Virus record (IMG/VR): IMGVR_UViG_3300005841_000036
Span: 4,398 to 68,397 of that record
DNA length: 64,000 nucleotides
Strand: one strand, 5' to 3'
Source of the DNA: a virus
In this document: positions 1-64,000 of the stretch, one piece after another
How the letters are laid out: each line of letters starts with the position of its first letter
Position numbering within the stretch: position 1 is the first letter of the stretch
Notes under the pieces: model-generated
What the model was told of the DNA's origin: nothing
What the model saw: the letters and a program-made list of their open reading frames with translations, nothing else
The model's database searches: none
Program-made: the position numbers and the translations under genes

Positions 1-27
1 AAACACCTATTTGCCGTAGGGTGCAGA

Positions 28-297
28 ATGCTCTATCCGTACTACGCGAGAGAAGCCCGGGCGAGAGACAAGGACGGAAACCCGACGGGCTACGTCGAAA
101 CCGGCTGGAGAATTGCAACCGGCCATCGCAGTTTCGAGGGCTCCCTCGAGATCCTCAGTATCGAGTTCGGCCGAAAGGTCGACGTCGAGAGGGCGATCGA
201 GGCTTTCGCGCGCGAGGGGATCACCGATCGAAATGGTCTGGCGAAAATCGGAATGAAGAAGTGCCGAGAGATCGCTAGCAACGCGATGGCATGGTGA
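28..297 (+). CDS. hypothetical phage protein
   Basis: 89-aa ORF, abuts next gene at 299; no recognisable motif. Confidence 0.55.
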   Translation: MLYPYYAREARARDKDGNPTGYVETGWRIATGHRSFEGSLEILSIEFGRKVDVERAIEAFAREGITDRNGLAKIGMKKCREIASNAMAW

Positions 298-298
298 G

Positions 299-520
299 AT
301 GATCCGACATCCGATCAAAGGGCAGACGGTGCAGGCGTGGTACGCTGCGGACAAGCGGCCGATTGCCCGCTATCACGGCATGCTGGGAATCGTCCGGATC
401 GTTTCGGACGGTAAGAATCACGGGGTCGAGTTCGGCGGCGTGCTGGTCTCGATCCCATCGGGAAACATCCGGCCGGCACCAGCGACCAAGCCTCAGAGGA
501 TGCTTTTCGATGAAGGTTAA
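299..520 (+). CDS. hypothetical protein
   Basis: 73-aa ORF, overlaps the methylase start. Confidence 0.55.
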   Translation: MIRHPIKGQTVQAWYAADKRPIARYHGMLGIVRIVSDGKNHGVEFGGVLVSIPSGNIRPAPATKPQRMLFDEG

Positions 521-1388
521 GGCGATCTCCCCTTGGTTTGGCGGCAAGCGCACTATGGCTCCCCTGATCGTCACCGAACTCGGGAAGCATTCGCAGTACT
601 TCGAGCCATTCTGCGGCTCGATGGCGGTCCTGCTAGCAAAGGCGCCATGCCAAAAGGAAACGGTCAACGACCTGCACGGCGACTTGATCAACCTCGCGCA
701 CTGCTTGCAGGACATCGACCTCGCCGAGCGGCTCTACGATCGCTTGCAGCGCTGCCTAATGTCCGAGGGGCTTGTCGATCGCGCAAAGCACGAGCTCGCG
801 ACGAGCGACCTGTCGCCGGCAGATCGCGCGTACTGGTATTTTCTCTCCTCTTGGATGCGCCGCAACGGAACGGCCGGCACGAAGCGAATCGACTATCAGA
901 TCGCCGTGCGCTGGACTAAGGGTGGCGGGTCGCCGACGGTTCGCTTTCGGAATGCAGTCGAATCGATTCCCTGGTGGCACGAGCGATTGCGGAATGTCGT
1001 GATCCTGCAGCGCGACGCATTCTCGATAATGAATCGATTCGAGGACGTGAAGCAAGCCGCCCTCTATGTCGACCCTCCCTATTTCGCTGCCTCGAGATCA
1101 GGCTATCGCCAGGGCCCGGGGAGATCGAATAAGTACCTGCACGAACTCGATCACAAATCGACACTGTGGGGGAATGATCACGTCCGGCTGCGCGATGCGC
1201 TGGCTCAGTACAAGAAAGCTCGAGTCGTCGTCAGCTATTACGATTGTCCGGGGATTCGAGATCTGTACGCGGACTGGACGATCATCGAGCATACTCGCCT
1301 CAAGCATATTTCCTCGCAATGCGGGCGAGGCGTCATGGCAAAAGAAGCTCCCGAAATCCTCATCCTGAATGGACCGAGTTACGCATGA
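510..1388 (+). CDS. dam: Dam-like (D12 class) DNA adenine methyltransferase
   Basis: PWFGGK, YFEPFCGS (SAM motif I), VNDL, YVDPPY catalytic motif; ATG at 510 preferred over 363. Confidence 0.92.
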   Translation: MKVKAISPWFGGKRTMAPLIVTELGKHSQYFEPFCGSMAVLLAKAPCQKETVNDLHGDLINLAHCLQDIDLAERLYDRLQRCLMSEGLVDRAKHELATSDLSPADRAYWYFLSSWMRRNGTAGTKRIDYQIAVRWTKGGGSPTVRFRNAVESIPWWHERLRNVVILQRDAFSIMNRFEDVKQAALYVDPPYFAASRSGYRQGPGRSNKYLHELDHKSTLWGNDHVRLRDALAQYKKARVVVSYYDCPGIRDLYADWTIIEHTRLKHISSQCGRGVMAKEAPEILILNGPSYA

Positions 1389-2485
1389 AACTTGCAATTC
1401 TCCAGCTTGCCGACCAGGGCCCCGCACTCTCGACCGCAGCCATGCTCCGCGCGGTCGGCTATGAGGTGGCGATCCCAAACGACGCGCTCCGCGACATGCT
1501 GCAGGCGATCGGCTGCGATACGGTCCTCTCCCCTCGAGGACTTCACGAAGGGATGGGCTATGACCCGCTCGACCTGCCCGAGGTGGGGATCGAGGCAATG
1601 GATACGTGCGACCTTTACCTCGACGTGAAGGGGCACCGCAACTGCCCCAAGATCTGGAAGGTCTGGCCGCGGCTCAAGAATCTGTCGATGTGGGTTCGGT
1701 TCAACGGCGGCAAGCCCGAACACGTCCGACGGCAGTCGAAAGACCAGTTCGGCAACACCTCGATCGAGGACTGCGGGGATGAGGTCAATCCGGGCCTGCC
1801 GATCCTCACGCCGAATATGTGGTATCGTGGCGACCCGAAAGCGTATGTCGCCTGGGTGCCGTTCGTCGGCTGGGGTGACTACTTCGATCGCCACGGGCGG
1901 ACCGTCGAGGGGTACCACAAATCGCCCGATGGGTTGATCTTCCGCGATCCGCAGCCGGGCGACTTGCTCAAGGGGGACGCTCCGGTTTGCCTGATTCACG
2001 GGGTCGAGGGCTGGGGATACTCCGGGCTGATCGAATGGGTCAGATACCACGGCGTGAAGTGCTACGGATCCCACGGGTCGCCCGATGGGCTTGTCCCTCA
2101 CTCGCTGGTCCCCAAGATGCTTTCCCGGGCCCGGTGCCTGGTCTCGCTGCGATCGAACGACTGCCCGGGCTATGCAATGTATGAGGCCGCGGCGGCGGCT
2201 TGCCCGATGATCGTACCGCGGCGGCTGATCCATCGCATGCAAATGGAGGACTGGTTGATCCCTAACGAGACGTGCCTTGTGTTCGACGGGATTGAGCCGG
2301 GCCGGATCGACATCGAGGCTTGCGCGGCCGAGATCAAGGAGGGACTCGATAGCCTTCTCGATCCTGGCGAGAATTCGCGGATCGGGTTCGCCTGCCGGGA
2401 AAAGCTCCGGTCGCTAATGTGGTCGGCGGACCGCGCCGAGGATGTGATGCTTTTTAAAATGTTCATGCAAAGGCACTTTTGGTAG
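1385..2485 (+). CDS. GT-B fold glycosyltransferase-like protein
   Basis: C-terminal LSRARCLVSLRSNDCPGYAMYEAAAAACPMIV resembles GT4 nucleotide-sugar binding segment; ATGA coupling with dam. Confidence 0.7.
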   Translation: MKLAILQLADQGPALSTAAMLRAVGYEVAIPNDALRDMLQAIGCDTVLSPRGLHEGMGYDPLDLPEVGIEAMDTCDLYLDVKGHRNCPKIWKVWPRLKNLSMWVRFNGGKPEHVRRQSKDQFGNTSIEDCGDEVNPGLPILTPNMWYRGDPKAYVAWVPFVGWGDYFDRHGRTVEGYHKSPDGLIFRDPQPGDLLKGDAPVCLIHGVEGWGYSGLIEWVRYHGVKCYGSHGSPDGLVPHSLVPKMLSRARCLVSLRSNDCPGYAMYEAAAAACPMIVPRRLIHRMQMEDWLIPNETCLVFDGIEPGRIDIEACAAEIKEGLDSLLDPGENSRIGFACREKLRSLMWSADRAEDVMLFKMFMQRHFW

Positions 2486-2494
2486 GAGAATGCG

Positions 2495-2710
2495 ATGCGG
2501 TTCCTGATTCTGGCTTGCTTGCTGGTCGGGTGCGCGAGCAAGCCCCCCATCCCCACCAGCGGCCAAAGGCTTACCTACACCGAGGAGCTCGACCTCGGGG
2601 CGGGCCCAAAAATCCGGATCATCAAGGATTCGGAGACTGGTCGCGAGTTCCTGATGGGGAGTCATAGCGGCGGCGTTTCAATCTGCGAGATCAAGCCGAA
2701 GGGCGAATAA
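2495..2710 (+). CDS. small lipoprotein
   Basis: MRFLILACLLVG-C lipobox; strong RBS. Confidence 0.7.
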   Translation: MRFLILACLLVGCASKPPIPTSGQRLTYTEELDLGAGPKIRIIKDSETGREFLMGSHSGGVSICEIKPKGE

Positions 2711-2720
2711 GGAGGATGCG

Positions 2721-3365
2721 ATGCAAGGAACGGATTTCGATACTCTCTTCCGGTCTCTCCCTGCCGACGGCTGGCTCTATGAGGATGAGGCCCGACTCCT
2801 CCTCGCCCACGCCCGGGACACCGATGGCCCGATTCTCGAGGTGGGAAGCTACTGCGGCCGGTCGACCGTGTTACTGGCTTCCCTCGGGCGCAGCGTCCAC
2901 TCGGTCGACCCGTTCGACGGGTTTCATTCCGACCTCACCGGCGACGAGATCCAGGAACGATTCTGGGGCAACCTGCAGGCCCGCGGGATCCGGAACGTGA
3001 TTCAGCATCGGATCCACGTCGAGCGCTGGCCGATCTTCGGCTGCGGGTTCGCCTTCCTCGATGGGGATCATTCCTTCGAGGGAACGCAACGGCAGATCGA
3101 CGCCGCGGTTCGATCGCTCATCTTGGGCCGCGGCGATCTGCTGGCCGTGCACGACTACGCCGAAGACGGCGGCGGGGCACTGGTCGCCAAGGCGGTCGAC
3201 GATGACAAGCGGATCGAGGTGATCGGCCGGGCAAGTCGGCTTGTGATCTGCCGAATGGATCGAGATCGGGCGATGACCGAGGGCCTCGCCCGGTGGGTCG
3301 AGGGCCGGCAGGAAAAAGGCGACTGGGTGTTTACTTCTTCTTCTCAAGAATGGGACGGCGCGTAA
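2721..3365 (+). CDS. class I SAM-dependent methyltransferase (Methyltransf_24-like)
   Basis: ILEVGSYCGRST, SVDPF, FAFLDGDHSFEG, VHDY motifs. Confidence 0.85.
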   Translation: MQGTDFDTLFRSLPADGWLYEDEARLLLAHARDTDGPILEVGSYCGRSTVLLASLGRSVHSVDPFDGFHSDLTGDEIQERFWGNLQARGIRNVIQHRIHVERWPIFGCGFAFLDGDHSFEGTQRQIDAAVRSLILGRGDLLAVHDYAEDGGGALVAKAVDDDKRIEVIGRASRLVICRMDRDRAMTEGLARWVEGRQEKGDWVFTSSSQEWDGA

Positions 3366-3387
3366 CTTGAAACCAAAGGAGGATGCG

Positions 3388-4386
3388 ATGCGTTCAATTG
3401 TGATCGGACTGGGTGAGGTCGGGCGGTCGCTGGCGAGCGTACTGGCCGAGGGGAAGCGGGAGGAGGTCTTTTCGCACGACAAGGTCGGCGGAACGATCGA
3501 GGCCGGCGAGCAGCGGCTGGCACTCATTGCGACCGAGAAGCCGGTCGGGGTGATCCATATCTGCTTTCCCTACTCGCCCGAGTTTGTCGACGAGGCTTGC
3601 AGGTATATCCGGCTGACGGACGCCCCGCTGGTGATCATCCACTCGACGGTCCCGGTCGGAACGACCAGGCGGATCCAGGAGCGGCACCACGGCGCAAACG
3701 TGGTCCATTCCCCGATTCATGGCCAGCATCCGCACCTCGCGCGAGGGATCCGGACGTTTTTGAAGTACGTCGGCGGAACGAACGAGGCCGCGGTCGAGCA
3801 GGCCTTGGGCTACTTCATGCGGCACGGGATCAAGGCTTACCCGGTGAGCTCGCCCGAGGCTAGCGAAGTGTCCAAGCTGCTTTGCACGCTGCAATATGGA
3901 TGGCAGATCGTGATCTGCAAAGAGATCGCCGCGATCTGCGAGCGCTACGGGGTGCCGTTCGACGAGGCCTATGCCGGTTGGAATCGGGAATATAACCGGG
4001 CCTATCAGGAACTCCACCCGACGGCGCCGGATGAGTTCAAAAGGTCGGTCGGGGTCGACGTTCGCCGGCCCATCCTCCACCCGACGCCCGGGCCGATCGG
4101 CGGGCATTGCGTGATCCCAAATGCGAACCTCCTCGAGGACTTTTGGCTGGCGGCGACGCTGATCGAGAGGAATCGGGATTACGCGGGCAGGAGCAGCCAA
4201 ACGCCAATCCCTGCAGGCCACTTCCGTTGTGACAACTGCAAGCGACTCTCCCCGCTAGGCGATGATGGCGCGGCTATTGCTGAGATGAAAACTAATTTCG
4301 GCAACCTGCCAATCGAAGATCGTGCGATGGTCTGTGACGAATGCTATGCAACCATGCGGCCAAACACCTCGGGGAAAAGCCAATGA
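3388..4386 (+). CDS. nucleotide-sugar (UDP-glucose/GDP-mannose family) dehydrogenase-like protein with C-terminal Zn finger
   Basis: VIGLGEVG Rossmann, HSTVPVGTT, HSP, EVSKL, IGGHCV; C-terminal CDNC...CDEC. Confidence 0.82.
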   Translation: MRSIVIGLGEVGRSLASVLAEGKREEVFSHDKVGGTIEAGEQRLALIATEKPVGVIHICFPYSPEFVDEACRYIRLTDAPLVIIHSTVPVGTTRRIQERHHGANVVHSPIHGQHPHLARGIRTFLKYVGGTNEAAVEQALGYFMRHGIKAYPVSSPEASEVSKLLCTLQYGWQIVICKEIAAICERYGVPFDEAYAGWNREYNRAYQELHPTAPDEFKRSVGVDVRRPILHPTPGPIGGHCVIPNANLLEDFWLAATLIERNRDYAGRSSQTPIPAGHFRCDNCKRLSPLGDDGAAIAEMKTNFGNLPIEDRAMVCDECYATMRPNTSGKSQ

Positions 4387-5336
4387 AAATCGGACTCATC
4401 GGCCGAGCCGACCTCTCGGGCCTCGGCTACATGACGCGGGATTTCTGCGACCACCTTCCGGTCGAGAAAGCCTTGATCGTCTCGCGCGAGGGGCGCGGCC
4501 CGAACTCCCTCGACCAAATCCTCGCCCGGCATCGCATGATGACGAGCAACACGTTCCGGCAAGAGGATATCGAATTCCTGTTTGACGGAATCGATGTGCT
4601 GGTCGGATTCGAGACGTTCTACCATCCGGACGTGATCCCCGAGGCAGTCGCCCGCGGGATCAAAGTGGCGATGTTCCCTATGTGGGAATGCTCGCCGCCC
4701 GAGGTCTGCGCGGCCGACTACCTGTTTTGCGTTACGGATCGCGAGCGGGCCCGCTTCCCCTATCGGGCAGATACGATCCGGGTTGACTGGCCGATGGAAC
4801 CCCCGCCCGGCTGGAAGCAACAGGCCAGGCAGCGACCGTTGCGAGTGGTCGCCTGCGCGGGATCCGGGGGGCTGCACGACCGGAACAACGTCGAAAGCCT
4901 CAAGGCGCTTCGACAGGCGGCCGACGCCGGTCGGGCGGATGGATGGACGTTCGATTTGCGGGAGTTTTCGACCGATCGCTCGAGGTGGGCGCAGTACGCC
5001 AATGCCGATCTGTTCGTGCACCTGCAGGCGTTCCACGGGCTATCCCTCCCGCTTCTCGAGGCCGCGGCGTGCGGCGTGCCTTGCGTGGTTCTCGACATCC
5101 CGGGCTTTCGTGAGGAATATACCTCGTCGTGCCGGGTGGGAGTTGGGGCGATGTTCGATCGCGAAATGATGGGCGAGCGGGTGACGTTCGCGAGGCCTGA
5201 CCCGTCCGGGCTGATCCGGACGATCAACCGCCTGGCGTATACCGTCCAGATTCCGCCGGCACCGCGGCCGGGGACCTGGGCAGAGTTCGTGGAGATCTGG
5301 ACCAAGCACGTCGGCCCTCTGGAGTCCGCACAATGA
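4383..5336 (+). CDS. glycosyltransferase (GT4-like)
   Basis: YANADLFVHLQAFHGLSLPLLEAAACGVPCVVLDIPG signature. Confidence 0.8.
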   Translation: MKIGLIGRADLSGLGYMTRDFCDHLPVEKALIVSREGRGPNSLDQILARHRMMTSNTFRQEDIEFLFDGIDVLVGFETFYHPDVIPEAVARGIKVAMFPMWECSPPEVCAADYLFCVTDRERARFPYRADTIRVDWPMEPPPGWKQQARQRPLRVVACAGSGGLHDRNNVESLKALRQAADAGRADGWTFDLREFSTDRSRWAQYANADLFVHLQAFHGLSLPLLEAAACGVPCVVLDIPGFREEYTSSCRVGVGAMFDREMMGERVTFARPDPSGLIRTINRLAYTVQIPPAPRPGTWAEFVEIWTKHVGPLESAQ

Positions 5337-6457
5337 GCGATCCGATCATCAACCAGAACGCCGCGCGGGTGATCCCGGTTTCCCGCCCATCGCTCGGCCC
5401 CCTCGAGGCGAATGCGGTGTCCGACACGGTCCGCAGTGGGTGGATATCCCAGGGTCCAAAGGTCGAGCAGTTCGAGAAGTTGTTTGCGGCCTCGCACGGC
5501 CGGCAATTCGGCGTCGCGTGCTGTTCGGGGACGTCGGCGCTGCAGCTCGCCCTCGCAACACTCCAGGCGACCAAAGATCTCGACCGAGACGACTCGGTCC
5601 TCTGCCCGACGCTGACGATGGTTGCGGTGCCGAATTCGATCCTATACGTCGACTGTGTTCCGGAGTTCGTCGACTCTTGCCGATTAGATGGGAATATGGA
5701 TTGCGACCCGAGGCGAGGAATGCCACTGGTGGCGATCGTCCCGCACCTCTACGGCGTTCCGGCGGCCGAGGCGATGCGACATCTACTCGCCCGCGGCGTT
5801 ACGGTGATCGAGGACTGCGCCGAGGTCCACTATGCAAGCACTGGCTCAGGGGCGCCGGTCGGTTCGCGCGGGCGCATGGCCACGTTTTCCTTCTACGCAA
5901 ATAAGATCATCACCACGGGCGAGGGGGGGATGGTCCTCACCGACAGCGAGCGCGACGCCGAGATTCTGCGATCGCTCCGGTCGCATGCGTTCACGCCGGG
6001 CAACCACTTTCATCACCAGGGCCTAGCCTACGGGATGAGGATGACCGACGTGCAGGCGGCGATCGGCCTCGAGCAGCACTGCCAGCGATCGGATTTCCTG
6101 CAAAAGCGGACCATACTAGCCAACACCTACAGGCAGGAAATTTCCGACGCGAAAATCGAACTCCCCTACAATCACTATGTCGACGGCGCGGTCTGGTGGG
6201 TCTATCCCATCCTGGTTCGCAACCAAGCCGACCGCGACGCGCTGCGGTACCACCTCGCCGAGCATGGAATCGAAACGCGCACCTACTTCCACCCGATGCA
6301 CCTGCAACCTCACTTGCGGCGTTTTGCATATCGCCCGTATCCTATCGCTGAGGACCTTGCGAGCCGGGGGCTCTATCTCCCGCTCTATCCCAGCATGACG
6401 ATCGAGGATGCAAAGTATGTCGCCGCCGCCGTCGACTCATTCTGGTGCAAAGACTGA
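5333..6457 (+). CDS. DegT/DnrJ/EryC1/StrS PLP-dependent sugar aminotransferase (perosamine synthetase-like)
   Basis: SGWISQGPKVEQFE, SGTSAL, IEDCAE, FSFYANKIITTGEGG (PLP lysine), GIETR, LYLP. Confidence 0.93.
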   Translation: MSDPIINQNAARVIPVSRPSLGPLEANAVSDTVRSGWISQGPKVEQFEKLFAASHGRQFGVACCSGTSALQLALATLQATKDLDRDDSVLCPTLTMVAVPNSILYVDCVPEFVDSCRLDGNMDCDPRRGMPLVAIVPHLYGVPAAEAMRHLLARGVTVIEDCAEVHYASTGSGAPVGSRGRMATFSFYANKIITTGEGGMVLTDSERDAEILRSLRSHAFTPGNHFHHQGLAYGMRMTDVQAAIGLEQHCQRSDFLQKRTILANTYRQEISDAKIELPYNHYVDGAVWWVYPILVRNQADRDALRYHLAEHGIETRTYFHPMHLQPHLRRFAYRPYPIAEDLASRGLYLPLYPSMTIEDAKYVAAAVDSFWCKD

Positions 6458-7247
6458 CCAGGACACCAGGCTGCAAGAGTTTCCCCCCTTCACGCGCGGG
6501 GCGGCGGTTTACGACCGATTCCACCGGTCGAAAAACTATCTGGCCGAGGCCAGGATGGTCTCGCACCACCTTTGCGACGGTGGCCGCCCCCCTGGCTCGA
6601 CCCATGTCCTCGAGTTCGGCGCCGGGACTGGAGCGATGACGAAGGCCCTCCGCGGCCTGGGGCACCGCGTGACAGCGACCGAGCCGTCGGCCGACATGCG
6701 TCGCGAGATCGGCAGCGCGGGGGCGATCAATCTCGAGATCTCGGGCAAGCGGCCGGCGGGGCAGATGCTCGACCCCCTCGAGACTGAATACGACGGGGCG
6801 GTCGCCCACTTCACCGTTGTCTCTTACGCGTGCCTGACCCTCGACCGCCTTTTTGAGGCCGCCGGATTCGTCCGGTCGAAGCTGCGGCCGGGGGCGGCCT
6901 GGGTGTTCGACGTGATCAATTACGCCGCGGCGGCCTCGAGCCTGCGCGAGTACGAACACCAAAACGCCAGCGAGGGCCGCAAGGAAGGCGATCACCGGGT
7001 GGTAAAAAAGTGGTTCGACGTCTCAACCGGGGTGATCACGTACTCGATCGTCTATGACATCGGCGGCCAGCGATGGCGCGAGATCCACCTGCAGCGAGCA
7101 TTCACCCCCGCGGAGATCTCGCACGTACTGCACGCGAGCAGGTTTGACGTGCGGCTGCAGTTCGATCCGGCCGAGCGGGATCCCGGCGAAGATAACCGCC
7201 TGACTCGATTTTCCTGGACGAATCAAGTCGTCGCGCGGGCGGTCTAG
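6408..7247 (+). CDS. class I SAM-dependent methyltransferase
   Basis: YDRF..KNY..E, VLEFGAGTG, LRPGAAWVFD, EIHLQRAFTPAEI; resembles sugar N/O-methyltransferases. Confidence 0.82.
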   Translation: MQSMSPPPSTHSGAKTDQDTRLQEFPPFTRGAAVYDRFHRSKNYLAEARMVSHHLCDGGRPPGSTHVLEFGAGTGAMTKALRGLGHRVTATEPSADMRREIGSAGAINLEISGKRPAGQMLDPLETEYDGAVAHFTVVSYACLTLDRLFEAAGFVRSKLRPGAAWVFDVINYAAAASSLREYEHQNASEGRKEGDHRVVKKWFDVSTGVITYSIVYDIGGQRWREIHLQRAFTPAEISHVLHASRFDVRLQFDPAERDPGEDNRLTRFSWTNQVVARAV

Positions 7248-7264
7248 TTCCCTCGAGGTGTCGC

Positions 7265-8749
7265 ATGCCGATTTCGTTCGCTGGCTTCGATCTCGCCCTC
7301 GAGACCGAGGAAATCCAGGAAGATTTAAACGAGTTCCTGCCGACGGCGGAAACGGCAATTCTGAGCGACTTCCTCGGAGCGGACCGCACGAATCGAAACG
7401 AATCTCGAAATTCAAACGCTCCCCTCGCGCCAGGCGTTGCGCGGCCGAACTATCCGCCCCCTCCCCCGCTGCGGATCAACTCCCTCTATTGGCCAACGGG
7501 CGCAACGCGGTGGGGTCGATTCCTTGGCCTGGCGGACACCGAAACAAAGGACAAGATTGTCGCCGCGGTGGGTGGGGTGTCCTCGGCGCCGATAGTGAAA
7601 GATCTGGTCTTGGTCGATGAGTCTGTATCGCCGGCGGTGGTCCTCACTGCGAAAATGTACCTTCTTCCGCCGCGGCGACTTACTCAAGTCGAGACCGGCA
7701 ATGGATCCGGCACGCAACCTCCTCACCTCTGGTTGATCCCGCTGGTCGATGTTCGGTACCTCTGGCAATTCAACAATACAGGAGCCCTGACGATCGCGGC
7801 GGCCGATACCTGGTCCAGTTTCTTCAACTCACTGGGTTCGCGGCTGGGACTGACGATCTCGACCGGGACTATCGCCGCGGCCTATCTGAACCCTGATCCA
7901 TACGAATGCTCGAGGGCCTACGAATCGACCGCGGCTCTGGCGGATGCCGGTGCCCATTCAGTCGGCCGGCGAATGGTAGTCAACCTCGACGGGACCACGG
8001 TTCGGGCGATGGACTTCGCCTATGCACTCACCACGTTAAACGCGAACATCGCGAAAAACTGGGCGCAGATCATGGGCGGCGATTTCGACGCCGGGAAGTG
8101 GGCGACTCAGGCGACGGTCGAGCTCATCTGCCCGAAGTACGTCGCCAACGTGCAAAGCTGTGGATCCTCAAAGCTCTCGGGGACCGTTGGCAGTGGATAC
8201 GCGTCGACCGTTCGCACAATCCATACGACATGCGCCAGCATGCGATCGACGTTCGGGGGAAGCGAGTCGAATACGACCGACCTGCAGGCGCTGGCCGATA
8301 AGATCGCGGCCGATCTGCTGCTTTCCATGAAGTTCTATGATCGGACGTTTGCCGGCTTGCTCGACTGGTCGCCGTGTTCCTGGGACGACCATATCGAATG
8401 GACAATTGGCCGATGGCATCCAAGCGGCGTCGAGATGGCGCAAACGCGGGTGCAGTCCTCACCCTATAATTTCGGCGTCGACGAGATGCTCCACCAGGTC
8501 GCAACGCGGGTCTTTCCCGTTGGGAACTACATCGCCAAAACAAACGCCGCGATATCTGCACTGTCAGGGTCGACGCCTGGGTCCGGCGCAATCTCGATCT
8601 ATGAGACCAACCTCAGCACGGGCGACCTCGATGATACGGGGATCGATGGTCTCGCGTTCAACTCCACGGCGACCGCCTCGGGGAGCGGCGTTTGGGTGCA
8701 ACTCAAGCACGACGGGTGCAGGTTGTGGCTTGATACCGAGGATTGCTAA
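7265..8749 (+). CDS. putative virion tail/baseplate protein
   Basis: 494 aa, Thr/Gly/Ser-rich C-terminus, coupled to downstream tail-like gene; no catalytic motif. Confidence 0.55.
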   Translation: MPISFAGFDLALETEEIQEDLNEFLPTAETAILSDFLGADRTNRNESRNSNAPLAPGVARPNYPPPPPLRINSLYWPTGATRWGRFLGLADTETKDKIVAAVGGVSSAPIVKDLVLVDESVSPAVVLTAKMYLLPPRRLTQVETGNGSGTQPPHLWLIPLVDVRYLWQFNNTGALTIAAADTWSSFFNSLGSRLGLTISTGTIAAAYLNPDPYECSRAYESTAALADAGAHSVGRRMVVNLDGTTVRAMDFAYALTTLNANIAKNWAQIMGGDFDAGKWATQATVELICPKYVANVQSCGSSKLSGTVGSGYASTVRTIHTTCASMRSTFGGSESNTTDLQALADKIAADLLLSMKFYDRTFAGLLDWSPCSWDDHIEWTIGRWHPSGVEMAQTRVQSSPYNFGVDEMLHQVATRVFPVGNYIAKTNAAISALSGSTPGSGAISIYETNLSTGDLDDTGIDGLAFNSTATASGSGVWVQLKHDGCRLWLDTEDC

Positions 8750-10149
8750 TGGCGAAGAAACGCAATCCGGGCGGGTGTCAGTGTTGCGTGCACGACTGCC
8801 CCCTCTTCTCTGACGACTTCCACCGGGCCGACTCGACCACGATCGGCAACGGCTGGACGGAGAACGCCGGCGACTGGGCGATCGTCTCCAACGAAGCGAA
8901 GATTCTGACATCAAACGCGCGGATGACCAATTCGGCGTCCGTTCCATCGGGGGCGCACGCTGTTCGCTGGGTGGTGACAACCAAGGGGGCGAATTCCGGC
9001 GACAAACTGCGGCTCTACTTTCGATCAAGCACGGCAGATTACATCGAACTGACCGTCGGGGGATCGGCGACCCTCGACGTCGTGATCGGCGGATCGACGG
9101 CAAGATCTTGCACCGTTACGGCAGCAGCGAACACCTATCACACGATCGACGCGCTAGTCTGCGGGGCATCAGCCGGGACTGGCGATTCTTTCATGGTGAC
9201 GCTAAACGGAACTATCGTAATGTGGGGCGGGGCGGGCTCCGCGACGGTAGCCAACACGGTCGGGACTATCGTCGGCGGGGTCGGAACGGGATCGATCACG
9301 TCGGCCGCTTACTTTGATGACTTCGCCGTCACACTCTATCGCGGCATCAACGAAATCCAGCGGATCAGCAAGACCTCGGGAACGATCTCGGGCGGAACGT
9401 GGGACATCGGGAATCTGCCTGGCGGCGGGTCCGTTACGGCGATCCCCTACAATGTATCGGCCGCCACGCTGCAGGCGAGCCTCGACGCGGTCCTGGGCGC
9501 GGGCAATGTAACCGTTTCAGGCGCGGCATTCGCGCCGCAGTCGCTGACGTGGATTGGAACGTATGCCGAGACTGACGTTCCGATGATCACGGTTGACGGG
9601 ACCAACCTCACCGGTGTTAGCCCAGTGATCGCGGTGACGGAATTCCGCGCGGGATACGGCTGCACCGAATGCCGCGCATGCTCATTCATTCCGGGGTCGA
9701 GGTTCGGGACTGGGACGTGGAATTCGATCAACCTGGCTGTCGCCAGCGCGGCCGATGCACTGGGAACGACCGGATGCTCTGGCATCAACGGGACCTATAA
9801 CCTCGACCAGATGACCGCGACAGATTGCACGGGGTGTTCTGGATGCAATGCGTGCCAAACCGACGAATGTATCTGCTATGGGATCGACGGGCTAAGTATC
9901 ACAATCACGCCCTCGGTCGGGCCGGCGGTGACGATCACGGGGATCCGATTCTGTGGCGGTGTTATCAATTTCATCTCCTCCAGCGGTATGTATATTTCCG
10001 TCTACTTCGGCCTCAACTCTCTTAGCAACAACATTTGGCCGCGGTGCAATGATATGACCTCGATTGCAGCAAACGGCACGGCTAACCACGTTACACAATC
10101 GTCTGGCTTCTGTACCGGCTGGACATTCACCGTATCGGACGGGGGCTAG
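8749..10149 (+). CDS. putative tail fibre/receptor-binding protein with Cys clusters
   Basis: FSDDFHRAD lectin-like start, Gly/Thr-rich beta content, NEIQ...SGGTW...IPYNVSAATLQASL module, CQCC and CTGCSGCNAC clusters. Confidence 0.65.
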   Translation: MAKKRNPGGCQCCVHDCPLFSDDFHRADSTTIGNGWTENAGDWAIVSNEAKILTSNARMTNSASVPSGAHAVRWVVTTKGANSGDKLRLYFRSSTADYIELTVGGSATLDVVIGGSTARSCTVTAAANTYHTIDALVCGASAGTGDSFMVTLNGTIVMWGGAGSATVANTVGTIVGGVGTGSITSAAYFDDFAVTLYRGINEIQRISKTSGTISGGTWDIGNLPGGGSVTAIPYNVSAATLQASLDAVLGAGNVTVSGAAFAPQSLTWIGTYAETDVPMITVDGTNLTGVSPVIAVTEFRAGYGCTECRACSFIPGSRFGTGTWNSINLAVASAADALGTTGCSGINGTYNLDQMTATDCTGCSGCNACQTDECICYGIDGLSITITPSVGPAVTITGIRFCGGVINFISSSGMYISVYFGLNSLSNNIWPRCNDMTSIAANGTANHVTQSSGFCTGWTFTVSDGG

Positions 10150-10150
10150 G

Positions 10151-10537
10151 GTGCGCTGCCGATTTACGATCATCGAGAAGGACGGCGCCCGGTGGGCATG
10201 GTGCGAGATCTGCGCCCACGGGTACAAAACCGATGAACTCGATCCGGCCAAGCATCATCGGAATTGCCGGCCCGGCCGCGGCGTTGCTGGCCTGCAAACC
10301 TACAAGCTCGAGCCGGATCCACCGCGGGAATGCACTCGCCGCGGCCTGGTGGTCTCTGGGGTGATGGTCGAGTCATGCTGCAACGCTCCCCCGTGGAAAA
10401 TGGCCGTCTATTCCTGCCTCGAGCGCGGGCAGTGCACGAAGGACAAGGCGGTCGACGGGATCCCGTTCTGCGGGACGTGCACGCCGGCCGAGGGGTACTC
10501 GCCGCCCTCGGCGCCGGCGCTCACCTCGCCCGGATAG
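10151..10537 (+). CDS. Cys-rich protein
   Basis: GTG start right after tail gene; multiple CxxC/CC motifs. Confidence 0.55.
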   Translation: MRCRFTIIEKDGARWAWCEICAHGYKTDELDPAKHHRNCRPGRGVAGLQTYKLEPDPPRECTRRGLVVSGVMVESCCNAPPWKMAVYSCLERGQCTKDKAVDGIPFCGTCTPAEGYSPPSAPALTSPG

Positions 10538-10556
10538 CGCCGGTATAATCCTCGGC

Positions 10557-10838
10557 ATGGCCGCCCCTCGAGAGACCGACGACAATCCGCCCGGCGAGAT
10601 CTGCTGCGCGTGCGGTGCGATTTGCGAGCCCGAGATGGGCACGCCCGAGGGATGGCGGCTGCACTTCTGCAAGGCATGCCGGAAGGCGATCGGCCCGGGG
10701 AAGGTGGTCGAGCTCCAGCTGCTGGCCAAGGTCGGCGAGGATTGGCGGCGATTCGTCGCGCGGTTCGCCGAGGCCCTCGACGACGATCAGACGCGAGGCG
10801 CTGGTGGGGCGATGGGGTTTAGCCCGGGCCGGAACTGA
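10557..10838 (+). CDS. small Zn-ribbon protein
   Basis: CCACGAIC...FCKAC. Confidence 0.5.
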   Translation: MAAPRETDDNPPGEICCACGAICEPEMGTPEGWRLHFCKACRKAIGPGKVVELQLLAKVGEDWRRFVARFAEALDDDQTRGAGGAMGFSPGRN

Positions 10839-12123
10839 TCACCCGTCGGATAAGCTCAGCAAAAGCCGCTGCAGCGCAGAGTACCACCACGCCGTTACCT
10901 GCGCACCGCAGTTGATCGACTCGGCTCTCGTCCAAAACCAGGGGCTGCCCATCAAAAAGCAGACGAACGCCGGATTGAGTCGCCGGGGCGAGGTGGGGGT
11001 CGCTGTCGAGGATTCGTCGCCAGGAATCAGCGTCACCCGGAGCGGGTGCGAAAATTGGTGTTCGACTTGGTTCTGCAGCTGCTGGGTCCTCTTCCCTCGC
11101 CGTGCCTGACTCTCCGCGCTGTTCGGGGTCCGATAGTCCCGGGCCGCGGGGGTCGACCATGTCGCCGCCTGCCCCCCCAGTAGCGGCTCGTCGACCCGAT
11201 CGCCGCCGCGGCTTCGACTTCCCCCCGAGGCCGCCCCCGGAGTCGCCCACGCTATCGCATCGTAATTCAGGATCCGCGGCGTTCCCTCCTTCCGATTCAG
11301 CTGCTTGTCCGAATAGCCCGAGTGCCCGCGCTGGCCGGCTGTCGCGTCCGGGGTGGGCCATGTCTGGCTTGCAATTGTTAGCGGCGTCCCCTGCCCGTTT
11401 CCGTTTACGCCCTTTGCGAGGTTCTGCTGCCGACGGAGCTCCCAGTTCTCCGGATCCTCGCCGTCGTCTGCTGCCATCGGCGTCGCCCATCCCTTCGCCC
11501 GATCGCTCAGGCAGTTGTCGACGTTTCTTGCCCGGTGCACGCCATTTCCTCGGTTCGTTCCGTTGTTCGGGCAATTGGGGTTTGCAAGTGGAGTGGGCCA
11601 CGCAAAACCATCGCTCGCGCTCATGGCTGGCACCCACGGCTTTTGCCGATAGCACACCCCATTCCGCAGCGAACCCCATGTCGGCCAAGTCTCGCAGAAC
11701 GTCTCGACAGGCGGCTCCATTCCCGGAAGAAAGGAGCCCGCGAACATTCTCGAGCAAGACCCATCGAGGCCGAACCGTGCAAATGATTTCGGCGATCGCC
11801 GGCCAGATCCATCGCTCATCGTCGACTGACCCTCGACGCCCCGCTTCGCTGTGGGGCTGACAGGGGAAACCGGCGGTAATGCAGTTCGCCCATCCGTACA
11901 AAGATCCGGCGTCCATGTCCTCGAGCGGACCGCACCAAACAGGAGCGACTTCCAAGCTCGATTCTTCCATGCGGGCCAGGAGGACGGCCGCGGCGTAGCC
12001 GTCCCGCTCGACGTGACCCACGGTGCGAAAGGAGTGTCCTCGGCGCTCGAAGGCGAGCCGGGCGGCGAGGTCGAGCCAGCCGACTCCGGAACAGAGGGAG
12101 AGGTTTTGAATGGGATCAACCAC
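10819..12123 (-). CDS. dcm: DNA cytosine-5 methyltransferase, main polypeptide
   Basis: SLCSGVG (I), AGFPCQPHS (IV), LLENVRG (VI), HERERWF (VIII), LRCAGNGVV (X); GTG at 12123. Confidence 0.9.
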   Translation of the reverse strand: MVDPIQNLSLCSGVGWLDLAARLAFERRGHSFRTVGHVERDGYAAAVLLARMEESSLEVAPVWCGPLEDMDAGSLYGWANCITAGFPCQPHSEAGRRGSVDDERWIWPAIAEIICTVRPRWVLLENVRGLLSSGNGAACRDVLRDLADMGFAAEWGVLSAKAVGASHERERWFCVAHSTCKPQLPEQRNEPRKWRAPGKKRRQLPERSGEGMGDADGSRRRRGSGELGAPSAAEPRKGRKRKRAGDAANNCKPDMAHPGRDSRPARALGLFGQAAESEGGNAADPELRCDSVGDSGGGLGGKSKPRRRSGRRAATGGAGGDMVDPRGPGLSDPEQRGESGTAREEDPAAAEPSRTPIFAPAPGDADSWRRILDSDPHLAPATQSGVRLLFDGQPLVLDESRVDQLRCAGNGVVVLCAAAAFAELIRRVISSGPG

Positions 12124-12125
12124 AT
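10839..12125 (-). CDS. overlapping alternative-frame polypeptide of the C5 methyltransferase (W[PAS]TPxA repeats, motif IX-like)
   Basis: Stop-free 428 codons; five W[PAS]TPxA repeats; RRLNPAFVCFLMGSPWFWT resembles motif IX missing from the main frame. Confidence 0.7.
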   Translation of the reverse strand: MWLIPFKTSPSVPESAGSTSPPGSPSSAEDTPFAPWVTSSGTATPRPSSWPAWKNRAWKSLLFGAVRSRTWTPDLCTDGRTALPPVSPVSPTAKRGVEGQSTMSDGSGRRSPKSFARFGLDGSCSRMFAGSFLPGMEPPVETFCETWPTWGSLRNGVCYRQKPWVPAMSASDGFAWPTPLANPNCPNNGTNRGNGVHRARNVDNCLSDRAKGWATPMAADDGEDPENWELRRQQNLAKGVNGNGQGTPLTIASQTWPTPDATAGQRGHSGYSDKQLNRKEGTPRILNYDAIAWATPGAASGGSRSRGGDRVDEPLLGGQAATWSTPAARDYRTPNSAESQARRGKRTQQLQNQVEHQFSHPLRVTLIPGDESSTATPTSPRRLNPAFVCFLMGSPWFWTRAESINCGAQVTAWWYSALQRLLLSLSDG

Positions 12126-12655
12126 GAGGGCCCCGCGGTGAGGTACTTTTGAGAGGCAATGGCCCAAGCAGCGTTCCAGGTCGACCAGTTCTCGCGATCG
12201 CCGCCGAGGTCGACCTCTTGACCGTTCAGCCTCATTGCCTCATCCATCGCCATATTGGCATCACAGAAATCGTGCGAGTGGCAGATCGACGCATTCGGCT
12301 CAGCCTGATTCCGCTGGCGCATCTCCTCAAATTCCTCGGGGGTCAGCCAGTCGCGCAGGATGGCGGCGAAGCTGCTGGCGATTTGCTCCTCGAGGGGAAC
12401 GATATTCAGATACCTAGTCCCCCACGCCGAGACAGCAAACCCTCCTCCTCTGGGAATGAGGCGATCGAGCGGAATCGCCTCGGGCGACGTTTTGGAATGC
12501 GAGACGGTCTTGATCGCCCTCCATTCGGCATTGTAGGGACCGACTGCAGTAACCTCGCCGATGAGGTGATAGCTATCGACCCCCTTCTCGCCATTCGGAC
12601 CTGACCACGGGCGGGAGCCTCTGACGCTGACCAGAAGGCCGATTGCGAGCGACAT
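12116..12655 (-). CDS. hypothetical phage protein
   Basis: ICHSHDFCDANMAMDEA segment; coupled to neighbours. Confidence 0.6.
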   Translation of the reverse strand: MSLAIGLLVSVRGSRPWSGPNGEKGVDSYHLIGEVTAVGPYNAEWRAIKTVSHSKTSPEAIPLDRLIPRGGGFAVSAWGTRYLNIVPLEEQIASSFAAILRDWLTPEEFEEMRQRNQAEPNASICHSHDFCDANMAMDEAMRLNGQEVDLGGDRENWSTWNAAWAIASQKYLTAGPSCG

Positions 12656-12924
12656 TAGACCGCACCCCCTTTCACCGGCCCCGCGGGAAGGTCCGGTCCA
12701 ACCCATTTGAGCAACTCGCCGCCGGCGGTCCGCTCGACCAGCCTAGCCCGCTCCAGCGTCGCCAGCATACGATCGTAACTCTCGAGGTCCATTCCCGTCT
12801 TGGCCATCAGCATCGCGTACAGGGGGCCCGAGGGAAGGCCGGCCGGGCCTGCCATGCGGACGGCCTCGGCAACGGCGGTCGAAACGAGAAAGGCGTGCTT
12901 GATCTGGTTCGCGGTGATCGTCAT
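12655..12924 (-). CDS. small winged-helix-like protein
   Basis: GLPSGPLYAMLM...LATLERARLVER; RBS AAGGA. Confidence 0.55.
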   Translation of the reverse strand: MTITANQIKHAFLVSTAVAEAVRMAGPAGLPSGPLYAMLMAKTGMDLESYDRMLATLERARLVERTAGGELLKWVGPDLPAGPVKGGAV

Positions 12925-12991
12925 GGGTCGCATTCCTTGAACGAGGGGAGAAAGGGGCGAGGGGCAACGAGCCCCCCACCCGACGCACTGA

Positions 12992-13231
12992 CTACTTTTT
13001 GAGACTGCACTTTTTGACACTGCACGCGTGTTCGGAAAGAAACATCTTGATAGCCTCTAGGTCGGTTTTGACCCGATAGTCCCTTGAATAACCGAAGTGC
13101 TGACCGCTACAGGTCTTGTGGGCCTGTTCCCATTTCGTTTCGGGATAGGTGTAAACCGTGATTTCTTTGACCCCATTATGAAAGCCGGTCGGATGGGAGA
13201 CCTCGACCTTGTAGACCTTGCTGATGGCCAT
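12992..13231 (-). CDS. hypothetical protein (first gene of leftward operon)
   Basis: MAISKVY..., GGAG RBS, lower GC. Confidence 0.55.
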   Translation of the reverse strand: MAISKVYKVEVSHPTGFHNGVKEITVYTYPETKWEQAHKTCSGQHFGYSRDYRVKTDLEAIKMFLSEHACSVKKCSLKK

Positions 13232-13572
13232 TTGCCGCACTCCAGAGGGGAAATCGCATCCCAATTCCGGGGACGCTTCGGGTTGTCGCATGGCCAGGAT
13301 GTTACCATATTGACTCGACCGTGCAATAGAAAATCCCCTCGGATGGAAAATAAGACAACCCATTGCCACGCAAAGCGTTACGAAAAAACGCCACACCAAT
13401 CCTACAAAAGTCTCCAAAAATGTCGCTTGCGACAAAAACAAACGGTCGGTATCTTCACCCTCGCGACAACCATTCCCCCGAACAAACTACGCCCGGGCGG
13501 GCGATCTCGAGCCGGGTTGTCGCATTCTCTGCTCCTCGCTCGCCCGGGCTCTCGACCAATGGAGAATGCGAC
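13232..13572. promoter_or_regulatory. divergent control region with TGTCGC/GCGACA repeats
   Basis: AT-richer gap between divergent operons; CGGGTTGTCGCAT at 13279 and 13513; palindrome TGTCGC-TT-GCGACA at 13421-13434. Confidence 0.6.
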
Positions 13573-14022
13573 ATGGTTACAAGCCTGGATGGCTGCCTGG
13601 GGGCGTCGAGGCCCCGATTTGAGACGCCCGAGGCCCGGGCGACGCCGGCGATCCTGCCGGATCCGCGGAACAATGCCCGGCGAGGTGGGCGATCGCTGAT
13701 CGCTCGCCTGGTCTACACGCTGGGGGTCAAGCGAAAGACGGCGCCCAAGGGGGATCCTCGCGATCTGCCGGTCGCGGTCGCCAAGGCTGGCGAGGGGCGG
13801 GTGAGTCGCGGGCGGTGCGAGGTCTGTAAGTTCATGCTGCCGGCTGACGGGCCCTGTAAGGTCTGCGAAGAGGCGGCGAGGGCTGCGGCATGGCTGAAAA
13901 CCCCCGCGGGCCAAGCGTTCCATGCTGAATCGGAGAAGGGCCGGCGGTCGGTCGTGAGGGCCCGCGCTGCCGGCAAGAAGTGGGGTTTTGCGAAGGATGA
14001 GGGCCAGGACGGGGCGGGTTAG
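13573..14022 (+). CDS. hypothetical Zn-finger protein
   Basis: GGAG RBS before ATG 13573; CEVC...CKVC. Confidence 0.45.
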   Translation: MVTSLDGCLGASRPRFETPEARATPAILPDPRNNARRGGRSLIARLVYTLGVKRKTAPKGDPRDLPVAVAKAGEGRVSRGRCEVCKFMLPADGPCKVCEEAARAAAWLKTPAGQAFHAESEKGRRSVVRARAAGKKWGFAKDEGQDGAG

Positions 14023-14155
14023 GAACTCGCCTCGAGGGAGCGGCCTGGACGCCGCCGGCCAGCGGAAGGCCTGGAAGGATCGAACACCCCGCCTGCCGCG
14101 CGCCCAAGGATGACAAGGGCGCGCGGCGGGCATCTTCAACGAAGGGAAAGACACA

Positions 14156-14491
14156 ATGGGGATTGGCGAGTTCACGCAGCGAGAGCGGGAGGTGGCTGAC
14201 TTGGTTGCGCGGGGGATGCACAACAAACAGATCGGTCGCGAACTGAACATCAGCGTCGAGACGGTCAAGGAACACGTCCACAATTGCTTGGTTGCCGGGG
14301 AGTTCGCCGGTCGGACCGAGCTCGCCGTTTTCTGGTCGCTGGCGCAGATCAAAAACATCCTCGACGGGTTCGAGGCCGGCGTTCCTCCTCAGCGGGTGAT
14401 TCAAGGGGCGATGGACGCGATCTATCGCCGCATGGATGCGATCCGGCCGCCGGCGGTCGAGGACGGCGAGGTGAAGCATGCCGCGGGCTAA
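14156..14491 (+). CDS. LuxR-family HTH regulator
   Basis: FTQREREVADLVARGMHNKQIGRELNISVETVKEHVHN. Confidence 0.88.
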   Translation: MGIGEFTQREREVADLVARGMHNKQIGRELNISVETVKEHVHNCLVAGEFAGRTELAVFWSLAQIKNILDGFEAGVPPQRVIQGAMDAIYRRMDAIRPPAVEDGEVKHAAG

Positions 14492-15503
14492 GAAGGGGGC
14501 GGCCGGTGCCACGCCGACAAGTGCGATCGCGCCGGCCGCCCGGGATCCGTGGGAGGACTCTGATTTCGCCCGGCTGGTCCTCGACTCCGCGGGCCTCACC
14601 GCGAGCAGCTTGGCCGACCTGACGATCATCCCGCGGGTCCGGCCGCAGCGTATGCGGATCCCGCCCGGGCGCCCGGGCTATATCGATCTCGAGACGATTC
14701 CCGATCTCGAGCGGCTCCCTCAGTTCGGATTGCCGGAACTCCCGCCGGAACTTCCGCCGATGCCGATCGAGGCTGCCCCGAATCAGATCGTCCTGGCGAC
14801 TCAGCCGGGCGAGGCGGTGATCGCGGCAATGGCCGGCATCAATCCGCCCGATGAGTGGTTTACCGGGATGGAGCTCGCCGAGCGGGCCGGCAAGAATCGC
14901 AAGGGGGTCCTCGGTGAGATCGACCGGATCCGCGCGGTGCGCGCGGCCGGCGGCAAGGGGGCGATCGCCGCCCAGGAACGAATCAAGCTGCTGAGCGTAA
15001 CGCCAGAATACTGCAAAATCGCGGCCCTGGGGTGGGCGCAGATGGAAGAGGCCCCGCAGGCGATGGTCCTCGGGGAAGAGTACCGCGAGGACGCCGGGCG
15101 GCTTGTCACCGAGGCCGAGATCCTCGAGCAATTTTGGTGGGTGGTCGAGAAGTGTTCGCCCATCGTCGGATACAACCTCCTCCATTTCGATCTGCCGGTG
15201 GTGTTCATCCGGTCGGCGATTCTGGGGGTCGAGCCGACGAAGCGCCTCGACTTGCGGACGTGGTCCTCGGACGTGGTCGACCTCTTCAAGGTGCGATGGC
15301 CGACGTTTGGATCCGGTGGGATGAAGCTCAAAGACCTCGCCCGGGTCCTGGGGATCGAGGTGCCATGCCCCGACGTCGACGGTAGCAACGTGGCCGCGCT
15401 GATGGCGGCCGGTGAGTTCGGCAAGGTCGCCGAGTACGTCTGCAGCGACGTGGTAGTCGAGCGGGAAGTGCACCGATTCTATTCAGGATTCTTCTGCCCA
15501 TGA
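14478..15503 (+). CDS. DnaQ/PolB-like 3'-5' exonuclease
   Basis: YIDLETIP (ExoI), VGYNLLHFDLP (ExoII), EYVCSDV (ExoIII). Confidence 0.8.
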   Translation: MPRAKKGAAGATPTSAIAPAARDPWEDSDFARLVLDSAGLTASSLADLTIIPRVRPQRMRIPPGRPGYIDLETIPDLERLPQFGLPELPPELPPMPIEAAPNQIVLATQPGEAVIAAMAGINPPDEWFTGMELAERAGKNRKGVLGEIDRIRAVRAAGGKGAIAAQERIKLLSVTPEYCKIAALGWAQMEEAPQAMVLGEEYREDAGRLVTEAEILEQFWWVVEKCSPIVGYNLLHFDLPVVFIRSAILGVEPTKRLDLRTWSSDVVDLFKVRWPTFGSGGMKLKDLARVLGIEVPCPDVDGSNVAALMAAGEFGKVAEYVCSDVVVEREVHRFYSGFFCP

Positions 15504-15706
15504 TCTACAACGATGCCGACTTTGACTGGAAGCCGATTGCGACCGCCCCGCGCGGCCGGGTCGTGATGACCAAGATCGACGATGAAAACGGGTGCAGGAA
15601 CATCCAACCTTTGCAGCTGCTGCCGGACGTCCGGCGGCTGTGGTTCGTTCCGAGCGGGGATATGTACGTCTATTACACGCCGACCCATTGGGCGGAACTA
15701 CCATGA
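15500..15706 (+). CDS. hypothetical phage protein (DUF551-like)
   Basis: WKPIATAP...PTHWAELP. Confidence 0.7.
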   Translation: MIYNDADFDWKPIATAPRGRVVMTKIDDENGCRNIQPLQLLPDVRRLWFVPSGDMYVYYTPTHWAELP

Positions 15707-15909
15707 GAATTTACACATTCGACGCCAAGGATCCGCTGCACGACAACGGGCGACATCTGGCGATCATTCGCGCCGGAACGCTCAAGGCGGCGGAGAAGAA
15801 ATTGGCACGCCTCACCGAAAGCAAGCGACCAGGTCGCCCGCTTGATTGGCGGCTGCAAGTGGATCAAGCCGACTATGCAGACATCGTTTTCGAGGACATC
15901 GAAAGCTAA
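15703..15909 (+). CDS. hypothetical protein
   Basis: ATGA-coupled short ORF. Confidence 0.5.
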   Translation: MRIYTFDAKDPLHDNGRHLAIIRAGTLKAAEKKLARLTESKRPGRPLDWRLQVDQADYADIVFEDIES

Positions 15910-17366
15910 TGCTCCTCTGCGCCTTTTCGAAATCCGAAACGCTCGCCTCGCATATCCTCGAGGTTTGCCCGCTCGCGCTGAGTTCGGCAACGGCGAAGAA
16001 ATGCCCGTGCAAAAAGCGGCTCTATCATGTCGGCCCGTCTGATCTGCGGGTCCTGTCCTGCACGTTCCCTAACGACTGGAAAGGAAATCCGGTCCGGAAT
16101 CCCGAGGCCCTCGCCGCCAAGCTCCGCGAGAAGGTGAAGGCGGCCAGGCCCTCCAAAGCAACGAAGCAAGCGCGGGAATTGCTCCCGCCCCTGCAACCAC
16201 TCCCGACAACTCTCGAATTTGAGGAGGAACGAATGGCAGACGATGAAGAAGCGGCCGAGGACAACGCCGGCGGCGAGATTGTGGTCGACCTCAAGAATCA
16301 AATCCCGGTCGGATCACTGACGCTCCGCGGGGACGTCTACGATCGCATTAGTGACCCGATGGAGTTCGTGAAGAACTTCGGCACGGCGATCTATGCGTCG
16401 AAAATGTTCGGCTGCCACAATCCGCAGCAGGGCATGGTCTTTGCGATGGCCTGCCTGGCCGAGAAGTCCAACCCGATCGCGATCAAGCGCCGATATCACA
16501 TCATCGGGGGGAACCTCTCAATGCGGTCCGATGCGATGCTCGCCGAGTTCCGCATGAACCACGGGGGGACTCACGAGATCATCGAGCGCACGCCCGAGGC
16601 GGCCGAGATCGAACTGCGGAAGGGAAGCCAGAAGCCCTACCGGCTGCGGTTTACCTGGGCCGAGGCCGAGGCCGAGCCGTTCGTTTGGGGCAAGGATGAG
16701 AAGGGCAAGAAGATCATCAAAACGAACTACGCCACGCCGCGGGCTCGCATGCAAATGCTCTGGGCGAGGGTGGCATCGGACGCGGTCCGTTCGTACTGCC
16801 CCGAGGTCAACGCGGGAGTTTACACGCCCGAGGAAATGGGCGGTCCGCTGGCCGAGTATGAGGAGGCCGAGTTCGAGGTGAAGGCCGCGGCGCCGGTCGA
16901 TCCGGTCGCCCACGCCAAGCCCAAGCCCGAGAAGGCGGCCGACAAGCCCTCGCCGTCGGCAGCGACCGAGGAGGCCCCTTTCCGCGAAGCGATCAAAGAC
17001 GACATCGCCAAGATGCAGGCGCAGAATGCCGCGGCGGCTGCCAGCAAGCCCGCGGAGTCGATCGCCTCGAGCGGGAAGGGATCCGGCAAGGTCTCCCGCG
17101 AAACGCTGATCGAGATCAAGAAGATCAAGGACGCGCTGCAGTACGGCGACGACACTTGGAAAAAGATCCTCGACAAACTCGGCGTCGCCAGTGCGAAGGA
17201 CCTCGACCAGGATGGCGGCGACCGATTGCTCGCCTATCTCGGGAAACGGCAGCACGACGTCGAAGCCGCACGCAAGCAGGCGGCCGGCGTCGACGAGCTC
17301 TCGACCTGGGCGAACGGGCAACTCAGCCCAAACCAGAAGCCCGGCGAGGCTACCCCGGGCAAGTAG
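15909..17366 (+). CDS. RecT-like single-strand annealing protein
   Basis: YHIIGGNLSMRSDAM, FTWAEA, MLWARVASDAVRSYCPEV..GVYTPEEM; alternative strong start at 16233 (GAGGAGG RBS). Confidence 0.7.
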   Translation: MLLCAFSKSETLASHILEVCPLALSSATAKKCPCKKRLYHVGPSDLRVLSCTFPNDWKGNPVRNPEALAAKLREKVKAARPSKATKQARELLPPLQPLPTTLEFEEERMADDEEAAEDNAGGEIVVDLKNQIPVGSLTLRGDVYDRISDPMEFVKNFGTAIYASKMFGCHNPQQGMVFAMACLAEKSNPIAIKRRYHIIGGNLSMRSDAMLAEFRMNHGGTHEIIERTPEAAEIELRKGSQKPYRLRFTWAEAEAEPFVWGKDEKGKKIIKTNYATPRARMQMLWARVASDAVRSYCPEVNAGVYTPEEMGGPLAEYEEAEFEVKAAAPVDPVAHAKPKPEKAADKPSPSAATEEAPFREAIKDDIAKMQAQNAAAAASKPAESIASSGKGSGKVSRETLIEIKKIKDALQYGDDTWKKILDKLGVASAKDLDQDGGDRLLAYLGKRQHDVEAARKQAAGVDELSTWANGQLSPNQKPGEATPGK

Positions 17367-17529
17367 AAGAGTGGCCGCAGCAACTGCAGACGATGGTTCG
17401 AGAGTACGGGCCGGCGAGAGTGTACGAAGCCGGTATCGAAGCCCTGAAATACCCCCCGCACTGGATTGAGTCGAGCGACGAAGCGGTGCGGGTGGTGCGA
17501 CGACTTCTCAAGAAAGGAAACTGATCAGC

Positions 17530-18318
17530 ATGGCCAGGAAGCAAAAAGACGCCGAGGATGACGGATGGGGCGGCACGGTCGAAGGCGACGAGATGAATTT
17601 TGACATGGACTCGACCGGCGTTTCCGGCGAGGACCTCGGCAGCGGCGAGGGCCAGGTCGAGAAAGAGGGGTGGTATCACTGGGAGATCGGCGACGTTTCC
17701 CCCGAGCTCGACAAGGTGAAGGATAACGGCAAGTTTACGACGCCGAACATCCGTTTTGACATGATCGTTTTGGAGACGGTCGAGGGCCAGTCGCCCGCGA
17801 ATTCTCGTCTCTTTCATCGGATGTACCTCTGCAAGGTCGACAAGGACTCGGGCGACGTTTCGGAGATCTCCGAGGGATCGAAGAAAAACGCCTTGCGGTT
17901 CGGAATCGGCCTCGGGCTGCTGGCGGAAAAGGAGGACGGGACGATCGTGGTCGCCGAGACGCTCAAGGACGCCAAGACCGGCGCCGTGATCGCTGAGGCA
18001 GGATCGACCAAGATTCCCACGAAGCTCTGGTTGTTCGCGAAGGGCCGACAGTGCGTCTCGAAAGTCGCCCTCGAGGCCAGCGAAAATCCGGCCTACAAAG
18101 CGGCCTATAAGATTCCGTTTTCGCGGGTCTACCCGGTCGACCACCCGAGCGTTGCCGACGTTCCCAAGAACGCCGAAATGCTCGAGCTCATCGGCAAGGG
18201 CGACTTGGTCAAGAAGCCGGCGGCGAAGGGGGCGAAGGCCCCGGCCAAGAAGGCGGCGCCCGGCAAGCCAGCGGCGGCTGCGCAGTCGGCCGCGGTAGAT
18301 GATCTGGCCGATCTGTAG
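17530..18318 (+). CDS. putative single-stranded DNA-binding protein (DUF669-like)
   Basis: EGWYHWEIGDV motif, acidic tail DDLADL, follows recombinase. Confidence 0.55.
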   Translation: MARKQKDAEDDGWGGTVEGDEMNFDMDSTGVSGEDLGSGEGQVEKEGWYHWEIGDVSPELDKVKDNGKFTTPNIRFDMIVLETVEGQSPANSRLFHRMYLCKVDKDSGDVSEISEGSKKNALRFGIGLGLLAEKEDGTIVVAETLKDAKTGAVIAEAGSTKIPTKLWLFAKGRQCVSKVALEASENPAYKAAYKIPFSRVYPVDHPSVADVPKNAEMLELIGKGDLVKKPAAKGAKAPAKKAAPGKPAAAAQSAAVDDLADL

Positions 18319-18475
18319 GACGGCGCTATCCCTGCCCGGTGTCTGGTGCGAGGCTCAATCCGCACCACCCGCCCCCGGATTCACCGGGCAGGTTTCGCAA
18401 CCGTCCACTAGGGATCGCCGACGTGCTGGTCCGGATCAGGCTTGTCGTCTGACCGGGTTGGCGGTGATCTCTCTA
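18318..18475 (+). ncRNA. candidate structured intergenic RNA
   Basis: Nested inverted repeats: CCTGCCCGGTG/CACCGGGCAGG, GGTGCG/CGCACC, GGACGG/CCGTCC, plus a second long hairpin. Confidence 0.35.
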
Positions 18476-18541
18476 TTGCCCCGCGCCGGCCGGGTGTGGA
18501 AAGCCGGCAACGTTTCACTTTCAGCCTTTCAGGGATGCGCC

Positions 18542-19006
18542 ATGAAAGATCTGCCATATGCCAGCGCTACGAGCGGCGATCGCGCCCTCGGCGAGGCTCA
18601 GTCGATCCTTTCGAGGTTCGGCTGCACGCAATTCGGGATCATGCACGACACGGAACGCGGCGAGTTGCGACTGCAGTTCGTGCATCAGGGCCGCACGGTC
18701 GATTTCCGGGCAAGCTGGAAAGGCTATGCCGCGGCGTGGCTCAAGGCCAAGCCCTACACCCACCGCATGCGAGGCAGCAGGCAGGCATACGAGGCCAAGG
18801 CGATCGAGCAGGCCAAGATCTCGGTTTGCTCCGTGCTGCGAGATCTGGTCAAAGCGCAGGTGACGGCGATCGAGGCCGGGATCCTCTCGTTTGAGGGCGC
18901 TTTCCTCGGTCAGATCTTGCTGGCTAGCGGCCAGAGCGTTTCCGAGTACGTGCAGGCGGCGGCGATCATCCCGCCGGCGGAAACGAAGAAGCTCGAGGCG
19001 AAGTAA
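18542..19006 (+). CDS. conserved hypothetical phage protein
   Basis: ILSRFGCTQFG...RDLVKAQVTAIEAGILSFEGAFL, typical of phage replication-region proteins. Confidence 0.7.
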   Translation: MKDLPYASATSGDRALGEAQSILSRFGCTQFGIMHDTERGELRLQFVHQGRTVDFRASWKGYAAAWLKAKPYTHRMRGSRQAYEAKAIEQAKISVCSVLRDLVKAQVTAIEAGILSFEGAFLGQILLASGQSVSEYVQAAAIIPPAETKKLEAK

Positions 19007-20061
19007 TGGCCAAAAAATCCGACATCATCGGAACGATCGATCGGATCAAGTGGCGGGCGCCCGATTCAAACTACGTGATCGCCGGCCTCGAGGACGGAAC
19101 GACCATCGTCGGCAACGCGGCCGAGGGCGATCTCTTCCCTGGCATCACCTACCAATTTTTCGGGGACTGGGATGAGAATGCAAAATTCGGCCGGCAGTTC
19201 AAGTTCGTGCAGTTGGTCAAGCAGGAACCGCACTCGCGACACGGCGTTGTCTGCTACCTCGCACGCTACGCGCCCGGAGTCGGGAACGGGATCGCGGCGC
19301 AGCTGTTCGACGCATTCGGGTCAACTGCGGTGCAGGTCCTCCGAACGGATCCCGAACAAGCCGCGCGGCGGTGTCCGCGGCTGACGATCGAGAAAGCAAA
19401 GCTCGCATCGCAAGCCCTCAAGCAGCTGCTGCGGCTCGAGGATACAAAGATCGATCTAACGAATCTATTCGCCGGCCGCGGGTTCAATACGACCTTGGTC
19501 GACGCGGTGGTCGCAAAGTGGGGCATCCTGGCGCCGGAGCGCGTTCGGCGCGATCCATTCTCGCTGCTGGTGCACGGATTTGCCTCTTGCGGGTTCGCCC
19601 GGTGCGATCGCCTCTATGCCGACCTCGGCCTGCCACAGGAAAAGATCAAGCGACAAGTGATCTGCCTTTGGCATGTTTTGCGGGAGGAATCAAACGGCAG
19701 CACTTGGCACGACTCCCGCGCGGTGGTCCGGAAGATGGCCGAGGCGGTCGGCGGCGTGACAACCAGGCCCGGCCGGGCGATCAAGGTCGGGGTGCGAGCG
19801 GGCTGGATCGCGGTGAAGGTCGACGCCGAGGGCCGGCGATGGCTGGCCGAGGGTCAGAAGGCGAAAAACGAGAAGTTCCTGGCGGAACGGATTTCGGAAC
19901 TCATCACAAACGCAGGAGGCGAAAATGCTGGTCCTATCGCGCAAAGAGGGAGAGAAGATCATCGTGGGGAGCGGCGAGAACACGGTCAAAATTACGGTGA
20001 CGCTGATCAAAGGGAATCGAGTCAAAATCGGCGTCGAGGCCCCGCGCGGAATCCCGATTGA
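19006..20061 (+). CDS. RecD2-like helicase, N-terminal part
   Basis: GTIDRIKW, GDWDENAKFGRQFKF, PGVGNGIA, DPFSLL..GFARCDRL; no Walker A. Confidence 0.82.
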   Translation: MAKKSDIIGTIDRIKWRAPDSNYVIAGLEDGTTIVGNAAEGDLFPGITYQFFGDWDENAKFGRQFKFVQLVKQEPHSRHGVVCYLARYAPGVGNGIAAQLFDAFGSTAVQVLRTDPEQAARRCPRLTIEKAKLASQALKQLLRLEDTKIDLTNLFAGRGFNTTLVDAVVAKWGILAPERVRRDPFSLLVHGFASCGFARCDRLYADLGLPQEKIKRQVICLWHVLREESNGSTWHDSRAVVRKMAEAVGGVTTRPGRAIKVGVRAGWIAVKVDAEGRRWLAEGQKAKNEKFLAERISELITNAGGENAGPIAQRGREDHRGERREHGQNYGDADQRESSQNRRRGPARNPD

Positions 20062-20098
20062 TCGCGGGGAAGTCGCCGGGCGAAAGGTGGGGCAATGA
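19925..20098 (+). CDS. csrA: carbon storage regulator CsrA/RsmA
   Basis: Hand translation MLVLSRKEGEKIIVGSGENTVKITVTLIKGNRVKIGVEAPRGIPIDRGEVAGRKVGQ (57 aa, below ORF-track cutoff); AGGAGG RBS; ATGA overlap with next gene. Confidence 0.9.
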   Translation: MLVLSRKEGEKIIVGSGENTVKITVTLIKGNRVKIGVEAPRGIPIDRGEVAGRKVGQ

Positions 20099-21405
20099 TC
20101 TGGCCGGATCCCTCGAGCCTCACCGCTTCATCACCTCACCAGCAAGAGACGTGGGGCCGCGCCTCGAGCGCGGGCCGAGTCGCGATCCTCACCGGGGGCC
20201 CTGGGACTGGCAAGACGACCACGGCGGCCGAGGTCCTCAAGCAGTGCGCGAAAACGGTCGGGCTGTCGAATGTCGCCGTCTGCAGTCCGTTCGGCAAAGC
20301 CGCGGTGAAGATCACGGCGAGCATGAACGCCGCGGGCCTCGAGTGCGAGGCGACGACCATTCACCGATTGCTTGGCGTGACTCGCAACGGGCACGACAAA
20401 GGCGGGTGGGGGTTCCGGTTCAACGCCGGCAATCCCCTGCCCTATCGGGTCCTGGCGATCGAGGAGTCCTCGACCCTCGGCGTCGACCTGGGGGCAAGCC
20501 TCTTCTCGGCGATCCACCCGGGCACCCACGTTTTACTTCTCGGGGATGACGGGCAACTGCCACCGGTCGAGCATGGCGCCGTTTTGCGGGATCTCAAGGC
20601 GGCCGGGCTACCGCACGGGGAACTCCTCGAGATCTGGCGGAACGACGGCGACATCGTGAAGGCCTGCCAGGCGATCCGCGCGGGTCGACCGTGGCGAGCA
20701 TCGCGCGAGATCAACATTCCGGCCGGGCAAAACCTACGACACTGCGAGACGGCGAAAGTTCCGGTCGCACTGCGGCATCTCGAGAGATTCCTGGCGACCG
20801 CCCCGACGGGGATTGATCCCATCTGGGACGTCCAGGTCCTTTGCACGGTCAACGAAAAGTCGCCCCTCGGGCGGAAGGATCTAAACGCACGGCTCCGCGA
20901 GTTCCTCAACTCCGCGGGCCGGCGGATCGACAAGCATCCTTTCCGGGTGGGCGACAAGGTGATCTGCCTATCGAATTCGATGCTCCCTCTCGACTCTGGC
21001 GACGGGCTGCAGTTCGAGGACGATGGAGCGATCGAGGAATTCGTCGCGAACGGCGAGATCGGCCGAGTGACGTACATAGAGCCGAAATTATCGATCGTGA
21101 AGTTCGACGCGCCGGCGCGGACCGTGCGAGTCGTTGGCGGCTGGCATGACTCGTTCGATCTGGCCTACGCGATCACCACGCACAAGAGCCAGGGGAGCCA
21201 ATGGCCAGTCGTAATCTACATGAGCGACGACTATCCCAGCGCGAGGCGAACATCCTCGAGGCAGCTTGTCTATACGGCACTTTCCCGAGCGGAAAAACTG
21301 TGCGTTACCATCGGCCGGAAATCGACGATCGATTTGGACTGCAAGCGCGACGCGCTGGTCGGTCGAAAGACGTTCCTTGCCGAGATGATCGAGAGGGCCG
21401 CATGA
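20095..21405 (+). CDS. RecD-like SF1B helicase core
   Basis: TGGPGTGKTT, PFGKAA, TIHRLL, GDDGQLPPV, AYAITTHKSQGSQW, YTALSRA. Confidence 0.9.
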   Translation: MIWPDPSSLTASSPHQQETWGRASSAGRVAILTGGPGTGKTTTAAEVLKQCAKTVGLSNVAVCSPFGKAAVKITASMNAAGLECEATTIHRLLGVTRNGHDKGGWGFRFNAGNPLPYRVLAIEESSTLGVDLGASLFSAIHPGTHVLLLGDDGQLPPVEHGAVLRDLKAAGLPHGELLEIWRNDGDIVKACQAIRAGRPWRASREINIPAGQNLRHCETAKVPVALRHLERFLATAPTGIDPIWDVQVLCTVNEKSPLGRKDLNARLREFLNSAGRRIDKHPFRVGDKVICLSNSMLPLDSGDGLQFEDDGAIEEFVANGEIGRVTYIEPKLSIVKFDAPARTVRVVGGWHDSFDLAYAITTHKSQGSQWPVVIYMSDDYPSARRTSSRQLVYTALSRAEKLCVTIGRKSTIDLDCKRDALVGRKTFLAEMIERAA

Positions 21406-21722
21406 ATCGAGTAATCTTGAAATTCAACATCAGCAAGGGCGAGCATCATCCGGACGGCGGCGTGATCGTCAAGATTCCCGCGGGGGCGAAGCTGCTGCGA
21501 ATCGGCCGGGATGGGAATAGCCCGCAGTCGCCCGTAGGCGCGTCCGGCTGCGCGTGGTACTTCGTTCCGTTGCCGGCGAGAGAATATCAGGCGTTCGTAT
21601 TCCTGACCCTCGGCACGGGCGAGTGGTTCTCTGCGGCCGAGGGCGAGTATCTCGGAAGCTGGGAGGAACGCAACGATTTTGGTTGGTTTATCTGGCATGT
21701 ACTCGCCCGGCCGCACGTATGA
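21402..21722 (+). CDS. hypothetical phage protein
   Basis: IPAGAKLL...GTGE...YLGS...IWHV pattern; ATGA-coupled. Confidence 0.6.
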   Translation: MNRVILKFNISKGEHHPDGGVIVKIPAGAKLLRIGRDGNSPQSPVGASGCAWYFVPLPAREYQAFVFLTLGTGEWFSAAEGEYLGSWEERNDFGWFIWHVLARPHV

Positions 21723-21946
21723 CCTCCCCCGTTAAATGCTACTGCTGCGGGCGATTCGTCTCGCGCAAGAAGTCCTTTTCGACCGTCACTGGCGAGCGTA
21801 TCTGCCGACGGTGCGAGTACGCTTTCACCCGACCTCGAGGGAAACTGCCCCGCGCCCCCCTCGGGAAAATCGTTCACTATCCGCAGATCAAGATCTCACC
21901 GATTCCGCGCCCCGAGGATGCCAATGGTACTCGACTCGAAGATTGA
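21719..21946 (+). CDS. small Zn-finger protein
   Basis: CYCCG...CRRC. Confidence 0.5.
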   Translation: MTSPVKCYCCGRFVSRKKSFSTVTGERICRRCEYAFTRPRGKLPRAPLGKIVHYPQIKISPIPRPEDANGTRLED

Positions 21947-22796
21947 AAAGGTCAAGTTGCACTTTGGGATCGCTTCCCTCGATGACTGGCGCGACGTTAC
22001 CCCCGCCTGGATCCTGAACCTCGAGGGGATCGGCCAGGTGACTCTCGACCATATTCGCCTCTATCTGGCTTCGCATAATATCTCGCTGCGCGGCGACCAA
22101 ACGCCGGATTTCTGGCGGGCGCACCTCGGCGAGGCGAGGATCTGCCATCAGATGGCCGACGAGGATCGATACGACGTCGTTAATTTTACGATCGTTATCG
22201 ACAAGCGAGAGCAGCATCCCTTTACGTTCCAGGGCATCGAATCCGACGCCAAGGGATCCCGCCGGCCGATGTTCATTCCGACCAAGCCGGGGACGCTTCC
22301 CTCGGGCGACTACTCGGTCGCCGGCCTCGAGCATGCGGTCGCCGTGGAGCGGAAAAGCCTGGTCGACCTATACGGGACGATCGGCGCCGGGCGGGATCGG
22401 TTCGTCCGCGAGCTCGAGCGGCTCGACCAGATGGAATTCGCCGCGGTGGTGATCGAGGCAGGATGGCCGGCGATCATCGGCAACCCGCCCCCCTCTTCCA
22501 AGGTCTCGCCAAAGGTGATTTATCGATCGATCATCGCCTGGGGGCAGCGATTCCCGCGGGTGCACTGGTGGCCATGCCCGCATAGGACGTTCGCCGAGCG
22601 AACTACTTTCCGGATTCTGCAGCGGTTTTGGACGGACGTGATGGACGGAAAGCGATCATCCGGCCCGGCCGCGAGGTTCGACGGCGACATCGACAAGATT
22701 CCGGATGATAGCATTCCGACCAGTCCGGCCGAGGAAAGCGCGGAACGGTCAGAAGGCGAGCAGAATTCCCTTGCGGACGATGGTGAATTCTTCTAA
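21918..22796 (+). CDS. ERCC4/XPF-domain nuclease
   Basis: IVIDKREQ, GDYS, AVERKSLVDL, RFVRELERL; N-terminal LEGIG HhH-like. Confidence 0.85.
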   Translation: MPMVLDSKIEKVKLHFGIASLDDWRDVTPAWILNLEGIGQVTLDHIRLYLASHNISLRGDQTPDFWRAHLGEARICHQMADEDRYDVVNFTIVIDKREQHPFTFQGIESDAKGSRRPMFIPTKPGTLPSGDYSVAGLEHAVAVERKSLVDLYGTIGAGRDRFVRELERLDQMEFAAVVIEAGWPAIIGNPPPSSKVSPKVIYRSIIAWGQRFPRVHWWPCPHRTFAERTTFRILQRFWTDVMDGKRSSGPAARFDGDIDKIPDDSIPTSPAEESAERSEGEQNSLADDGEFF

Positions 22797-22937
22797 CATC
22801 CTCAAGCCGACAGTTGCTAGCCCAAAACAAACGCCCCCGCCCCCGCGCGGCATCTTTGGCGGCTGTCGGCAAAACTCCACTTCTGACGCCCGCGGGGGCA
22901 TTTTCAGATCATCGGCAAACCCCAAGGACGCCGAACC

Positions 22938-25724
22938 GTGGCCGACCTCTCCAGAAAATGGATCGAAGCAAACCGCGCGATCCTCGACGCGGTGGACATC
23001 GAGCAGGAATATCGCCGGTGCGGCGTCCGGATCCCCGAGCGATCCAAGCCGAGGGCAACCGGCTGGCTTCCCGTGCATGCCGTCGGCCGCGACGACGACA
23101 CGCCCTCGGCCGAGATCAACGTCGGCGACGGGCCCCCGCGCGGGCGATACCGCGACTTTGGCGGGAACGGGGAAACCCTCGGCTTTTTCGACTTTGTCGC
23201 TAAGTTCATGCCGGGGGCCGGCGGCGACTGGCGAGCCGCGCGCAAGCACTACGCCCAGCAGACGAAAATCAAGCTCCCCTCGGGCGACGATACTTGCCCG
23301 CAGGACAAATTCGAGTTTTTCGACTTAACGCCCGGCGCGGCCCTCGGCTGGACCAGCAAAAAACCGGGGATCAAGGCCTCGGCGGTGATGGCTTGCGGGG
23401 GACGTGGCGCCCGATGGCCGAAGGGACTCCGCGCGGAACTGACGCACTGCCTGATCGTGTTCCCGATGTTCGGCGCCGGCGGCCTCGACCTCGAGCCTCA
23501 GGCGTGGCATTGCGTGAACTCGACCGGCCAGAAAATCCGGAAGTTCAAGGGCGAGGGGAACGAGCCGGACCTCCTCAAAACGATGACCGTCGGGCCCCCT
23601 GGGATCATGGGGGTCGCCGGCCTGCGCGGTCTGGCCGCGGCCCGGGTGGTCTGGCTGACCGAGGGGATATCGGACCTCCTCGCGCTGCAGACGATGCTCT
23701 CGGCCCTCCCCGAAGAGGTGCAGGCGGATCACGTAGTCCTGTCGTTCGGCGCCGCGACCTACCATTGCCGAGCGGACTGGATCCCCCTGTTTATGGGGAA
23801 GGATGTTCGGTTCGTCTACGATGCCGACAAGCCCGGGCAGGCCGGGGCGCTCGCCTCGATCGCCGCGGTGATCCGCTCCGCGGCCAAGGTGCGCAACGTC
23901 CAGCTACCCTACGAAATCGGCGAGAATCACGGCAAAGACCTTCGCGACTACATCCTCGAGGGTCGGACTTTCGACGACCTCTGCGATCTGGCCGAGCGCC
24001 AGGCGCCGATCGACCCGGGGACCGCGGCCGACGCGCTGGTCGAACCCCACAAACTACTCCTCGAGCAGCTTGGAATCATCGTTTGCGGCCAGGTCGAGGG
24101 GACCGAGGCAATCGAGATTTTCTCGACGAAACTGCACAAAAAGACGCTGGTGCGCGATATCGATAAGCTCTCGTTTGCGAAAGGAATCCTCTCCCTCGGC
24201 GGCGACGTGATGGATACCTACGTAACGGATTCGCGCGAGGGCGAGCCCGGTAAGTACTCGATGGGCGAAGTCCGGAACGCCGTCGCGCGCGAGGCCGGCA
24301 AAATGTTCCTCTCGCATCAGCCCGACGTCGGATCCGGAATCTGGCCGGTCGAGGACTCGCTGGTCCTGGTCGGGCCGCGGTCTGCCGACATCTGGAACGG
24401 CAAGAAGCAACTCGAACAAATCTTGATGCCGGCGGTGAAAGGCCAGCGGTTGGATTTCGGCGGGGAGCAGTGGTACGACCGCGAAAAGCTGGGGCGGCTC
24501 CTCGAGCGCGCGGCCGATCTCAAGTGGTGCCAAGCGGTCCTCGACGAAGCGATCAACCTGTTCGACAAATGGGACAATTGGCGGCGGCCATCGAGTCCGT
24601 GGGTCCTCGCCGGCCTGGCCTGCGCGTCCTGGATTCAAACGACCTGGGATTTTCGGCCCCAGGTCGCCGTGATCGGTCCGACCAACTCGGGAAAATCCTT
24701 CCTGGTCGAAAAGACCCTGCCGAAGATCTTCGCGAACCTCTGCCTCCCCTGCCAGCGGTCGACCGAGGCCGGGATCCGGCAGGTGATCGGCAACACGGGC
24801 CAGATCTTGATAATCGACGAGTTCGAGGACGACGCGAACCGCAAGAAGATCCTCGATATGTTCCGGACCTCGAGCCGCGGCGGCCGCATGGTGCGCGGCA
24901 CGCGAGACCAACGCCCGGGCGGCCAGAATTTCGGCCTAAAACATATCGCTTGGGTGTCCTCGATCGAGCTCAACCTAACCCGCGAGCCCGACGCCAACCG
25001 GTTTATCATCCTCGAGCTAGCCAAGGTGACCGGGCCGGCAAAGCTGGTCCTGCCGGATCCCGAGGTCCTCGCCGACCTGGGGCAGAAGCTCCTTGCCGTG
25101 GCGATCCGGCACTGGCGGGAGATGACCCGCCTTTCAACCGCCATGAAGTCCCGAGACATGGGGGGGGTGTCGAATCGCATCGTCGAGGTGTATTCGGTGC
25201 CGGTCGCCGTCCTGGCCCATATCAGAGGGTACGGGCACGACGAGACCGCCCAGCTGCTGCGCCAAGTGATCGGAGACCTCGACCGGCCGGACTCGAGGGA
25301 GTCGGAAGAGGAGCAGCTACTCCGGGCCATCTACGAGGCCACCGTGATCCTCCCGAGGGGTTCCCGGGTGATGTTCTCCCAATTGCTCCAGGACCAAGTC
25401 CTCGAGGACGGTGACGGCCTTGCGGTCGACCGGCGGAAGCTGATCAACGCCCTTGGGGTGAAACTGGTCGAAATCCCACCCGATCGGCCCGAGGATCCCG
25501 AGAAAATCGGGATGTTTTTCGCTAAGTCCATTCTGTGTAAGGAATTGCTGAAAAACACCGAATGGGCGAGCAAGGACGTCAACCAAATGCTCCTCCGGAT
25601 CCCGGGTGCGAAGGGTGCCCAAATGCAGCGGCTGGGGTCGCACGTTTCCCGCGGGGTGGTGATCCCTCTCGATCAGCTAAACAAGCTGGTCGAGCTCAAA
25701 TTGGACGTCGCGAGGCTGTTTTGA
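22938..25724 (+). CDS. primase-helicase (TOPRIM + P-loop NTPase)
   Basis: LTEGISD and YDADKPG TOPRIM motifs, KDLRDY, GPTNSGKS Walker A, ILIIDEFE Walker B. Confidence 0.85.
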   Translation: MADLSRKWIEANRAILDAVDIEQEYRRCGVRIPERSKPRATGWLPVHAVGRDDDTPSAEINVGDGPPRGRYRDFGGNGETLGFFDFVAKFMPGAGGDWRAARKHYAQQTKIKLPSGDDTCPQDKFEFFDLTPGAALGWTSKKPGIKASAVMACGGRGARWPKGLRAELTHCLIVFPMFGAGGLDLEPQAWHCVNSTGQKIRKFKGEGNEPDLLKTMTVGPPGIMGVAGLRGLAAARVVWLTEGISDLLALQTMLSALPEEVQADHVVLSFGAATYHCRADWIPLFMGKDVRFVYDADKPGQAGALASIAAVIRSAAKVRNVQLPYEIGENHGKDLRDYILEGRTFDDLCDLAERQAPIDPGTAADALVEPHKLLLEQLGIIVCGQVEGTEAIEIFSTKLHKKTLVRDIDKLSFAKGILSLGGDVMDTYVTDSREGEPGKYSMGEVRNAVAREAGKMFLSHQPDVGSGIWPVEDSLVLVGPRSADIWNGKKQLEQILMPAVKGQRLDFGGEQWYDREKLGRLLERAADLKWCQAVLDEAINLFDKWDNWRRPSSPWVLAGLACASWIQTTWDFRPQVAVIGPTNSGKSFLVEKTLPKIFANLCLPCQRSTEAGIRQVIGNTGQILIIDEFEDDANRKKILDMFRTSSRGGRMVRGTRDQRPGGQNFGLKHIAWVSSIELNLTREPDANRFIILELAKVTGPAKLVLPDPEVLADLGQKLLAVAIRHWREMTRLSTAMKSRDMGGVSNRIVEVYSVPVAVLAHIRGYGHDETAQLLRQVIGDLDRPDSRESEEEQLLRAIYEATVILPRGSRVMFSQLLQDQVLEDGDGLAVDRRKLINALGVKLVEIPPDRPEDPEKIGMFFAKSILCKELLKNTEWASKDVNQMLLRIPGAKGAQMQRLGSHVSRGVVIPLDQLNKLVELKLDVARLF

Positions 25725-25729
25725 CCGAA

Positions 25730-26070
25730 AAGGATGTAACAATAAACCAATTTGTAGCGCGATTGTAACAAGGTGCGTTACAAAAGTTGTGTCGACCCAA
25801 AAAGTGAAAAGCCCGTGCCTTTTTTGAAGTTAGATTGTGTACACACTTTCATAAATGAAATCAAATATAGGGTGTAGCGCCGTAGCGCTTTTACAAGAGC
25901 CTATAGGAGCAAAATTTCTCTCAGTCCAATTCACACAAAAAATCTCTCTCTAATATATGAACTTCTTCCAAAAAACATGTTACAGCGCTACATTTTTCCT
26001 AAGTGACGTTCGTGCAAGTGTTTAGAGTGTAACGGTTCGCGCTACAGACCTGTTACAGTGTTACAATTAC
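25730..26070. repeat. putative replication origin: AT-rich tract with TGTARC iterons
   Basis: Hexamers at 25735, 25753, 25764, 25873, 26028 (forward) and 25777, 25979, 25987, 26041, 26052, 26060 (reverse); directly after primase-helicase. Confidence 0.7.
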
Positions 26071-26089
26071 CCCGAATGGAGGATGCGAG

Positions 26090-26647
26090 ATGGCAACGAC
26101 CACAAAAGCGGGCGGCAAGGGCAAAACGACCAAGGGCGGAAAGGGGAAGGAGGCGAAGGGGTCGAGGTATCCGTCCGCGGTCCGGCCGCAAGCCGATCTT
26201 CCGGTCGAGTTCGGCAACGTCAGCATCGGCCAGGCGGCGGCCTCGATCGGCGTCGCGATCGATCCGGCCTCGGTGACTGTCGCCCGGGCTCACGAGCTAT
26301 TCAACGGCAAGCGGGCGACCGTCAAGATCGTCCAGGCGCCGAAAGGTGAGACGCCGGGCCAGAAGCGGCTCGATGGGGTCGAGGCCCTCGAGGTGATCGG
26401 GGTGGTCGATATCCGCGGCTATCGCATGTCCCCCAAGGTGATCTCGGCCCGGCTGACGTTCACAATCGAGGGGTTGGACTTGGGCGCGCTCGCTCACTTC
26501 TCGAAACGGTCCGGCCGGCTGCAGGTGATGCAGGTGCAGGAGATCCCGGCCGACTCCGCGGCGGTCCTGGATCCCGAGGACGAGGACGACGACGACGGCG
26601 AGGCCGACCTGCAGGACGACGAGCCTGATCAGCTGTCGGACCTATGA
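26090..26647 (+). CDS. hypothetical protein (basic N-terminus, acidic C-terminus)
   Basis: GGAGG RBS; 185 aa. Confidence 0.65.
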   Translation: MATTTKAGGKGKTTKGGKGKEAKGSRYPSAVRPQADLPVEFGNVSIGQAAASIGVAIDPASVTVARAHELFNGKRATVKIVQAPKGETPGQKRLDGVEALEVIGVVDIRGYRMSPKVISARLTFTIEGLDLGALAHFSKRSGRLQVMQVQEIPADSAAVLDPEDEDDDDGEADLQDDEPDQLSDL

Positions 26648-26925
26648 GTCGCGGCGACGTCCTAGTCGCCGTGCTGGTCCGCGGGCACGAGCGATATTTG
26701 TGCGTATACGAGGAGGGCAGGGAGTGGGATGCCCTTGCCTTCCTCGTTCGGTGGGCGGCGAATCCGGAGTTGAGTTTTTCATGGTACGACGCTGCGATCA
26801 TGCGACAAAAGATCTGCGGCGAGTTGAAGGGAAAGCGGGCAAGGTTGCGTGGAGAGATTGTCCAGGTGAAGGATGCAAAAGGAAAATTCAAAAAGAAAGG
26901 AGGGTCGAATCATGGGGCAGAATAG
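26644..26925 (+). CDS. conserved small protein resembling a Planctomycetes family
   Basis: LVRGHERYLCVY...RWAANPELSFSWYDAAIMRQKI recalled from planctomycete hypothetical proteins (unverified). Confidence 0.65.
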   Translation: MSRGDVLVAVLVRGHERYLCVYEEGREWDALAFLVRWAANPELSFSWYDAAIMRQKICGELKGKRARLRGEIVQVKDAKGKFKKKGGSNHGAE

Positions 26926-27944
26926 TGCCATCGCATGGTGCGACCATACATTTCAACCCGTGGATTGGCTGCACGAAGGTTAGCGCCGGCTGCGCAAACT
27001 GCTATGCCGAAGCGTCGATGGATCTGCGGTTGAAGAAAGCGAAGTGGGGCGACAGCGGGACTCGAGTTCGGACATCGGCGAGCAATTGGGGCGATCCGAT
27101 CAAGTGGGATCGCTGGGCACGCGATGGGGTTTGCCTCTACTGCAGCGGGCGAGGATTCAACGCGACCAAGGGGAAGGGCGAGAAGCCCGACAAGCTCGAG
27201 CATTGCGATTTTTGCGACGGCCGCGGCTATGTCGATCCGTATCGAGCTCGAGTTTTCTGTGCGAGCCTTGCCGACGTGTTCGAGGATCGCCGAGACCTGG
27301 ATCCGATCCGCCTTGACCTCTTCGCGCTGATCGACCAGTGCCAGAACCTCGACTGGCTACTGCTGACGAAGCGGCCGGAATGCGTCGCCCGGTTGATGCC
27401 GGAATATCACCCGTGCGGGCGCCCGGGATGCGAGGTCTTGCACGTCCGGCCAAATGTCTGGCTGGGGACGTCAGTTGAGAACCAGGCTTACGCGGATGAG
27501 CGGATCCCGCATTTGCTGCGAGTGCCCGCGGCGGTTCGATTCTTGTCTGTCGAGCCGCTGCTGGGGCCGATCACAATTCACGCTCTGCTGAATCATGTCC
27601 GCGGGGGAATGACTGGTGACGGGCGTTGCTGCTGCTGCGGTGAATCTATCCGGAGTACTGCGGCGGCGTTCCACTTCGCCAACTGCCCCAGGCAAAAATC
27701 ACTGATCGACTGGGTGATCGTCGGCGGCGAGAGCGGCCCGAACGCCCGGCCGTGCGATATTGCATGGATCCGTGACATTCGCAACCAGTGCAAAGATGCC
27801 GGTGTCGCTTGCTTTGTGAAACAACTGGGGGCGGCCTGCCGACTCGGCGAGGCTGAGTTTCCGCTGTCCGATCCGAAGGGCGGCGACCAGTCAGAATGGC
27901 CAATGGATTTACTCATTCGTCAACTCCCCGAGGTGGCCCGATGA
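26912..27944 (+). CDS. DUF5131 (phage Gp37/Gp68) protein, frameshifted at codon 14
   Basis: MGQNSAIAWCDHTF in one frame, FNPWIGCTKVSAGCANCYAE...LLLTKRP...VWLGTSVENQ...WVIVGGESG in +1 frame. Confidence 0.8.
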
Positions 27945-28177
27945 CTCGCGACCAGGCCCGGGCGATCGTCGCCAAGCTGCCGGACCTGCGCACCTCGACG
28001 ATTCAAGCAATGGTCGACCGCGAGCTATCCAAGTTGAATCCTCGGAATTCACTCGCGAAAATGGAAATCTCGGAAGTGCTTTGGGCTATGGCTAGCGAGG
28101 CGATGGTCGCCCGCATGAAGGGGAGAACTGTTCAAGACGAAGGGAAACCAGATGAAATCGACATCATCGAAGATTAG
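27941..28177 (+). CDS. hypothetical protein
   Basis: GAGG RBS, ATGA-coupled. Confidence 0.55.
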   Translation: MTRDQARAIVAKLPDLRTSTIQAMVDRELSKLNPRNSLAKMEISEVLWAMASEAMVARMKGRTVQDEGKPDEIDIIED

Positions 28178-28808
28178 CTGCCCGCTTTGCCTGCACGCGT
28201 ACGACTACAATCCGGCCCTCGCCTGGGCGCCGTTTCAATGCCTCGAGTGCGGAACGCTGATCAAGCTCCCGCCGGCCCGAGGATCCGCCGAGCCGGTCGG
28301 ACCGACCAGATCGCCCTCGAGGATCGACCGGCATTTCGAGGCGGTCCTCGCCGACGAACTGCAGCCCGCGCAGGCCGCCCGAGTCTCCCGCCGGCGGATG
28401 GCCGCTCGCCCGACATGGCTCGACGTCGCGCCGGTTATCACCGCGGTCGCTGCGGTCGCGATCCTGGTTGTGGTTGGTACTGTAATGCTGATTCACCGGC
28501 AACTCAGTGCGAGCAGCGCGGGCAAGCTGCTGCTGCCGACCTCGCCCGGGCAACTGACCGCGCCGGCAACGCCTGCCGAAGCCAAGGCCCGCGAGCGGCA
28601 AGCGGCATGGGACCATGTGGTGAGGATCCGCGGCGAGATCGAGGCCAACAAGGTCGAGACCGCGCGGCTACTAAACGCCCTGCGCGAGTCGACGTCGAAA
28701 CACTTTTCGGAAAATCAGCGGAAGCTAAACGCCGCGCGCAAGAAGACCGAGGACCTCGCCGCGGAAGAAACGCGATGGCTTGAACACTATGGCAGGATCA
28801 ACCCATGA
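28152..28808 (+). CDS. Zn-ribbon/transmembrane/coiled-coil protein
   Basis: CPLC..CLEC, hydrophobic VITAVAAVAILVVVGTVML, C-terminal coiled coil. Confidence 0.6.
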   Translation: MKSTSSKISCPLCLHAYDYNPALAWAPFQCLECGTLIKLPPARGSAEPVGPTRSPSRIDRHFEAVLADELQPAQAARVSRRRMAARPTWLDVAPVITAVAAVAILVVVGTVMLIHRQLSASSAGKLLLPTSPGQLTAPATPAEAKARERQAAWDHVVRIRGEIEANKVETARLLNALRESTSKHFSENQRKLNAARKKTEDLAAEETRWLEHYGRINP

Positions 28809-29380
28809 GCAAAGACGAACTGATCGCGATGATCCTCGCCGCTTGCGACCAACTCGAGGACGTCGGCGTCTGGCAAGTGCGGTTCGTGCGGCTACTCTTC
28901 CGCGGGCTGGCGGTCGACGGGTCCTCGCAGGTGCGCGATATGGCGGTCAATTCCAGCGAGCAGCCGAGGGACAATACATTCTCGATTTCGGTTGAGGGCC
29001 GGGTTTCCTTCCTGGTCAGGACCAAAGGCGTTTACCCCATGACCGATTACGCCCTTTGCCGCGATACGACCGCGCAGGTCCAGTACATGAACGGGTTGGT
29101 ACGCGACCTGTTCACCTCGAGCGGGATCAGCGAGGATCCCCGGCCGCCGCGGCCCGTGCAGCCGTCGGGCGAGGTTGCGCCCTGGTGGCGATGGGGCCAG
29201 AGTGCCGTCTGGATGGGGCAGGAGCGGCCGGATGACTATCGGCCAGCCCTGCCGGTCAGAAATGGCGATCCGCCGCGGTGGCCGGTACCATCACTCCCTC
29301 TATCGCAGCGGGTGGGCCAGTTCGAGACTCCCGAGGAGTACGAGGCGCGGATGCGACGGATTGACGAAATTGACGACTGA
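28805..29380 (+). CDS. hypothetical protein
   Basis: ATGA-coupled 191-aa ORF. Confidence 0.5.
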   Translation: MSKDELIAMILAACDQLEDVGVWQVRFVRLLFRGLAVDGSSQVRDMAVNSSEQPRDNTFSISVEGRVSFLVRTKGVYPMTDYALCRDTTAQVQYMNGLVRDLFTSSGISEDPRPPRPVQPSGEVAPWWRWGQSAVWMGQERPDDYRPALPVRNGDPPRWPVPSLPLSQRVGQFETPEEYEARMRRIDEIDD

Positions 29381-29423
29381 CGGTCAATCCGTGTAACCTC
29401 ACTCCAAGGGAACCGCCTGGGGA

Positions 29424-29993
29424 GTGAATGGCATGAGCTGGTTTTTCTGGTTGACCGGACTCGAATTCGCGCTGGGGATCCTGATGATCCTCTTGTCGCA
29501 ATCACCATCGCCCCTCGATCCCAGCTGGGGCGCCTACCTCCGCGATGGCGGGGCGGTCGCCGCGGTCCTCTTCACGACAAGCGCATTCTGCGGTGTTCTC
29601 TGGTGGGTCCTCAAAACGCAAAACGAGCAGATGACCGCGCGGGATGCAGCGCACGCTGCGACGATCGAGAAGCTGACCAGCACACATACGGCGACGGTGG
29701 AAAAACTAACCGACCGCCACATCAAATCACAGGAGCGATCGGCCAGGCTCTGCCACGGGGTTCACCGAGAAAGCACAATGGCGGTCCTGCAATCCGCTGT
29801 CGTGATGGGTAAAGTAAATCAGACCATCGAGGGACTTGCCGGGTTTACCCGGAACGTCAAGCCAACCGACTCGCAGAAGATCGACGCCGAAATGCTTCGC
29901 AAGCAGATCGCCGATTTGCAGCGGGCGCAAGAGGACGACTTGAAGCGAGAGACCAAAGAGGCCGCGCTAGACGAAGATTCACAGGACAAGTAA
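29424..29993 (+). CDS. membrane protein (holin-like)
   Basis: Two hydrophobic segments then coiled coil. Confidence 0.5.
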   Translation: MNGMSWFFWLTGLEFALGILMILLSQSPSPLDPSWGAYLRDGGAVAAVLFTTSAFCGVLWWVLKTQNEQMTARDAAHAATIEKLTSTHTATVEKLTDRHIKSQERSARLCHGVHRESTMAVLQSAVVMGKVNQTIEGLAGFTRNVKPTDSQKIDAEMLRKQIADLQRAQEDDLKRETKEAALDEDSQDK

Positions 29994-30010
29994 CGAGAAG
30001 GGAACCGCGT

Positions 30011-30496
30011 ATGTCGCCGATCGTATGGGATAAAGTCTGGGGAGTGGTCAAGGGTGCGGTGATCGCATCCATCGGATTCCTTCTCGCCTACTTTACCGAC
30101 CACCTAGCGGACCTCGGGCTATCGCCCCTGCAGCTGTCCGCACTGACCGCGGTCCTATCGATCCTCACGAACGGGATCAAGCAGACTTATGGGGCGATCA
30201 CCGAATCGAACGCGTCGCCCGATGGTGCCGCGCTCTTCGGCGGAAGCGCACGCGATGCCCTCTCGAGGATGAGGCTACGCCTTGCGATCAAGGCGATCGC
30301 GGCATCGAAGGGGATCACCGGTGTCACGAACGAACACGTCGACGAAGCCCTCGCCGAGATCCAGGCCCGCGGGCCTATCGGCAATATCTGGGAGTGGATC
30401 ACCGCGCATCCCGACGTGATCGCTCTGATCTTGAAGGTGATCATGGCGACGGTCGCCAAGTCTGAATCGGCCGACGAAATCCAGGTGAAGCTATGA
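30011..30496 (+). CDS. membrane protein (holin-like)
   Basis: N-terminal two-TM pattern KGAVIASIGFLLAYF / LTAVLSILTNGIK. Confidence 0.55.
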   Translation: MSPIVWDKVWGVVKGAVIASIGFLLAYFTDHLADLGLSPLQLSALTAVLSILTNGIKQTYGAITESNASPDGAALFGGSARDALSRMRLRLAIKAIAASKGITGVTNEHVDEALAEIQARGPIGNIWEWITAHPDVIALILKVIMATVAKSESADEIQVKL

Positions 30497-31365
30497 GCAG
30501 CTATGAAATGTCGGCCGCGGCCCTCGAGGTCCAGCGCAAGCGGGCGGAATCAGCCCCCGCCACTTCTCGACCCTGGGCCTGGATGCTGGCGCTTGTCGCT
30601 GGTCTCTGCGGCGGTGGCTATGCCGTAATGAGCGACCCGGGCCCCGCGCCGGTGGTCGAGGTCGACTACGTTACGGCCGATCTGGCGAAGTCCCTCGAGG
30701 CGATCAAGGCCCTGGCTTGCAAGTGCCCGCCGGCGGTCGCTGCCCCTACGGATCCGAAGAAGCCAGACAATCCCGAGATCCTGACTGTCGAGGCGATCTC
30801 GGCCCCCGGTGTTGCCGAGCTCCGCGCGTCCGGCAAGTTCACCGAAATCCGATGGAACCGAACGGACATTCGGAAATATGAGAACGATCATGTAGCTATC
30901 CTGGTCGCCCCGCCCGGCAGCTATGCGTTTGTTGTGTCCGCCTCGGGGATCATCAACGGCCACTTGGTCCTCGACCAGCAGACGATCAACGTCGTAATCG
31001 ATGGGCCCCCGCCGCCGACTCCGACCACGCCCGACAAGCCCCCGGTTGTGACTCCTCCCATTGTCACGCCGGACCCTACGATCAAGCCGATCCGCGCGAC
31101 CTACGTTTACGAGCGCCGGCAGGGATCGGTCCCGCCCCCGGTCCTGGTCGCCCTCGACAAGCTCAACCGCGCCGGCGTTGTTGCTAACCCGATCGACCAA
31201 AACGTGATTTCCGGGAAGGGGCAGGCGCCTGCGCAGCATGCGGTGGCGCTTTCAGAGGCCGCCAAGGCCGGGATCCCGTGTTTGGTGGTCGAGTACTCGA
31301 GCGGGGCGCCGAAGGTGGTAAAGAATCCGACGACCGAAGCCCAGGTGATGGAGGCCGCGAAATGA
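30493..31365 (+). CDS. membrane-anchored Pro-rich protein with thioredoxin-like C-terminus
   Basis: TM segment, PT-rich linker, GIPCLVV...NPTTEAQV. Confidence 0.55.
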   Translation: MSSYEMSAAALEVQRKRAESAPATSRPWAWMLALVAGLCGGGYAVMSDPGPAPVVEVDYVTADLAKSLEAIKALACKCPPAVAAPTDPKKPDNPEILTVEAISAPGVAELRASGKFTEIRWNRTDIRKYENDHVAILVAPPGSYAFVVSASGIINGHLVLDQQTINVVIDGPPPPTPTTPDKPPVVTPPIVTPDPTIKPIRATYVYERRQGSVPPPVLVALDKLNRAGVVANPIDQNVISGKGQAPAQHAVALSEAAKAGIPCLVVEYSSGAPKVVKNPTTEAQVMEAAK

Positions 31366-32246
31366 CACTCATTGGCCAACGAATCGACCCCGCCCTAATC
31401 GACGTTACGCTCCCTCCCTCGGGATACTCGGCCGAGGCCAAGGCTCGCGACACGCGCGAGAACATGATGGCGGCGGCCGGCGCTGCAGCCCGGGACTTTC
31501 CCCCCGAGTTGAAGATCGAGCCGCGGCTGTACGCTGCGAAGGCGGCCGAGAACGAAGCGAATAAGACTTGGCCGTTTCACTACGTCGACCGCTTCACCAA
31601 CCAGAACCCAACCGACGAGTGCACTTGCCACTCTCTTTCCCGAGGGTTTGAAGCGTGCTGGAATCGTCAGCGCGGCGTGATCTATGGCGGCCCGAAAGCC
31701 GGCGTCAGGCTCGAGGACTCGGCCAAATACGGATCCGTTTGGGTATCTCCGCTGTCGGTCTACTCCGAGGCCAACCCTCGCATACGCGGCGGGGCGGACT
31801 GCCGGCAGGTGATGGAGATCGCCGTCCGCCGCGGATTCTTGCCCGACAAGATTCAGCCTCGGGACTACGGGTTCAAGCATCAGCTGCAGGGCACGACCGG
31901 CAAGGGCGGTATCAACCAGTCGAGCGGCCCGTGGGTCGCCGTGCGAGACTTCCCCGCGGGCTGGGAAGAGACCGCGAAGAACTTCCGGATCCTCGAGGTG
32001 ATCTTTCCCGAGTCGGTGGACGAGATCATTTCGCTTGTGATGCACGGAATGATTGTGAACGTCGGCCGCAACGGGCACGCGATCCCCTACGCGTTCTACG
32101 ATCCCGATCAGCAGCTTATGGGCTATATCGATTCTTACGACATCGTCAGATTCGACTCGATGCGCACGATCCGGTCGGCTGTCGGCGGCGCCTCGGCGAT
32201 CTCTGCGGTGAGTGTTCCCGATGATTGGATGAAACCCGCGGCCTGA
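31362..32246 (+). CDS. papain-like (C1) cysteine peptidase
   Basis: NQNPTDECTCHS (Gln/Cys), SPLSVY, GHAI (His), IDSY. Confidence 0.7.
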   Translation: MTLIGQRIDPALIDVTLPPSGYSAEAKARDTRENMMAAAGAAARDFPPELKIEPRLYAAKAAENEANKTWPFHYVDRFTNQNPTDECTCHSLSRGFEACWNRQRGVIYGGPKAGVRLEDSAKYGSVWVSPLSVYSEANPRIRGGADCRQVMEIAVRRGFLPDKIQPRDYGFKHQLQGTTGKGGINQSSGPWVAVRDFPAGWEETAKNFRILEVIFPESVDEIISLVMHGMIVNVGRNGHAIPYAFYDPDQQLMGYIDSYDIVRFDSMRTIRSAVGGASAISAVSVPDDWMKPAA

Positions 32247-32342
32247 CGCTGGCGAGCTAAATGCCCGGTTGCGTTGACGCCCTGCCACCCATCGCGCAAA
32301 CTAATCAAGCGCTTTCGATTTCCTCTCTTCTCGAGGCAAGCA

Positions 32343-32591
32343 ATGAGATCTGCAATTTTCTCTCTGGTGGTCGCGATGGCGACGACGGCGGTTTCGCTCG
32401 AGCCTTCTCAGGTCGACGCCAAGCCGGCCGGGATGGTCTGCGATGCCAGCGGATGCCGGCCCGCGGCTTCGAGTGGTGCCGGTCGAGTCGCTGCCGGCGT
32501 GCGAGGGATCCTCGGGCGACTGCTGGGAGTCCAGCGACGCCAGGACCGCCGCGCGGCTCGCCAGGAACGACGCGCCGCGCGGCGAGGTTGA
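32343..32591 (+). CDS. small secreted basic protein
   Basis: Signal-like N-terminus, VCDASGC, Arg-rich tail. Confidence 0.55.
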   Translation: MRSAIFSLVVAMATTAVSLEPSQVDAKPAGMVCDASGCRPAASSGAGRVAAGVRGILGRLLGVQRRQDRRAARQERRAARRG

Positions 32592-32795
32592 TGCAGTCCC
32601 GGTAGCTAGCTAACCCGGGGAGGTGTTGGGTTTAAGTCCCGACGCCCGCTCTTAAAAATACCCTTTTGATGACGACGCGGAGATCGATCGCCGAACGGCG
32701 GGGGAGAGGGACAAAGCCCCTCGCGAATCGGAACCTCCAAACACCCACCCAAGCCCCGCCAGCCCTCGGCGGGGCGATTTCGCAGGGTCCAGCCA

Positions 32796-33134
32796 ATGAC
32801 AATGTCCCGCTCCTTCGAGCAACAGACCTGGACAATTCTGGCTGGTGCGCCCGGCGGCGGCGTTTCCAACGCTATCGACCTCAAGGGGGTTGCGGGCGGT
32901 GGGTATCAGATCCCGGCCGCGATCACGAACACGACGGCGACTTTCCAGGTGTCGGCCGATGGCACGACCTACACGCCCTTGCGCGACTCGAGCAATTCCG
33001 ACGTGACTCGCACGATCGCGGCGTCGAAAGCCTACGCCCTGCCCGATGAGCTTTTCGGCTGGCGATATGCCAAGCTGGTCCTGAACGGCAATGAGGCGGC
33101 CGATCGCACGATCCTCTTGTCGCTGAGCAGCTAA
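32796..33134 (+). CDS. putative virion protein
   Basis: SNAIDL...TFQVSADGTTY beta-sandwich pattern. Confidence 0.6.
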   Translation: MTMSRSFEQQTWTILAGAPGGGVSNAIDLKGVAGGGYQIPAAITNTTATFQVSADGTTYTPLRDSSNSDVTRTIAASKAYALPDELFGWRYAKLVLNGNEAADRTILLSLSS

Positions 33135-33136
33135 GC

Positions 33137-34558
33137 ATGGCAAACCGTCAAGCGCTGATGCGCCCTAAGCGATCGCTGCCGATCCCAAGATCGAGCCTCC
33201 TGTTCTATCACGCATTGAACGAGGGCACCGGCGACACGATCAACGATACCAGCGGCAACGGATATCACACGGTCCGCGGTGATAGCGGCAGCAATAAGCC
33301 CTCCTGGACGTCGAAGGGTTTGCAGTTCGATGGATCCGAGGTGACTTACCAGCGGTTCAAACTGACCGCTCCAATTGCCTCTATCCGCACGCTTCACTTT
33401 TGTTTCAAGGCTCCGCTTGCTGCGCTCGGACAAGCGAACATGGCCGCGAGTCGCGTGCTTGCCAGCAGCGACGACTCGACCGGCCTAATGTGGATCCTTG
33501 GCAATCGAGTCTATGGATTCAACGGATCCACCGGCGTAGTTAACTACTACGAAGGGCTGCAACAGGCAGCGGTGGGCAAGGTCAATATCAATTTGACCGG
33601 CACGGCCAATTATCGCACGCCCGGCATGCGTCCAGATGGCGGCGTGATTGTCCTGTCTTTTCGATCCGACAATACCGTTTGGGTTGACGGTCTGAGCAAT
33701 CAGCCGGCGATGAGCGGACTTGCCGACGCCGTCGACCTGTCAGGCTCTTATGGCCGCGTAGGCAACGTCTGGGTGGGCTGTTCGTCCAATGCGGCTGGCG
33801 ACGTGGCCACGTATGCCAATCGCCCGGCGAGCATGACACTGATCGGGATCGCGGGTTATTCGGCCGCCCAATCGGACGCCGACATGCTTGCAACTGCCAA
33901 TGGCCTCGGCGCCCAAGCGAGGAATCGCGGCGAGACGTGGCCCTGGACGAACGTTCTTGAGACGAATCGCGTCGTCGTTTTGATGGGCGACTCGATCACC
34001 GAGTACTCGCAGACCGAATTCGAGACGGCCAGCCACGACAACACGTTCGGCTTCAAACCGAAGCTCTACAACGTGGCGAGGGCCGGGGCATCGGCCATTC
34101 CCGACTTGCAGCGCGAGGTTAATGCGAAACTCTATTACCCACTCGCAAATACAGCCTTGCAAACCGGCTCGCAGAACATCATCTATATCCACTATGGGGC
34201 AAATCCTAGCACTGGCGACACAGGATCGAGCGGTATCGGAACCTTTAACGCGATCGTCGCTGCCATTACCGCGATGACGGCTGATCTGCCTTCCAACGTA
34301 AAGTTCGTGATCTCGCCGATGTATAGCGGCTCTGGCGGTCGCGATACGATCAAGAACGATTTGAATACTCGACTCTACAATCAATATGGGTCGACGCCAG
34401 GCAATCGCGTTTCTGTGATCCCAGCGGCCAGTTTCCCGCACATGGTTCCGGACGGAAGCTATTCGAACACGACCTATTTTAGCGACGGAGTCCACCCCGC
34501 AACGGCTGGCAAGGCAGAACAAACCGCTGGCGTTGGCGCGTGGTTCGCTCAGGTCTAG
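33137..34558 (+). CDS. LamG-like + SGNH/GDSL hydrolase virion protein
   Basis: NEGTGDTINDTSGNG, MGDSIT, AGAS, YGAN, DGVHP. Confidence 0.8.
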   Translation: MANRQALMRPKRSLPIPRSSLLFYHALNEGTGDTINDTSGNGYHTVRGDSGSNKPSWTSKGLQFDGSEVTYQRFKLTAPIASIRTLHFCFKAPLAALGQANMAASRVLASSDDSTGLMWILGNRVYGFNGSTGVVNYYEGLQQAAVGKVNINLTGTANYRTPGMRPDGGVIVLSFRSDNTVWVDGLSNQPAMSGLADAVDLSGSYGRVGNVWVGCSSNAAGDVATYANRPASMTLIGIAGYSAAQSDADMLATANGLGAQARNRGETWPWTNVLETNRVVVLMGDSITEYSQTEFETASHDNTFGFKPKLYNVARAGASAIPDLQREVNAKLYYPLANTALQTGSQNIIYIHYGANPSTGDTGSSGIGTFNAIVAAITAMTADLPSNVKFVISPMYSGSGGRDTIKNDLNTRLYNQYGSTPGNRVSVIPAASFPHMVPDGSYSNTTYFSDGVHPATAGKAEQTAGVGAWFAQV

Positions 34559-34659
34559 GAGTAGTCGCATGCAACCAATCAGACCGGCAAGCTAGCGAAT
34601 CGCCACGCTAGATCTTCCCGTAGTAGTAGCATGGCGAAACCAGCACACACGGAAACCAA

Positions 34660-35574
34660 ATGACACCCGCCGCCCCTCTCGCTTCGCGCGTTGCTCCCAC
34701 CTCGATCCGCGTTCTACTCGCTGCCTGGCGCGCCGAGAATCAGAATTGGATTGCTGCCACCGACGCCGCCCTCCCTCGCCCCCAATGGTGGGAAGCCGTC
34801 GAGGACCTGATCGACCAGTCAAGCGCAAACCCCTCGATCGTTGAACCGCACTACTCGCGCGGCCTGATCGACCTGATCGACGCTTACCTCGACTTTCTGC
34901 CCAAGGTGCAGACCGGGCTACTCCCCGAGCGGCCGACGTCGCGCATCATGCGGGCTCTGGGCGAGCTCGAGATCGCCGATACGAAGGGGCCGGAAGTCCG
35001 CCGGCGGACCGAGCCGATCGAGGAACTCCGCAAGCTCGACCCGCCCATTCAGCACGACCAGGTCGCGAAAATGTACGGCGTTACTCAGCAGCAAGCTGCA
35101 ATGCTGCTGGCCGGCAAGTGGTCGCTGCCTGCAGGCCATACGACGCCCGAGGAACGCGATCGAGCGAATGCCGAACTGGCGCAGGCTAAAGCCCTTAAAG
35201 AGGCTTTCAAGCGATGGAGCGAGCGGGCGGACGCCGTGGCGCCGGGTGCTGACTGGAAAGCCCCGCCCGAGTCGATCGAGGAACTGCTGGCTCTGCCGGG
35301 GATGACGGTCGAGCAGGTCGCCGTCATGCACCGCGTTCCGGTCGAGCAAGTCCAGGCGATCCAGGCCGGCAAGGCGTTTGTCCCGCCGGTCAACACTGCC
35401 GGGCAGGCGGTCGGATCCCTCGAGCTATCGACGAGCGACCTCGAGGACGAGGTGATCAAGATGCACAAAGAGGCCCCCGATCTCAAGGCCAGCGAGATCG
35501 CCGAAATGGTCGGTAACGGCATGACGCCGCAGCGGGTGGGCAAGATCCTGGCCGCGGTCGCCAAGGGCGAGTAA
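34660..35574 (+). CDS. multi-HTH-like protein
   Basis: Repeats EPIEELRKL..QVAKMYGV, ESIEELLAL..QVAVMHRV, and EIAEMVG..PQRVGKIL. Confidence 0.6.
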   Translation: MTPAAPLASRVAPTSIRVLLAAWRAENQNWIAATDAALPRPQWWEAVEDLIDQSSANPSIVEPHYSRGLIDLIDAYLDFLPKVQTGLLPERPTSRIMRALGELEIADTKGPEVRRRTEPIEELRKLDPPIQHDQVAKMYGVTQQQAAMLLAGKWSLPAGHTTPEERDRANAELAQAKALKEAFKRWSERADAVAPGADWKAPPESIEELLALPGMTVEQVAVMHRVPVEQVQAIQAGKAFVPPVNTAGQAVGSLELSTSDLEDEVIKMHKEAPDLKASEIAEMVGNGMTPQRVGKILAAVAKGE

Positions 35575-35653
35575 TCCAGCGTGCGGGCCGGCGGCCGGAC
35601 TCGAGCGATCGACCCGCGCCGCCGCCCTTCCCCCAGTCTCCAGAGGATGCGCC

Positions 35654-36223
35654 ATGTCCACCGATTCCGCCCCTGTCGACCTCGCTGCTGCGGGCCCGTT
35701 CGTCGAGCGGCATTCCTTCCGCGCCGAGCTCCACCGGTGTTCATTCGATCTCGAGACGGTCCGCAACCAGGCCGCGGCATGGGTCGACGCTGCGCTCGAC
35801 GGCCTCGATCCGACCGAGATCTCGCCCCGCGCACGGCAGCGGATTGCCGACGCTCACCGCGCCGCCCTGATCAAGGCGACCACCGACCAGCTACCAAAGC
35901 CGGCGGTGTTCAACGGCTGGACTCCCTCGCCCTTGCAGGTATGCCGCGACATGCGCGAGATGATCGCTCGCACGCTCATCCACGGAAAGCCCTCGATCCC
36001 GATCTGGGGGCGGCTCGACGTCCACTCGATCGAGGACATACCCGATCAGATCGTCGGCCGAGCGTATAATCCCGAGTACTTCCCCGCGGTCTCGAATACC
36101 GCCACGCTGCGCAACGATGAGTTCGTCGCGTTCGAGGTCGAGTCGACGCCCGATCTGCGGCGAGCGGCCCTCGAGTGGGTCAAAGAGCGCGGGCTGGTCA
36201 TGCTGCGGCCGGGGGTGGTCTGA
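35654..36223 (+). CDS. hypothetical protein
   Basis: GAGG RBS, 189 aa. Confidence 0.6.
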   Translation: MSTDSAPVDLAAAGPFVERHSFRAELHRCSFDLETVRNQAAAWVDAALDGLDPTEISPRARQRIADAHRAALIKATTDQLPKPAVFNGWTPSPLQVCRDMREMIARTLIHGKPSIPIWGRLDVHSIEDIPDQIVGRAYNPEYFPAVSNTATLRNDEFVAFEVESTPDLRRAALEWVKERGLVMLRPGVV

Positions 36224-37287
36224 TGACCGGAACCAGTAGCGCCATGAACTGCAATCCCATCTCGCACGGCAGCGATCCTCGCGTGAATTTCGCCCGATGC
36301 GGCGAGGACCTTGCCCTCCTCGAGATCTTCAAGGTGATCGGCACAAACTACGGGAAGGATCGAATCCTGCCGGCAGAGCAGAATTTCAACGATCACCCCG
36401 ACGGCCTGACCGCTCTCGAGCTCCGCGCGTCTCGAGGGATCGCGGTCGAGTTCGGCGCCGGCGACGGCTACCGCAATTCAAACACGCGATTTTTCCAGCG
36501 GTTCGGGTGGTCTCTGGTGCAATGGGACTGCAACCGACCGACCGGTTCGCCGGTATGCCAGGTGCGACTGACCGCCGAGAACGTTAACGACGTATTCGCT
36601 GCGCACACGATCGCCGGCTGGTTCGAATCCTATTCAATCCCCGAGGATTTCGACCTCCTTTCGATCGACGTCGACGGCAACGACTGGCATATCTGGCGAG
36701 CGCTGAAATACACGCCGAGGGTGGTGATCATCGAATACAACGCGAATTTCGATCGCGAGCAGCGCAGGATCCTCGAGTACCATCCCGATAACGCATGGCA
36801 GGGCGACGTGGCCTATGGGGCGAGCTATGCCGCTATGCTCGACCTGGGGGAAGCCAAGGGCTACTGGCCGGTAAAGGCGATCGGGAATAATCTGATTTTC
36901 GTTCGCAAGAACATCGCTGGCGCTGGATTACTTCGCAAGCTAGTCGACCCTCCCCTGCCGGAAAAGTGCCATCGGCAAGAGGGGTTCGAGCGCATGGTCG
37001 ATCCGGCGTTCTACTGCCTGCCAACTCCCGGCCCCCTCGGCCCCCTGCCGTCCACCGATCGCACGGTCTATTCCTACTCGTTCCAGGTCTGGCCGGACGA
37101 AACGAAGTGGTCAACCAAGCACGGCGGGGCGGCTCTTTACGACCTCTTTCGCATGCTCTCAACGCGCATCGAGCGCCAGTACAACCAGCAAGCGTTCGAG
37201 CAGTTCCGCAAAGATCTCGCCGCGTGCGGGATCACCCTGCGCGACATCGAGCGAGTTCCCTACCACAAGCCCGAATCGATTCTGTAG
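36223..37287 (+). CDS. FkbM-like methyltransferase with C-terminal extension
   Basis: VEFGAGDG..SNT, LTAENVN, DLLSIDVDGNDWHIW, VIIEYN, YGAS, GNNLIFV. Confidence 0.8.
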   Translation: MTGTSSAMNCNPISHGSDPRVNFARCGEDLALLEIFKVIGTNYGKDRILPAEQNFNDHPDGLTALELRASRGIAVEFGAGDGYRNSNTRFFQRFGWSLVQWDCNRPTGSPVCQVRLTAENVNDVFAAHTIAGWFESYSIPEDFDLLSIDVDGNDWHIWRALKYTPRVVIIEYNANFDREQRRILEYHPDNAWQGDVAYGASYAAMLDLGEAKGYWPVKAIGNNLIFVRKNIAGAGLLRKLVDPPLPEKCHRQEGFERMVDPAFYCLPTPGPLGPLPSTDRTVYSYSFQVWPDETKWSTKHGGAALYDLFRMLSTRIERQYNQQAFEQFRKDLAACGITLRDIERVPYHKPESIL

Positions 37288-37288
37288 C

Positions 37289-38734
37289 ATGGCCAGACGA
37301 AAAAAAGCGGTGCCGGTTGGTGCGTCTCACCCGAGTTCCCTTCCGGGTGCAGGCGAATCCCCTCCGGCCGGCGCCGCTCCTTCTCGCACGTTCCGCGATC
37401 GCATCGTCGAGTTCACTCGGGTCCGCGCGGGCGATCTCAAGCCCTCGCCCCGCAACTGGCGGACTCACCCCAAGCATCAGCGCGACGCGCTCCGCGGGAT
37501 CCTGACCGAGGTCGGCTACGTTGACGCACTAATGGCTCGCCGCCTGGCCGACGGCTCCCTCGAGTTGGTCGACGGGCATCTGCGCGCCGAGGACAATCCC
37601 GATCAGGAACTGCCCGTGCTGATCGTCGACCTCGACGACGCCGAAGCGGCTAAGGTACTGGCCACGTTCGATCCCCTGGCCGATCTGGCGATCGCCGACT
37701 CGAAGCTCCTCGAGCAGCTGCTGGCCGAGGTCAATCCGACCGTCGAAAACGCCGAACTGCAGAAGATGCTCGAGTACCTTGCGAGGGATCACCAGCTATT
37801 GCCGTGCGTGACTGCCGGCACTGCCGACGATGAACCTCCCCCGCCGCTCAAGGCCAGGACTCGCCCGGGCGATCTCTACACCCTGGGCAACCATCGGATC
37901 CTCTGCGGCGACTCGACCTCTCCCGTCGACGTCGATCGCCTATTTGCCGGCCAGCTAGCCGCCCTCCTCTTCACCTCGCCCCCCTACTCCAATCGCCGGA
38001 ATTACACGAAGGAATCGCAGGAATCCAGCCGGACTTGGCTCGAACTGATGGAGGGCGTTTTTGGCCAGCGCGGGATCCTTACCGATGACGCGCAGGTCCT
38101 GGTTAATCTCGGCCTGATTCACGAACAGGGCGAATACGTTCCCTATTGGGATCCGTGGATTCAGTGGATGCGTTCCGAGGGGTGGAAGGCGTTCGGGTGG
38201 TACGTTTGGGATCGAATCACGCCGACATTCCGGGCAAACGATGGCCGATTGCAGATGTCTCATGAGTGGGTTTTTCACTTCAATAAAAAACCAGTGCACT
38301 GCGCTGAATGGGTCGAGTGCTTGCATGCTGGTGAGGTTAGGGCTGGTGGTGCGCAACGGACGTTGGGCGGCAACGTCAAGCCTCAATCGACTCCCGGCCC
38401 GATCAAGTCCCATCGGCCGCCCGAGTCCGTGATCCGCGTTCAACGCGTTTGCGACAACTCCGATCCGATCATTAATCACCACCCCGCGCGGTTCCCGGTC
38501 GCCCTTCCCGTTCACATCATGCGATCCTGGCCCGAGGGGATTGTCTATGAGCCGTTTTGCGGATCGGGGTCGACGATCCTGGCCGCCGAGCAACTCGGCC
38601 GAACGTGCTATGCGATGGAACTGGCGCCCGCCTATGTCGATATCATCGTCTATCGCTGGGAGAAGATGACCGGCAAGAAAGCGACCCTCGAGCGCGCCGC
38701 CAAGTCGGCCAGGCGAACCAAGTCCGCCAAGTAA
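37289..38734 (+). CDS. ParB-like N-terminal domain + N4/N6 DNA methyltransferase
   Basis: PRNWRTHP, LVDGHLR, HRILCGDST, FTSPPY, HPARFP, YEPFCGSGST. Confidence 0.9.
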   Translation: MARRKKAVPVGASHPSSLPGAGESPPAGAAPSRTFRDRIVEFTRVRAGDLKPSPRNWRTHPKHQRDALRGILTEVGYVDALMARRLADGSLELVDGHLRAEDNPDQELPVLIVDLDDAEAAKVLATFDPLADLAIADSKLLEQLLAEVNPTVENAELQKMLEYLARDHQLLPCVTAGTADDEPPPPLKARTRPGDLYTLGNHRILCGDSTSPVDVDRLFAGQLAALLFTSPPYSNRRNYTKESQESSRTWLELMEGVFGQRGILTDDAQVLVNLGLIHEQGEYVPYWDPWIQWMRSEGWKAFGWYVWDRITPTFRANDGRLQMSHEWVFHFNKKPVHCAEWVECLHAGEVRAGGAQRTLGGNVKPQSTPGPIKSHRPPESVIRVQRVCDNSDPIINHHPARFPVALPVHIMRSWPEGIVYEPFCGSGSTILAAEQLGRTCYAMELAPAYVDIIVYRWEKMTGKKATLERAAKSARRTKSAK

Positions 38735-38766
38735 ACTCTTGACCCTCTCACCTCTACCCGCGCACA

Positions 38767-39519
38767 ATGCCGAAGAAGTCGACCACTCACGAGCAGCAGC
38801 CCCAAAGCGCGCCGGACGTTGCCGACCAGCAGCAGGACCAGCAGACGCCGCCCCCCAAGCCCAAGAAAAAAACCACTCGAGGCGGTCGAGCAGGTAAGCG
38901 AACTCAGAAGGCACGGGCGGCGAATTACAATCGCCTGCAGTCGACTCGCAAGGCCCAGGCCAAGGCCGACGCGCTCTCTGCCCCTGACTCTCCCACTCCC
39001 CCGCCGGCATCTCCCCCGCCGGCCCCCTCGGCTCCCCTCGAGGACGTCTCGCCCCGACTCGTTGCGCAGGCCATTCGCCAGGGCTGGGATATCCCTCAGA
39101 CCGCGATGAAGTTGGTCCCCTCGGCCATGCTCAAGATCGCCCTCGACCTCGACAAGCAGACCGACCCCGATCGCGTGAAAGCCCGAACGGACTCCGAACG
39201 AATCCAGTCCTCAAGGGTCCTAACGGTGATGCACGCGCAGAACCAGAAGGACGAGCAAGACGCCTGGGAGCGCGAGAGGGATGCGATTGCGATCAACGCT
39301 CGCATGCGGGCCGATCGCGAACGGGCTTTGATCACCGCCCCTGCCGACGGCGATCCGGCCAATCCCGCCGCGGCTCCCTCGCAGACGGTCAACGTGAACA
39401 TCCTCCCCGATCTCAGGCAGGCCATGCTCGCCGATCCGGGCTATGTAGATTACATGCGGGAGAAGTTGGCCAAGTTGCAGGCCGAGTCAAACGGGAAGGC
39501 CGACAATGGGCATTCTTGA
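38767..39519 (+). CDS. putative terminase small subunit
   Basis: Position between ParB-methylase and TerL; basic N-terminus; TVNVNI tail. Confidence 0.45.
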   Translation: MPKKSTTHEQQPQSAPDVADQQQDQQTPPPKPKKKTTRGGRAGKRTQKARAANYNRLQSTRKAQAKADALSAPDSPTPPPASPPPAPSAPLEDVSPRLVAQAIRQGWDIPQTAMKLVPSAMLKIALDLDKQTDPDRVKARTDSERIQSSRVLTVMHAQNQKDEQDAWERERDAIAINARMRADRERALITAPADGDPANPAAAPSQTVNVNILPDLRQAMLADPGYVDYMREKLAKLQAESNGKADNGHS

Positions 39520-39700
39520 ACTGCGCTCGCGAGAGTCTGACGTCAGGGGGCACAACGTGCCGAAAATCTGGGCCGCAGATCGCAAGTTTTGCGAACAAAT
39601 CGAGGTGCACATGGACCGAATGCTTATGCACATGCACCAGTTCGAGGACGCCGCGCGGTGGTACCTCGCCCGGTGGTCGGAAGTGGCGGGGTCCTACTAA
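39506..39700 (+). CDS. hypothetical protein
   Basis: 64-aa ORF overlapping upstream gene end. Confidence 0.4.
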   Translation: MGILELRSRESDVRGHNVPKIWAADRKFCEQIEVHMDRMLMHMHQFEDAARWYLARWSEVAGSY

Positions 39701-39827
39701 TGACATTGCGAACATGGCAACCGATCACGAGCGCGATCAGTTCATCTTTCGATCGTTCGGGCCGCAGTCGCTCTACGATAAGAAGAAAAAGCGTAAGGGT
39801 TTCTAGGCACTTTCAGAGGATGCGCAA

Positions 39828-40457
39828 ATGAAAGCCGAAGTAGAAAAAGCGATCGAGTTCCTGGGGATGATGGCGGGACTCAGCGAGGACGCTTGCGTTG
39901 AGATCTGCGAATTACTCCGGACACTTCCGCCCAGGCCTGGAGATCCGACCGAGGGCGGTGCAGTTCAATTCTTGCGAGACGTCGCTGCCGGCAATTTATC
40001 CGCGCCGAAGCCCGCCGATCGGCCGCCGCCCGAGGCTGATCGATTCATGCCCTACAAGGCCCTCGAGGCGATCCTGCCGGAAGAGTTCCTAAAGGACGAA
40101 ACCGCCTCGATGATTGGCCGGCTGCGTGATCTGGTCTCGAGTTGGTACAGACGGGCCGAGGAGATCATCGATAAGCAGCGGGCCCTAGACAGTGCGAATG
40201 AGCGGATCGAGGACATACTCGAGGGATCGGCCGAAAAGTCTCGCTATATCCACAAGCTCGAGGAGAAGCTGAAGCGAGATCAGCCAACGAAAGACTATGA
40301 GGCAAAGATCGCCGATCGCGATTGGTTTATCGCCAAGCTCCAGGCGAAGATTAAAGATCAAGAGGTGCAATTGAAAGAGGTGAGACTGAAAGCCAAAGGG
40401 GGTAAGGCCAAGCCCGCCCCTCGCAAGCCCGCTCCGAAGCGAAAGCGGGGCAAGTAG
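39828..40457 (+). CDS. coiled-coil hypothetical protein
   Basis: GAGG RBS; charged heptads. Confidence 0.6.
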   Translation: MKAEVEKAIEFLGMMAGLSEDACVEICELLRTLPPRPGDPTEGGAVQFLRDVAAGNLSAPKPADRPPPEADRFMPYKALEAILPEEFLKDETASMIGRLRDLVSSWYRRAEEIIDKQRALDSANERIEDILEGSAEKSRYIHKLEEKLKRDQPTKDYEAKIADRDWFIAKLQAKIKDQEVQLKEVRLKAKGGKAKPAPRKPAPKRKRGK

Positions 40458-40458
40458 C

Positions 40459-43023
40459 ATGTCCCACCGACCGCCCCCGCGCCCTCGGCGCACGCCCGAG
40501 GAACTGCAAGACCTGGTCGCACTCACCGCGACGCCCGGCCTATTCGCGTCCTATGTCTCGGGCGGCCGGTGGGTGATGGCGCCGCACCTCGCCTACCTCG
40601 ACAAGATCATTACTGACGGGATCGCCGGCCGAGGATCAAAACGCCTAATCGTCTCCATGCCCCCTCGGCACGGGAAAGCGCTGGCGGTTGATACGCCTAT
40701 TCCGATTCCTGGGGGGTGGACGACTATTGGAGAATTGAGTCCTGGCGATGATGTTTTCGACGAAGCCGGCCAGATTTGTCGCGTTGTTGGAAAGACGCCA
40801 GTCTGGAAGGATCGGCCGGTTTATCGTGTTACGACTGACTGCGGCGATGAGATTATCGCAGACGCCGAACATGAATGGGTTGTTCGCCTCGATCGGAAGT
40901 TCGGTGCGATCTCTACTCGCACGACGAAATTTCTGGCTGAAAGAACATGCGATCGGGCGCCAATGATCGCCGCGCAGGGCTCGCTCGACCTGCCGTATGT
41001 CGACCTGCCAATGGATCCATACATCCTCGGCGTCTGGCTGGGCGATGGGACTGCGACCAATGGGTCGATCACGACTGCCGATCCGGAGATCGTCGAAGCA
41101 ATTCGAGCGACAGAGGGCGAGGTCGCAGAGTGGAAGTCTGTCAGCCGAGGACGCGCGGCATCCTACCGGCCAGGCCCCTCGCTTCGATCTCCAAATGTGC
41201 GGGCTGGCGATACTTTCCAGGGGCGATTGCGGGCAATGGGATTGCTTGGGAATAAACATATCCCGGCCGAGTACATGCGGGCATCGGCCGATCAGCGTCT
41301 ATCACTGCTGCAAGGCTTGATCGATACCGATGGGCACGTTGCGCCAGATGGGCAGGTCGAATTCTGCAACGTGAACGAATTATTAGCGAAGCAAGTTCGG
41401 GAGTTGGTCTATTCACTTGGGCACAAGGCCAGCATGATCGCAGGCCGGTCGATGCTCAATGGCGTTGATCATGGGCCGAAATATCGCGTGATGTTCTACA
41501 TGAAAGACGCTGCCAGGCTGCCGAGAAAAGCGGCCAGGACTCGCGATGGGTTGCGAGCTTTCAGGCGATACATCACGGTCGAGCCGGCTGGAATTGCTGA
41601 CACAGTTTGCATCCAGGTCGACAGCCCGAATCATATGTTTCTGTGCGGCCGATCAATGCTGCCGACTCACAACAGTTGGTACCTCTCCCGCTATCTGCCC
41701 GCGTGGTTCCTGGGGACCTATCCCGATCGATCCGTGATGCTCGCCGGCTACGGTGCCAAGTTCGCCAAGGTCTGGGGCGCCCGGGCTCTCGCCGAGCTCT
41801 CGAGCAACGCAGACTTGTTCGATCTGATCGTTCCGCCCAAGCAGTCCGCCGAGCATTGGACGATCCCCGGGCGGGAAGGGTCAATGTGGACGTCGGGGGT
41901 GGGCGGGTCGATGACGGGCCGCGGTGCCGATCTGCTGATCATCGACGACCCGATCAAAAACCAGGAAGAGGCCGACAGCGAGGCCTATCGCGAATCGACG
42001 TGGCAGTGGTGGATGACGACCGCCCGCTCGCGCCTCGAGCCGAACGGGATGATCCTGATCGTGCTGACCAGGTGGCACGAGGACGATCTGGCCGGGCGGA
42101 TCCTGTCGGGCAAGTATGTCTCGCAGGACGATGCCGCATGGGCGGACAAATGGGACGTTGTTTCCCTCCCCGCGCTGGCCGAGGCGAACGATCCGCTTTC
42201 TCGACGCCCGGGCGATCCCCTCTGGCCGCAGCGGTACTCGGAGCGGGCGCTACGGGCGATCAAAGGCGGGATCACGCCGCGGGCCTGGGCTGCGCTCTAC
42301 CAGCAGAATCCGCAGCCTCTCGAGGGAGGGTTGTTCGCGCGCGACGACTGGCGGACCGTCTACGCGCTGCCAGATCTCGAGTACGTCCACAACTGGGTTC
42401 GATACTGGGACAAAGCCGGAACGCCTGGCGCCGGGGACTTCTCGGCCGGCGTGCTTATGTGCGAGTGGCAAGGCACGTTCTTCGTGGTCGACGTGGTCCG
42501 CGGCCAGTGGAGCGCTTCGCAGCGCGAGGCGGTGATCCGCTCGACCGCCCATCGAGATCGGACCATGTACGGGCAGGCGGTCGAGACGTGGGTCGAGCAA
42601 GAGCCGGGGTCGGGCGGGAAGGAATCGGCCGAGTCCTCGGTGAAGAACCTGGCCGGGTTCATTGTCTATGCCGAGCGAGTCACCGGCGAGAAGGCGGTCC
42701 GCGCGGGCCCGCTCGCCTCGCAAGTGCAGATGCACAACGTGGCGATCCTCAACGCGCCATGGAATGAAGCTTTCTTGCTGGAAATGCAGGGTTTCCCGAA
42801 CTGGAAGAATGACGATCAGGTCGACGGCGCGAGCGGGGCATTTAACAAGCTATGCGCGAAAACGTTCCCCGCCCTCCAGACTGAGGCTATAGTGGCGGAA
42901 CGGCGAGAGGTGGAACGGCCGGACGAATCCGGCGGCCGGTTTGGTGTCTCGAGCAGATCGGCAGGGTCGCCGCGGTTCGGGATTGGTGGCGGGAGCGGTG
43001 CGAGAGTTTTCCGGAGACAGTAG
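40459..43023 (+). CDS. terL: terminase large subunit (intein-containing)
   Basis: MPPRHGK|S Walker A, TGRGADLLIIDDPIK Walker B, TRWHEDDLAG, LYQQNP, YWDKA, EQEPGSGGK, DDQVD. Confidence 0.95.
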   Translation: MSHRPPPRPRRTPEELQDLVALTATPGLFASYVSGGRWVMAPHLAYLDKIITDGIAGRGSKRLIVSMPPRHGKALAVDTPIPIPGGWTTIGELSPGDDVFDEAGQICRVVGKTPVWKDRPVYRVTTDCGDEIIADAEHEWVVRLDRKFGAISTRTTKFLAERTCDRAPMIAAQGSLDLPYVDLPMDPYILGVWLGDGTATNGSITTADPEIVEAIRATEGEVAEWKSVSRGRAASYRPGPSLRSPNVRAGDTFQGRLRAMGLLGNKHIPAEYMRASADQRLSLLQGLIDTDGHVAPDGQVEFCNVNELLAKQVRELVYSLGHKASMIAGRSMLNGVDHGPKYRVMFYMKDAARLPRKAARTRDGLRAFRRYITVEPAGIADTVCIQVDSPNHMFLCGRSMLPTHNSWYLSRYLPAWFLGTYPDRSVMLAGYGAKFAKVWGARALAELSSNADLFDLIVPPKQSAEHWTIPGREGSMWTSGVGGSMTGRGADLLIIDDPIKNQEEADSEAYRESTWQWWMTTARSRLEPNGMILIVLTRWHEDDLAGRILSGKYVSQDDAAWADKWDVVSLPALAEANDPLSRRPGDPLWPQRYSERALRAIKGGITPRAWAALYQQNPQPLEGGLFARDDWRTVYALPDLEYVHNWVRYWDKAGTPGAGDFSAGVLMCEWQGTFFVVDVVRGQWSASQREAVIRSTAHRDRTMYGQAVETWVEQEPGSGGKESAESSVKNLAGFIVYAERVTGEKAVRAGPLASQVQMHNVAILNAPWNEAFLLEMQGFPNWKNDDQVDGASGAFNKLCAKTFPALQTEAIVAERREVERPDESGGRFGVSSRSAGSPRFGIGGGSGARVFRRQ
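40678..41673 (+). mobile_element. class 3 intein with LAGLIDADG homing endonuclease (332 aa)
   Basis: Starts ALAVDTPIP, ends LPTHN/S; HEW, TVCIQV, PTHN; LGVWLGDG and LQGLIDTDG. Confidence 0.92.
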
Positions 43024-43190
43024 CCAATGGGGCGAGGCATTCCGGCGCGTGGCAGTACCGATCGGACTTGGCATTTTGGTAAGCTGATGCCGTTCGATCC
43101 CGAGAAGCGAAGGGGCACCGCGGACCACCCCCGGGCGCCTCTTTTCCTGATCTGTCCAAAGCAGCGGCACCGCAAGCGAAGGAAAGCACG

Positions 43191-43520
43191 ATGAAAGCGA
43201 CCCTCGAGATCATCGGCATGGAATGCGGCGGCCGCGCGGTTCGGTATGCCTACTCCCATGACATCCGCGGGCCGATCGACCTCTCGGGGATATCTTTCCC
43301 ATCTGAGGAAACATATCTCCAGGCTGCTACGCAACTCTGCCAGCGGGCCGCGGCCGACATGCACCGCAAGAATCGCGAGCTCGCCTACGCTTCCTACTTC
43401 TATCCGACGCCCGAGGGGGTCAAGTCAAAGTGCATGGGGGCCGAGGTGAGGTTTCTTCTCGAGGAAGAGAAGGCGCACCCCTCGCCCTCGGTCTCTAGCG
43501 TTAGAGGCGGCGATGGCTGA
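43191..43520 (+). CDS. hypothetical protein
   Basis: AAGGA RBS, 109 aa. Confidence 0.5.
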   Translation: MKATLEIIGMECGGRAVRYAYSHDIRGPIDLSGISFPSEETYLQAATQLCQRAAADMHRKNRELAYASYFYPTPEGVKSKCMGAEVRFLLEEEKAHPSPSVSSVRGGDG

Positions 43521-43785
43521 CCTCCCCGATACCCTTTACGGGCTGCCGGTTGTGGGAGGGCGAACCTATACGCCGGTCGAGATGAATCGATCCCGGTTCG
43601 GTATCTGGTTCATCCGCATCCCGTCCGGCATCCGGGCCGGCGGCCGACTGTTGCGAAAGGCGCGGCTGCGGAAGAAGTTCCAGAAGGCGGTCAAGGCCGC
43701 TTGTGCGAAGCTGTACGGCAATCGATACGTGCGATTTGTCCCCACGGAAAGGATCCCACCATGTCCACCAGACGCGAATTCTTGA
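43513..43785 (+). CDS. small basic hypothetical protein
   Basis: GAGG RBS, overlaps neighbours. Confidence 0.45.
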   Translation: MADLPDTLYGLPVVGGRTYTPVEMNRSRFGIWFIRIPSGIRAGGRLLRKARLRKKFQKAVKAACAKLYGNRYVRFVPTERIPPCPPDANS

Positions 43786-44390
43786 CCCACGCCTCGACCG
43801 CCGCAGTCGCCGCCGCCCTGATCGGCAGTCCGCTAGTGATCTCCCGCGCGACGGGGTTTCCGATCGGCGCCCCGCCGGCGGACGCCAAGGAACGCGAGCA
43901 GCTCGCCCGCGCCCGCCGGCTGCTGGTTAAGGTTGAGTTTGCCCCGGTGACTCCCTATCTGCGAGATGACCCGGAAGACTATACGGGCATCGGCCTGTTG
44001 CTCTATTTCACGAAATTTGATGATGATGGCGACATCACGGACGGGCGCGACGATCTCACGCGAGGCGAGCCTGCAGGCGATTGCAGCGTATCGGGTCGCG
44101 CGGCCTATCTACTCGCCGAAGAGATCGCAGCGGCTCTGCCCCATCCTGTCCAACTAACCGCGCCGAGGATCCCGGAAAAGGACGAGCGTTTCGGGGTCGC
44201 CTGGGAATTTGACATTCGCACCACCTGCCCCGAGGATCCGCTTTGCAAGTGGGAACTGCCTCAGGATGAGATCGAGCAGATCTTTCGCGAACTGCAGGAT
44301 GGCGGGCCCCCATCGGTGATCTATCACAAGGGGGCGGAGTCGCGCCCGCTGAACGCCCTCGACTTTATCGCGGAAGGCGGTGCACCATGA
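43761..44390 (+). CDS. protein with twin-arginine-like signal
   Basis: MSTRREFL followed by hydrophobic stretch. Confidence 0.6.
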   Translation: MSTRREFLTHASTAAVAAALIGSPLVISRATGFPIGAPPADAKEREQLARARRLLVKVEFAPVTPYLRDDPEDYTGIGLLLYFTKFDDDGDITDGRDDLTRGEPAGDCSVSGRAAYLLAEEIAAALPHPVQLTAPRIPEKDERFGVAWEFDIRTTCPEDPLCKWELPQDEIEQIFRELQDGGPPSVIYHKGAESRPLNALDFIAEGGAP

Positions 44391-44782
44391 GGCGCCGCGA
44401 CTTCTTCAAGGGGATCCTCGGCCTGGCTCTCCCCCTGGTCAGCCTCGCCGCCAACCCGGCCGGGCGGGTGATCGAGAAGGCTTTCGAGCCCCACAAGCCG
44501 AAGTTGCCACCGGTTCCGGACTGCCTCACCTCGGCCGAGTGGTCGATTGAGTCGGTCGAAGGGAGTTTCACGACCTATCGCAAGCAATGCCGCGCGGTCG
44601 GGCAGATCCCACAAAGTCGATTGCATGAGGTGGCCAAGTATCTTGGCGATCACTCGCCCCAGCAAAACGGATACTCTCGCGAGATCGCTAGTTTTTCGAT
44701 CACGCAATCGCCGTCCGGCAGTATTCGCGAGATCTCGATCGAGTACATCGACCGCCAGGTATTCAAGCCTGCCAAGGATTGA
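44387..44782 (+). CDS. protein with twin-arginine-like signal
   Basis: MRRRDFFKGILGLALPLVSLAA. Confidence 0.6.
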   Translation: MRRRDFFKGILGLALPLVSLAANPAGRVIEKAFEPHKPKLPPVPDCLTSAEWSIESVEGSFTTYRKQCRAVGQIPQSRLHEVAKYLGDHSPQQNGYSREIASFSITQSPSGSIREISIEYIDRQVFKPAKD

Positions 44783-45579
44783 CGATGCCCCTCGGACTGA
44801 ACCAACTGCAGGCGATCCTCGGCCTCTTCGGCAAGGCGCCCCCGAAGCAACTTAAGGGACTTCTAAAGTCCCTCGGGTCCGTCGGGCAGGTGATTGGCCG
44901 GGCCCTGGGGTCCTCGTCGAATCGCACTGGCAGCCGGCCGCGGGACACTTCCGCCCCCGACTTCTCGTTCCTCAAAGATCTCGGGGCGCCGGGCAATCGC
45001 AACGTTTCGACCCAATCGGCCAACCGCCCGAAAACCGGCCTGGCCGGCGCGATCCAAATGCAGCGGGTCGCCTCGAGCAACGTGCACTCGATTGGCTACG
45101 ATCAGCAGACGGCAACGCTCGCCGTGCGATACCTCGCCTCGACCCTCTCGAACACCTCGGGCGGGATCAAGGGATCGCACAAGAAAGGCACGCGCCGGCA
45201 AACCGCCAAGGGGAAACTCGGGTCGACCGTCGGCGGAAAGACGAACTCCCCGGGCCCGCTCTATCACTATTACGACGTGCCGGAAAAGCTCTGGAATTCG
45301 TTCCAGGGGGCCGGCAGCAAGGGCAAATGGGTCTGGGACAAACTACGCATCAGGGGGACGATCGCCGGGCATCGCTATGCGTATGCGCTAATTGCGGGTA
45401 CGGTAGCGAGTGAGGGCGACCGGGTTACGTATATCCCGCGCCTCGCAACCTCGAGCGGATTCAAGGCGCGAACGCGGATCCAGGCCGGTACGAAGATCGG
45501 CAGCGTCCTTTCGACCGAACGGCGGAAGGGGATGGGCGCCCGCGGCGTCAAGCTCGAGGACCTGAACCGCGGGAGATAG
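44779..45579 (+). CDS. KTSC-domain protein
   Basis: VASSNVHSIGYD..LAVRY...YHYYDVP...SKGKWVWDKLR. Confidence 0.8.
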   Translation: MTMPLGLNQLQAILGLFGKAPPKQLKGLLKSLGSVGQVIGRALGSSSNRTGSRPRDTSAPDFSFLKDLGAPGNRNVSTQSANRPKTGLAGAIQMQRVASSNVHSIGYDQQTATLAVRYLASTLSNTSGGIKGSHKKGTRRQTAKGKLGSTVGGKTNSPGPLYHYYDVPEKLWNSFQGAGSKGKWVWDKLRIRGTIAGHRYAYALIAGTVASEGDRVTYIPRLATSSGFKARTRIQAGTKIGSVLSTERRKGMGARGVKLEDLNRGR

Positions 45580-45585
45580 CGAATC

Positions 45586-47874
45586 ATGCCGAACTGGCTA
45601 AATCGGATTGCCGGGATGATCTCTGGCAATGGCCGCCCCTCCCCCTCGCAGCCCGGGCCGGCGATGGCCGCGGCGCCTGATCCGAAATCCCTGATGAAGG
45701 CCCGAATCTCTGCGCTGCAGACGGGCGAGCATGCCAGGACTCCGACCGGTTCGATCCTCGAGCAGCTGCGGCGGGACGGCTGGGAGATCAAGCCCGGAGC
45801 GATGGGCGACGCATCCAAGAACGTCGGCCGGGCGATGGATCACGACGGGTCGCCCGTGGTCCCCCACATCCTGACTTACACGGGCTACTCGAGCCTCGGG
45901 CGGGTCTATCGCAATCCGGACGAAGCAATCCGGCACTCGCACGTAAACGCCCTGTACATGCGAAATGACCTCGCGACGATGGAATGCGTCGAGGCCCGGC
46001 AACGCCTGGTCGCCCTCACCCCCTGGCACCTCGAGACGGACAATCCCAAGAGTTCGATCGAGAAGGAACTCTGCGCGGGCATGACCTCGATCCTTAAGCG
46101 GATCCCGCGATGGACTGAGTACCGCCGCAGCCTACAGGAGGGGATTTGGTACGGTCGCTCAGCGAATCAAGGCACGTTCGGCCGAACCATGATCAACGGT
46201 CGCAAGTGCACCACCTTGCAGCCCTCGATCTACGGTCCGGCGTGGATGCCGATAAACGGCGACAAGCTCGCTTTCCGCTACGGTTCCAACCAGATCGGGA
46301 TTCGTATCGGGTGGTCGCTGCCGGACTCTCAGCAGTCGTTTTTCGACGACGAAGGGAAGGAACGGCAGGTCGAGATCACGTCGGGGTATGGCCGGTGCTA
46401 CTTCCTCGACGACGAGGACCGCGAGCGCGTGGTCCTGCACAAACACATGATCGAGGATGGCGATTACCTCGACCCGGTCGCCGCTGGATCGCTTCACGGG
46501 GTGGGCATCCGCTCTCGCATTTACTGGACGTGGTATCAGAAGCATTCGACCTTGCAACTGCTGATGGAGTACCTCGAGCGCTCCGCCGTCGGCTTCGAGG
46601 TCTGGACCTACCCGTGGGGCAACAAGGCCGCGCTGACCGAAACGCAAAACGCCGCGATCAACCGCCTGGGGTTCGGCAAAAACATCGTTTTCGTCCCGCG
46701 CATGCCCAACGATCCCGATCTCTATTCTTTCCAGCATCAGGAAACTGGTCTGCAAGGGATCGAGATGATCGACAATATCATTCACAAATACTTTGAGTGG
46801 CAGATCAAGCGATACATTCTCGGGCAAATCACCTCGAGCGAGCCGGAAGGCGCCGGCCTCGGGTCCTCGGGCCTGACCGACTTTCAGGCTGACACGCTCG
46901 CGAACATCATCAAATACGACGCCAAGAATTCGGACGAGTCGATCACGACCGACCTGGTCGCGACACTGCAGCGGAAGAATCGGCACGTCCTGCCGGCGGG
47001 GACCGAGGACGTCCACGTCCGTTTCGTTTCGGACACCGAGGACGAAGAGGTCAAGGAAAAGCTCGAGGCCCTCGAGAAAGCGGTCGGGATGGGGCTGCGG
47101 ATCAAGGTCGACGACGTCTATGAAACGCTGGGATACGAGAAGCCCGGGCCGGATGATGAGTGCATCGGCGGCCAGCAGCAGACGGCCGGTGTCGCCCCGG
47201 GCGCTCAGTCGATCCTGGGGACCGCGCAGCCGGGCCAGTCGGTCCTCGACGTGATGCGCGATCATATCGCCGGCCAGCAGCAAAAATTCGCAATGCTGAT
47301 GGATCGAGTCGAGGCCGCGATCCGCGAACGTGCCACGCCCGCGCAGGCCGAGGCAATCGACATCCCGACCGTAGTCGCGAAGTACGTCGCGCAGGCGATC
47401 CACGAGCGAAATGTCGAGCGCAACGCGGATCGAGATCTCGAGCCGAATGCGAACGCCATGCGCTACGCCGCGAAGGCGATGGAGTCTGCGGCCGACGTGA
47501 AGGACCTGCAGGGCATGATCGAGAAGCTAACGGACGACCTGCGCGAGATCAGGCAGCAGCTTGCCGAGAAGGCAAAGCCGACGGTGATCAACATCGAAGA
47601 GGGCGCCGTGAAAGCCAACCTCGCGTCGCCCGAGATCACGAATATCGTCAACGTGCCCGAGACGATCGTGCAGAATACGGTCAACGTGCCGCAAACGAAG
47701 GTGATCAACCAGAACACGATCGAGGTCTCGCCGACGCCGGTCGAGGTCAAGGTCGAGCCCACGCCCGTAACGGTTCAGGCCGAAGTGAAGCTGCCCGACC
47801 GACCGGAGCGAAAGGGGCAGATCACGCCCGACGGCAAGGGCGGATTCGTGACTCACTTCGAGGATGCAAAGTAG
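45586..47874 (+). CDS. portal protein (Mu gp29/DUF935-like)
   Basis: EGIWYGRS, YLERSA, IKRYILGQITSS, ITTDLV; after terminase; C-terminal VNVP repeats. Confidence 0.8.
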   Translation: MPNWLNRIAGMISGNGRPSPSQPGPAMAAAPDPKSLMKARISALQTGEHARTPTGSILEQLRRDGWEIKPGAMGDASKNVGRAMDHDGSPVVPHILTYTGYSSLGRVYRNPDEAIRHSHVNALYMRNDLATMECVEARQRLVALTPWHLETDNPKSSIEKELCAGMTSILKRIPRWTEYRRSLQEGIWYGRSANQGTFGRTMINGRKCTTLQPSIYGPAWMPINGDKLAFRYGSNQIGIRIGWSLPDSQQSFFDDEGKERQVEITSGYGRCYFLDDEDRERVVLHKHMIEDGDYLDPVAAGSLHGVGIRSRIYWTWYQKHSTLQLLMEYLERSAVGFEVWTYPWGNKAALTETQNAAINRLGFGKNIVFVPRMPNDPDLYSFQHQETGLQGIEMIDNIIHKYFEWQIKRYILGQITSSEPEGAGLGSSGLTDFQADTLANIIKYDAKNSDESITTDLVATLQRKNRHVLPAGTEDVHVRFVSDTEDEEVKEKLEALEKAVGMGLRIKVDDVYETLGYEKPGPDDECIGGQQQTAGVAPGAQSILGTAQPGQSVLDVMRDHIAGQQQKFAMLMDRVEAAIRERATPAQAEAIDIPTVVAKYVAQAIHERNVERNADRDLEPNANAMRYAAKAMESAADVKDLQGMIEKLTDDLREIRQQLAEKAKPTVINIEEGAVKANLASPEITNIVNVPETIVQNTVNVPQTKVINQNTIEVSPTPVEVKVEPTPVTVQAEVKLPDRPERKGQITPDGKGGFVTHFEDAK

Positions 47875-47919
47875 CGTCGCGTTTCTCTTGCGTTTCGCGT
47901 TTCACTTGGAGGATCAGCT

Positions 47920-48174
47920 ATGGCTGTCGTTTTGAACTTTCTCCCGAATGCTCCGCACTGCCCGCGCGGCCCCGAGACGGGTTTGCATGCCGTCAACTTC
48001 AACAACGGTACGGCGATGCGGGATACCGACGGTGTGATCTGGATCCGGCACGACGACATAACCGGCCAGCCCCCGGTGTGGGTGAGCGTGCGGACGGGCC
48101 AGTACGCCGAGCTAGGCGACGGGCATTTGGTCGAGGACGGCGAACAGATCACGATTGTCGCCGGCACCAACTAG
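47920..48174 (+). CDS. hypothetical protein
   Basis: GGAGG RBS, 84 aa. Confidence 0.55.
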   Translation: MAVVLNFLPNAPHCPRGPETGLHAVNFNNGTAMRDTDGVIWIRHDDITGQPPVWVSVRTGQYAELGDGHLVEDGEQITIVAGTN

Positions 48175-48188
48175 CTCGAGGCCGAACG

Positions 48189-48944
48189 TTGTCCACCCAA
48201 TCCGATATCCAGGCCCTTGTAAACGCCTCGGGGTTTTGTCTCCGAGGCGCTAGCAATATCTCGGATTCGGGTTCGGGTGGAGTAACGTTTACCAGTCCAA
48301 ACGGCATCGGCTATGCAGCGGGCAAGGTAGACTCTGCGGGGTTCCAATTCACTCGGGCCAGTTCCCACTACCTCCGAACCACAAGCTCCCGCGGAAAGTT
48401 CAATAACACGCAAAACTTTACCCTAACCGCATGGGTGAAAGTCGCTGTAGTCAACAACAACAATCCCTGGGGAGTAGGGGGCAACTTCAACGGGGTAGGA
48501 TCGGGCGGATTTGTAGCGGCATACGACGTGGGCAGTTATGGGCTATTCGGACGTACCTACGATTCCGGGGGGCTTACAACGGCCGGAAATACCACCCCTC
48601 AACTATCGATGACAAACGCGACTTGGGGTTGGGTCCACTTTTGGTATCGGGCAGTCGATAAGACGCTAGGCATAGAGCTAAACAATACCACGGCCTACAC
48701 GAACAGTTTCGGCGGAACCCTAGCCAACGGAACGGACCTGATCCTGGGGGCAATCGATCCGGGTTTAGACTGGCTCCTAGATGGCCAGCTAAGCGAGGTG
48801 ATCGGCGGTCAGTTCCTTTTTGATTCGACGCAAAAAGCCTATCTTTACAACAGTGGAAACGGCACAAACGTATTTGCCCCATCTCCCAAGGTCGACCGAT
48901 TCCTCGGCAAGCTCGGCGGAAAACTCACAGGAAAGGCAGCGTAG
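48189..48944 (+). CDS. LamG/concanavalin-like virion protein
   Basis: AGKVDSAGFQF, FTLTAWVK, LDGQLSEV, YLYNSGNG; TTG start inferred. Confidence 0.7.
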   Translation: MSTQSDIQALVNASGFCLRGASNISDSGSGGVTFTSPNGIGYAAGKVDSAGFQFTRASSHYLRTTSSRGKFNNTQNFTLTAWVKVAVVNNNNPWGVGGNFNGVGSGGFVAAYDVGSYGLFGRTYDSGGLTTAGNTTPQLSMTNATWGWVHFWYRAVDKTLGIELNNTTAYTNSFGGTLANGTDLILGAIDPGLDWLLDGQLSEVIGGQFLFDSTQKAYLYNSGNGTNVFAPSPKVDRFLGKLGGKLTGKAA

Positions 48945-48947
48945 AAA

Positions 48948-49502
48948 ATGCCCCTCCCCCTCGATCCCAACGGCAAGGAAATGACACCCGAGGCCGCGCT
49001 GCGATCTCAGCTTGCCGACCGCGATACACTGATCGCCGACCTGCAGAAGAAACTCGGGATCCGCGAACAGTCGACCGCCGAGAAGCTCGCCGCGATCGAG
49101 AATCTCTCGCACGCCGACTTGAAGGCGAGCAAGGCCGACCTGGTCGAGCGGGCCGCGCAGCTGCCGGCCGGCGACCTCGCCGCAAGGTATGTCCAATCGC
49201 GCACCGACGCCAAGTTGCGCGACGAACGCATGGGCGAGATGGGAAAGCAGATCTCGAGCCTGCAGGCCCAGGTCGAGGACCAGGCAAAGCAGATCGAGCA
49301 GCTGCAGGACGATATCACTAAGAAGGATTCGACGATCACCACGCACGAGGGGACGATCGCGATTCAACTGCAGTCGGCCCAGGATGCGGCCAAAGCGCAC
49401 GCCGAGGCCCTCGAGGAATCGCGTGCCAAGGTCGCCGAACTGACCAAAACCCTCGAGGCGATCGAATCGGCCGCCCAGGACCGCAACACACTCGAGGGCT
49501 AA
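48948..49502 (+). CDS. coiled-coil protein
   Basis: Continuous heptad pattern. Confidence 0.65.
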   Translation: MPLPLDPNGKEMTPEAALRSQLADRDTLIADLQKKLGIREQSTAEKLAAIENLSHADLKASKADLVERAAQLPAGDLAARYVQSRTDAKLRDERMGEMGKQISSLQAQVEDQAKQIEQLQDDITKKDSTITTHEGTIAIQLQSAQDAAKAHAEALEESRAKVAELTKTLEAIESAAQDRNTLEG

Positions 49503-49505
49503 TCG

Positions 49506-50705
49506 ATGTTTCCGATGGGCGACTTTCCGGTCGGGGCAACGGTCCCGTTCCCGTTCGATACCTACGATAGCAACGGCGGATCCGTAACGATCACCGGCCT
49601 TGCTGTTACGGACATCGAGATTTACAAGGACGGCTCGACCACGCAGCGGGCGAGCGACAACGGCTATGTCCTTCTCGATACCGACGGGATCGATTTCGAC
49701 GGCGCGACTGGCCTGCACGGGTTTTCCGTCGACTTCTCGGACAACTCCGACGCCGGATTCTACGCTGCGGGCCATTGGTACTGGCTGAACGTCAACGCGA
49801 TCACTTGCGACGGTCAGACGGTTCGCTTTACGTACTTTTTCACGATCGGAATGCTGCTGCGGCCGGCAACCGCGGGTCGGACTGTGGTTGTAGATTCGGC
49901 TGGCTTGATCGATGCCACCGCGGTCAAGATAGGCCCAACGGGAGCCGCTACGGCTCAGACCGCGGCCGACGTGGGCAAGCTAGGTCAGCTGCTTGCACCG
50001 ATTGATAGCGGCACGGCGCAGGCGGGCGGCGGGAACACGATCACGCTGCGTGCGGGTGCAAGTGCTACAAACGACTACTACGCTGGTTGCCTGATTTTCA
50101 TAGTATCCGGTACTGGTGCAGGTGGGCGCCCTGGCCTCTGCACGTCTTACAACGGCTCTACCAAATCGGCGACCGTCTCGCCGGGATGGAGTTACACCGT
50201 GGATAACACCAGCGTTTACGCCGTGTTTCCACTCGGCCAAGCAATCCTCGGCCTCTTACCACAGTCAAGCGGTACGTTCAACCTTGGGAATTTGTTGACG
50301 AATGTTGCTCAGCTATTCGGATCGACTACTGCCGCAAGCAATGCAAAACTATTTTTTGACGGTACGGGCTACGCAGGCACAAATAATGTAATCCCGACGG
50401 TGACGAATCTCACCAACGCCCCAACGGCAGGCGATCTAACTGCCACAATGAAGGCTTCGGTGACTGCTGCCGTTCCAACCGCCAATGCCAACGCCGATGC
50501 ATTGCTAGATCGCGCAAGCGGGGTTGAAACCGGCTGGACGGTTCGCCAGATCCTACGCATCATCGCGGCATGGTTCGGCGGCAAGCGATCGGGCCAACCT
50601 CTCGCCCCCGTTATCCGCGATATCAACGATACAAAGAATCGCATCAGTGCCAGCTTGGACGCTAACGGCAACACCACAGGCTCAGTAACGATTGACGTGT
50701 CCTAA
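49506..50705 (+). CDS. putative virion structural protein
   Basis: SGTAQAGGGNTITL..ASATNDYY, T/G/A-rich, RDINDTKNRISASLDANGN tail. Confidence 0.65.
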   Translation: MFPMGDFPVGATVPFPFDTYDSNGGSVTITGLAVTDIEIYKDGSTTQRASDNGYVLLDTDGIDFDGATGLHGFSVDFSDNSDAGFYAAGHWYWLNVNAITCDGQTVRFTYFFTIGMLLRPATAGRTVVVDSAGLIDATAVKIGPTGAATAQTAADVGKLGQLLAPIDSGTAQAGGGNTITLRAGASATNDYYAGCLIFIVSGTGAGGRPGLCTSYNGSTKSATVSPGWSYTVDNTSVYAVFPLGQAILGLLPQSSGTFNLGNLLTNVAQLFGSTTAASNAKLFFDGTGYAGTNNVIPTVTNLTNAPTAGDLTATMKASVTAAVPTANANADALLDRASGVETGWTVRQILRIIAAWFGGKRSGQPLAPVIRDINDTKNRISASLDANGNTTGSVTIDVS

Positions 50706-50935
50706 TGTCATGGGCAGGAAACTGGCTTGGAAATTGGGTGGGTAACTGGTTGGGCGCAACCTCTGCAGCGCCAACGCCGCCGGCCTCGACGCCCGGGGGC
50801 GGCGATCGCCCTGGCTTGGCCCGGTGGGGCCGAGGGAGAGACCGCCGCGCGGCGCTGCAGTTCGCTCTCGACCGACGCAATGCAATCCTGGCTGCGGCGC
50901 TCGCTGCGGCCTCTGACGATGACGCGGGGTGGTAG
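50705..50935 (+). CDS. small protein with WxGN repeats
   Basis: MSWAGNWLGNWVGNWLG; TAATG coupling. Confidence 0.55.
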   Translation: MSWAGNWLGNWVGNWLGATSAAPTPPASTPGGGDRPGLARWGRGRDRRAALQFALDRRNAILAAALAAASDDDAGW

Positions 50936-50936
50936 G

Positions 50937-51173
50937 ATGCTTGATCCAGATTCCAAGAATTGGATCCTCGAGGAAATCGGTCTGCGGCTCGATGCGCTGG
51001 GCGACTATGGGAGCATATCTTTCGACATCACAATCGAGCATCGTCGGGCGACCAGGCTGGTCAAACGCGACGCAATCGAGTCGATCAAAGCACCAAAATC
51101 CAGCGCATCGCGAGACCAGGACGGCAGCGAAACTTCCACTAAAGGATTGACGCGCCGAGGAAATTCCGCCTAA
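50937..51173 (+). CDS. small protein, possibly DUF2292-like
   Basis: LGDYGSISFDITIEH. Confidence 0.45.
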   Translation: MLDPDSKNWILEEIGLRLDALGDYGSISFDITIEHRRATRLVKRDAIESIKAPKSSASRDQDGSETSTKGLTRRGNSA

Positions 51174-51176
51174 GAT
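51147..51176 (+). promoter_or_regulatory. sigma70-like promoter candidate
   Basis: TTGACG-N18-TAAGAT upstream of head genes. Confidence 0.45.
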
Positions 51177-51227
51177 CAAAAACATCAGGGGACACCAAGC
51201 CCCGCGCAGGTACTGGGAACAACCCTC

Positions 51228-51263
51228 GCCCGCTTCGCTCACTCGAGCGACGCGGGCTTTTTT
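51228..51263 (+). terminator. intrinsic terminator-like hairpin
   Basis: GCCCGC(T)TCGCTC/GAGCGA(C)GCGGGC stem followed by T6. Confidence 0.6.
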
Positions 51264-51276
51264 CGTTTATGGCTCC

Positions 51277-52809
51277 ATGACGATCCCCAAGCCAAAATCC
51301 GGCGAGTCTCAGGTGCAGTTTGCGGAGCGCTGCCACGTCGCGCTTCGCGACTCCCATCCTGACACCGACGAGAGAAACGCGATTTGCTTCTCTGCCTGGC
51401 GGGATTCCGGCAAGGACAAGCTCGAGAAGCTCGCCGACCGGACGTTCGACCAGGACCGATACGAGAAGGTCCCCGACGTCGCTGTCTTCTGCGAACACAA
51501 GAAGCAAAAGCGGCTCTCGGACGGTTCGGTGGTCGAGGAAGTTTACGACAAGGCCGCCCTCGAGAAGATCGCCGCGCGGTGCAATTCGCGCATCTCTGAC
51601 ACAAAGAATTTTGCCCGGCTGGTCGAGGGGCACACGCCTTCCCCGGAAGAGTCCGCGGCCGGCGCTTCCCAGCCCGAGGTCCTCGGATTCGAGGGGCCCT
51701 ATTGGATCGGGATGGGCGGGAACGATGATCCCCGGTGGTGTATCTACGCGAACGAGTACTGGCTGAAAAGCGAGGCCCACAAGCGGCCGAAGCTGCCCGG
51801 CCGGTCGGTCGAGTTGTGGATGCACGACGACATGGGCGAGCGGTTTTTCGACCCGATCGCGGCCCTCGGCGCCGAAACGCCGCGGCTCGATCTCCCGATG
51901 AAGTACTCGCAAACCGAAGACGGCCGCGCCGTGCAGGTCGCCCGATATTCCGCTTTCGCCGGCGAGGGGAACGTTTACGCCCCCGCCTTCAACGCGCCCG
52001 CCAAAAAGGAGCGATACGAAATGATGAGCCCCGAAGAAATCAACCAGCTTGCCCAGGCAATGGCCGCTCCGATTGGTCAAGCCGTCGCTCAGGCGGTGAT
52101 CCAGGCCCTCAGCGAAGCCCCCGCCGACCAGGCCGGCGCCGACATGGGCGGGGCGGAAGGTGATCAAGGCGCAGGCGGTGTTCCCGGCGGGCCGCCGCCG
52201 GCCGCCACTCCCCCGGGTCCGAACGACCACAACGAAGCCGACGAGGTCGACGACGTCGACGAAGAAGACGGCGACGTGAACGGCATCGACAAGAAAGAGG
52301 AAAAGGATATGCCCGACAAGATGAGCAAAAAGCTCGCCGACCTCGAGTTGAAGGTCGCGAAGTACGAGCGCCAGCAGGGCGAAGTCGAGGCCCTCAAGCA
52401 GACGGTGGCCAAGATCAGCCGGGACAAAATCACGGTCGAGCGCCACTCGAAGCTGGCCGATCTGGCCCGGGAATATGCCTTCCGCGACGAGATCGACGCC
52501 GCCGGGAAGCTGGTTAAGACCGGCCTCGAGAAGGCGGTCGAGCGTTGTTCCAAGATGAGCGATCAGGACTTCCACGAGTACTGCCTCGACGTGGTCCAGC
52601 ACTACCAGAAGCTGGACAACCCCCGCCCCGCGCTGCGGACGTTCAACGTCGACGGCGAACACGGCGGGCCGGACGACGCCAAGGCCAAGGCCGCCGCGGT
52701 CGAAGCTCGCGAGCAGTGCGAGAAGTTCCGCCGGGAGGGCAAGGCCTACAAGTTCGGCGACGTGCTGAACGACGTCCGAAAGGCCAAGGGGCTCTCGGCG
52801 ATCGCCTAA
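51277..52809 (+). CDS. prohead protease/scaffold protein
   Basis: VEGHT, PGRSVEL, IAALGAETPRLDL (Mu protease-like), acidic linker and coiled coil; precedes capsid genes. Confidence 0.75.
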   Translation: MTIPKPKSGESQVQFAERCHVALRDSHPDTDERNAICFSAWRDSGKDKLEKLADRTFDQDRYEKVPDVAVFCEHKKQKRLSDGSVVEEVYDKAALEKIAARCNSRISDTKNFARLVEGHTPSPEESAAGASQPEVLGFEGPYWIGMGGNDDPRWCIYANEYWLKSEAHKRPKLPGRSVELWMHDDMGERFFDPIAALGAETPRLDLPMKYSQTEDGRAVQVARYSAFAGEGNVYAPAFNAPAKKERYEMMSPEEINQLAQAMAAPIGQAVAQAVIQALSEAPADQAGADMGGAEGDQGAGGVPGGPPPAATPPGPNDHNEADEVDDVDEEDGDVNGIDKKEEKDMPDKMSKKLADLELKVAKYERQQGEVEALKQTVAKISRDKITVERHSKLADLAREYAFRDEIDAAGKLVKTGLEKAVERCSKMSDQDFHEYCLDVVQHYQKLDNPRPALRTFNVDGEHGGPDDAKAKAAAVEAREQCEKFRREGKAYKFGDVLNDVRKAKGLSAIA

Positions 52810-52901
52810 GCCCCCGATCGCTCGCCTCGATCGTCTCGAGTCGGCCAACCATCACAACCACGCCCCGCGGGGCATCACGCTAGCAACCGGAGAATCGAAA
52901 C

Positions 52902-53315
52902 ATGGCGGGTCACAACCCTAACTGGATGGCGGCCGGCAACATCCTTCCGAGTGTGTTCATCACGCCGTACACCTCGGGCGATAATCGCGTGATTCAGGCG
53001 ACCCTCAATTCGATGGTTGTCGGCATCTCGCACCCGGATACCCGGCAGGCTCCGATCCCCTCGGCGTCGACCTATCACGCGATTTCGGGTGATCCGGTCG
53101 CCGCCTACGGGCCCGGCGAGCAGGGCTTGCTGTCCTATGGTGGCTCGATCACTCGAGGCGCTCGCATCAAGAGCGACGCCAACGGTGCCGGGATCACGAT
53201 CGGCACGACCGGCATCGCGCAGAACCAGGGGGCGATCGCCCTCGAGTCTGGTTCGGCTGCCGAGCTCCACAACGTCTTGGTCCAGCCTCAGCTGATGCCG
53301 GCCTCGGCGTCCTAA
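52902..53315 (+). CDS. capsid decoration/cement protein (DUF2190-like)
   Basis: GGSITRGARIKSDANGAG, AIALESG. Confidence 0.75.
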   Translation: MAGHNPNWMAAGNILPSVFITPYTSGDNRVIQATLNSMVVGISHPDTRQAPIPSASTYHAISGDPVAAYGPGEQGLLSYGGSITRGARIKSDANGAGITIGTTGIAQNQGAIALESGSAAELHNVLVQPQLMPASAS

Positions 53316-53404
53316 CTGGGGCCGCTGCGGCTTTCAACGTTTCTTAGCACTCAACACGTCCCGCCGGTGGTCGGCGGCCGGCAACGTAACAGGAGATTCT
53401 GAAC

Positions 53405-54475
53405 ATGGCCGCAGGCACCCCGGTCTATCCCGGTGAATACAACGTATATATCCCCAATCACGAGTCGACTCAGGGGATGATCGTCGATTTCAGCCGGAAT
53501 CCGAAAGACTTCTCGCTGAACAAGTGGATCAAGCTGATCCCGGTCAAGACCGAAAACGGGTATTACGCCCGCTTCGGTCGAGACGGCGGCCTGCCCGAAG
53601 AGGCCGCGCGGATCACCGATACCGCGCTGCCGGGCGCCGTCTGGCATGACGGCAACGATGCCCCGGACGGGAACAAGCTCAAGGAGCTTTTCCAGTTCGT
53701 TGAGCATCACTGTATCCGCTATGCCACCCCCTGGGTTTTGGGGGACAAGACCGTCGCGCAGGCTTCGTGGTCGATCAAGGATCAGTATGCCCGGATCGCG
53801 GCCCAGCTGGCGATGACTCGCCGAGCGCAGTTGTGCATCTCGGCGGCGACGACGACCGGCAACTATCCCACGGGCCACTTCTCGGCGGTGAGCTCGATCA
53901 CCGGCGTCACCGGCAAATGGGACGTCTCGACCTCGGCGCGAATGGATATCCGCCGGTCGCTGGATTACGGGGCGGAAATCATCCGTCTGGATACCCTGGG
54001 CCTGGTCAAGCGCAAGGATTTGCGTTTGGTGATCAGCCCGGGCGAAGCGATGGCGATGAGCCGGTCGCAAGAGGTGATCGACATCCTCAAGCAGCAGGCG
54101 AACTCGATCAAGATCATCGAAGGGACCTGGGAGCAGAAGAATTTCCAGTTCCCGGCCGAGCTCTACGGGGTCGAGATCGTGATCGAGGACACCGTCAAGG
54201 CGACCAACGCCAAGGGCGCGACTCGAGCGGTATCGAACATCCTGGCCGATACGACCGCGATCCTTTGCTCGCGTCCGGAAGGCCTCGAGGGGACCGACGC
54301 CGCGGCGCCGAACTTCTCGACGATCACTATGTTCGCCTACGACCAAGAGGAAATGGTGGTCGAGGAAATGCACGACTCGCGACACAAGCGGGTCGAGGGC
54401 CGGGTGATCGACACCGTTGACGTCCAGGTCACCGCGGGCGCCGCGGGATTCCTGTTCACCTCGACCACGGGCTAA
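53405..54475 (+). CDS. major capsid protein
   Basis: 356 aa after scaffold and decoration genes; LVISP, ELYGVEIVIE HK97-like pattern; AGFLFT end. Confidence 0.8.
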   Translation: MAAGTPVYPGEYNVYIPNHESTQGMIVDFSRNPKDFSLNKWIKLIPVKTENGYYARFGRDGGLPEEAARITDTALPGAVWHDGNDAPDGNKLKELFQFVEHHCIRYATPWVLGDKTVAQASWSIKDQYARIAAQLAMTRRAQLCISAATTTGNYPTGHFSAVSSITGVTGKWDVSTSARMDIRRSLDYGAEIIRLDTLGLVKRKDLRLVISPGEAMAMSRSQEVIDILKQQANSIKIIEGTWEQKNFQFPAELYGVEIVIEDTVKATNAKGATRAVSNILADTTAILCSRPEGLEGTDAAAPNFSTITMFAYDQEEMVVEEMHDSRHKRVEGRVIDTVDVQVTAGAAGFLFTSTTG

Positions 54476-54597
54476 GGAGAGGTCGGGGTCCGGCTGCGGC
54501 TTTACGCGACCGCAGTCGCCTTTACAGCGGGGCGAACTACCGTTGGCGCATCCTCCGGTCAGTTCGCTCCGCTGGTTTCACATCGGGAGGGTTTGCC

Positions 54598-55104
54598 ATG
54601 TCCTACGCCACGCCGACGCAGTTCCGAGAACGGATCGACGTTCGCATGCTGGGGGACCTGGCCGCCGACGATGGGACGCAAGTTTCCTCGAGCGGCGTCC
54701 TTTCCGACGGGAACATTCAGGCCGCGCTGAACGACGGATCGGGCGACATCGAAGCCGCCTTGCGCATGGCCCGACGCTACACCGTAGCGCAAATGGCGGC
54801 CCTCGCCGCGAACACGAATTTCAAGCTGGTGCGGATCAATGTCGATCTCGCCGTCGGCTACCTGGTCGACCGCCGGCTCTACGGCAAGGCCGATGAGACG
54901 TTGAAGCGGATCATGGACCGAGGCCGGGAAGAGTTGAAGGCGCTGGCCGATGGCCACTTGGTCCTCGAGGTCGACGACGCGCTCGATGCCGGCCTGCCGA
55001 GTGTGACGGGCCCGACGACCGCGCAGCTCGACAATCTGAACATGATTTCCCGCACGGCAGGCATGCGTTTTTATCCGCAACAGTTCCTGCCCGGCAATCG
55101 ATAA
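54598..55104 (+). CDS. head-tail adaptor (Mu gp36/DUF1320-like)
   Basis: MSYAT, ALNDGSGDIEAAL..RY, DLAVGYL, LKALADG. Confidence 0.8.
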   Translation: MSYATPTQFRERIDVRMLGDLAADDGTQVSSSGVLSDGNIQAALNDGSGDIEAALRMARRYTVAQMAALAANTNFKLVRINVDLAVGYLVDRRLYGKADETLKRIMDRGREELKALADGHLVLEVDDALDAGLPSVTGPTTAQLDNLNMISRTAGMRFYPQQFLPGNR

Positions 55105-55113
55105 GGATCCACC

Positions 55114-55596
55114 ATGTCGGTTCAACCTCGATATGCCGGCGCCGCATTGTGCAAGGTGGACACCGGCGGCGGCCTCTCGAATCTCGGTTACACCGAGGAC
55201 GGCGCGCAGGTGACGCCGAACGCCTATTGGGTCGACGTGCCGGGCGACGAGAACGGCGGCCCCGAGGGGCCCCCTATCGACGTTCAATACCTGGGCGAGA
55301 CGGTCGATATCCGGCTGGTGATGACGTCCTGGGAAACGACCGTTGCCGATGCGATCGCCGCGCGGCTGGCCGGCGCCACGGCAGGCACGCCTGGCACGCC
55401 GGGCACGATGATGTTTAACGAATCGAAAACGATGCGGCTTGTGCTGCTGACGACGAACACCCCTTTCAACTTTCCGCGGGTGATCTTCCGCGATCCCATC
55501 GAGATCAACAAAGGGACGAAGTTTTCCCGCCTGGTCCTGATCGGGCGAGCCTACAAGAACGGTTCGGGTGTCCTGTACAACGCGACCACCAGTTAG
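55114..55596 (+). CDS. tail tube protein (putative)
   Basis: LGYTEDGAQVT, DENGG..PIDVQYLGE. Confidence 0.65.
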   Translation: MSVQPRYAGAALCKVDTGGGLSNLGYTEDGAQVTPNAYWVDVPGDENGGPEGPPIDVQYLGETVDIRLVMTSWETTVADAIAARLAGATAGTPGTPGTMMFNESKTMRLVLLTTNTPFNFPRVIFRDPIEINKGTKFSRLVLIGRAYKNGSGVLYNATTS

Positions 55597-55657
55597 GGGT
55601 GGACTAGTTTTCCAGTCTCCGGGCTAAATTTAGTCCACCAGCTAAGAGGATCTCGAA

Positions 55658-56008
55658 ATGTCGCAATTCCAAGTCAATCTCGCCCGGGCCCTCGCCTCGA
55701 CCGCGGAATCAAAGGGCATCGTGCAGACGGCGACCGATTTCGCCTCGGCGATCGAAAGCCGGATCGGCAGCGGGCAAGAAATGGTCGGGATCCACGCTGC
55801 GATCCTGGCGGTGGTCGGGATGGCTGCCAGATCGGCTAAGCCGATGCCGATCTCGCAAGAGGCCGCCGCGGAGTTGCTGGTCAATCACGCCGCGCTGCAG
55901 GGCAAGGTCGAGGCCCTCGAGGCAGCGCTAGCCGCTCAGGCAAAACCCGCGGAGCCGGTTGCGTTGCCGGCCCCCACCCCGCCCGCGCAGGGCGATTCTG
56001 TTTCCTAG
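55658..56008 (+). CDS. hypothetical protein
   Basis: GAGG RBS, 116 aa. Confidence 0.55.
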   Translation: MSQFQVNLARALASTAESKGIVQTATDFASAIESRIGSGQEMVGIHAAILAVVGMAARSAKPMPISQEAAAELLVNHAALQGKVEALEAALAAQAKPAEPVALPAPTPPAQGDSVS

Positions 56009-56018
56009 AGGATGCGCT

Positions 56019-56623
56019 ATGTTCGGTTGGCTATTCGGCGCGAGGCGCCGGCAAATCTTCAAGTTCTACGATGGGATCCGCTCGAGGACGGCGGATCCCT
56101 TGCACGTTTGGGCAATGCTCCAATCGGATCCAAAGCTCGAGATGGAGCGGCACGTCAAGGAACTGAAATCACCCCTCGACCAGGTCTCGGCTACCGCGCT
56201 GCTGGTGATCGAGGCCGCGGTCCGGCGAGCATTCGAGGTGCCGCAGTTCGTCGACGGCGGCCTGACCGCGCAGGAATGCGTCGAGCTCTTGCTGGCCTAT
56301 GACCTTTGGCTGGCCGATCAAAAAAAAACTTCCAACCCATCGCGGATTTCGCCGCAGCCTATGGATTCTTGCCCCCTGGGATCCGGGTCGATTACCGGCT
56401 GACGGTCGGACTCTGGCAGAATGCAGATCGGACGATGACGCGGAAGTCCTTTGCAACGCTTGCGGCTCTGGCTGTGGCGTTTGGTGATCCGCCCGACGCC
56501 TGGTGGTCTGCGATGAGCGAAACGCCGGAAGAGGGCGCGATGGCCGCGGCCCTGTACAAGGCTGAAAAGATGATGCGAGAAGCCGCCAACGGTGCCGCCA
56601 ACGGTGCCGCGGTTCAAGGATAG
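56019..56623 (+). CDS. tail assembly chaperone G/GT pair with -1 frameshift
   Basis: ORF 56019-56402 and -1 frame ORF to 56623 overlap at A9 run 56320-56328 (DQKK). Confidence 0.7.
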
Positions 56624-56626
56624 CCA

Positions 56627-57202
56627 ATGCCCCTACCACTCATTGCCGGACTGGCCGAGATCGGTCTCGCGATCGGCGGGATCAAGTCGATCGCCGGATC
56701 CGCGATCGGCGTCGCCAAAGCCCTCGGCGGCCTGCCGTGGAAGCTCGAGCAGTTCGGCGACGGATTGCTCGAGGGGAAAGAGGCCCTCCGCATGTACTCG
56801 GGCCAGATCAACCAGGCGTTTGCCAAGCTCGAGGTGGGCGGAATGCTGATCAAGTCCGGCCAGGCCCGGGCGACCGCGGGATCGACCGCCGGACTGGTCG
56901 ACGGGGTCCTCGACCTCAAGCGGACGCTCGCCCCCTGGCAGGCGATCTTCACCAACGGATTTAACAAGCTGGCGACGATCGTCGTGGGCGGCCTGACGTC
57001 GGTCCTGAAAGCGATGGAAGAGATTCCGGGCATCGGCGACAACATCCGCCGCATGCGCGAAGAAATGGAAAAATCCGATGAGATTCCGAATCACTCGGTC
57101 CAGTTCCTAAACGACATCGCAGCCGGCAGGCTGTCGGGGCGAGTGACTGATCGGATCCAGGTCGGCGGCATGCCAGCATTCGGCCGACGGAAGGACCTCT
57201 AA
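56627..57202 (+). CDS. short tape-measure-like protein
   Basis: Follows chaperone pair; Ala/Gly/Leu helical; only 191 aa. Confidence 0.45.
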   Translation: MPLPLIAGLAEIGLAIGGIKSIAGSAIGVAKALGGLPWKLEQFGDGLLEGKEALRMYSGQINQAFAKLEVGGMLIKSGQARATAGSTAGLVDGVLDLKRTLAPWQAIFTNGFNKLATIVVGGLTSVLKAMEEIPGIGDNIRRMREEMEKSDEIPNHSVQFLNDIAAGRLSGRVTDRIQVGGMPAFGRRKDL

Positions 57203-58950
57203 TGGCCACTACCTTGACCTATGGGTCGATCCAATTCACGAACGTTGTAACCAAGGCATTCTCGCAAGAGACGGAATACGACGAATCGGGCACGGATCCC
57301 CTGTTCTCCAAGGCAACGCTGCGGGTGTTCGGGGTCGCGACGATCGACGCCAACGGAACGAATAAGGGTTTCATCACGGGCGCGAGCGGTGCCAACGCGG
57401 GCGCCCATGTAAAGTTGATCCTCGATGCGCTCTGGGAGCCGCGGCAAAATCTGGTCTACAAGATCGGTTCGGGCACCGTGCTACAGTGCAACGGCGTGGC
57501 GCAAACGAACGAGATCAACAACGTCGACGTCAACGGCGGACCCAAGCCCCGTAGCGTGCAGCTGGTGAGCATCCGCGGGGACAAGTCGGTCTGGATCGAG
57601 TTCGAGGTCGAATGCGCCCTGGTGCGATGCACGACGCAAGGATCCGACGGGGTCCTATCGAATCGCTGGGCGATGGTTGATGATATTGACGAATCGCATT
57701 ATGCGACGCGCACGGTCGAGGGGGTGATCCGGTTTGCCCACGTCAACGTCCGGCCGGGGATGTTCCGAGGGCTGATCATTCCGCCCCTGGTCGACGGCTA
57801 TGTCCGGCAAAATATCAATATCACGGTCGACCCCTCGGGCCTGGCCTGCCGGTATCGGGTGGTCGACCGGCAAACCTACGTCGCCCCGCCGACTCCGCTA
57901 ACGAAGTGGACGGGAACGTTTACGGTCTCGACCGCTGACCACGGGATTTCGCAGATCGCCGAGATCGCTGTGAAGGGCGAGGCCCCGCCCCATATCCCCA
58001 AGAAAGACGTGATCACGAAGGTTTTGCAGATCGCATACACCAAGCTGAATCTGCAAAAGCTGAACTCGCCGCAGTTGTTCCTCGAGTCGGCCTCGATCGT
58101 CGAAATGATGAGCACTAACGAGGCCGAGGTTCGTTTCCGGCTGAGGTTCCCGGGCGAGACATCCCTCTTTGATGCGCAGTCGACCACCCTCGGCGCGCCG
58201 TTCAACCTGTCGGGCTACACGGGCAAGGCGCTCCCGCCCTCGATCTTCGGCGCGACGACAGCGGCCGGGCTGTGGACGTGCTACCTCCAGACTCCTTGCG
58301 GCGGCAACTCGCATGGGATCGATCTGCTGGGGACTGGGGCGAACGACGCCGGCGGCGGCGAGCAAAAGCCTGGTGTGACATCCGGCAAGACCGCGGAGAC
58401 GACCGTTAGCGCGGGGTCGGTTAGTGCCTTGCCGGCGCCGCAGCTGAGCGCCGAACACAAAGCGGCCCTCTATACGTTCTACTCGATCACCACGGATTAC
58501 CCGGTCAACTATCACAGGCGACAACTGCCGATCGCACGGCGCAGCCAAGCATCCTCGGGCGGGTCGAGTTCTTCCTCGAGCAAATCGCAGCAAAGCCAGA
58601 AAACCGCGGTGATCATCCCGGTCGCTCTGCCGACGGGCCGGCGGATCATTCGCATCTCAGCCGAGCGGGTGGGGAAAGAGCCGACGCTGCCACAGGGCGC
58701 AGACTACGACGAGCCGAGCGGCGCGCGTGGCTATCTGATGCACCAGAACATCACGCCGCGGGCCCCCGTACCCGGTCCGGACGGATCGCAAAAGCTCTAT
58801 GCCAGCGATGCGGTTTACGAATACGCTTATGATCGACCCCTGGGATCCCAGGATTCGATCACGATCGGACATCTCCCCTGGGTTTCAGGGTCCGGCGCAA
58901 CTGAGAAAATGGCATTCCGCGCCAGCGGATCCTCTGACTCGATCGTTTAA
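57202..58950 (+). CDS. tail tip/baseplate hub-like protein
   Basis: MATTLTYGSIQF start; position in tail operon. Confidence 0.55.
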   Translation: MATTLTYGSIQFTNVVTKAFSQETEYDESGTDPLFSKATLRVFGVATIDANGTNKGFITGASGANAGAHVKLILDALWEPRQNLVYKIGSGTVLQCNGVAQTNEINNVDVNGGPKPRSVQLVSIRGDKSVWIEFEVECALVRCTTQGSDGVLSNRWAMVDDIDESHYATRTVEGVIRFAHVNVRPGMFRGLIIPPLVDGYVRQNINITVDPSGLACRYRVVDRQTYVAPPTPLTKWTGTFTVSTADHGISQIAEIAVKGEAPPHIPKKDVITKVLQIAYTKLNLQKLNSPQLFLESASIVEMMSTNEAEVRFRLRFPGETSLFDAQSTTLGAPFNLSGYTGKALPPSIFGATTAAGLWTCYLQTPCGGNSHGIDLLGTGANDAGGGEQKPGVTSGKTAETTVSAGSVSALPAPQLSAEHKAALYTFYSITTDYPVNYHRRQLPIARRSQASSGGSSSSSSKSQQSQKTAVIIPVALPTGRRIIRISAERVGKEPTLPQGADYDEPSGARGYLMHQNITPRAPVPGPDGSQKLYASDAVYEYAYDRPLGSQDSITIGHLPWVSGSGATEKMAFRASGSSDSIV

Positions 58951-58964
58951 CTGAGGTCTGCACA

Positions 58965-60629
58965 ATGACGATTTCCTGGTCGACGTTCTTCACGCGTTAC
59001 GGCAAGCTGGTCAACGCGGAAAATACGATCAATTTGAATCGTGCGCCGACGACCTCGGGAGCATTCCCCAAGGAACTTAACGACTACCTGATCGAGTTCG
59101 ACAACGTATCGAACGATATGCAGGCGGTGGTCGACGGAATCTCGCCAGCGATCAAGGCCGGGCAAAGCTCTCTCGACGGAGTCATGTCATGGGCGCAGCA
59201 GTCGGCCGAAAAGCTGATGATCCAAACCGTCAAGGATGACAACCCGCAATTCTCGAGCGACCTCAAGACCGCGGTGAAAGAGTTCATCCGGCAGATGCAG
59301 GGGGCATCGCAGACGGTCGACGCCTCGGTGGTCTCTCTCGCGATTACGCCGGCGGGGACCAACAACGGAAACGGTGTCCTGGTCGGGTCGACCAAGCGCG
59401 GGGACGGGCTGGTCAACGAAAACATCCTGGCCGAGACGATCACTTTCAAATGCAACCAGGACAACACCGAGGGGCAGGAGGTTTTCATAGCGACCGGCCA
59501 GGCCTCGGCCCCCGCGCTGTCGGCCGACTGGCCGAAGGGGTCCGGCGCCTCGAGGAACTTTACCGCGGTCGACGCCGCGCTGGGGTCGCCCAATCTGATC
59601 TCGAATGGCTCATTCGAGGACGTAACGATCGCGAACATGCCGGACGACTGGGAGCTAACGACCGGCACGCTTGGGACTACGATCAAAATCACCGATTACG
59701 AAGTCCAGACAATCGCGATGAGCGGGACGCCGTCGGCGGGGACGTTTACCCTGACCTACACCAACCCGTCGAGTAAAGTACAGACGACCGCCCCCCTCGC
59801 CTACAACGCGAGCGGGAACGACGTGCAAATCGCTCTGCGGCTGCTGGCCGGGCTGGAAAACGTCACTGTCACCGAGACGGTTCCGGGGGCGAACTTCACC
59901 TATACGATCGCATTCCTTGGGTCCGATCACGGCAACCTGACGCAACTGACCTCGACGAACTCGACCACGGGCGGAACGATCACGCACGCGACGACCACGC
60001 AAGGGAGCGCGTACGTTTTCAAGGGTGCCCGGGCGCTGCAGTTCGTCGGCGACGGCTCGCAGCTGACCGCGCTCCGGATCAAGCTCACCGGCCTGCAGGC
60101 GCTGCAGCAGTTGGCATTCTGCGGCTGGTTTATGACCGACTCCGCGCCCGCGGCCGGGTCGATGCGAGTCGATCTGTGGGACGGTTCGGCGGTGATCGCA
60201 GACGCGCAGTCGGTCTCGAATTCGTTGACGATTGACCCGACGGCGCTAACCGGCAGCTACGTTGCCTATACCGCGACGTTCCGACTGCCTCGAGTACTCC
60301 CGCCGATCGTCTATCTCCGGATCCGAGTCTCAACGGCGATCACGAACACAAAGAACGTTTTCATGGACCATTTCGCATTGCGGCCGACCGAGCCGCTTTA
60401 CGATGGCGGGCCCGAGTTCGCATTGTTCAGCGGATCGAACACGGCTCTTTTCACCAAGGGCAACGACGTGATCCAGCCGGATTCGATCAGCGTTGTCGCG
60501 AGCAACGGGCGAGAGGGTGCGCTGCAAGAGTCTTTTCAGCGCAATTACGACATGAACGCGATGGGGCTGATCCTTCCGAGCGACGCCGCCGCCGGCGAGA
60601 CGATCGACGACGCAACGTATATCGCCTAA
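58965..60629 (+). CDS. tail protein with carbohydrate-binding-like domain
   Basis: NLISNGSFED, EVQTI..GTFTLTY..LAYNAS module. Confidence 0.65.
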   Translation: MTISWSTFFTRYGKLVNAENTINLNRAPTTSGAFPKELNDYLIEFDNVSNDMQAVVDGISPAIKAGQSSLDGVMSWAQQSAEKLMIQTVKDDNPQFSSDLKTAVKEFIRQMQGASQTVDASVVSLAITPAGTNNGNGVLVGSTKRGDGLVNENILAETITFKCNQDNTEGQEVFIATGQASAPALSADWPKGSGASRNFTAVDAALGSPNLISNGSFEDVTIANMPDDWELTTGTLGTTIKITDYEVQTIAMSGTPSAGTFTLTYTNPSSKVQTTAPLAYNASGNDVQIALRLLAGLENVTVTETVPGANFTYTIAFLGSDHGNLTQLTSTNSTTGGTITHATTTQGSAYVFKGARALQFVGDGSQLTALRIKLTGLQALQQLAFCGWFMTDSAPAAGSMRVDLWDGSAVIADAQSVSNSLTIDPTALTGSYVAYTATFRLPRVLPPIVYLRIRVSTAITNTKNVFMDHFALRPTEPLYDGGPEFALFSGSNTALFTKGNDVIQPDSISVVASNGREGALQESFQRNYDMNAMGLILPSDAAAGETIDDATYIA

Positions 60630-60639
60630 AGAGGTCGAC

Positions 60640-63255
60640 ATGGTTCGCGCAGTTACTGTCCTCGAGGTCCTGCGCTCGAGGTATGCTCGATGGATCACGA
60701 TCGGCCAGGGCAAGGGCGAGGGGGGCGGAACGCCGGTCCAGATCGACGACTCGGGGAACATCCTTAAGGGGCCCGGTGCGCTGAAGAAACAGGGGATCAC
60801 GAATCTTAAGCACTTCGACAAGACCACGCGCGAGATCGACAATGCCCCCTCGAGGGCTAGCGCCAAGGATCAACTGACCGAGAACCTCGCCCGGGCGGCC
60901 GAGGACTGGGACGTCGACGAAGGGGAACTGCGGCAAGCCCTCGACGATGCCTATCAGGAGGGGCACGAGCGGATTGTGCAGCGAGAGAAGGCGAAAGATG
61001 CCCTCCGGAAGAAACTGGGGGTAAACGCTGGCGACATTGCCCGGATGGAGAATGCGGGATTTGATCATGCCAGCGATTCCGAGGCCTTCCGCTCGAGGTT
61101 CCCAGCGATCGCTAAGCGGATGGGGAACGCCGACGTTTTCGCCTCGGAGCTCGCCCGCGACTACCCCGAGCTAGAATTGGGTGATCCGGACCGCGACGAC
61201 GTGGTCGGGGCGATGTTCGAGCGACTTCGCGAAGGCAAGCAGGATCCGCCGGCCAAGCACGATCAGGACCTGATCGATCACGCTGCACAGCAAGTGCGGG
61301 CAATGAAGAAGTGGCGGCAGGAAAACCCGACGACGCACGACGAATACGAGCCGATTCCGTTCCGGAGAACGGGCAAGAAGGAGAGACATATGCGATCAGT
61401 CCTCGACGTGATGCGCGACAAGTTCCGGGCGGTTGGCGATCGCGACAAGCATCGCAAGGCGTTCGACGAGTCGAAGGTGAACCGCGGCCACGGCGGCAAG
61501 TTCGCGCCCAAGGGGGAAATGGCGCAGAAGGCGAAGGGCGCCGAGGGGGTCGGCAACCGAGTGGCCAAGAAAGCTCCCCCGGCCGCGCCCGCGGCTGCGA
61601 AGAAAGCCCCCGCCAAGAAGCCGGCGGCCAAGAAGGGGGGCGACTTTCACTCTGAGGTTTCGGACATCGTCCACGGACTCCACAAGAGCGGCGGCGAGAG
61701 TTCGCCTGGCAAGTCCGGCGCCAAGTTCGGAGATAAGGTTTTCATCGGGCACGCATTCAACGAGTTTAAGAAGAAGAACCCCAAGGCGACTCGAGAAGAG
61801 TTCAACAAGCAGCTGCTAGACGCCCATCGAAACGGAAAGCTGACGCTTTCTCGAGCGGACTTGGTTGGGGCGATGAATCGGAAGGACGTCGATAGCTCGG
61901 AAATGTCGCATCCGATGACCGGCGATCGATTGCATTTGATTCGCGTTCCGGAGAAGCCTGCAGGCACTCCGGAGAAGCCGGCCGCCAAGGCCCCCGCCAA
62001 GGCCCCCACGAAACCCGCTAAGGCCCCTCCCCAGAAACCCGCTCCGAAGGCCAAGCCGGCGGCCAAATCGCCCGCCAAACCCACGGGGAAGGCCGGGACG
62101 GGGGTCTATAAGCCACCCAAGACGCCGCCCAAGCCCTCCCCGAAGCCCGCGGCCAAGCCGGCGACGAAATCCCCGGCCAAGGCCCCCGCGGCCGCCAAAT
62201 CGCCCAAGAAGGCCCCCGCGGCGGCTCCCAAGGCCTCGGCGAAGAAGCCGACCGCCCCCAAGGCCGCTCCGAAACCCACCCCCAATGCCGCGCCCAAGGC
62301 CCCCACAGCCAAGAAGACCCCAGCCAAGAATCCCAAGGGGGGCGGGCTACTGCCGGCGGCGAAGGAGGGGACGAATAAGAACCTCTGGCCCTACGTGGCG
62401 ACCGACAAGAGCTCGCAGGGGAACGTTTCCGCCGCGGGGATCGGCGCCGCCCTCAATCCGGCCGCCAACGCTGGCGGGTCGACTGGCGAGGAACTGAAGT
62501 CGGCCGCGGCCGGCATCACCCCGAAGAGTTTCACGGACAAGATCGCCGAGGCGCAGAAGCCCGCGGCCCCCGCCAAGGCTCCCGCGGCTGCCAAGAATCC
62601 ACGCGCGGCCGGCGCATCCGACTCCCAAGTCGCCGCGGCCATGCGTCGCACTGCGGCCGGCACGGGCCGGCGGACGATGACCCAAGCGACCGCACCGAAG
62701 CGGGGACTGTGGGATCGGATCAAGACCGCGTGGAAACGCGACTGGGCAAAGCCAAAGATCCAGCTGCGCGAGCCGGGCGAAACGGGCATGCTGGGATGGG
62801 CCCGGGCGTTTGCTCGATTGAGCATGCACGAGCGAGAGGGGGAGGTGGTCAAGTATTCCGCCCTCGACCGGCTGCGTGCAGCCTACAACGTCGCCAAGTA
62901 CACGAAGGACGACGCCGGCCACGAACACGGATCAGATGGGAAGTTCACCGGCGGCGGGTCCTCAAGCGGATCCAGCAAAAAGAAAAGCCTATTCGACGAT
63001 CACGAGCCGACTCGCGAAAAGAAGAAGGTCGCCGGCGAGTTCCACGACAATCCGAAGAAGGTGCAAAAGAAGTTACTGAGCGGCCTTGACTCGCTGCCTG
63101 GCCAGCGCGACCTATTCGACAACGACGGCATCGGGAGCAAGGTTGAGGACAAGCCGAGCAAATCGGCCTCGCAGAAATCCATGTTCGCCGCGACCGAGAC
63201 TCGCCCGCGATCGGCCCTCGACCACTTGCGGGCCAGGCGACTTTGCAAAAGATAG
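60640..63255 (+). CDS. large basic modular protein (putative internal head protein) with histone H1-like AKP region
   Basis: RWITIG..GP, FDESKVNR..GKF, DDAGHEH..DGKF motifs; K/A/P-rich 61960-62340; internal RBS+ATG at 61390. Confidence 0.65.
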   Translation: MVRAVTVLEVLRSRYARWITIGQGKGEGGGTPVQIDDSGNILKGPGALKKQGITNLKHFDKTTREIDNAPSRASAKDQLTENLARAAEDWDVDEGELRQALDDAYQEGHERIVQREKAKDALRKKLGVNAGDIARMENAGFDHASDSEAFRSRFPAIAKRMGNADVFASELARDYPELELGDPDRDDVVGAMFERLREGKQDPPAKHDQDLIDHAAQQVRAMKKWRQENPTTHDEYEPIPFRRTGKKERHMRSVLDVMRDKFRAVGDRDKHRKAFDESKVNRGHGGKFAPKGEMAQKAKGAEGVGNRVAKKAPPAAPAAAKKAPAKKPAAKKGGDFHSEVSDIVHGLHKSGGESSPGKSGAKFGDKVFIGHAFNEFKKKNPKATREEFNKQLLDAHRNGKLTLSRADLVGAMNRKDVDSSEMSHPMTGDRLHLIRVPEKPAGTPEKPAAKAPAKAPTKPAKAPPQKPAPKAKPAAKSPAKPTGKAGTGVYKPPKTPPKPSPKPAAKPATKSPAKAPAAAKSPKKAPAAAPKASAKKPTAPKAAPKPTPNAAPKAPTAKKTPAKNPKGGGLLPAAKEGTNKNLWPYVATDKSSQGNVSAAGIGAALNPAANAGGSTGEELKSAAAGITPKSFTDKIAEAQKPAAPAKAPAAAKNPRAAGASDSQVAAAMRRTAAGTGRRTMTQATAPKRGLWDRIKTAWKRDWAKPKIQLREPGETGMLGWARAFARLSMHEREGEVVKYSALDRLRAAYNVAKYTKDDAGHEHGSDGKFTGGGSSSGSSKKKSLFDDHEPTREKKKVAGEFHDNPKKVQKKLLSGLDSLPGQRDLFDNDGIGSKVEDKPSKSASQKSMFAATETRPRSALDHLRARRLCKR

Positions 63256-63306
63256 CCCGGCAAAGTACGCTGGGAAACATCAGTCCTTTTTAGGGAGAAT
63301 TCTCAA

Positions 63307-63513
63307 ATGGCTTACTCTGCAGTCGGCGCCGTGATCGATGCCGCGATGGCCCAGGCTGGCGCCTCATCCGCAAAAACGGCTTTCGTTACCGACCTCAAGG
63401 CGGTTCAGACCGAGATCGCCACGCAATCGGCTACCCTCAAGGAGCCGGTCCAGTGCCAGATCGAGGCGAAGCTGGTCGACCTCGCATCGTTCATCGCGGA
63501 CCAACTCCGCTAA
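63307..63513 (+). CDS. hypothetical protein
   Basis: AGGGAG RBS, 68 aa. Confidence 0.6.
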   Translation: MAYSAVGAVIDAAMAQAGASSAKTAFVTDLKAVQTEIATQSATLKEPVQCQIEAKLVDLASFIADQLR

Positions 63514-63538
63514 TCGACTGGCTCTGGTGGGCCGAGGG

Positions 63539-63581
63539 GCGGGGGATGATCTCAGGCGGTCGCCCCCGCTCTTTTTCTTTT
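63539..63581 (+). terminator. intrinsic terminator
   Basis: GCGGGGG...CCCCCGC stem followed by TCTTTTTCTTTT. Confidence 0.65.
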
Positions 63582-63592
63582 GAGGTGCACGC

Positions 63593-64000
63593 ATGGCCTA
63601 TTCGCAGACCGACCTCGCCACTGTCCTGACCGCGATCCGCGCCCGCCTGATCGCTCAGTCGGTCTTTACCTCGGCGAACATCCGGATCGCCTTTCATCGC
63701 CCCGAGACGATCCCCAAGCCGGGCCCGTTGTTCGCGCTGGTCTATCCTGCCGACGGCAACTTTGACCAGCCGATGCTCGACGGCGGCGGAAAGGACCAGT
63801 GCAACGAATCGGCCGTTTTCGTGGTCGAGATCCTCTCGGCGGTCGCCCTCGATCAGTCCGGATCGGACGAGATCTTTCTAACGCACGCGACGCGCGGGGT
63901 CCTGCAGTCGGTTCGCCTGGTCCTCAAGGCACTGACCGCCCATATGCTCCTCCACCCATCGAGCGGAAACGAGATCCTGCGACATCCCCTCTTGCCGACG
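63593..64000 (+). CDS. putative tail completion protein (runs off window)
   Basis: GAGG RBS; MAYSQTDLATVLTAIRARL...; open to the window end. Confidence 0.55.
   Translation, partial: MAYSQTDLATVLTAIRARLIAQSVFTSANIRIAFHRPETIPKPGPLFALVYPADGNFDQPMLDGGGKDQCNESAVFVVEILSAVALDQSGSDEIFLTHATRGVLQSVRLVLKALTAHMLLHPSSGNEILRHPLLPT

Follow-up and report, generated by a model that had tools for sequence, protein, structure and literature searches.

A start-associated sequence tag in a csrA-bearing viral genome and a candidate antisense hairpin behind the capsid gene

The window analysed here is a stretch of 64,000 nucleotides of DNA from an uncultured phage (positions 4,398 to 68,397 of IMG/VR record IMGVR_UViG_3300005841_000036), in which 87 genes were called by a simple in-house caller that chose starts using the Shine-Dalgarno (SD) core and not the ATGCG tail described below. 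In 13 of these genes the motif RGRATGC(G) lies 0–6 nt ahead of the ATG, in all 13 cases in sense orientation. The tag joins an SD core, either GGAG or GAGG, to the constant tail AUGCG(CC); GGA lies within ten of the tags, and the other three hold GGAGAA or GGAA. An earlier note, made from the sequence, had described a near-identical motif just before a list of starts, and every site on that list is present as described. Starts 510, 6417 and 21924, where the tag occurs minus its final G, are additional to the list. The tag copies and the features discussed with them are the following.

497–503, plus strand: tag AGGATGC (within cAGAGGATGC), 6 nt before ATG 510 of a D12-class DNA methyltransferase gene (Pfam)
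2485–2494, plus strand: tag GGAGAATGCG, abutting ATG 2495 of a gene for a 71-aa protein
2711–2720, plus strand: tag GGAGGATGCG, abutting ATG 2721 of a gene for a methyltransferase-domain protein
3378–3387, plus strand: tag GGAGGATGCG, abutting ATG 3388 of a gene whose product weakly resembles UDP-glucose dehydrogenase
6405–6411, plus strand: tag AGGATGC (cGAGGATGCaaagt), 5 nt before ATG 6417 of a gene for a methyltransferase-domain protein
12661–12668, minus strand: weaker variant GGGGTGCG, before ATG 12655
12929–12936, minus strand: tag GGAATGCG (cAAGGAATGCGaccc; listed earlier as AAGGAATGCG), 4 nt before ATG 12924
13236–13243, minus strand: weaker variant GGAGTGCG, before ATG 13231
13255–13262, minus strand: full copy GGGATGCG, 12 nt upstream of the weaker variant that precedes ATG 13231
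13519–13529, plus strand: cis tag complement GTCGCATTCTC, pairing with GAGAATGCGAC (13562–13572)
13561–13570, plus strand: tag GGAGAATGCG, 2 nt before ATG 13573 of the gene that opens the rightward operon beyond the divergent control region
18532–18539, plus strand: tag GGGATGCG (ttCAGGGATGCGcc; listed earlier as CAGGGATGCG), 2 nt before ATG 18542
19925–20098, plus strand: csrA homologue, 57 aa (Pfam PF02599, E 9e-18)
21915–21921, plus strand: tag AGGATGC (cGAGGATGCca), 2 nt before ATG 21924 of a gene for an ERCC4-domain protein
26078–26087, plus strand: tag GGAGGATGCG, 2 nt before ATG 26090
35644–35651, plus strand: tag AGGATGCG (cCAGAGGATGCGcc), 2 nt before ATG 35654
39817–39824, plus strand: tag AGGATGCG (tCAGAGGATGCGcaa), 3 nt before ATG 39828 of the gene immediately upstream of the large terminase gene
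54525–54574, plus strand: very stable predicted hairpin, in a non-coding gap of 122 nt behind the major capsid gene (53405–54475)
56009–56016, plus strand: tag AGGATGCG (cTAGAGGATGCGct), 2 nt before ATG 56019 in the structural module

The tagged genes belong to unrelated families and are spread over 56 kb, among sugar and methylase genes, the control region and the replication, packaging and structural modules; the capsid and portal genes carry no tag. An identical 9-mer, GAGGATGCG, is common to six of the sites, among them those before 35654, 39828 and 56019. Anything between 0 and 6 nt separates tag and ATG, yet the tag itself is constant, which suits a binding unit more than an optimised spacer. 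Across the whole window RGRATGCG occurs 27 times, compared with 19.3 ± 4.0 times in shuffled sequences; 4 of 100 shuffles reach 27, and there is therefore no window-wide excess. Ten of the 27 copies directly precede called starts, and the excess is positional. In the −20 to −1 windows of the 87 starts, AGGATGC was counted nine times (0.17 expected), GGATGCG seven times (0.2 expected) and GAGGAT 12 times (0.87 expected). Where a ribosome site holds GGA (n = 54), TGC follows in ten cases (about one expected) and TGCG in seven; outside ribosome sites TGC follows at a genome-wide rate of 1.8% and TGCG at one of 0.6% (binomial p 5e-8 for either). A caller-independent test gave the same direction: 15 of 65 copies of RGRATGC are followed, within 0–7 nt, by an ATG or GTG opening at least 60 codons, compared with 7.6% when every position is counted (p 8e-5) and 8.2% when RGRA precedes any three bases but TGC (p 2e-4). 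The earlier observation is borne out, and the tag is very probably a selected element of translation starts. No close relative of the virus was found in viral contigs, where large terminase identity is at most 53%; in metagenome contigs it is 53% over short segments and 44% over longer matches, and the phage collection gave no match for this protein. The tag is absent from a distant csrA-bearing relative (G001), and the other fetched loci hold at most two start-linked copies per locus.

The hairpin in the gap behind the capsid gene has a predicted folding energy of −35.1 kcal/mol (z −7.0), and none of 200 shuffled sequences folds as well. In its apical loop region, on the sense strand and outside coding sequence, lies GGCGCATCCTCC (54545–54556), 12 nt complementary to the tag consensus GGAGGATGCGCC. 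Contiguous complementarity between loop and start region is longest at 35654 (12 nt) and amounts to 10 nt at each of 26090, 39828, 56019, 18542, 2721 and 3388; at starts 510, 6417 and 21924 the match is only 8 nt or fewer. The first seven starts would form duplexes of −21 to −25 kcal/mol with the loop, against a median of −12.4 over the 87 starts, a ranking that is not independent evidence because the shared tag produces it. Two G-C pairs are predicted inside the loop; they would reduce its exposure, and part of the target pairing would be lost. The leader of gene 13573 holds a second sense-strand complement. In the predicted fold of this leader (−27.2 kcal/mol, z −2.1, with 7 of 200 shuffles folding as well), an 11-nt cis pairing closes the ribosome site of the gene in a 13-bp stem. 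The cis complement has U where the capsid-side loop has C, matching the A-variant tag opposite; this pairing of A-variant tag with U-variant complement is a within-genome hint of covariation between regulator and target. The statistics on complements and hairpins were computed after the hairpin had been noticed. By our own arithmetic about 1.3 sense-strand 8-mer complements are expected by chance in 64 kb, and only the length, the non-coding place and the loop position of the capsid-side complement are unusual. When the non-coding DNA was resampled 4000 times, 254 trials yielded one or more sense-strand 11-mer complements; the phage has two that are independent, and the chance of at least two is about 0.002 (Poisson arithmetic from the resampling rate, in a post hoc test). 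The 12-nt tag complement in the predicted loop of the capsid-side hairpin appears to be new here.

That the start-associated tag is read by an antisense RNA is the best reading of these predicted folds, and we hold it tentatively. Displayed in the apical loop behind the capsid gene, GGCGCAUCCUCC would become abundant together with the late capsid message; the loop could pair with the GGAUGCG-type ribosome sites (10–12 contiguous bp at seven sites) and would either hide them from ribosomes or mark them for cleavage. In the leader of 13573, GUCGCAUUCUC would close the gene's own GAAUGCG-type site in cis, and by its complementarity it might also pair with the sites of 2495 and 12924. On this reading the hairpin RNAs would be made and meet their targets, and the pairing would alter translation. 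The case rests on a single locus and one cis hairpin, because there is only one trans copy. A hairpin displaying the complement of the tag fits the tag better than the phage CsrA does. The earlier note had allowed for another RNA-binding factor as the reader; our tests favour RNA over protein in this role. Two further observations count against an antisense RNA: the tagged genes fit no single module or time class, and in G001 the tag is missing and no long gap follows the capsid gene.

It is possible, if rather doubtful, that the tag has no trans reader at all. It might represent a preferred flavour of ribosome site that was copied, or carried by recombination, from one gene junction to the next, or it might act in cis only; for example, its out-of-frame AUG 1 nt past the SD core, or its G+C-rich spacer, might set the level of translation. 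The tag does always lie over a working SD core at normal spacing, and several copies are identical over 12–16 nt, which fits copying: 2721 and 3388 share AAGGAGGATGCGATGC, and the 13-mer GAGGATGCAAAGT is present before 6417 and at 47861. G001 carries a different tag, AGGAAC(C/A)CAGA, in three copies on adjacent genes, and both the protein and the RNA readers proposed for the present tag are only candidates. However, the tagged genes are of unrelated families and lie scattered over 56 kb, and the variable spacing implies that the tail is no fixed optimal spacer. The most highly expressed genes, those for capsid and portal, lack the tag, and the two sense-strand non-coding complements are left unexplained.

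In the view of the earlier note, phage CsrA would recognise the tag through its GGA, which overlaps the SD sequence, and would either block translation of these genes or set its timing. The csrA gene itself, which the note had placed at 19925–20098, is a clear homologue, located in the linker of a split RecD2-like helicase gene. Residues 1–53 of its product align with E. coli and Pseudomonas CsrA/RsmE (structures 1y00, 2jpp and 7yr6), and the protein keeps L2, L4, R6 and an arginine aligned with R44 of E. coli CsrA, which we take to be residues of the RNA-binding face. Among the 58 of 87 proteins scanned against Pfam, it is the sole recognisable RNA-binding regulator. The RsmE/CsrA consensus includes GGANG, with which the GGAUG of the tag agrees; before 18542, UCAGGGAUGC matches nine of ten consensus positions, the only start to come close, and the leader of 13231 holds two copies of the tag 12 nt apart. 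Even so, a CsrA regulon appears unlikely. CsrA dimer operators comprise two or more GGA sites 10–63 nt apart, and tagged leaders show no excess of second GGA sites (0.85 per leader versus 1.03 in the other genes, p 0.69); the genome rate of GGA is 1.18 per 66 nt, and 4 of 13 tagged leaders have none. Minimum-energy folding of 15 leaders that have the tag or a weaker variant does not place GGA in hairpin loops, which is weak evidence because CsrA can induce such folds. The CsrA recognition sequence is A/UCANGGANGU/A, and the UGCG(CC) of the tag falls outside it, so that an invariant GCG(CC) would lie beyond the known CsrA contacts. CsrA-family operators are usually degenerate, whereas six sites here share one 9-mer. 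The tag was found in none of 32 other csrA-bearing viral loci, nor in G001, and non-canonical ribosome-site tags are no commoner among csrA loci (2 of 30) than among loci matched by terminase (3 of 26). Flagellin mRNA is the classic CsrA target in Bacillus, and GGATGC is present in none of 30 Planctomycetota flagellin leaders. Phage-encoded csrA/RsmA genes are described as common in the available part of one report (PMC8450108), which, with the 33 viral loci in which we encountered csrA, speaks for the regulon; the same part proposes host functions such as CRISPR-Cas as targets of phage RsmA, which argues against it. The regulon interpretation thus survives in part: a start-linked tag on the coding strand and a csrA homologue are there, but CsrA as its reader is not supported, and neither is a role of the tag in timing early versus late genes, since tagged genes are scattered over all modules.

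Another sequence-specific protein might read the tag, either a RegA-like repressor or a RegB-like ribosome-site ribonuclease. In bacteriophage T4, RegA is a translational repressor of many early ribosome sites, and RegB is a nuclease that cleaves early ribosome sites at GGAG. The tag's location, strand and constant sequence would suit a binding or cutting site, and a candidate could be among the 29 of 87 unscanned proteins or the scanned ones, most of which are assigned to no family. This explanation is improbable, and the 58 scanned proteins include no family with a known RNA-binding or ribonuclease role besides CsrA.

The earlier note had also held that ordinary SD pairing does not explain the ATGCG part, and this is what we observe. 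The 16S 3′ end is near-universal; the canonical form GGATCACCTCCTTTCT is present in 29 of 30 Planctomycetota (the probable host phylum), and its complement beyond GGAGG is TGATCC, not ATGCG. CGCATCC is found in 0 of 29 16S sequences, and the tail brings no gain in anti-SD duplex energy (mean −8.1 kcal/mol at tagged starts, −8.3 at other starts). The note's call for a comparison with host starts is taken up with 20 genome samples from the inferred host phylum, Planctomycetota, in which RGRATGCG precedes none of 307 gene starts and RGRATGC four, whereas 13 of the 87 phage starts carry the tag. The tag might in principle be just a stronger ribosome site, through longer pairing with an atypical 3′ end of the host 16S rRNA or with a different rRNA segment. 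That explanation is close to refuted and highly improbable, even though the SD core is part of the tag and the host may be another than presumed.

Several known systems invite comparison. Operators of the CsrA type overlap the SD sequence in glgC, hcnA and others. As in the CsrA/RsmA/RsmE operators, the ribosome site is overlaid by a GGA core, the GGAUG of the tag agrees with GGANG and a cognate csrA is present in the same genome; unlike them, it shows no paired second sites and no GGA-loop hairpins, its invariant GCG(CC) tail is not a known CsrA target, and the other csrA-bearing phage loci examined lack it. With T4 RegA and RegB it would share a single phage factor acting on ribosome sites that have a short motif in common; the motif is different, and no homologue occurs among the 58 scanned proteins. 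Antisense RNAs that cover ribosome sites include the c4 RNA of P1 and P7, which acts on icd-ant, and the sar RNA of P22, and RNAIII-type regulators of Staphylococcus have C-rich hairpin loops. The capsid-side hairpin resembles these RNAs in its short CCUCC-like loop complementary to the SD region of its targets. It differs in that c4 and sar RNAs each have one target, compared with 7–10 tag-sharing genes here, and in that the candidate is a 3′ hairpin of the capsid message rather than a separate small RNA gene.

A close parallel is found in the start-associated sequences (SAS) of cluster K mycobacteriophages, described by Pope et al. 2011 (PMC3203893), whose role is still termed unknown (PMC11373665; PMC12699233). 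According to the available part of Pope et al., SAS is a short asymmetric repeat with 11–19 copies per genome (13 here), located a few bases before mostly ATG starts in one orientation. As here, it combines an SD core with conserved positions incapable of 16S pairing, and precedes genes of unrelated families. SAS is also rare in hosts and other phages; for the present tag, RGRATGCG was seen at 0 of 307 starts in Planctomycetota, the inferred host phylum. The same part of that paper mentions a lone reversed SAS site and gives it no role. In mycobacteriophage Anaya, 16 forward SAS copies are accompanied by one reversed copy between gp96 and gp97, which, like the capsid-side complement, is away from a start and in a hairpin loop; the loop is 10 nt long, and the hairpin has −26.7 kcal/mol (z −2.95, with 1 of 200 shuffles folding as well). 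Pixie, also of cluster K, has 17 SAS copies and no reversed copy within 25000–61147, and a reversed hairpin copy is therefore no general SAS rule. The differences are equally clear. The consensus, as given in the available part of Pope et al., is GGGATAGGAGCCC and here (A/G)GAGGATGCG(CC), with the extra conserved part lying only 3′ of the SD core here; SAS is confined to the non-structural arm, again in that part of the paper, whereas the present tag occurs in all modules, including packaging at 39828 and structure at 56019. A subset of SAS copies has an extended inverted repeat (ESAS) upstream; neither this nor any other shared upstream element was found here, and the host phylum is probably different. 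SAS copies are retained at the same genes in related phages, and the tag is missing from G001, the one partial relative. Because sequence, module spread and upstream repeats differ, the tag is best regarded as an analogue of SAS and not as a member of its family.

The observation of a start-linked tag, RGRATGC(G), in which a Shine-Dalgarno (SD) core is followed by an ATGCG tail, is confirmed: all the sites named in the earlier note are present as written, and GGATGC without the final G precedes three more starts (510, 6417, and 21924; starts are named by the coordinate of the ATG). Enrichment of the motif holds for its position before starts, which stands out, and not for its whole-window count, which is unremarkable at 27 copies of RGRATGCG versus 19.3 in shuffles. 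Ten of these 27 copies lie 0–6 nt before a called ATG, as do 13 copies of RGRATGC in total. Within the 20 nt preceding starts, no 7-mer is more enriched than AGGATGC (9 occurrences versus 0.17 expected), which exceeds every canonical SD word. Once the GGATG sites are removed, T follows GGA at background frequency, which indicates a discrete tag rather than a general base preference. Ribosome sites holding GGA continue with TGC in 10/54 cases and with TGCG in 7/54, compared to genome-wide rates of 1.8% and 0.6% (p 5e-8), and a test independent of our own start calls gave 15/65 versus 7.6–8.2% (p about 1e-4). Around the tag, no shared longer context was seen by eye over 110 nt and no k-mer was enriched in −60..−11, making a promoter role unlikely. 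The tag occurs in two sub-types:

Before 35654, 39828, and 56019, plus a similar form at 18542: tag sub-type 1, (C/T)AGAGGATGCGC
Before 2495, 2721, 3388, 13573, and 26090: tag sub-type 2, GGAG(G/A)ATGCG(A)

The window, covering bases 4398–68397 of the 68,397-base virus record at 62% G+C, has genes identified with PHROGs as those of the large terminase, portal, and major capsid protein, as well as genes for several methyltransferases and for a primase-like and a RecT-like protein. Its 87 genes were called by our own caller, with codon log-odds trained on long ORFs and non-overlapping ORFs taken greedily; starts were chosen by coding score, start codon, and canonical SD core, the ATGCG tail not being used. 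Genes lie on the + strand nearly throughout, a short leftward block occupying 10839–13231. No tRNA genes were found in the window, and no Rfam family reached its gathering score there. One functional cluster is listed here:

510–10149: sugar-modification/methylation gene cluster, with a D12-class DNA methyltransferase, two glycosyltransferase-like proteins, a DegT-family aminotransferase (Pfam E 4e-78), and two SAM-methyltransferase-like proteins

This cluster contains five of the 13 tagged starts. Two copies of the 13-mer GAGGATGCAAAGT are present in the window: the one at 6405–6417 is the ribosome site of 6417, and the one at 47861–47873 lies in the last bases of the portal gene, some 50 nt upstream of the start 47920, for which a separate GGAGGATC site exists. 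A 365-nt gap (25725–26089) that separates the primase-like gene from the tagged gene 26090 has 40% G+C, versus 62% for the genome, and is rich in the short repeats TGTAAC/GTTACA and GTAGCGC/GCGCTAC; this region may be an origin of replication or an operator. The 12-mers AGGCCCTCGAGG and CGAGGCCCTCGA each have five + strand copies (26380–26393, 40057–40068, 47064–47076, 49403–49416, and 55909–55922), which at four of the five places lie in called + strand genes and thus probably encode a repeated peptide motif.

When all copies on both strands were listed, a minus-strand copy of GGAGGATGCG was found in the gap of 122 nt that follows the capsid gene. Two stretches of the sense strand are complementary to the tag:

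54545–54556, sense strand: GGCGCATCCTCC, complement in the apical region of a predicted hairpin (the capsid hairpin)
13519–13529, sense strand: GTCGCATTCTC, second complement, predicted to pair with the 13573 ribosome site in a 13-bp stem

The capsid hairpin has a predicted energy of −35.1 kcal/mol (z −7.0), with 0/200 shuffles as good. GGAGGATGCGCC, the complement of GGCGCATCCTCC, closely resembles the consensus of both tag sub-types, and the loop is complementary to seven start regions over 10–12 contiguous bases. The second complement carries T at the position of a C in the capsid loop and matches the A-variant tags (2495, 12924, and 13573). Upon resampling of non-coding DNA, at least one such 11-mer appeared in 6.4% of trials and at least one 10-mer in 19%, in a test made after the fact; two 11-mer complements are present, and the chance of two or more is about 0.002 by our own, likewise post hoc, arithmetic. 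A terminator scan of 45000–64000 gave totals that did not exceed those of shuffles and missed the capsid hairpin, the loop of which is longer than the scan allows. Tentatively, the leading candidate reader of the tag is an antisense RNA, with the capsid 3′ hairpin acting in trans and the leader complement in cis. In a more speculative extension of this reading, the capsid message would terminate in the hairpin, whose counterpart in the cluster K mycobacteriophage Anaya lies in the gp96–gp97 gap; through pairing of the loop with all tagged ribosome sites, a single transcript would govern the translation of genes dispersed over the genome. That the tag instead has no trans reader and stems from copying or from tuning in cis is somewhat less probable than an antisense reader.

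The earlier note had proposed a candidate translational regulon of the phage CsrA or another RNA-binding factor. The 57-aa ORF at 19925–20098 is a CsrA (Pfam E 9e-18) that aligns from one end to the other with CsrA/RsmE proteins of solved structure, carries a three-residue insertion, and keeps the arginine aligned with R44 of E. coli CsrA, a residue with a functional role. The tests run on second GGA sites, leader folds, and other csrA loci nevertheless do not favor CsrA, and it is unlikely that this protein reads the tag. Second GGA sites are not in excess in tagged leaders, nor is GGA presented in loops of their folds. The invariant GCG(CC) of the tag falls outside the known CsrA/RsmE consensus, to which the 18542 site provides the only good fit. 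CsrA relatives are encoded by 33 viral contigs, 32 of them at least 8 kb long; the tag is absent from all 32, and GGATG is found at 0–1 ribosome sites per locus save one (L036, 4/40). Flagellin mRNA is an ancestral CsrA target, and GGATGC occurs in none of 30 Planctomycetota flagellin leaders, where the sites are of the CA(A/C)GGAGGA type. Odd ribosome-site words were seen in 2/30 csrA-bearing loci (the viral loci L048 and L049) versus 3/26 terminase-matched loci, and a general association of csrA with tagged ribosome sites among phages was rejected. In L048 and L049, a leader of roughly 25 nt (containing CTTACATAGGAGA) is conserved and precedes 8–9 genes in L048 450–6900; it is not a tag of the RGRATGC kind and resembles promoters of single-subunit phage RNA polymerases. 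A search for a CsrB-like GGA-rich sponge was likewise negative, with no non-coding gap standing out except 14023–14155 (7 sense-strand GGA versus 2.4 expected), the leader of a LuxR-type regulator gene (14156–14491; GerE domain, E 1e-12). Phage RsmA/CsrA proteins have been proposed to act on host targets (PMC8450108).

The distant csrA-bearing viral relative G001, one of the 33 contigs above, also speaks against CsrA. It is a true relative with a complete genome of 62,651 bases (50% G+C) and about 20 proteins in common with this phage at 24–46% identity, and it has csrA and lacks the tag. In the window, csrA sits within a RecD2-like helicase gene split in two (19006–21405): residues 1–303 of the 19006–20061 product align with residues 1–340, and residues 2–432 of the 20095–21405 product with residues 362–808, of a single 820-aa G001 helicase. 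The N-terminal helicase ORF extends 137 nt into csrA in a different frame, and the stop codon of csrA shares bases with the ATG that follows (ATGA); the csrA of G001 occupies another place in the module that holds the helicase. G001 has a small tag of its own, AGGAAC(C/A)CAGA, 1–3 nt before three neighboring early genes, csrA among them (L051 1804–3090; starts 1817, 2028, and 3091). Nor is another protein or a nuclease a likely reader of the tag.

The claim that SD pairing does not account for the ATGCG tail was upheld: the 16S 3′ end is GGATCACCTCCTTTCT in 29/30 Planctomycetota genomes, so that the mRNA complement after GGAGG is TGATCC and not ATGCG. No conserved CGCATCC was found elsewhere in the 16S rRNA in 29 of these genes, and tagged starts do not differ from untagged ones in anti-SD duplex energy. 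A Planctomycetota host is only a lead, suggested by one CsrA match with this phylum as its named source and by the closest named relatives of the DegT-type aminotransferase, two matches from Pirellulales at 50–52%; when genome contigs were scanned with the aminotransferase, all matches were at ≤35% and came from mixed phyla. In 20-kb samples from 20 genomes of this putative host phylum, RGRATGCG precedes 0/307 called starts and RGRATGC 4/307, compared to 13/87 in the phage, and every other locus compared has at most two start-linked copies. Pairing with rRNA and chance are, even jointly, most improbable. As to close relatives, neither DNA nor a 510-aa structural protein gave a match in the phage collection, and the primase had no relative among viral contigs. 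Relatives of the large terminase reach at most 53% identity in viral contigs (17 loci) and metagenome contigs (63 loci), all metagenome matches longer than about 160 residues being ≤44%; 15/401 Planctomycetota genomes gave terminase matches, none >49%.

This phage offers two concrete candidate readers, a hairpin loop with the exact complement of the tag and its own CsrA. If the tag is read by RNA, a dozen scattered genes would have their translation level determined by a single abundant late message; were CsrA the reader, phage CsrA genes would gain a target within the phage itself. With neither reader, the tag would still be useful in annotation, as it helps start calling in this genome, and it illustrates the degree to which ribosome sites can be peculiar to one phage.

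A comparable element is known from cluster K mycobacteriophages, in which 11–19 copies of GGGATAGGAGCCC, the start-associated sequences (SAS), lie 3–7 bp before starts and conserve positions that include some unable to pair with 16S rRNA (PMC3203893). Known since 2011, SAS were still said to have an unknown role in papers of 2024 and 2025 (PMC11373665, PMC12699233). The 2011 paper (PMC3203893) also describes, for four K1 phages, one opposite-orientation copy each with no link to a gene start. In Anaya, the one reversed copy (59870–59882, + strand) lies between gp96 and gp97 in the 10-nt loop of a predicted hairpin (59845–59905, equal to 10845–10905 of locus L237; z −2.95). Pixie (K3) has 17 forward copies and none reversed in 25000–61147, and so the reversed copy is not universal. 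Speculatively, SAS-type elements may be the target half of an RNA–RNA switch, with one reversed tag copy in the loop of a stable hairpin; if true, this would provide a mechanism for an element unexplained since 2011 and a new kind of phage regulon. The tag and SAS are the same kind of element, but because they differ in sequence and distribution, the tag is an analogue of SAS and not a family member. As this phage is unrelated to cluster K, its host probably belonging to another phylum than theirs, elements of this kind are not confined to a single phage cluster.

Follow-up and report, generated by a model that had tools for sequence, protein, structure and literature searches.

A csrA-family gene at the domain linker of a RecD2-type helicase encoded in two pieces by a tailed phage

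How does a helicase that is one polypeptide in cells come to be encoded by two genes in a phage, and why does a csrA gene lie between them? These questions are raised by the virus record IMGVR_UViG_3300005841_000036 (68,397 bp, with direct terminal repeats), of which positions 4,398 to 68,397 make up the 64,000-nucleotide window analysed here. As the window represents a phage genome with terminal repeats, the helicase is taken to be a gene of the phage replication module and not a cellular recD2. Its genomic context includes genes for a RecT-like protein, an ERCC4 nuclease, a primase-helicase, a methylase and a terminase. Among the relatives found in genome_contigs, 20 of 28 occur in records that bear the names of Planctomycetota lineages, some of them in contigs of 140 kb to 2.3 Mb, and the host is probably a member of the Planctomycetota. 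The reading that we consider likely is that the helicase is a 'gene in pieces', broken at a site of recurrent insertion of which csrA is the current cargo. The locus is laid out as follows.

19006..19924, + strand: conserved part of the RecD2-like N-terminal half (OB fold and helix-hairpin-helix); the ORF continues to the TGA at 20059-20061
19880..19924, + strand: csrA leader within the N-half coding sequence, with four GGA (at 19884, 19889, 19896 and 19915)
19925..20098, + strand: csrA-family gene of 57 aa (PF02599, PHROG 9500, 1y00 alignment, GC3 signature)
19925..20061, + strand: overprint of csrA on the final 45 codons of the N-half ORF, which run out of frame over csrA
20084..20098, + strand: core start region, with the SD-like AAGGTGGGG at 20084-20092, then ATGA at 20095-20098
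20095..21405, + strand: RecD2-like SF1B helicase core of 436 aa (domains 1A, 1B, 2A and SH3-like 2B)

A preliminary description of this DNA had assigned the N-terminal domains and the helicase core to separate ORFs, and domain searches bear this out. The full N-half ORF (19006..20061, 351 aa) contains OB_YrrC at aa 6-75 (E = 8.8e-11) and HHH_RecD2 at aa 151-233 (E = 2.4e-11), and covers positions 1-294 of the 713 positions of the RecD2 model TIGR01448. The core covers positions 327-709 of the same model (E = 8.4e-71), contains the domains AAA_30, AAA_19 and UvrD_C_2, and aligns with residues 202-563 of Deinococcus radiodurans RecD2 (3e1s, E = 4.7e-35). The domain order is that of cellular RecD2, with the OB/HhH module and the core on separate products. 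Unlike cellular RecD2, this phage-borne helicase has EE instead of DE in Walker B, and neither half reaches the TIGR01448 equivalog cut-off of 500 bits (102.9 and 239.1 bits).

The 57-aa csrA gene that the preliminary description had proposed to be hidden at the junction proved to be real. Its product matches Pfam CsrA (PF02599) over model positions 1-48 of 53 (E = 9.2e-18, 64.4 bits against a cut-off of 27) and the PHROG 9500 family 'CsrA-like regulator' (E = 1.4e-14), and its residues 1-53 align with E. coli CsrA (1y00). Its scores are below the NCBIfam equivalog cut-offs (NF002469, 52.5 versus 73 bits; TIGR00202, 47.5 versus 70.1 bits), which marks it as a divergent member of the CsrA family and not a canonical orthologue. 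The RNA-binding residues of E. coli CsrA, which we take to be L2, L4, R6, V40, V42, R44 and I47 in beta1 and beta5, have recognisable counterparts in the phage protein: the N-terminus reads MLVLSR, and IPIDRGEV lies opposite VSVHREEI in the 1y00 alignment. The equivalent of Arg44 is retained, V40 and V42 are replaced by Ile, and I47 is replaced by Val. The phage protein is 51-64% identical to cellular CsrA proteins and, by tblastn, 36.5% identical to the CsrA of the related phage L007, the single figure that we have for a related phage. By the same method, 41 cultured-phage records match it at 37-45% identity. In its amino acid sequence, the cargo resembles the cellular CsrA of Planctomycetota-type bacteria. 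Elsewhere in the group, in L007 and two of five further related phage records, csrA precedes a fused recD2 by 2-5 kb. It is therefore a recurrent accessory gene of this phage group, but at other positions. Both helicase halves are present in the protein database and the csrA product is absent, which is consistent with a gene caller missing the overprinted ORF.

The record is a metagenome assembly, and a chimeric join or a frameshift error could mimic both the split and the overlap. A second assembler yielded an identical 3.4 kb: over 18500-21900, a 68,337-nt Logan contig from run X1 (probably the source sample) shows 0 differences at a depth of 22, and the junction is free of joints and variants. 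In addition, the csrA/core junction is covered by a 341-nt contig from another study (run X2), which matches 20013-20353 without a difference; across the N-half/csrA boundary, the contig from the probable source sample is the only one that reads through. These contigs contradict a chimeric junction, a possibility that had been raised at the outset, and as the split is a family trait (see below), we give an assembly artefact next to no credence.

The overlaps were also as first described: csrA and the first ORF share 137 nt, or some 45 codons, and the TGA of csrA overlaps the ATG of the core in the ATGA at 20095-20098. Read in the csrA frame, the GC content of the overlap at codon positions 1/2/3 is 0.63/0.40/0.75, resembling that of the phage's genes, such as the conserved part of the N-half (0.65/0.45/0.77). 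Read in the frame of the first ORF it is 0.76/0.56/0.38. As codon-position GC is phage-like in the csrA frame and not in that of the first ORF, csrA appears to be the selected frame and the ORF tail incidental. The 45-codon tail of the N-half is thus probably unselected, and none of the N-halves of relatives aligns to it.

Next, we focused on where the helicase is broken. In fused relatives, the last helix of the N-domains is separated from a conserved WP motif by only 7-9 residues, which places csrA at the domain linker, as the preliminary description had proposed. With the fused relatives L090 and L097 as references, the two halves jointly cover an uninterrupted homologue with one break point. 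The break lies two residues ahead of the conserved WP, exactly where an HNH endonuclease is inserted in L089. Of the 119 non-self matches listed for the core, 7 (742-763 aa) include the N-domains and the other 112 (349-666 aa) do not; such calls, made from protein length, may include truncated gene calls (e.g., P0084, whose sequence is almost that of the fused L097). In all 25 close core homologues that were aligned, the start lies no more than a few residues from the WP motif. Conversely, about 110 clusters of stand-alone N-half homologues (223-550 aa) were found. The N-halves of relatives stop 5-40 residues past the last conserved helix, and their cores begin 2-4 residues before WP. At the DNA level, 75 of 173 loci of relatives hold both halves, 54 of them fused and 21 split. 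In the viral_contigs set, a single-protein scan found no close relatives, and an alignment-based scan found relatives with at most 45% identity, the seven closest of which are all fused. Cultured phages contained no close RecD2, with all matches at or below 32% identity.

This distribution bears on the origin of the split. The preliminary description had proposed that csrA itself split an intact recD2, that synthesis of the core became tied to csrA, and that the AGGAGG site of csrA could be autoregulated; on this model, CsrA would gate the helicase. The ATGA stop/start overlap and the strong SD of csrA agree with this proposal, as does the tail of the nearest relative's N-half, which would accommodate an overprinted M-L-V-L-S-R-R start; csrA may thus have been kept there within the sub-clade. 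In the underlying overprint-compatibility test (73,884 position-by-shift tests), the six matches were the window itself, the P0193 tail and four internal ones. However, breaks at this very residue are common in the absence of csrA, as the core homologues that lack N-domains and share its start and the stand-alone N-half clusters show. Among the relatives with readable DNA, csrA occurs at the linker only in this phage; the cores of the others follow other cargo or nothing at the identical site, packed just as tightly. The proposal that csrA caused the split thus did not hold, nor did the dependence of core translation on csrA as such. The general premise that RecD2 is normally one polypeptide is correct for cellular RecD2 and fails for this phage clade.

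Most of the 21 split loci carry cargo other than csrA at the linker, and the cargo is diverse. It includes homing endonucleases: L135 has an HNH_3+AP2 endonuclease (PHROG 99, E = 3e-42), in L089 an HNH endonuclease (E = 3e-31) is fused to the N-half, in a locus nested among the fused relatives L090 and L150, and in P0041 the core is fused to HNH+AP2. Other loci carry a HicB-like gene (L083), a pentapeptide+DUF5758 gene (L108), a Zn-ribbon gene (L098) or 2.7 kb of genes (L123), and others have small ORFs without known identity. A search of the 68-kb record of our phage with HNH_3 gave 0 matches, and neither an endonuclease nor a remnant of one was seen. As its own record holds no such trace, the origin of its split is deduced from the relatives. 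On a FastTree phylogeny of 177 cores, the change between fused and split states occurred at least 13 times, 10 of which are forced by well-supported branches. A quick IQ-TREE phylogeny of 64 rows, 62 of them with a DNA-verified state, has 7 changes, 3 of them forced. The two-gene form itself persists over a clade of about 112 clusters on the core tree.

Are the two pieces still a helicase? If the gene had been disrupted and were now decaying, the halves would be non-functional remnants and only csrA would matter. The closing of the N-half ORF with an unselected tail could be read in this way, as could the change of Asp to Glu in motif II (Walker B), which reads IEESS instead of the usual xDExS. 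This change looks conservative and is common to the closest relatives (P0002, P0003, P0013 and P0015). The remaining helicase motifs are intact, including the Walker A motif GGPGTGKT as well as GDDGQLPPV, THKSQGSQ and YTALSRA. Both halves are free of internal stops with normal codon-position GC (GC3 of 0.77 and 0.80), and they are about equally conserved relative to the nearest relative (72% and 75% identity). The persistence of the two-gene form over a whole clade also argues against decay. Structure prediction of the two halves together, which the preliminary description had suggested, gave a complex with a score of 0.79, whereas the best of three controls scored 0.00; at least 81% of the contacts agreed between runs and the partner pLDDT was at least 82. 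Of the solved complexes used as a benchmark, 116 of 157 attained this mark, as did 2 of 215 mismatched pairs; these counts hold only roughly for the halves, as self-made alignments were used. The pass may reflect likeness to a RecD2 solved as one chain (3e1s). Both halves look functional, and decay seems very unlikely.

A full-length helicase might also be recovered once the genes are expressed, with the help of a split intein or an intron, or by ribosomal bypass or read-through of the stop codon. The halves share a reading frame in which the TGA at 20059 is the lone stop, 20062-20094 being stop-free, and fractured genes of phages, in which split inteins sit on either side of an endonuclease, are known (PMC2677866). 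However, a domain search found no intein or Hint domain in either half, and the N-half tails and core starts are too short to house intein fragments. An Rfam search over the locus returned no intron and nothing relevant, only two sub-threshold chance matches. The shared frame is found in 6 of 19 split relatives, as expected by chance (a count that leaves out the doubtful splits L134 and L059). A bypass would have to cover 175 nt, far more than the 50-nt hop reported in bioRxiv 10.1101/2022.08.31.505936. We thus find restoration highly improbable.

We then return to the expression of csrA. On the + strand of 19006-21405, a scan found no promoter-like or terminator-like site, with counts at or below those of shuffled sequences. 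The csrA gene has the strongest RBS in the helicase module, an AGGAGG at 19914-19919 that lies 5 nt upstream of its ATG and contains the last GGA of the leader. Four GGA occur in the 45 nt before the csrA start, a density of at least four that is seen in 0.49% of the 45-nt windows of the stretch; this is the highest count of 28 gene starts, the others having at most two, and of the 71 stretches homologous to it in relatives, just 2 have four. This count, which was examined after seeing the data, is a weak hint at CsrA autoregulation through AGGAGG, which we regard as speculative. No significant hairpin presents the GGA of the AGGAGG site, and RNA folds around the csrA SD (z-scores of +0.5 to +1.5) and the core start were no better than those of shuffled sequences. 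The ATGA overlap and the tight packing of the three genes mean that translational coupling is possible, and translation of the core may plausibly be coupled to that of csrA. The core is, however, preceded by its own SD-like AAGGTGGGG. Together with the csrA-free splits, this separate SD-like sequence and the lack of a significant hairpin make it unlikely that csrA split the gene and gates the helicase.

In the gene-in-pieces reading that we prefer, the replication and recombination module of this tailed phage would include a RecD2-type helicase made as two polypeptides, an OB/HhH module and an SF1B motor, which would reassemble non-covalently. The interdomain linker of 7-9 residues would be a recurrent insertion site in this phage group: homing endonucleases would enter the linker and split the helicase gene, and the intergenic slot left by the split would then take changing cargo, in this phage csrA. 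The csrA gene would be co-transcribed with the helicase halves, and with its stop on the core start, termination-reinitiation could feed the core. CsrA would most likely bind GGA in the leaders of host, and perhaps phage, mRNAs and so reprogramme translation during infection, a role that we propose because other CsrA proteins of phages and mobile elements are thought to act in this way. A more far-reaching version is that the linker is a heritable cargo slot in an essential gene, opened repeatedly by homing endonucleases and reused for small regulators that bind nucleic acids (CsrA in this phage; HicB-like, Zn-ribbon and perhaps HTH proteins in others), with synthesis of the regulator locked to the halves by overlapping frames and CsrA throttling itself and the motor half through its own leader. 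If true, replication would be connected to the condition of the host Csr network, although we consider this version rather improbable.

The locus combines kinds of arrangement that are already known, namely a gene in pieces and a phage-borne csrA. In Aeromonas phage Aeh1, nrdA is reported to be split by the free-standing endonuclease gene mobE, its pieces reassembling non-covalently (PMC3045599). Here too, an essential phage gene of DNA metabolism is broken in two by an inserted gene, RNA or protein splicing is not involved, and the insertion creates new tails on the pieces. Unlike in Aeh1, the broken gene encodes a RecD2-type helicase, the insert is csrA and endonucleases occur at the site only in relatives; the break lies at a domain linker and not in a catalytic domain, and assembly is only predicted. 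Fractured genes, as presented by Dassa et al. 2009 (PMC2677866), have split inteins and a free-standing endonuclease between the halves. They likewise are mainly phage loci in which enzymes of DNA synthesis or repair are encoded in two parts with a gene in between; in contrast to them, our locus carries no intein fragments on either half, and thus no protein splicing takes place, and its cargo is not an endonuclease.

Small CsrA-family proteins on mobile elements have been described as CsrA/Rsm homologues of phages and plasmids (PMC7366521; PHROG 9500; gp28 of phage PTXU04, PMC11879866). According to these, csrA was found in 30 of 2517 phage genomes (Sobrero & Valverde 2020, PMC7366521) and knock-down of a phage csrA led to smaller plaques (PMC11879866). 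Unlike the homologues covered there, the gene studied here lies inside a split helicase gene, overprinting one half and overlapping the other, and its product is closer to cellular CsrA than to that of related phages (as compared with L007). Our search of the open-access full-text literature found no report of a split RecD2 or of csrA in phages of Planctomycetes. Phages also have slots for morons, accessory genes between conserved genes. The linker resembles such slots in that variable small genes occupy one fixed position in otherwise syntenic phages, and differs from them in that it lies within a gene that is single in other members of the family.

Our analysis has several implications. Being overprinted, the csrA copy of this phage escapes gene callers, and annotation pipelines would under-count small regulators of this kind. 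Phages of Planctomycetota-type hosts can be added to the elements that carry csrA. One linker in a phage replication gene can be a recurrent landing site, first for splitting by endonucleases and then for the exchange of cargo. Finally, if the halves assemble as predicted, these phages would possess a natural and widespread two-chain SF1B helicase, which bears on the role of the N-terminal module of RecD2 and on how it docks on the motor.

The RecD2-like helicase of this phage is encoded in two open reading frames (ORFs), and a csrA gene lies at their junction.

19006..20061, + strand: RecD2-like N-half, 351 aa, OB_YrrC and HHH_RecD2 domains, TIGR01448 positions 1-294 of 713
19925..20098, + strand: CsrA-family gene, 57 aa, PF02599 at 64.4 bits (cut-off 27 bits), PHROG 9500 at E 1.4e-14
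20095..21405, + strand: RecD2-like helicase core, 436 aa, TIGR01448 positions 327-709 (E 8.4e-71)

These profile matches bear out the arrangement proposed in the preliminary description, including the overprint and the ATGA shared by the csrA stop and the core start. The core aligns with 3e1s, a Deinococcus radiodurans RecD2 construct, over residues 202-563. CsrA residues 1-53 align with Escherichia coli CsrA (1y00) with a single 3-residue insertion, and retain the N-terminal MLVLSR and an Arg facing E. coli Arg44, which we take to be the RNA-binding residues. As the protein falls under the NCBIfam equivalog cut-offs, it is a divergent family member. The csrA ATG stands 5 nt after an AGGAGG (19914-19919), and the gene overlaps the final 45 codons of the N-half ORF. 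GC at codon positions 1/2/3 of this overlap is 0.63/0.40/0.75 in the csrA frame and 0.76/0.56/0.38 in the N-half frame, compared with 0.65/0.45/0.77 in the N-half and 0.63/0.49/0.80 in the core. The selected frame in the overlap is that of csrA, so the 45-codon tail of the N-half ORF seems to be incidental read-on. A large protein database has both helicase halves and lacks the csrA product, which agrees with csrA having been missed by gene calling. Helicase motif II of the core (residues 121-127) reads IEESS where xDExS is usual, an Asp to Glu change common to the database proteins P0002, P0003, P0013 and P0015 and not found in the other aligned relatives.

The junction does not appear to be an assembly artefact. 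A 68,337-nt contig of sequencing run X1 spans 18500-21900 with 0 differences at depth 22; as X1 is probably the source sample, processed with a different assembler, this contig is not independent data. A 341-nt contig from a different study (run X2) is identical over 20013-20353 and crosses the csrA/core junction, and the N-half/csrA boundary is bridged by the X1 contig only. No joints or indels were reported at the junction.

It had been proposed that insertion of csrA split recD2. The location was correct: fused relatives have just 7-9 residues between the last helix of the N-terminal module and a conserved Trp-Pro (WP) motif, and the break falls exactly within this linker. Among the 119 non-self core homologues listed, however, the N-terminal RecD2 domains are missing from 112 (349-666 aa) and present in only 7 (742-763 aa), stand-alone N-halves form 110 clusters (223-550 aa), and other cargo occupies the same site, which argues against csrA as the cause. 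All 25 of the closest core homologues start a few residues from the WP motif in the alignment, as does the core studied here (MIWP). Several stand-alone N-halves (405-550 aa; P0237-P0289) carry an extra PF19474 domain, so the N-half gains further modules in some lineages. A FastTree phylogeny of 177 cores (125 split, 52 fused, by length-based states that may include truncated gene calls) requires at least 13 state changes, of which well-supported branches force 10, against a mean of 45 after label shuffling. A quick IQ-TREE phylogeny of 64 rows (62 DNA-verified, plus P0002 and P0003) gives 7 changes, 3 of them forced; in both trees splitting and re-fusion count alike. The clade of this phage comprises 122 rows, 112 of them split, with P0002 (75% identity) and P0003 (69%) as nearest neighbours. 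It is thus safe to state that the split/fused state changed several times and that this lineage inherited a split gene.

Next, we consider what occupies the junction in relatives. Both halves were found in 75 of 173 collected loci; most of the other 98, which had no N-half match, are only distantly related or lie on contigs that stop short of the junction. The helicase is one ORF in 54 of the 75 and two in 21 (L134 and L059 being doubtful splits). Four splits have only 35-77 extra bases and 15 have 176-2,726, at the same point.

Inserts at the helicase junction of split relatives
L135: HNH_3+AP2 homing endonuclease
L089: HNH endonuclease, fused onto the N-half end
L083: HicB-like protein
L108: pentapeptide/DUF5758 protein
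L098: Zn-ribbon protein
L123: 2.7 kb, several genes
Further split relatives: small ORFs without family

L089 illustrates directly how the helicase gene is split at the linker by an endonuclease: it shares a well-supported clade (98*) with L090 and L150, both fused, its endonuclease starts directly after the linker, and the core restarts at MMWP. The database protein P0041 is a core fused to HNH+AP2. In the fused L105 and L106 (2536-3000), a 154-aa segment of unknown function (phrog_24928, E 5e-26) lies in frame at the linker, so cargo can also travel as an internal domain. Other junction variants are a 50-aa ORF resembling a small DNA-binding protein (L154, 2404-2556) and a core with an 84-aa N-terminal extension (L153, 2749-3000).

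Of 174 sources searched with a CsrA profile, only this phage and L007 have csrA close to the helicase; the L007 copy precedes a fused recD2 by 2 kb. Among five further related phage records, two carry csrA upstream of recD2 at a distance of 3-5 kb, one of them with two copies. By these placements csrA is a common accessory of the phage group, and what sets this phage apart is the location of csrA in the helicase slot. In L175 (record G003, contig positions 12369-13084), a related phage or provirus, a fused recD2 is preceded by two CsrA-family ORFs about 0.5 kb from each other, the first without Arg at the E. coli Arg44 position. With a frame shift of two bases, the tail of P0193, the N-half on the contig of P0002, is compatible with ATG-Leu-Val-Leu-Ser-Arg-Arg. 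Across 110 N-halves, 73,884 tests for compatibility with such a csrA start gave 6 matches: the window itself, the P0193 tail and 4 internal positions. The N-half P0194, paired with P0003, ends in Glu-Cys-Ser-stop, which fits ATG-CTC-xTG over a very short stretch. There is thus moderate, indirect support for csrA being common to the sub-clade.

Scanning the + strand of the locus gave no promoter-like or terminator-like site, so the N-half, csrA and core are likely carried on one transcript. Ribosomes translating the N-half would read past the csrA start and terminate at 20061, 34 nt short of the core ATG, and those on csrA would terminate on that ATG, which has AAGGTGGGG 2-10 nt upstream. This geometry makes translational coupling of the core to the upstream ORFs plausible. 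The coupling had been attributed to csrA, but relatives with other cargo are equally tightly packed, so it is not csrA-specific. Overall, the earlier observation was right, and its interpretation was right on place and wrong on cause and specificity. For the suggested autoregulation there is a weak hint: the csrA leader has 4 GGA per 45 nt, a density seen in 0.49% of 45-nt windows, highest among 28 gene starts and reached in only 2 of 71 homologous stretches of relatives, and no hairpin presenting these GGA was better than shuffles. The two halves may bind each other. Their predicted binding scored 0.79 (best of 3 controls, 0.00), a mark that 116 of 157 solved complexes reached, as did 2 of 215 mismatched pairs; as custom alignments were used for the two halves, these counts apply only roughly. 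At least 81% of contacts were common to the runs, with partner pLDDT of at least 82. In the predicted interface, the last helix (284-302) and residues 229-235 of the N-half meet residues 130-163 and a conserved C-terminal RKTFL motif of the core. As RecD2 was solved as a single chain in 3e1s, the pass may reflect likeness to that structure and is no proof.

The nrdA gene of phage Aeh1 is described as split by a free-standing endonuclease, with pieces that reassemble non-covalently (PMC3045599). 'Fractured genes', described from phage metagenomes, are split inteins around an endonuclease (PMC2677866); unlike these, the helicase halves here have no intein fragments. csrA is reported in 30 of 2,517 phage genomes (PMC7366521), and one phage csrA affects plaque size (PMC11879866). 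We found no prior report in the open-access literature of a two-piece RecD2 clade trait, its cargo slot or an overprinted csrA. It appears to be new that a large phage clade has a two-piece RecD2 as a fixed trait, that different kinds of cargo reuse the break point as a slot, and that csrA is overprinted at this point.

The virus record is 68,397 bp long and has direct terminal repeats; the window covers 64 kb of it. Genes near the locus encode a RecT-like annealing protein, an ERCC4-type nuclease, a primase-helicase, DUF5131, a DNA methylase and the large terminase. The upstream flank (15846-19006) holds the RecT-like protein (PHROG 561) and two proteins without Pfam match, one matching phrog_17260; the downstream flank (21402-25724) holds DUF7352, the ERCC4-type nuclease and the 928-aa primase-helicase. 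All genes of this replication module are on the + strand, and their stops and starts overlap or abut. Records named as Planctomycetota lineages account for 20 of the 28 relatives from bacterial genome records, and the contigs around some of these relatives are 140 kb to 2.3 Mb long, suggesting that they are prophages. Among the best CsrA matches (51-64% identity) are proteins encoded on contigs of 1.1-1.8 Mb, and two named Planctomycetota or Pirellulaceae. Given the virus record, the phage neighbours, the Planctomycetota relatives and the CsrA matches, the locus is a phage gene set, probably with a planctomycete host. With 36.5% identity to the csrA of L007 and 37-45% to those of cultured phages, this csrA is by identity closer to cellular than to phage copies. 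In the large terminase ORF (40459-43023, + strand, 854 aa), LAGLIDADG_3 matches at aa 279-325 (E 8e-7), with a weak Hom_end match, and Terminase_6N begins only after it, at aa 406. This ORF probably contains an intein with a homing endonuclease, which would make it the second indication in this phage of homing-element traffic.
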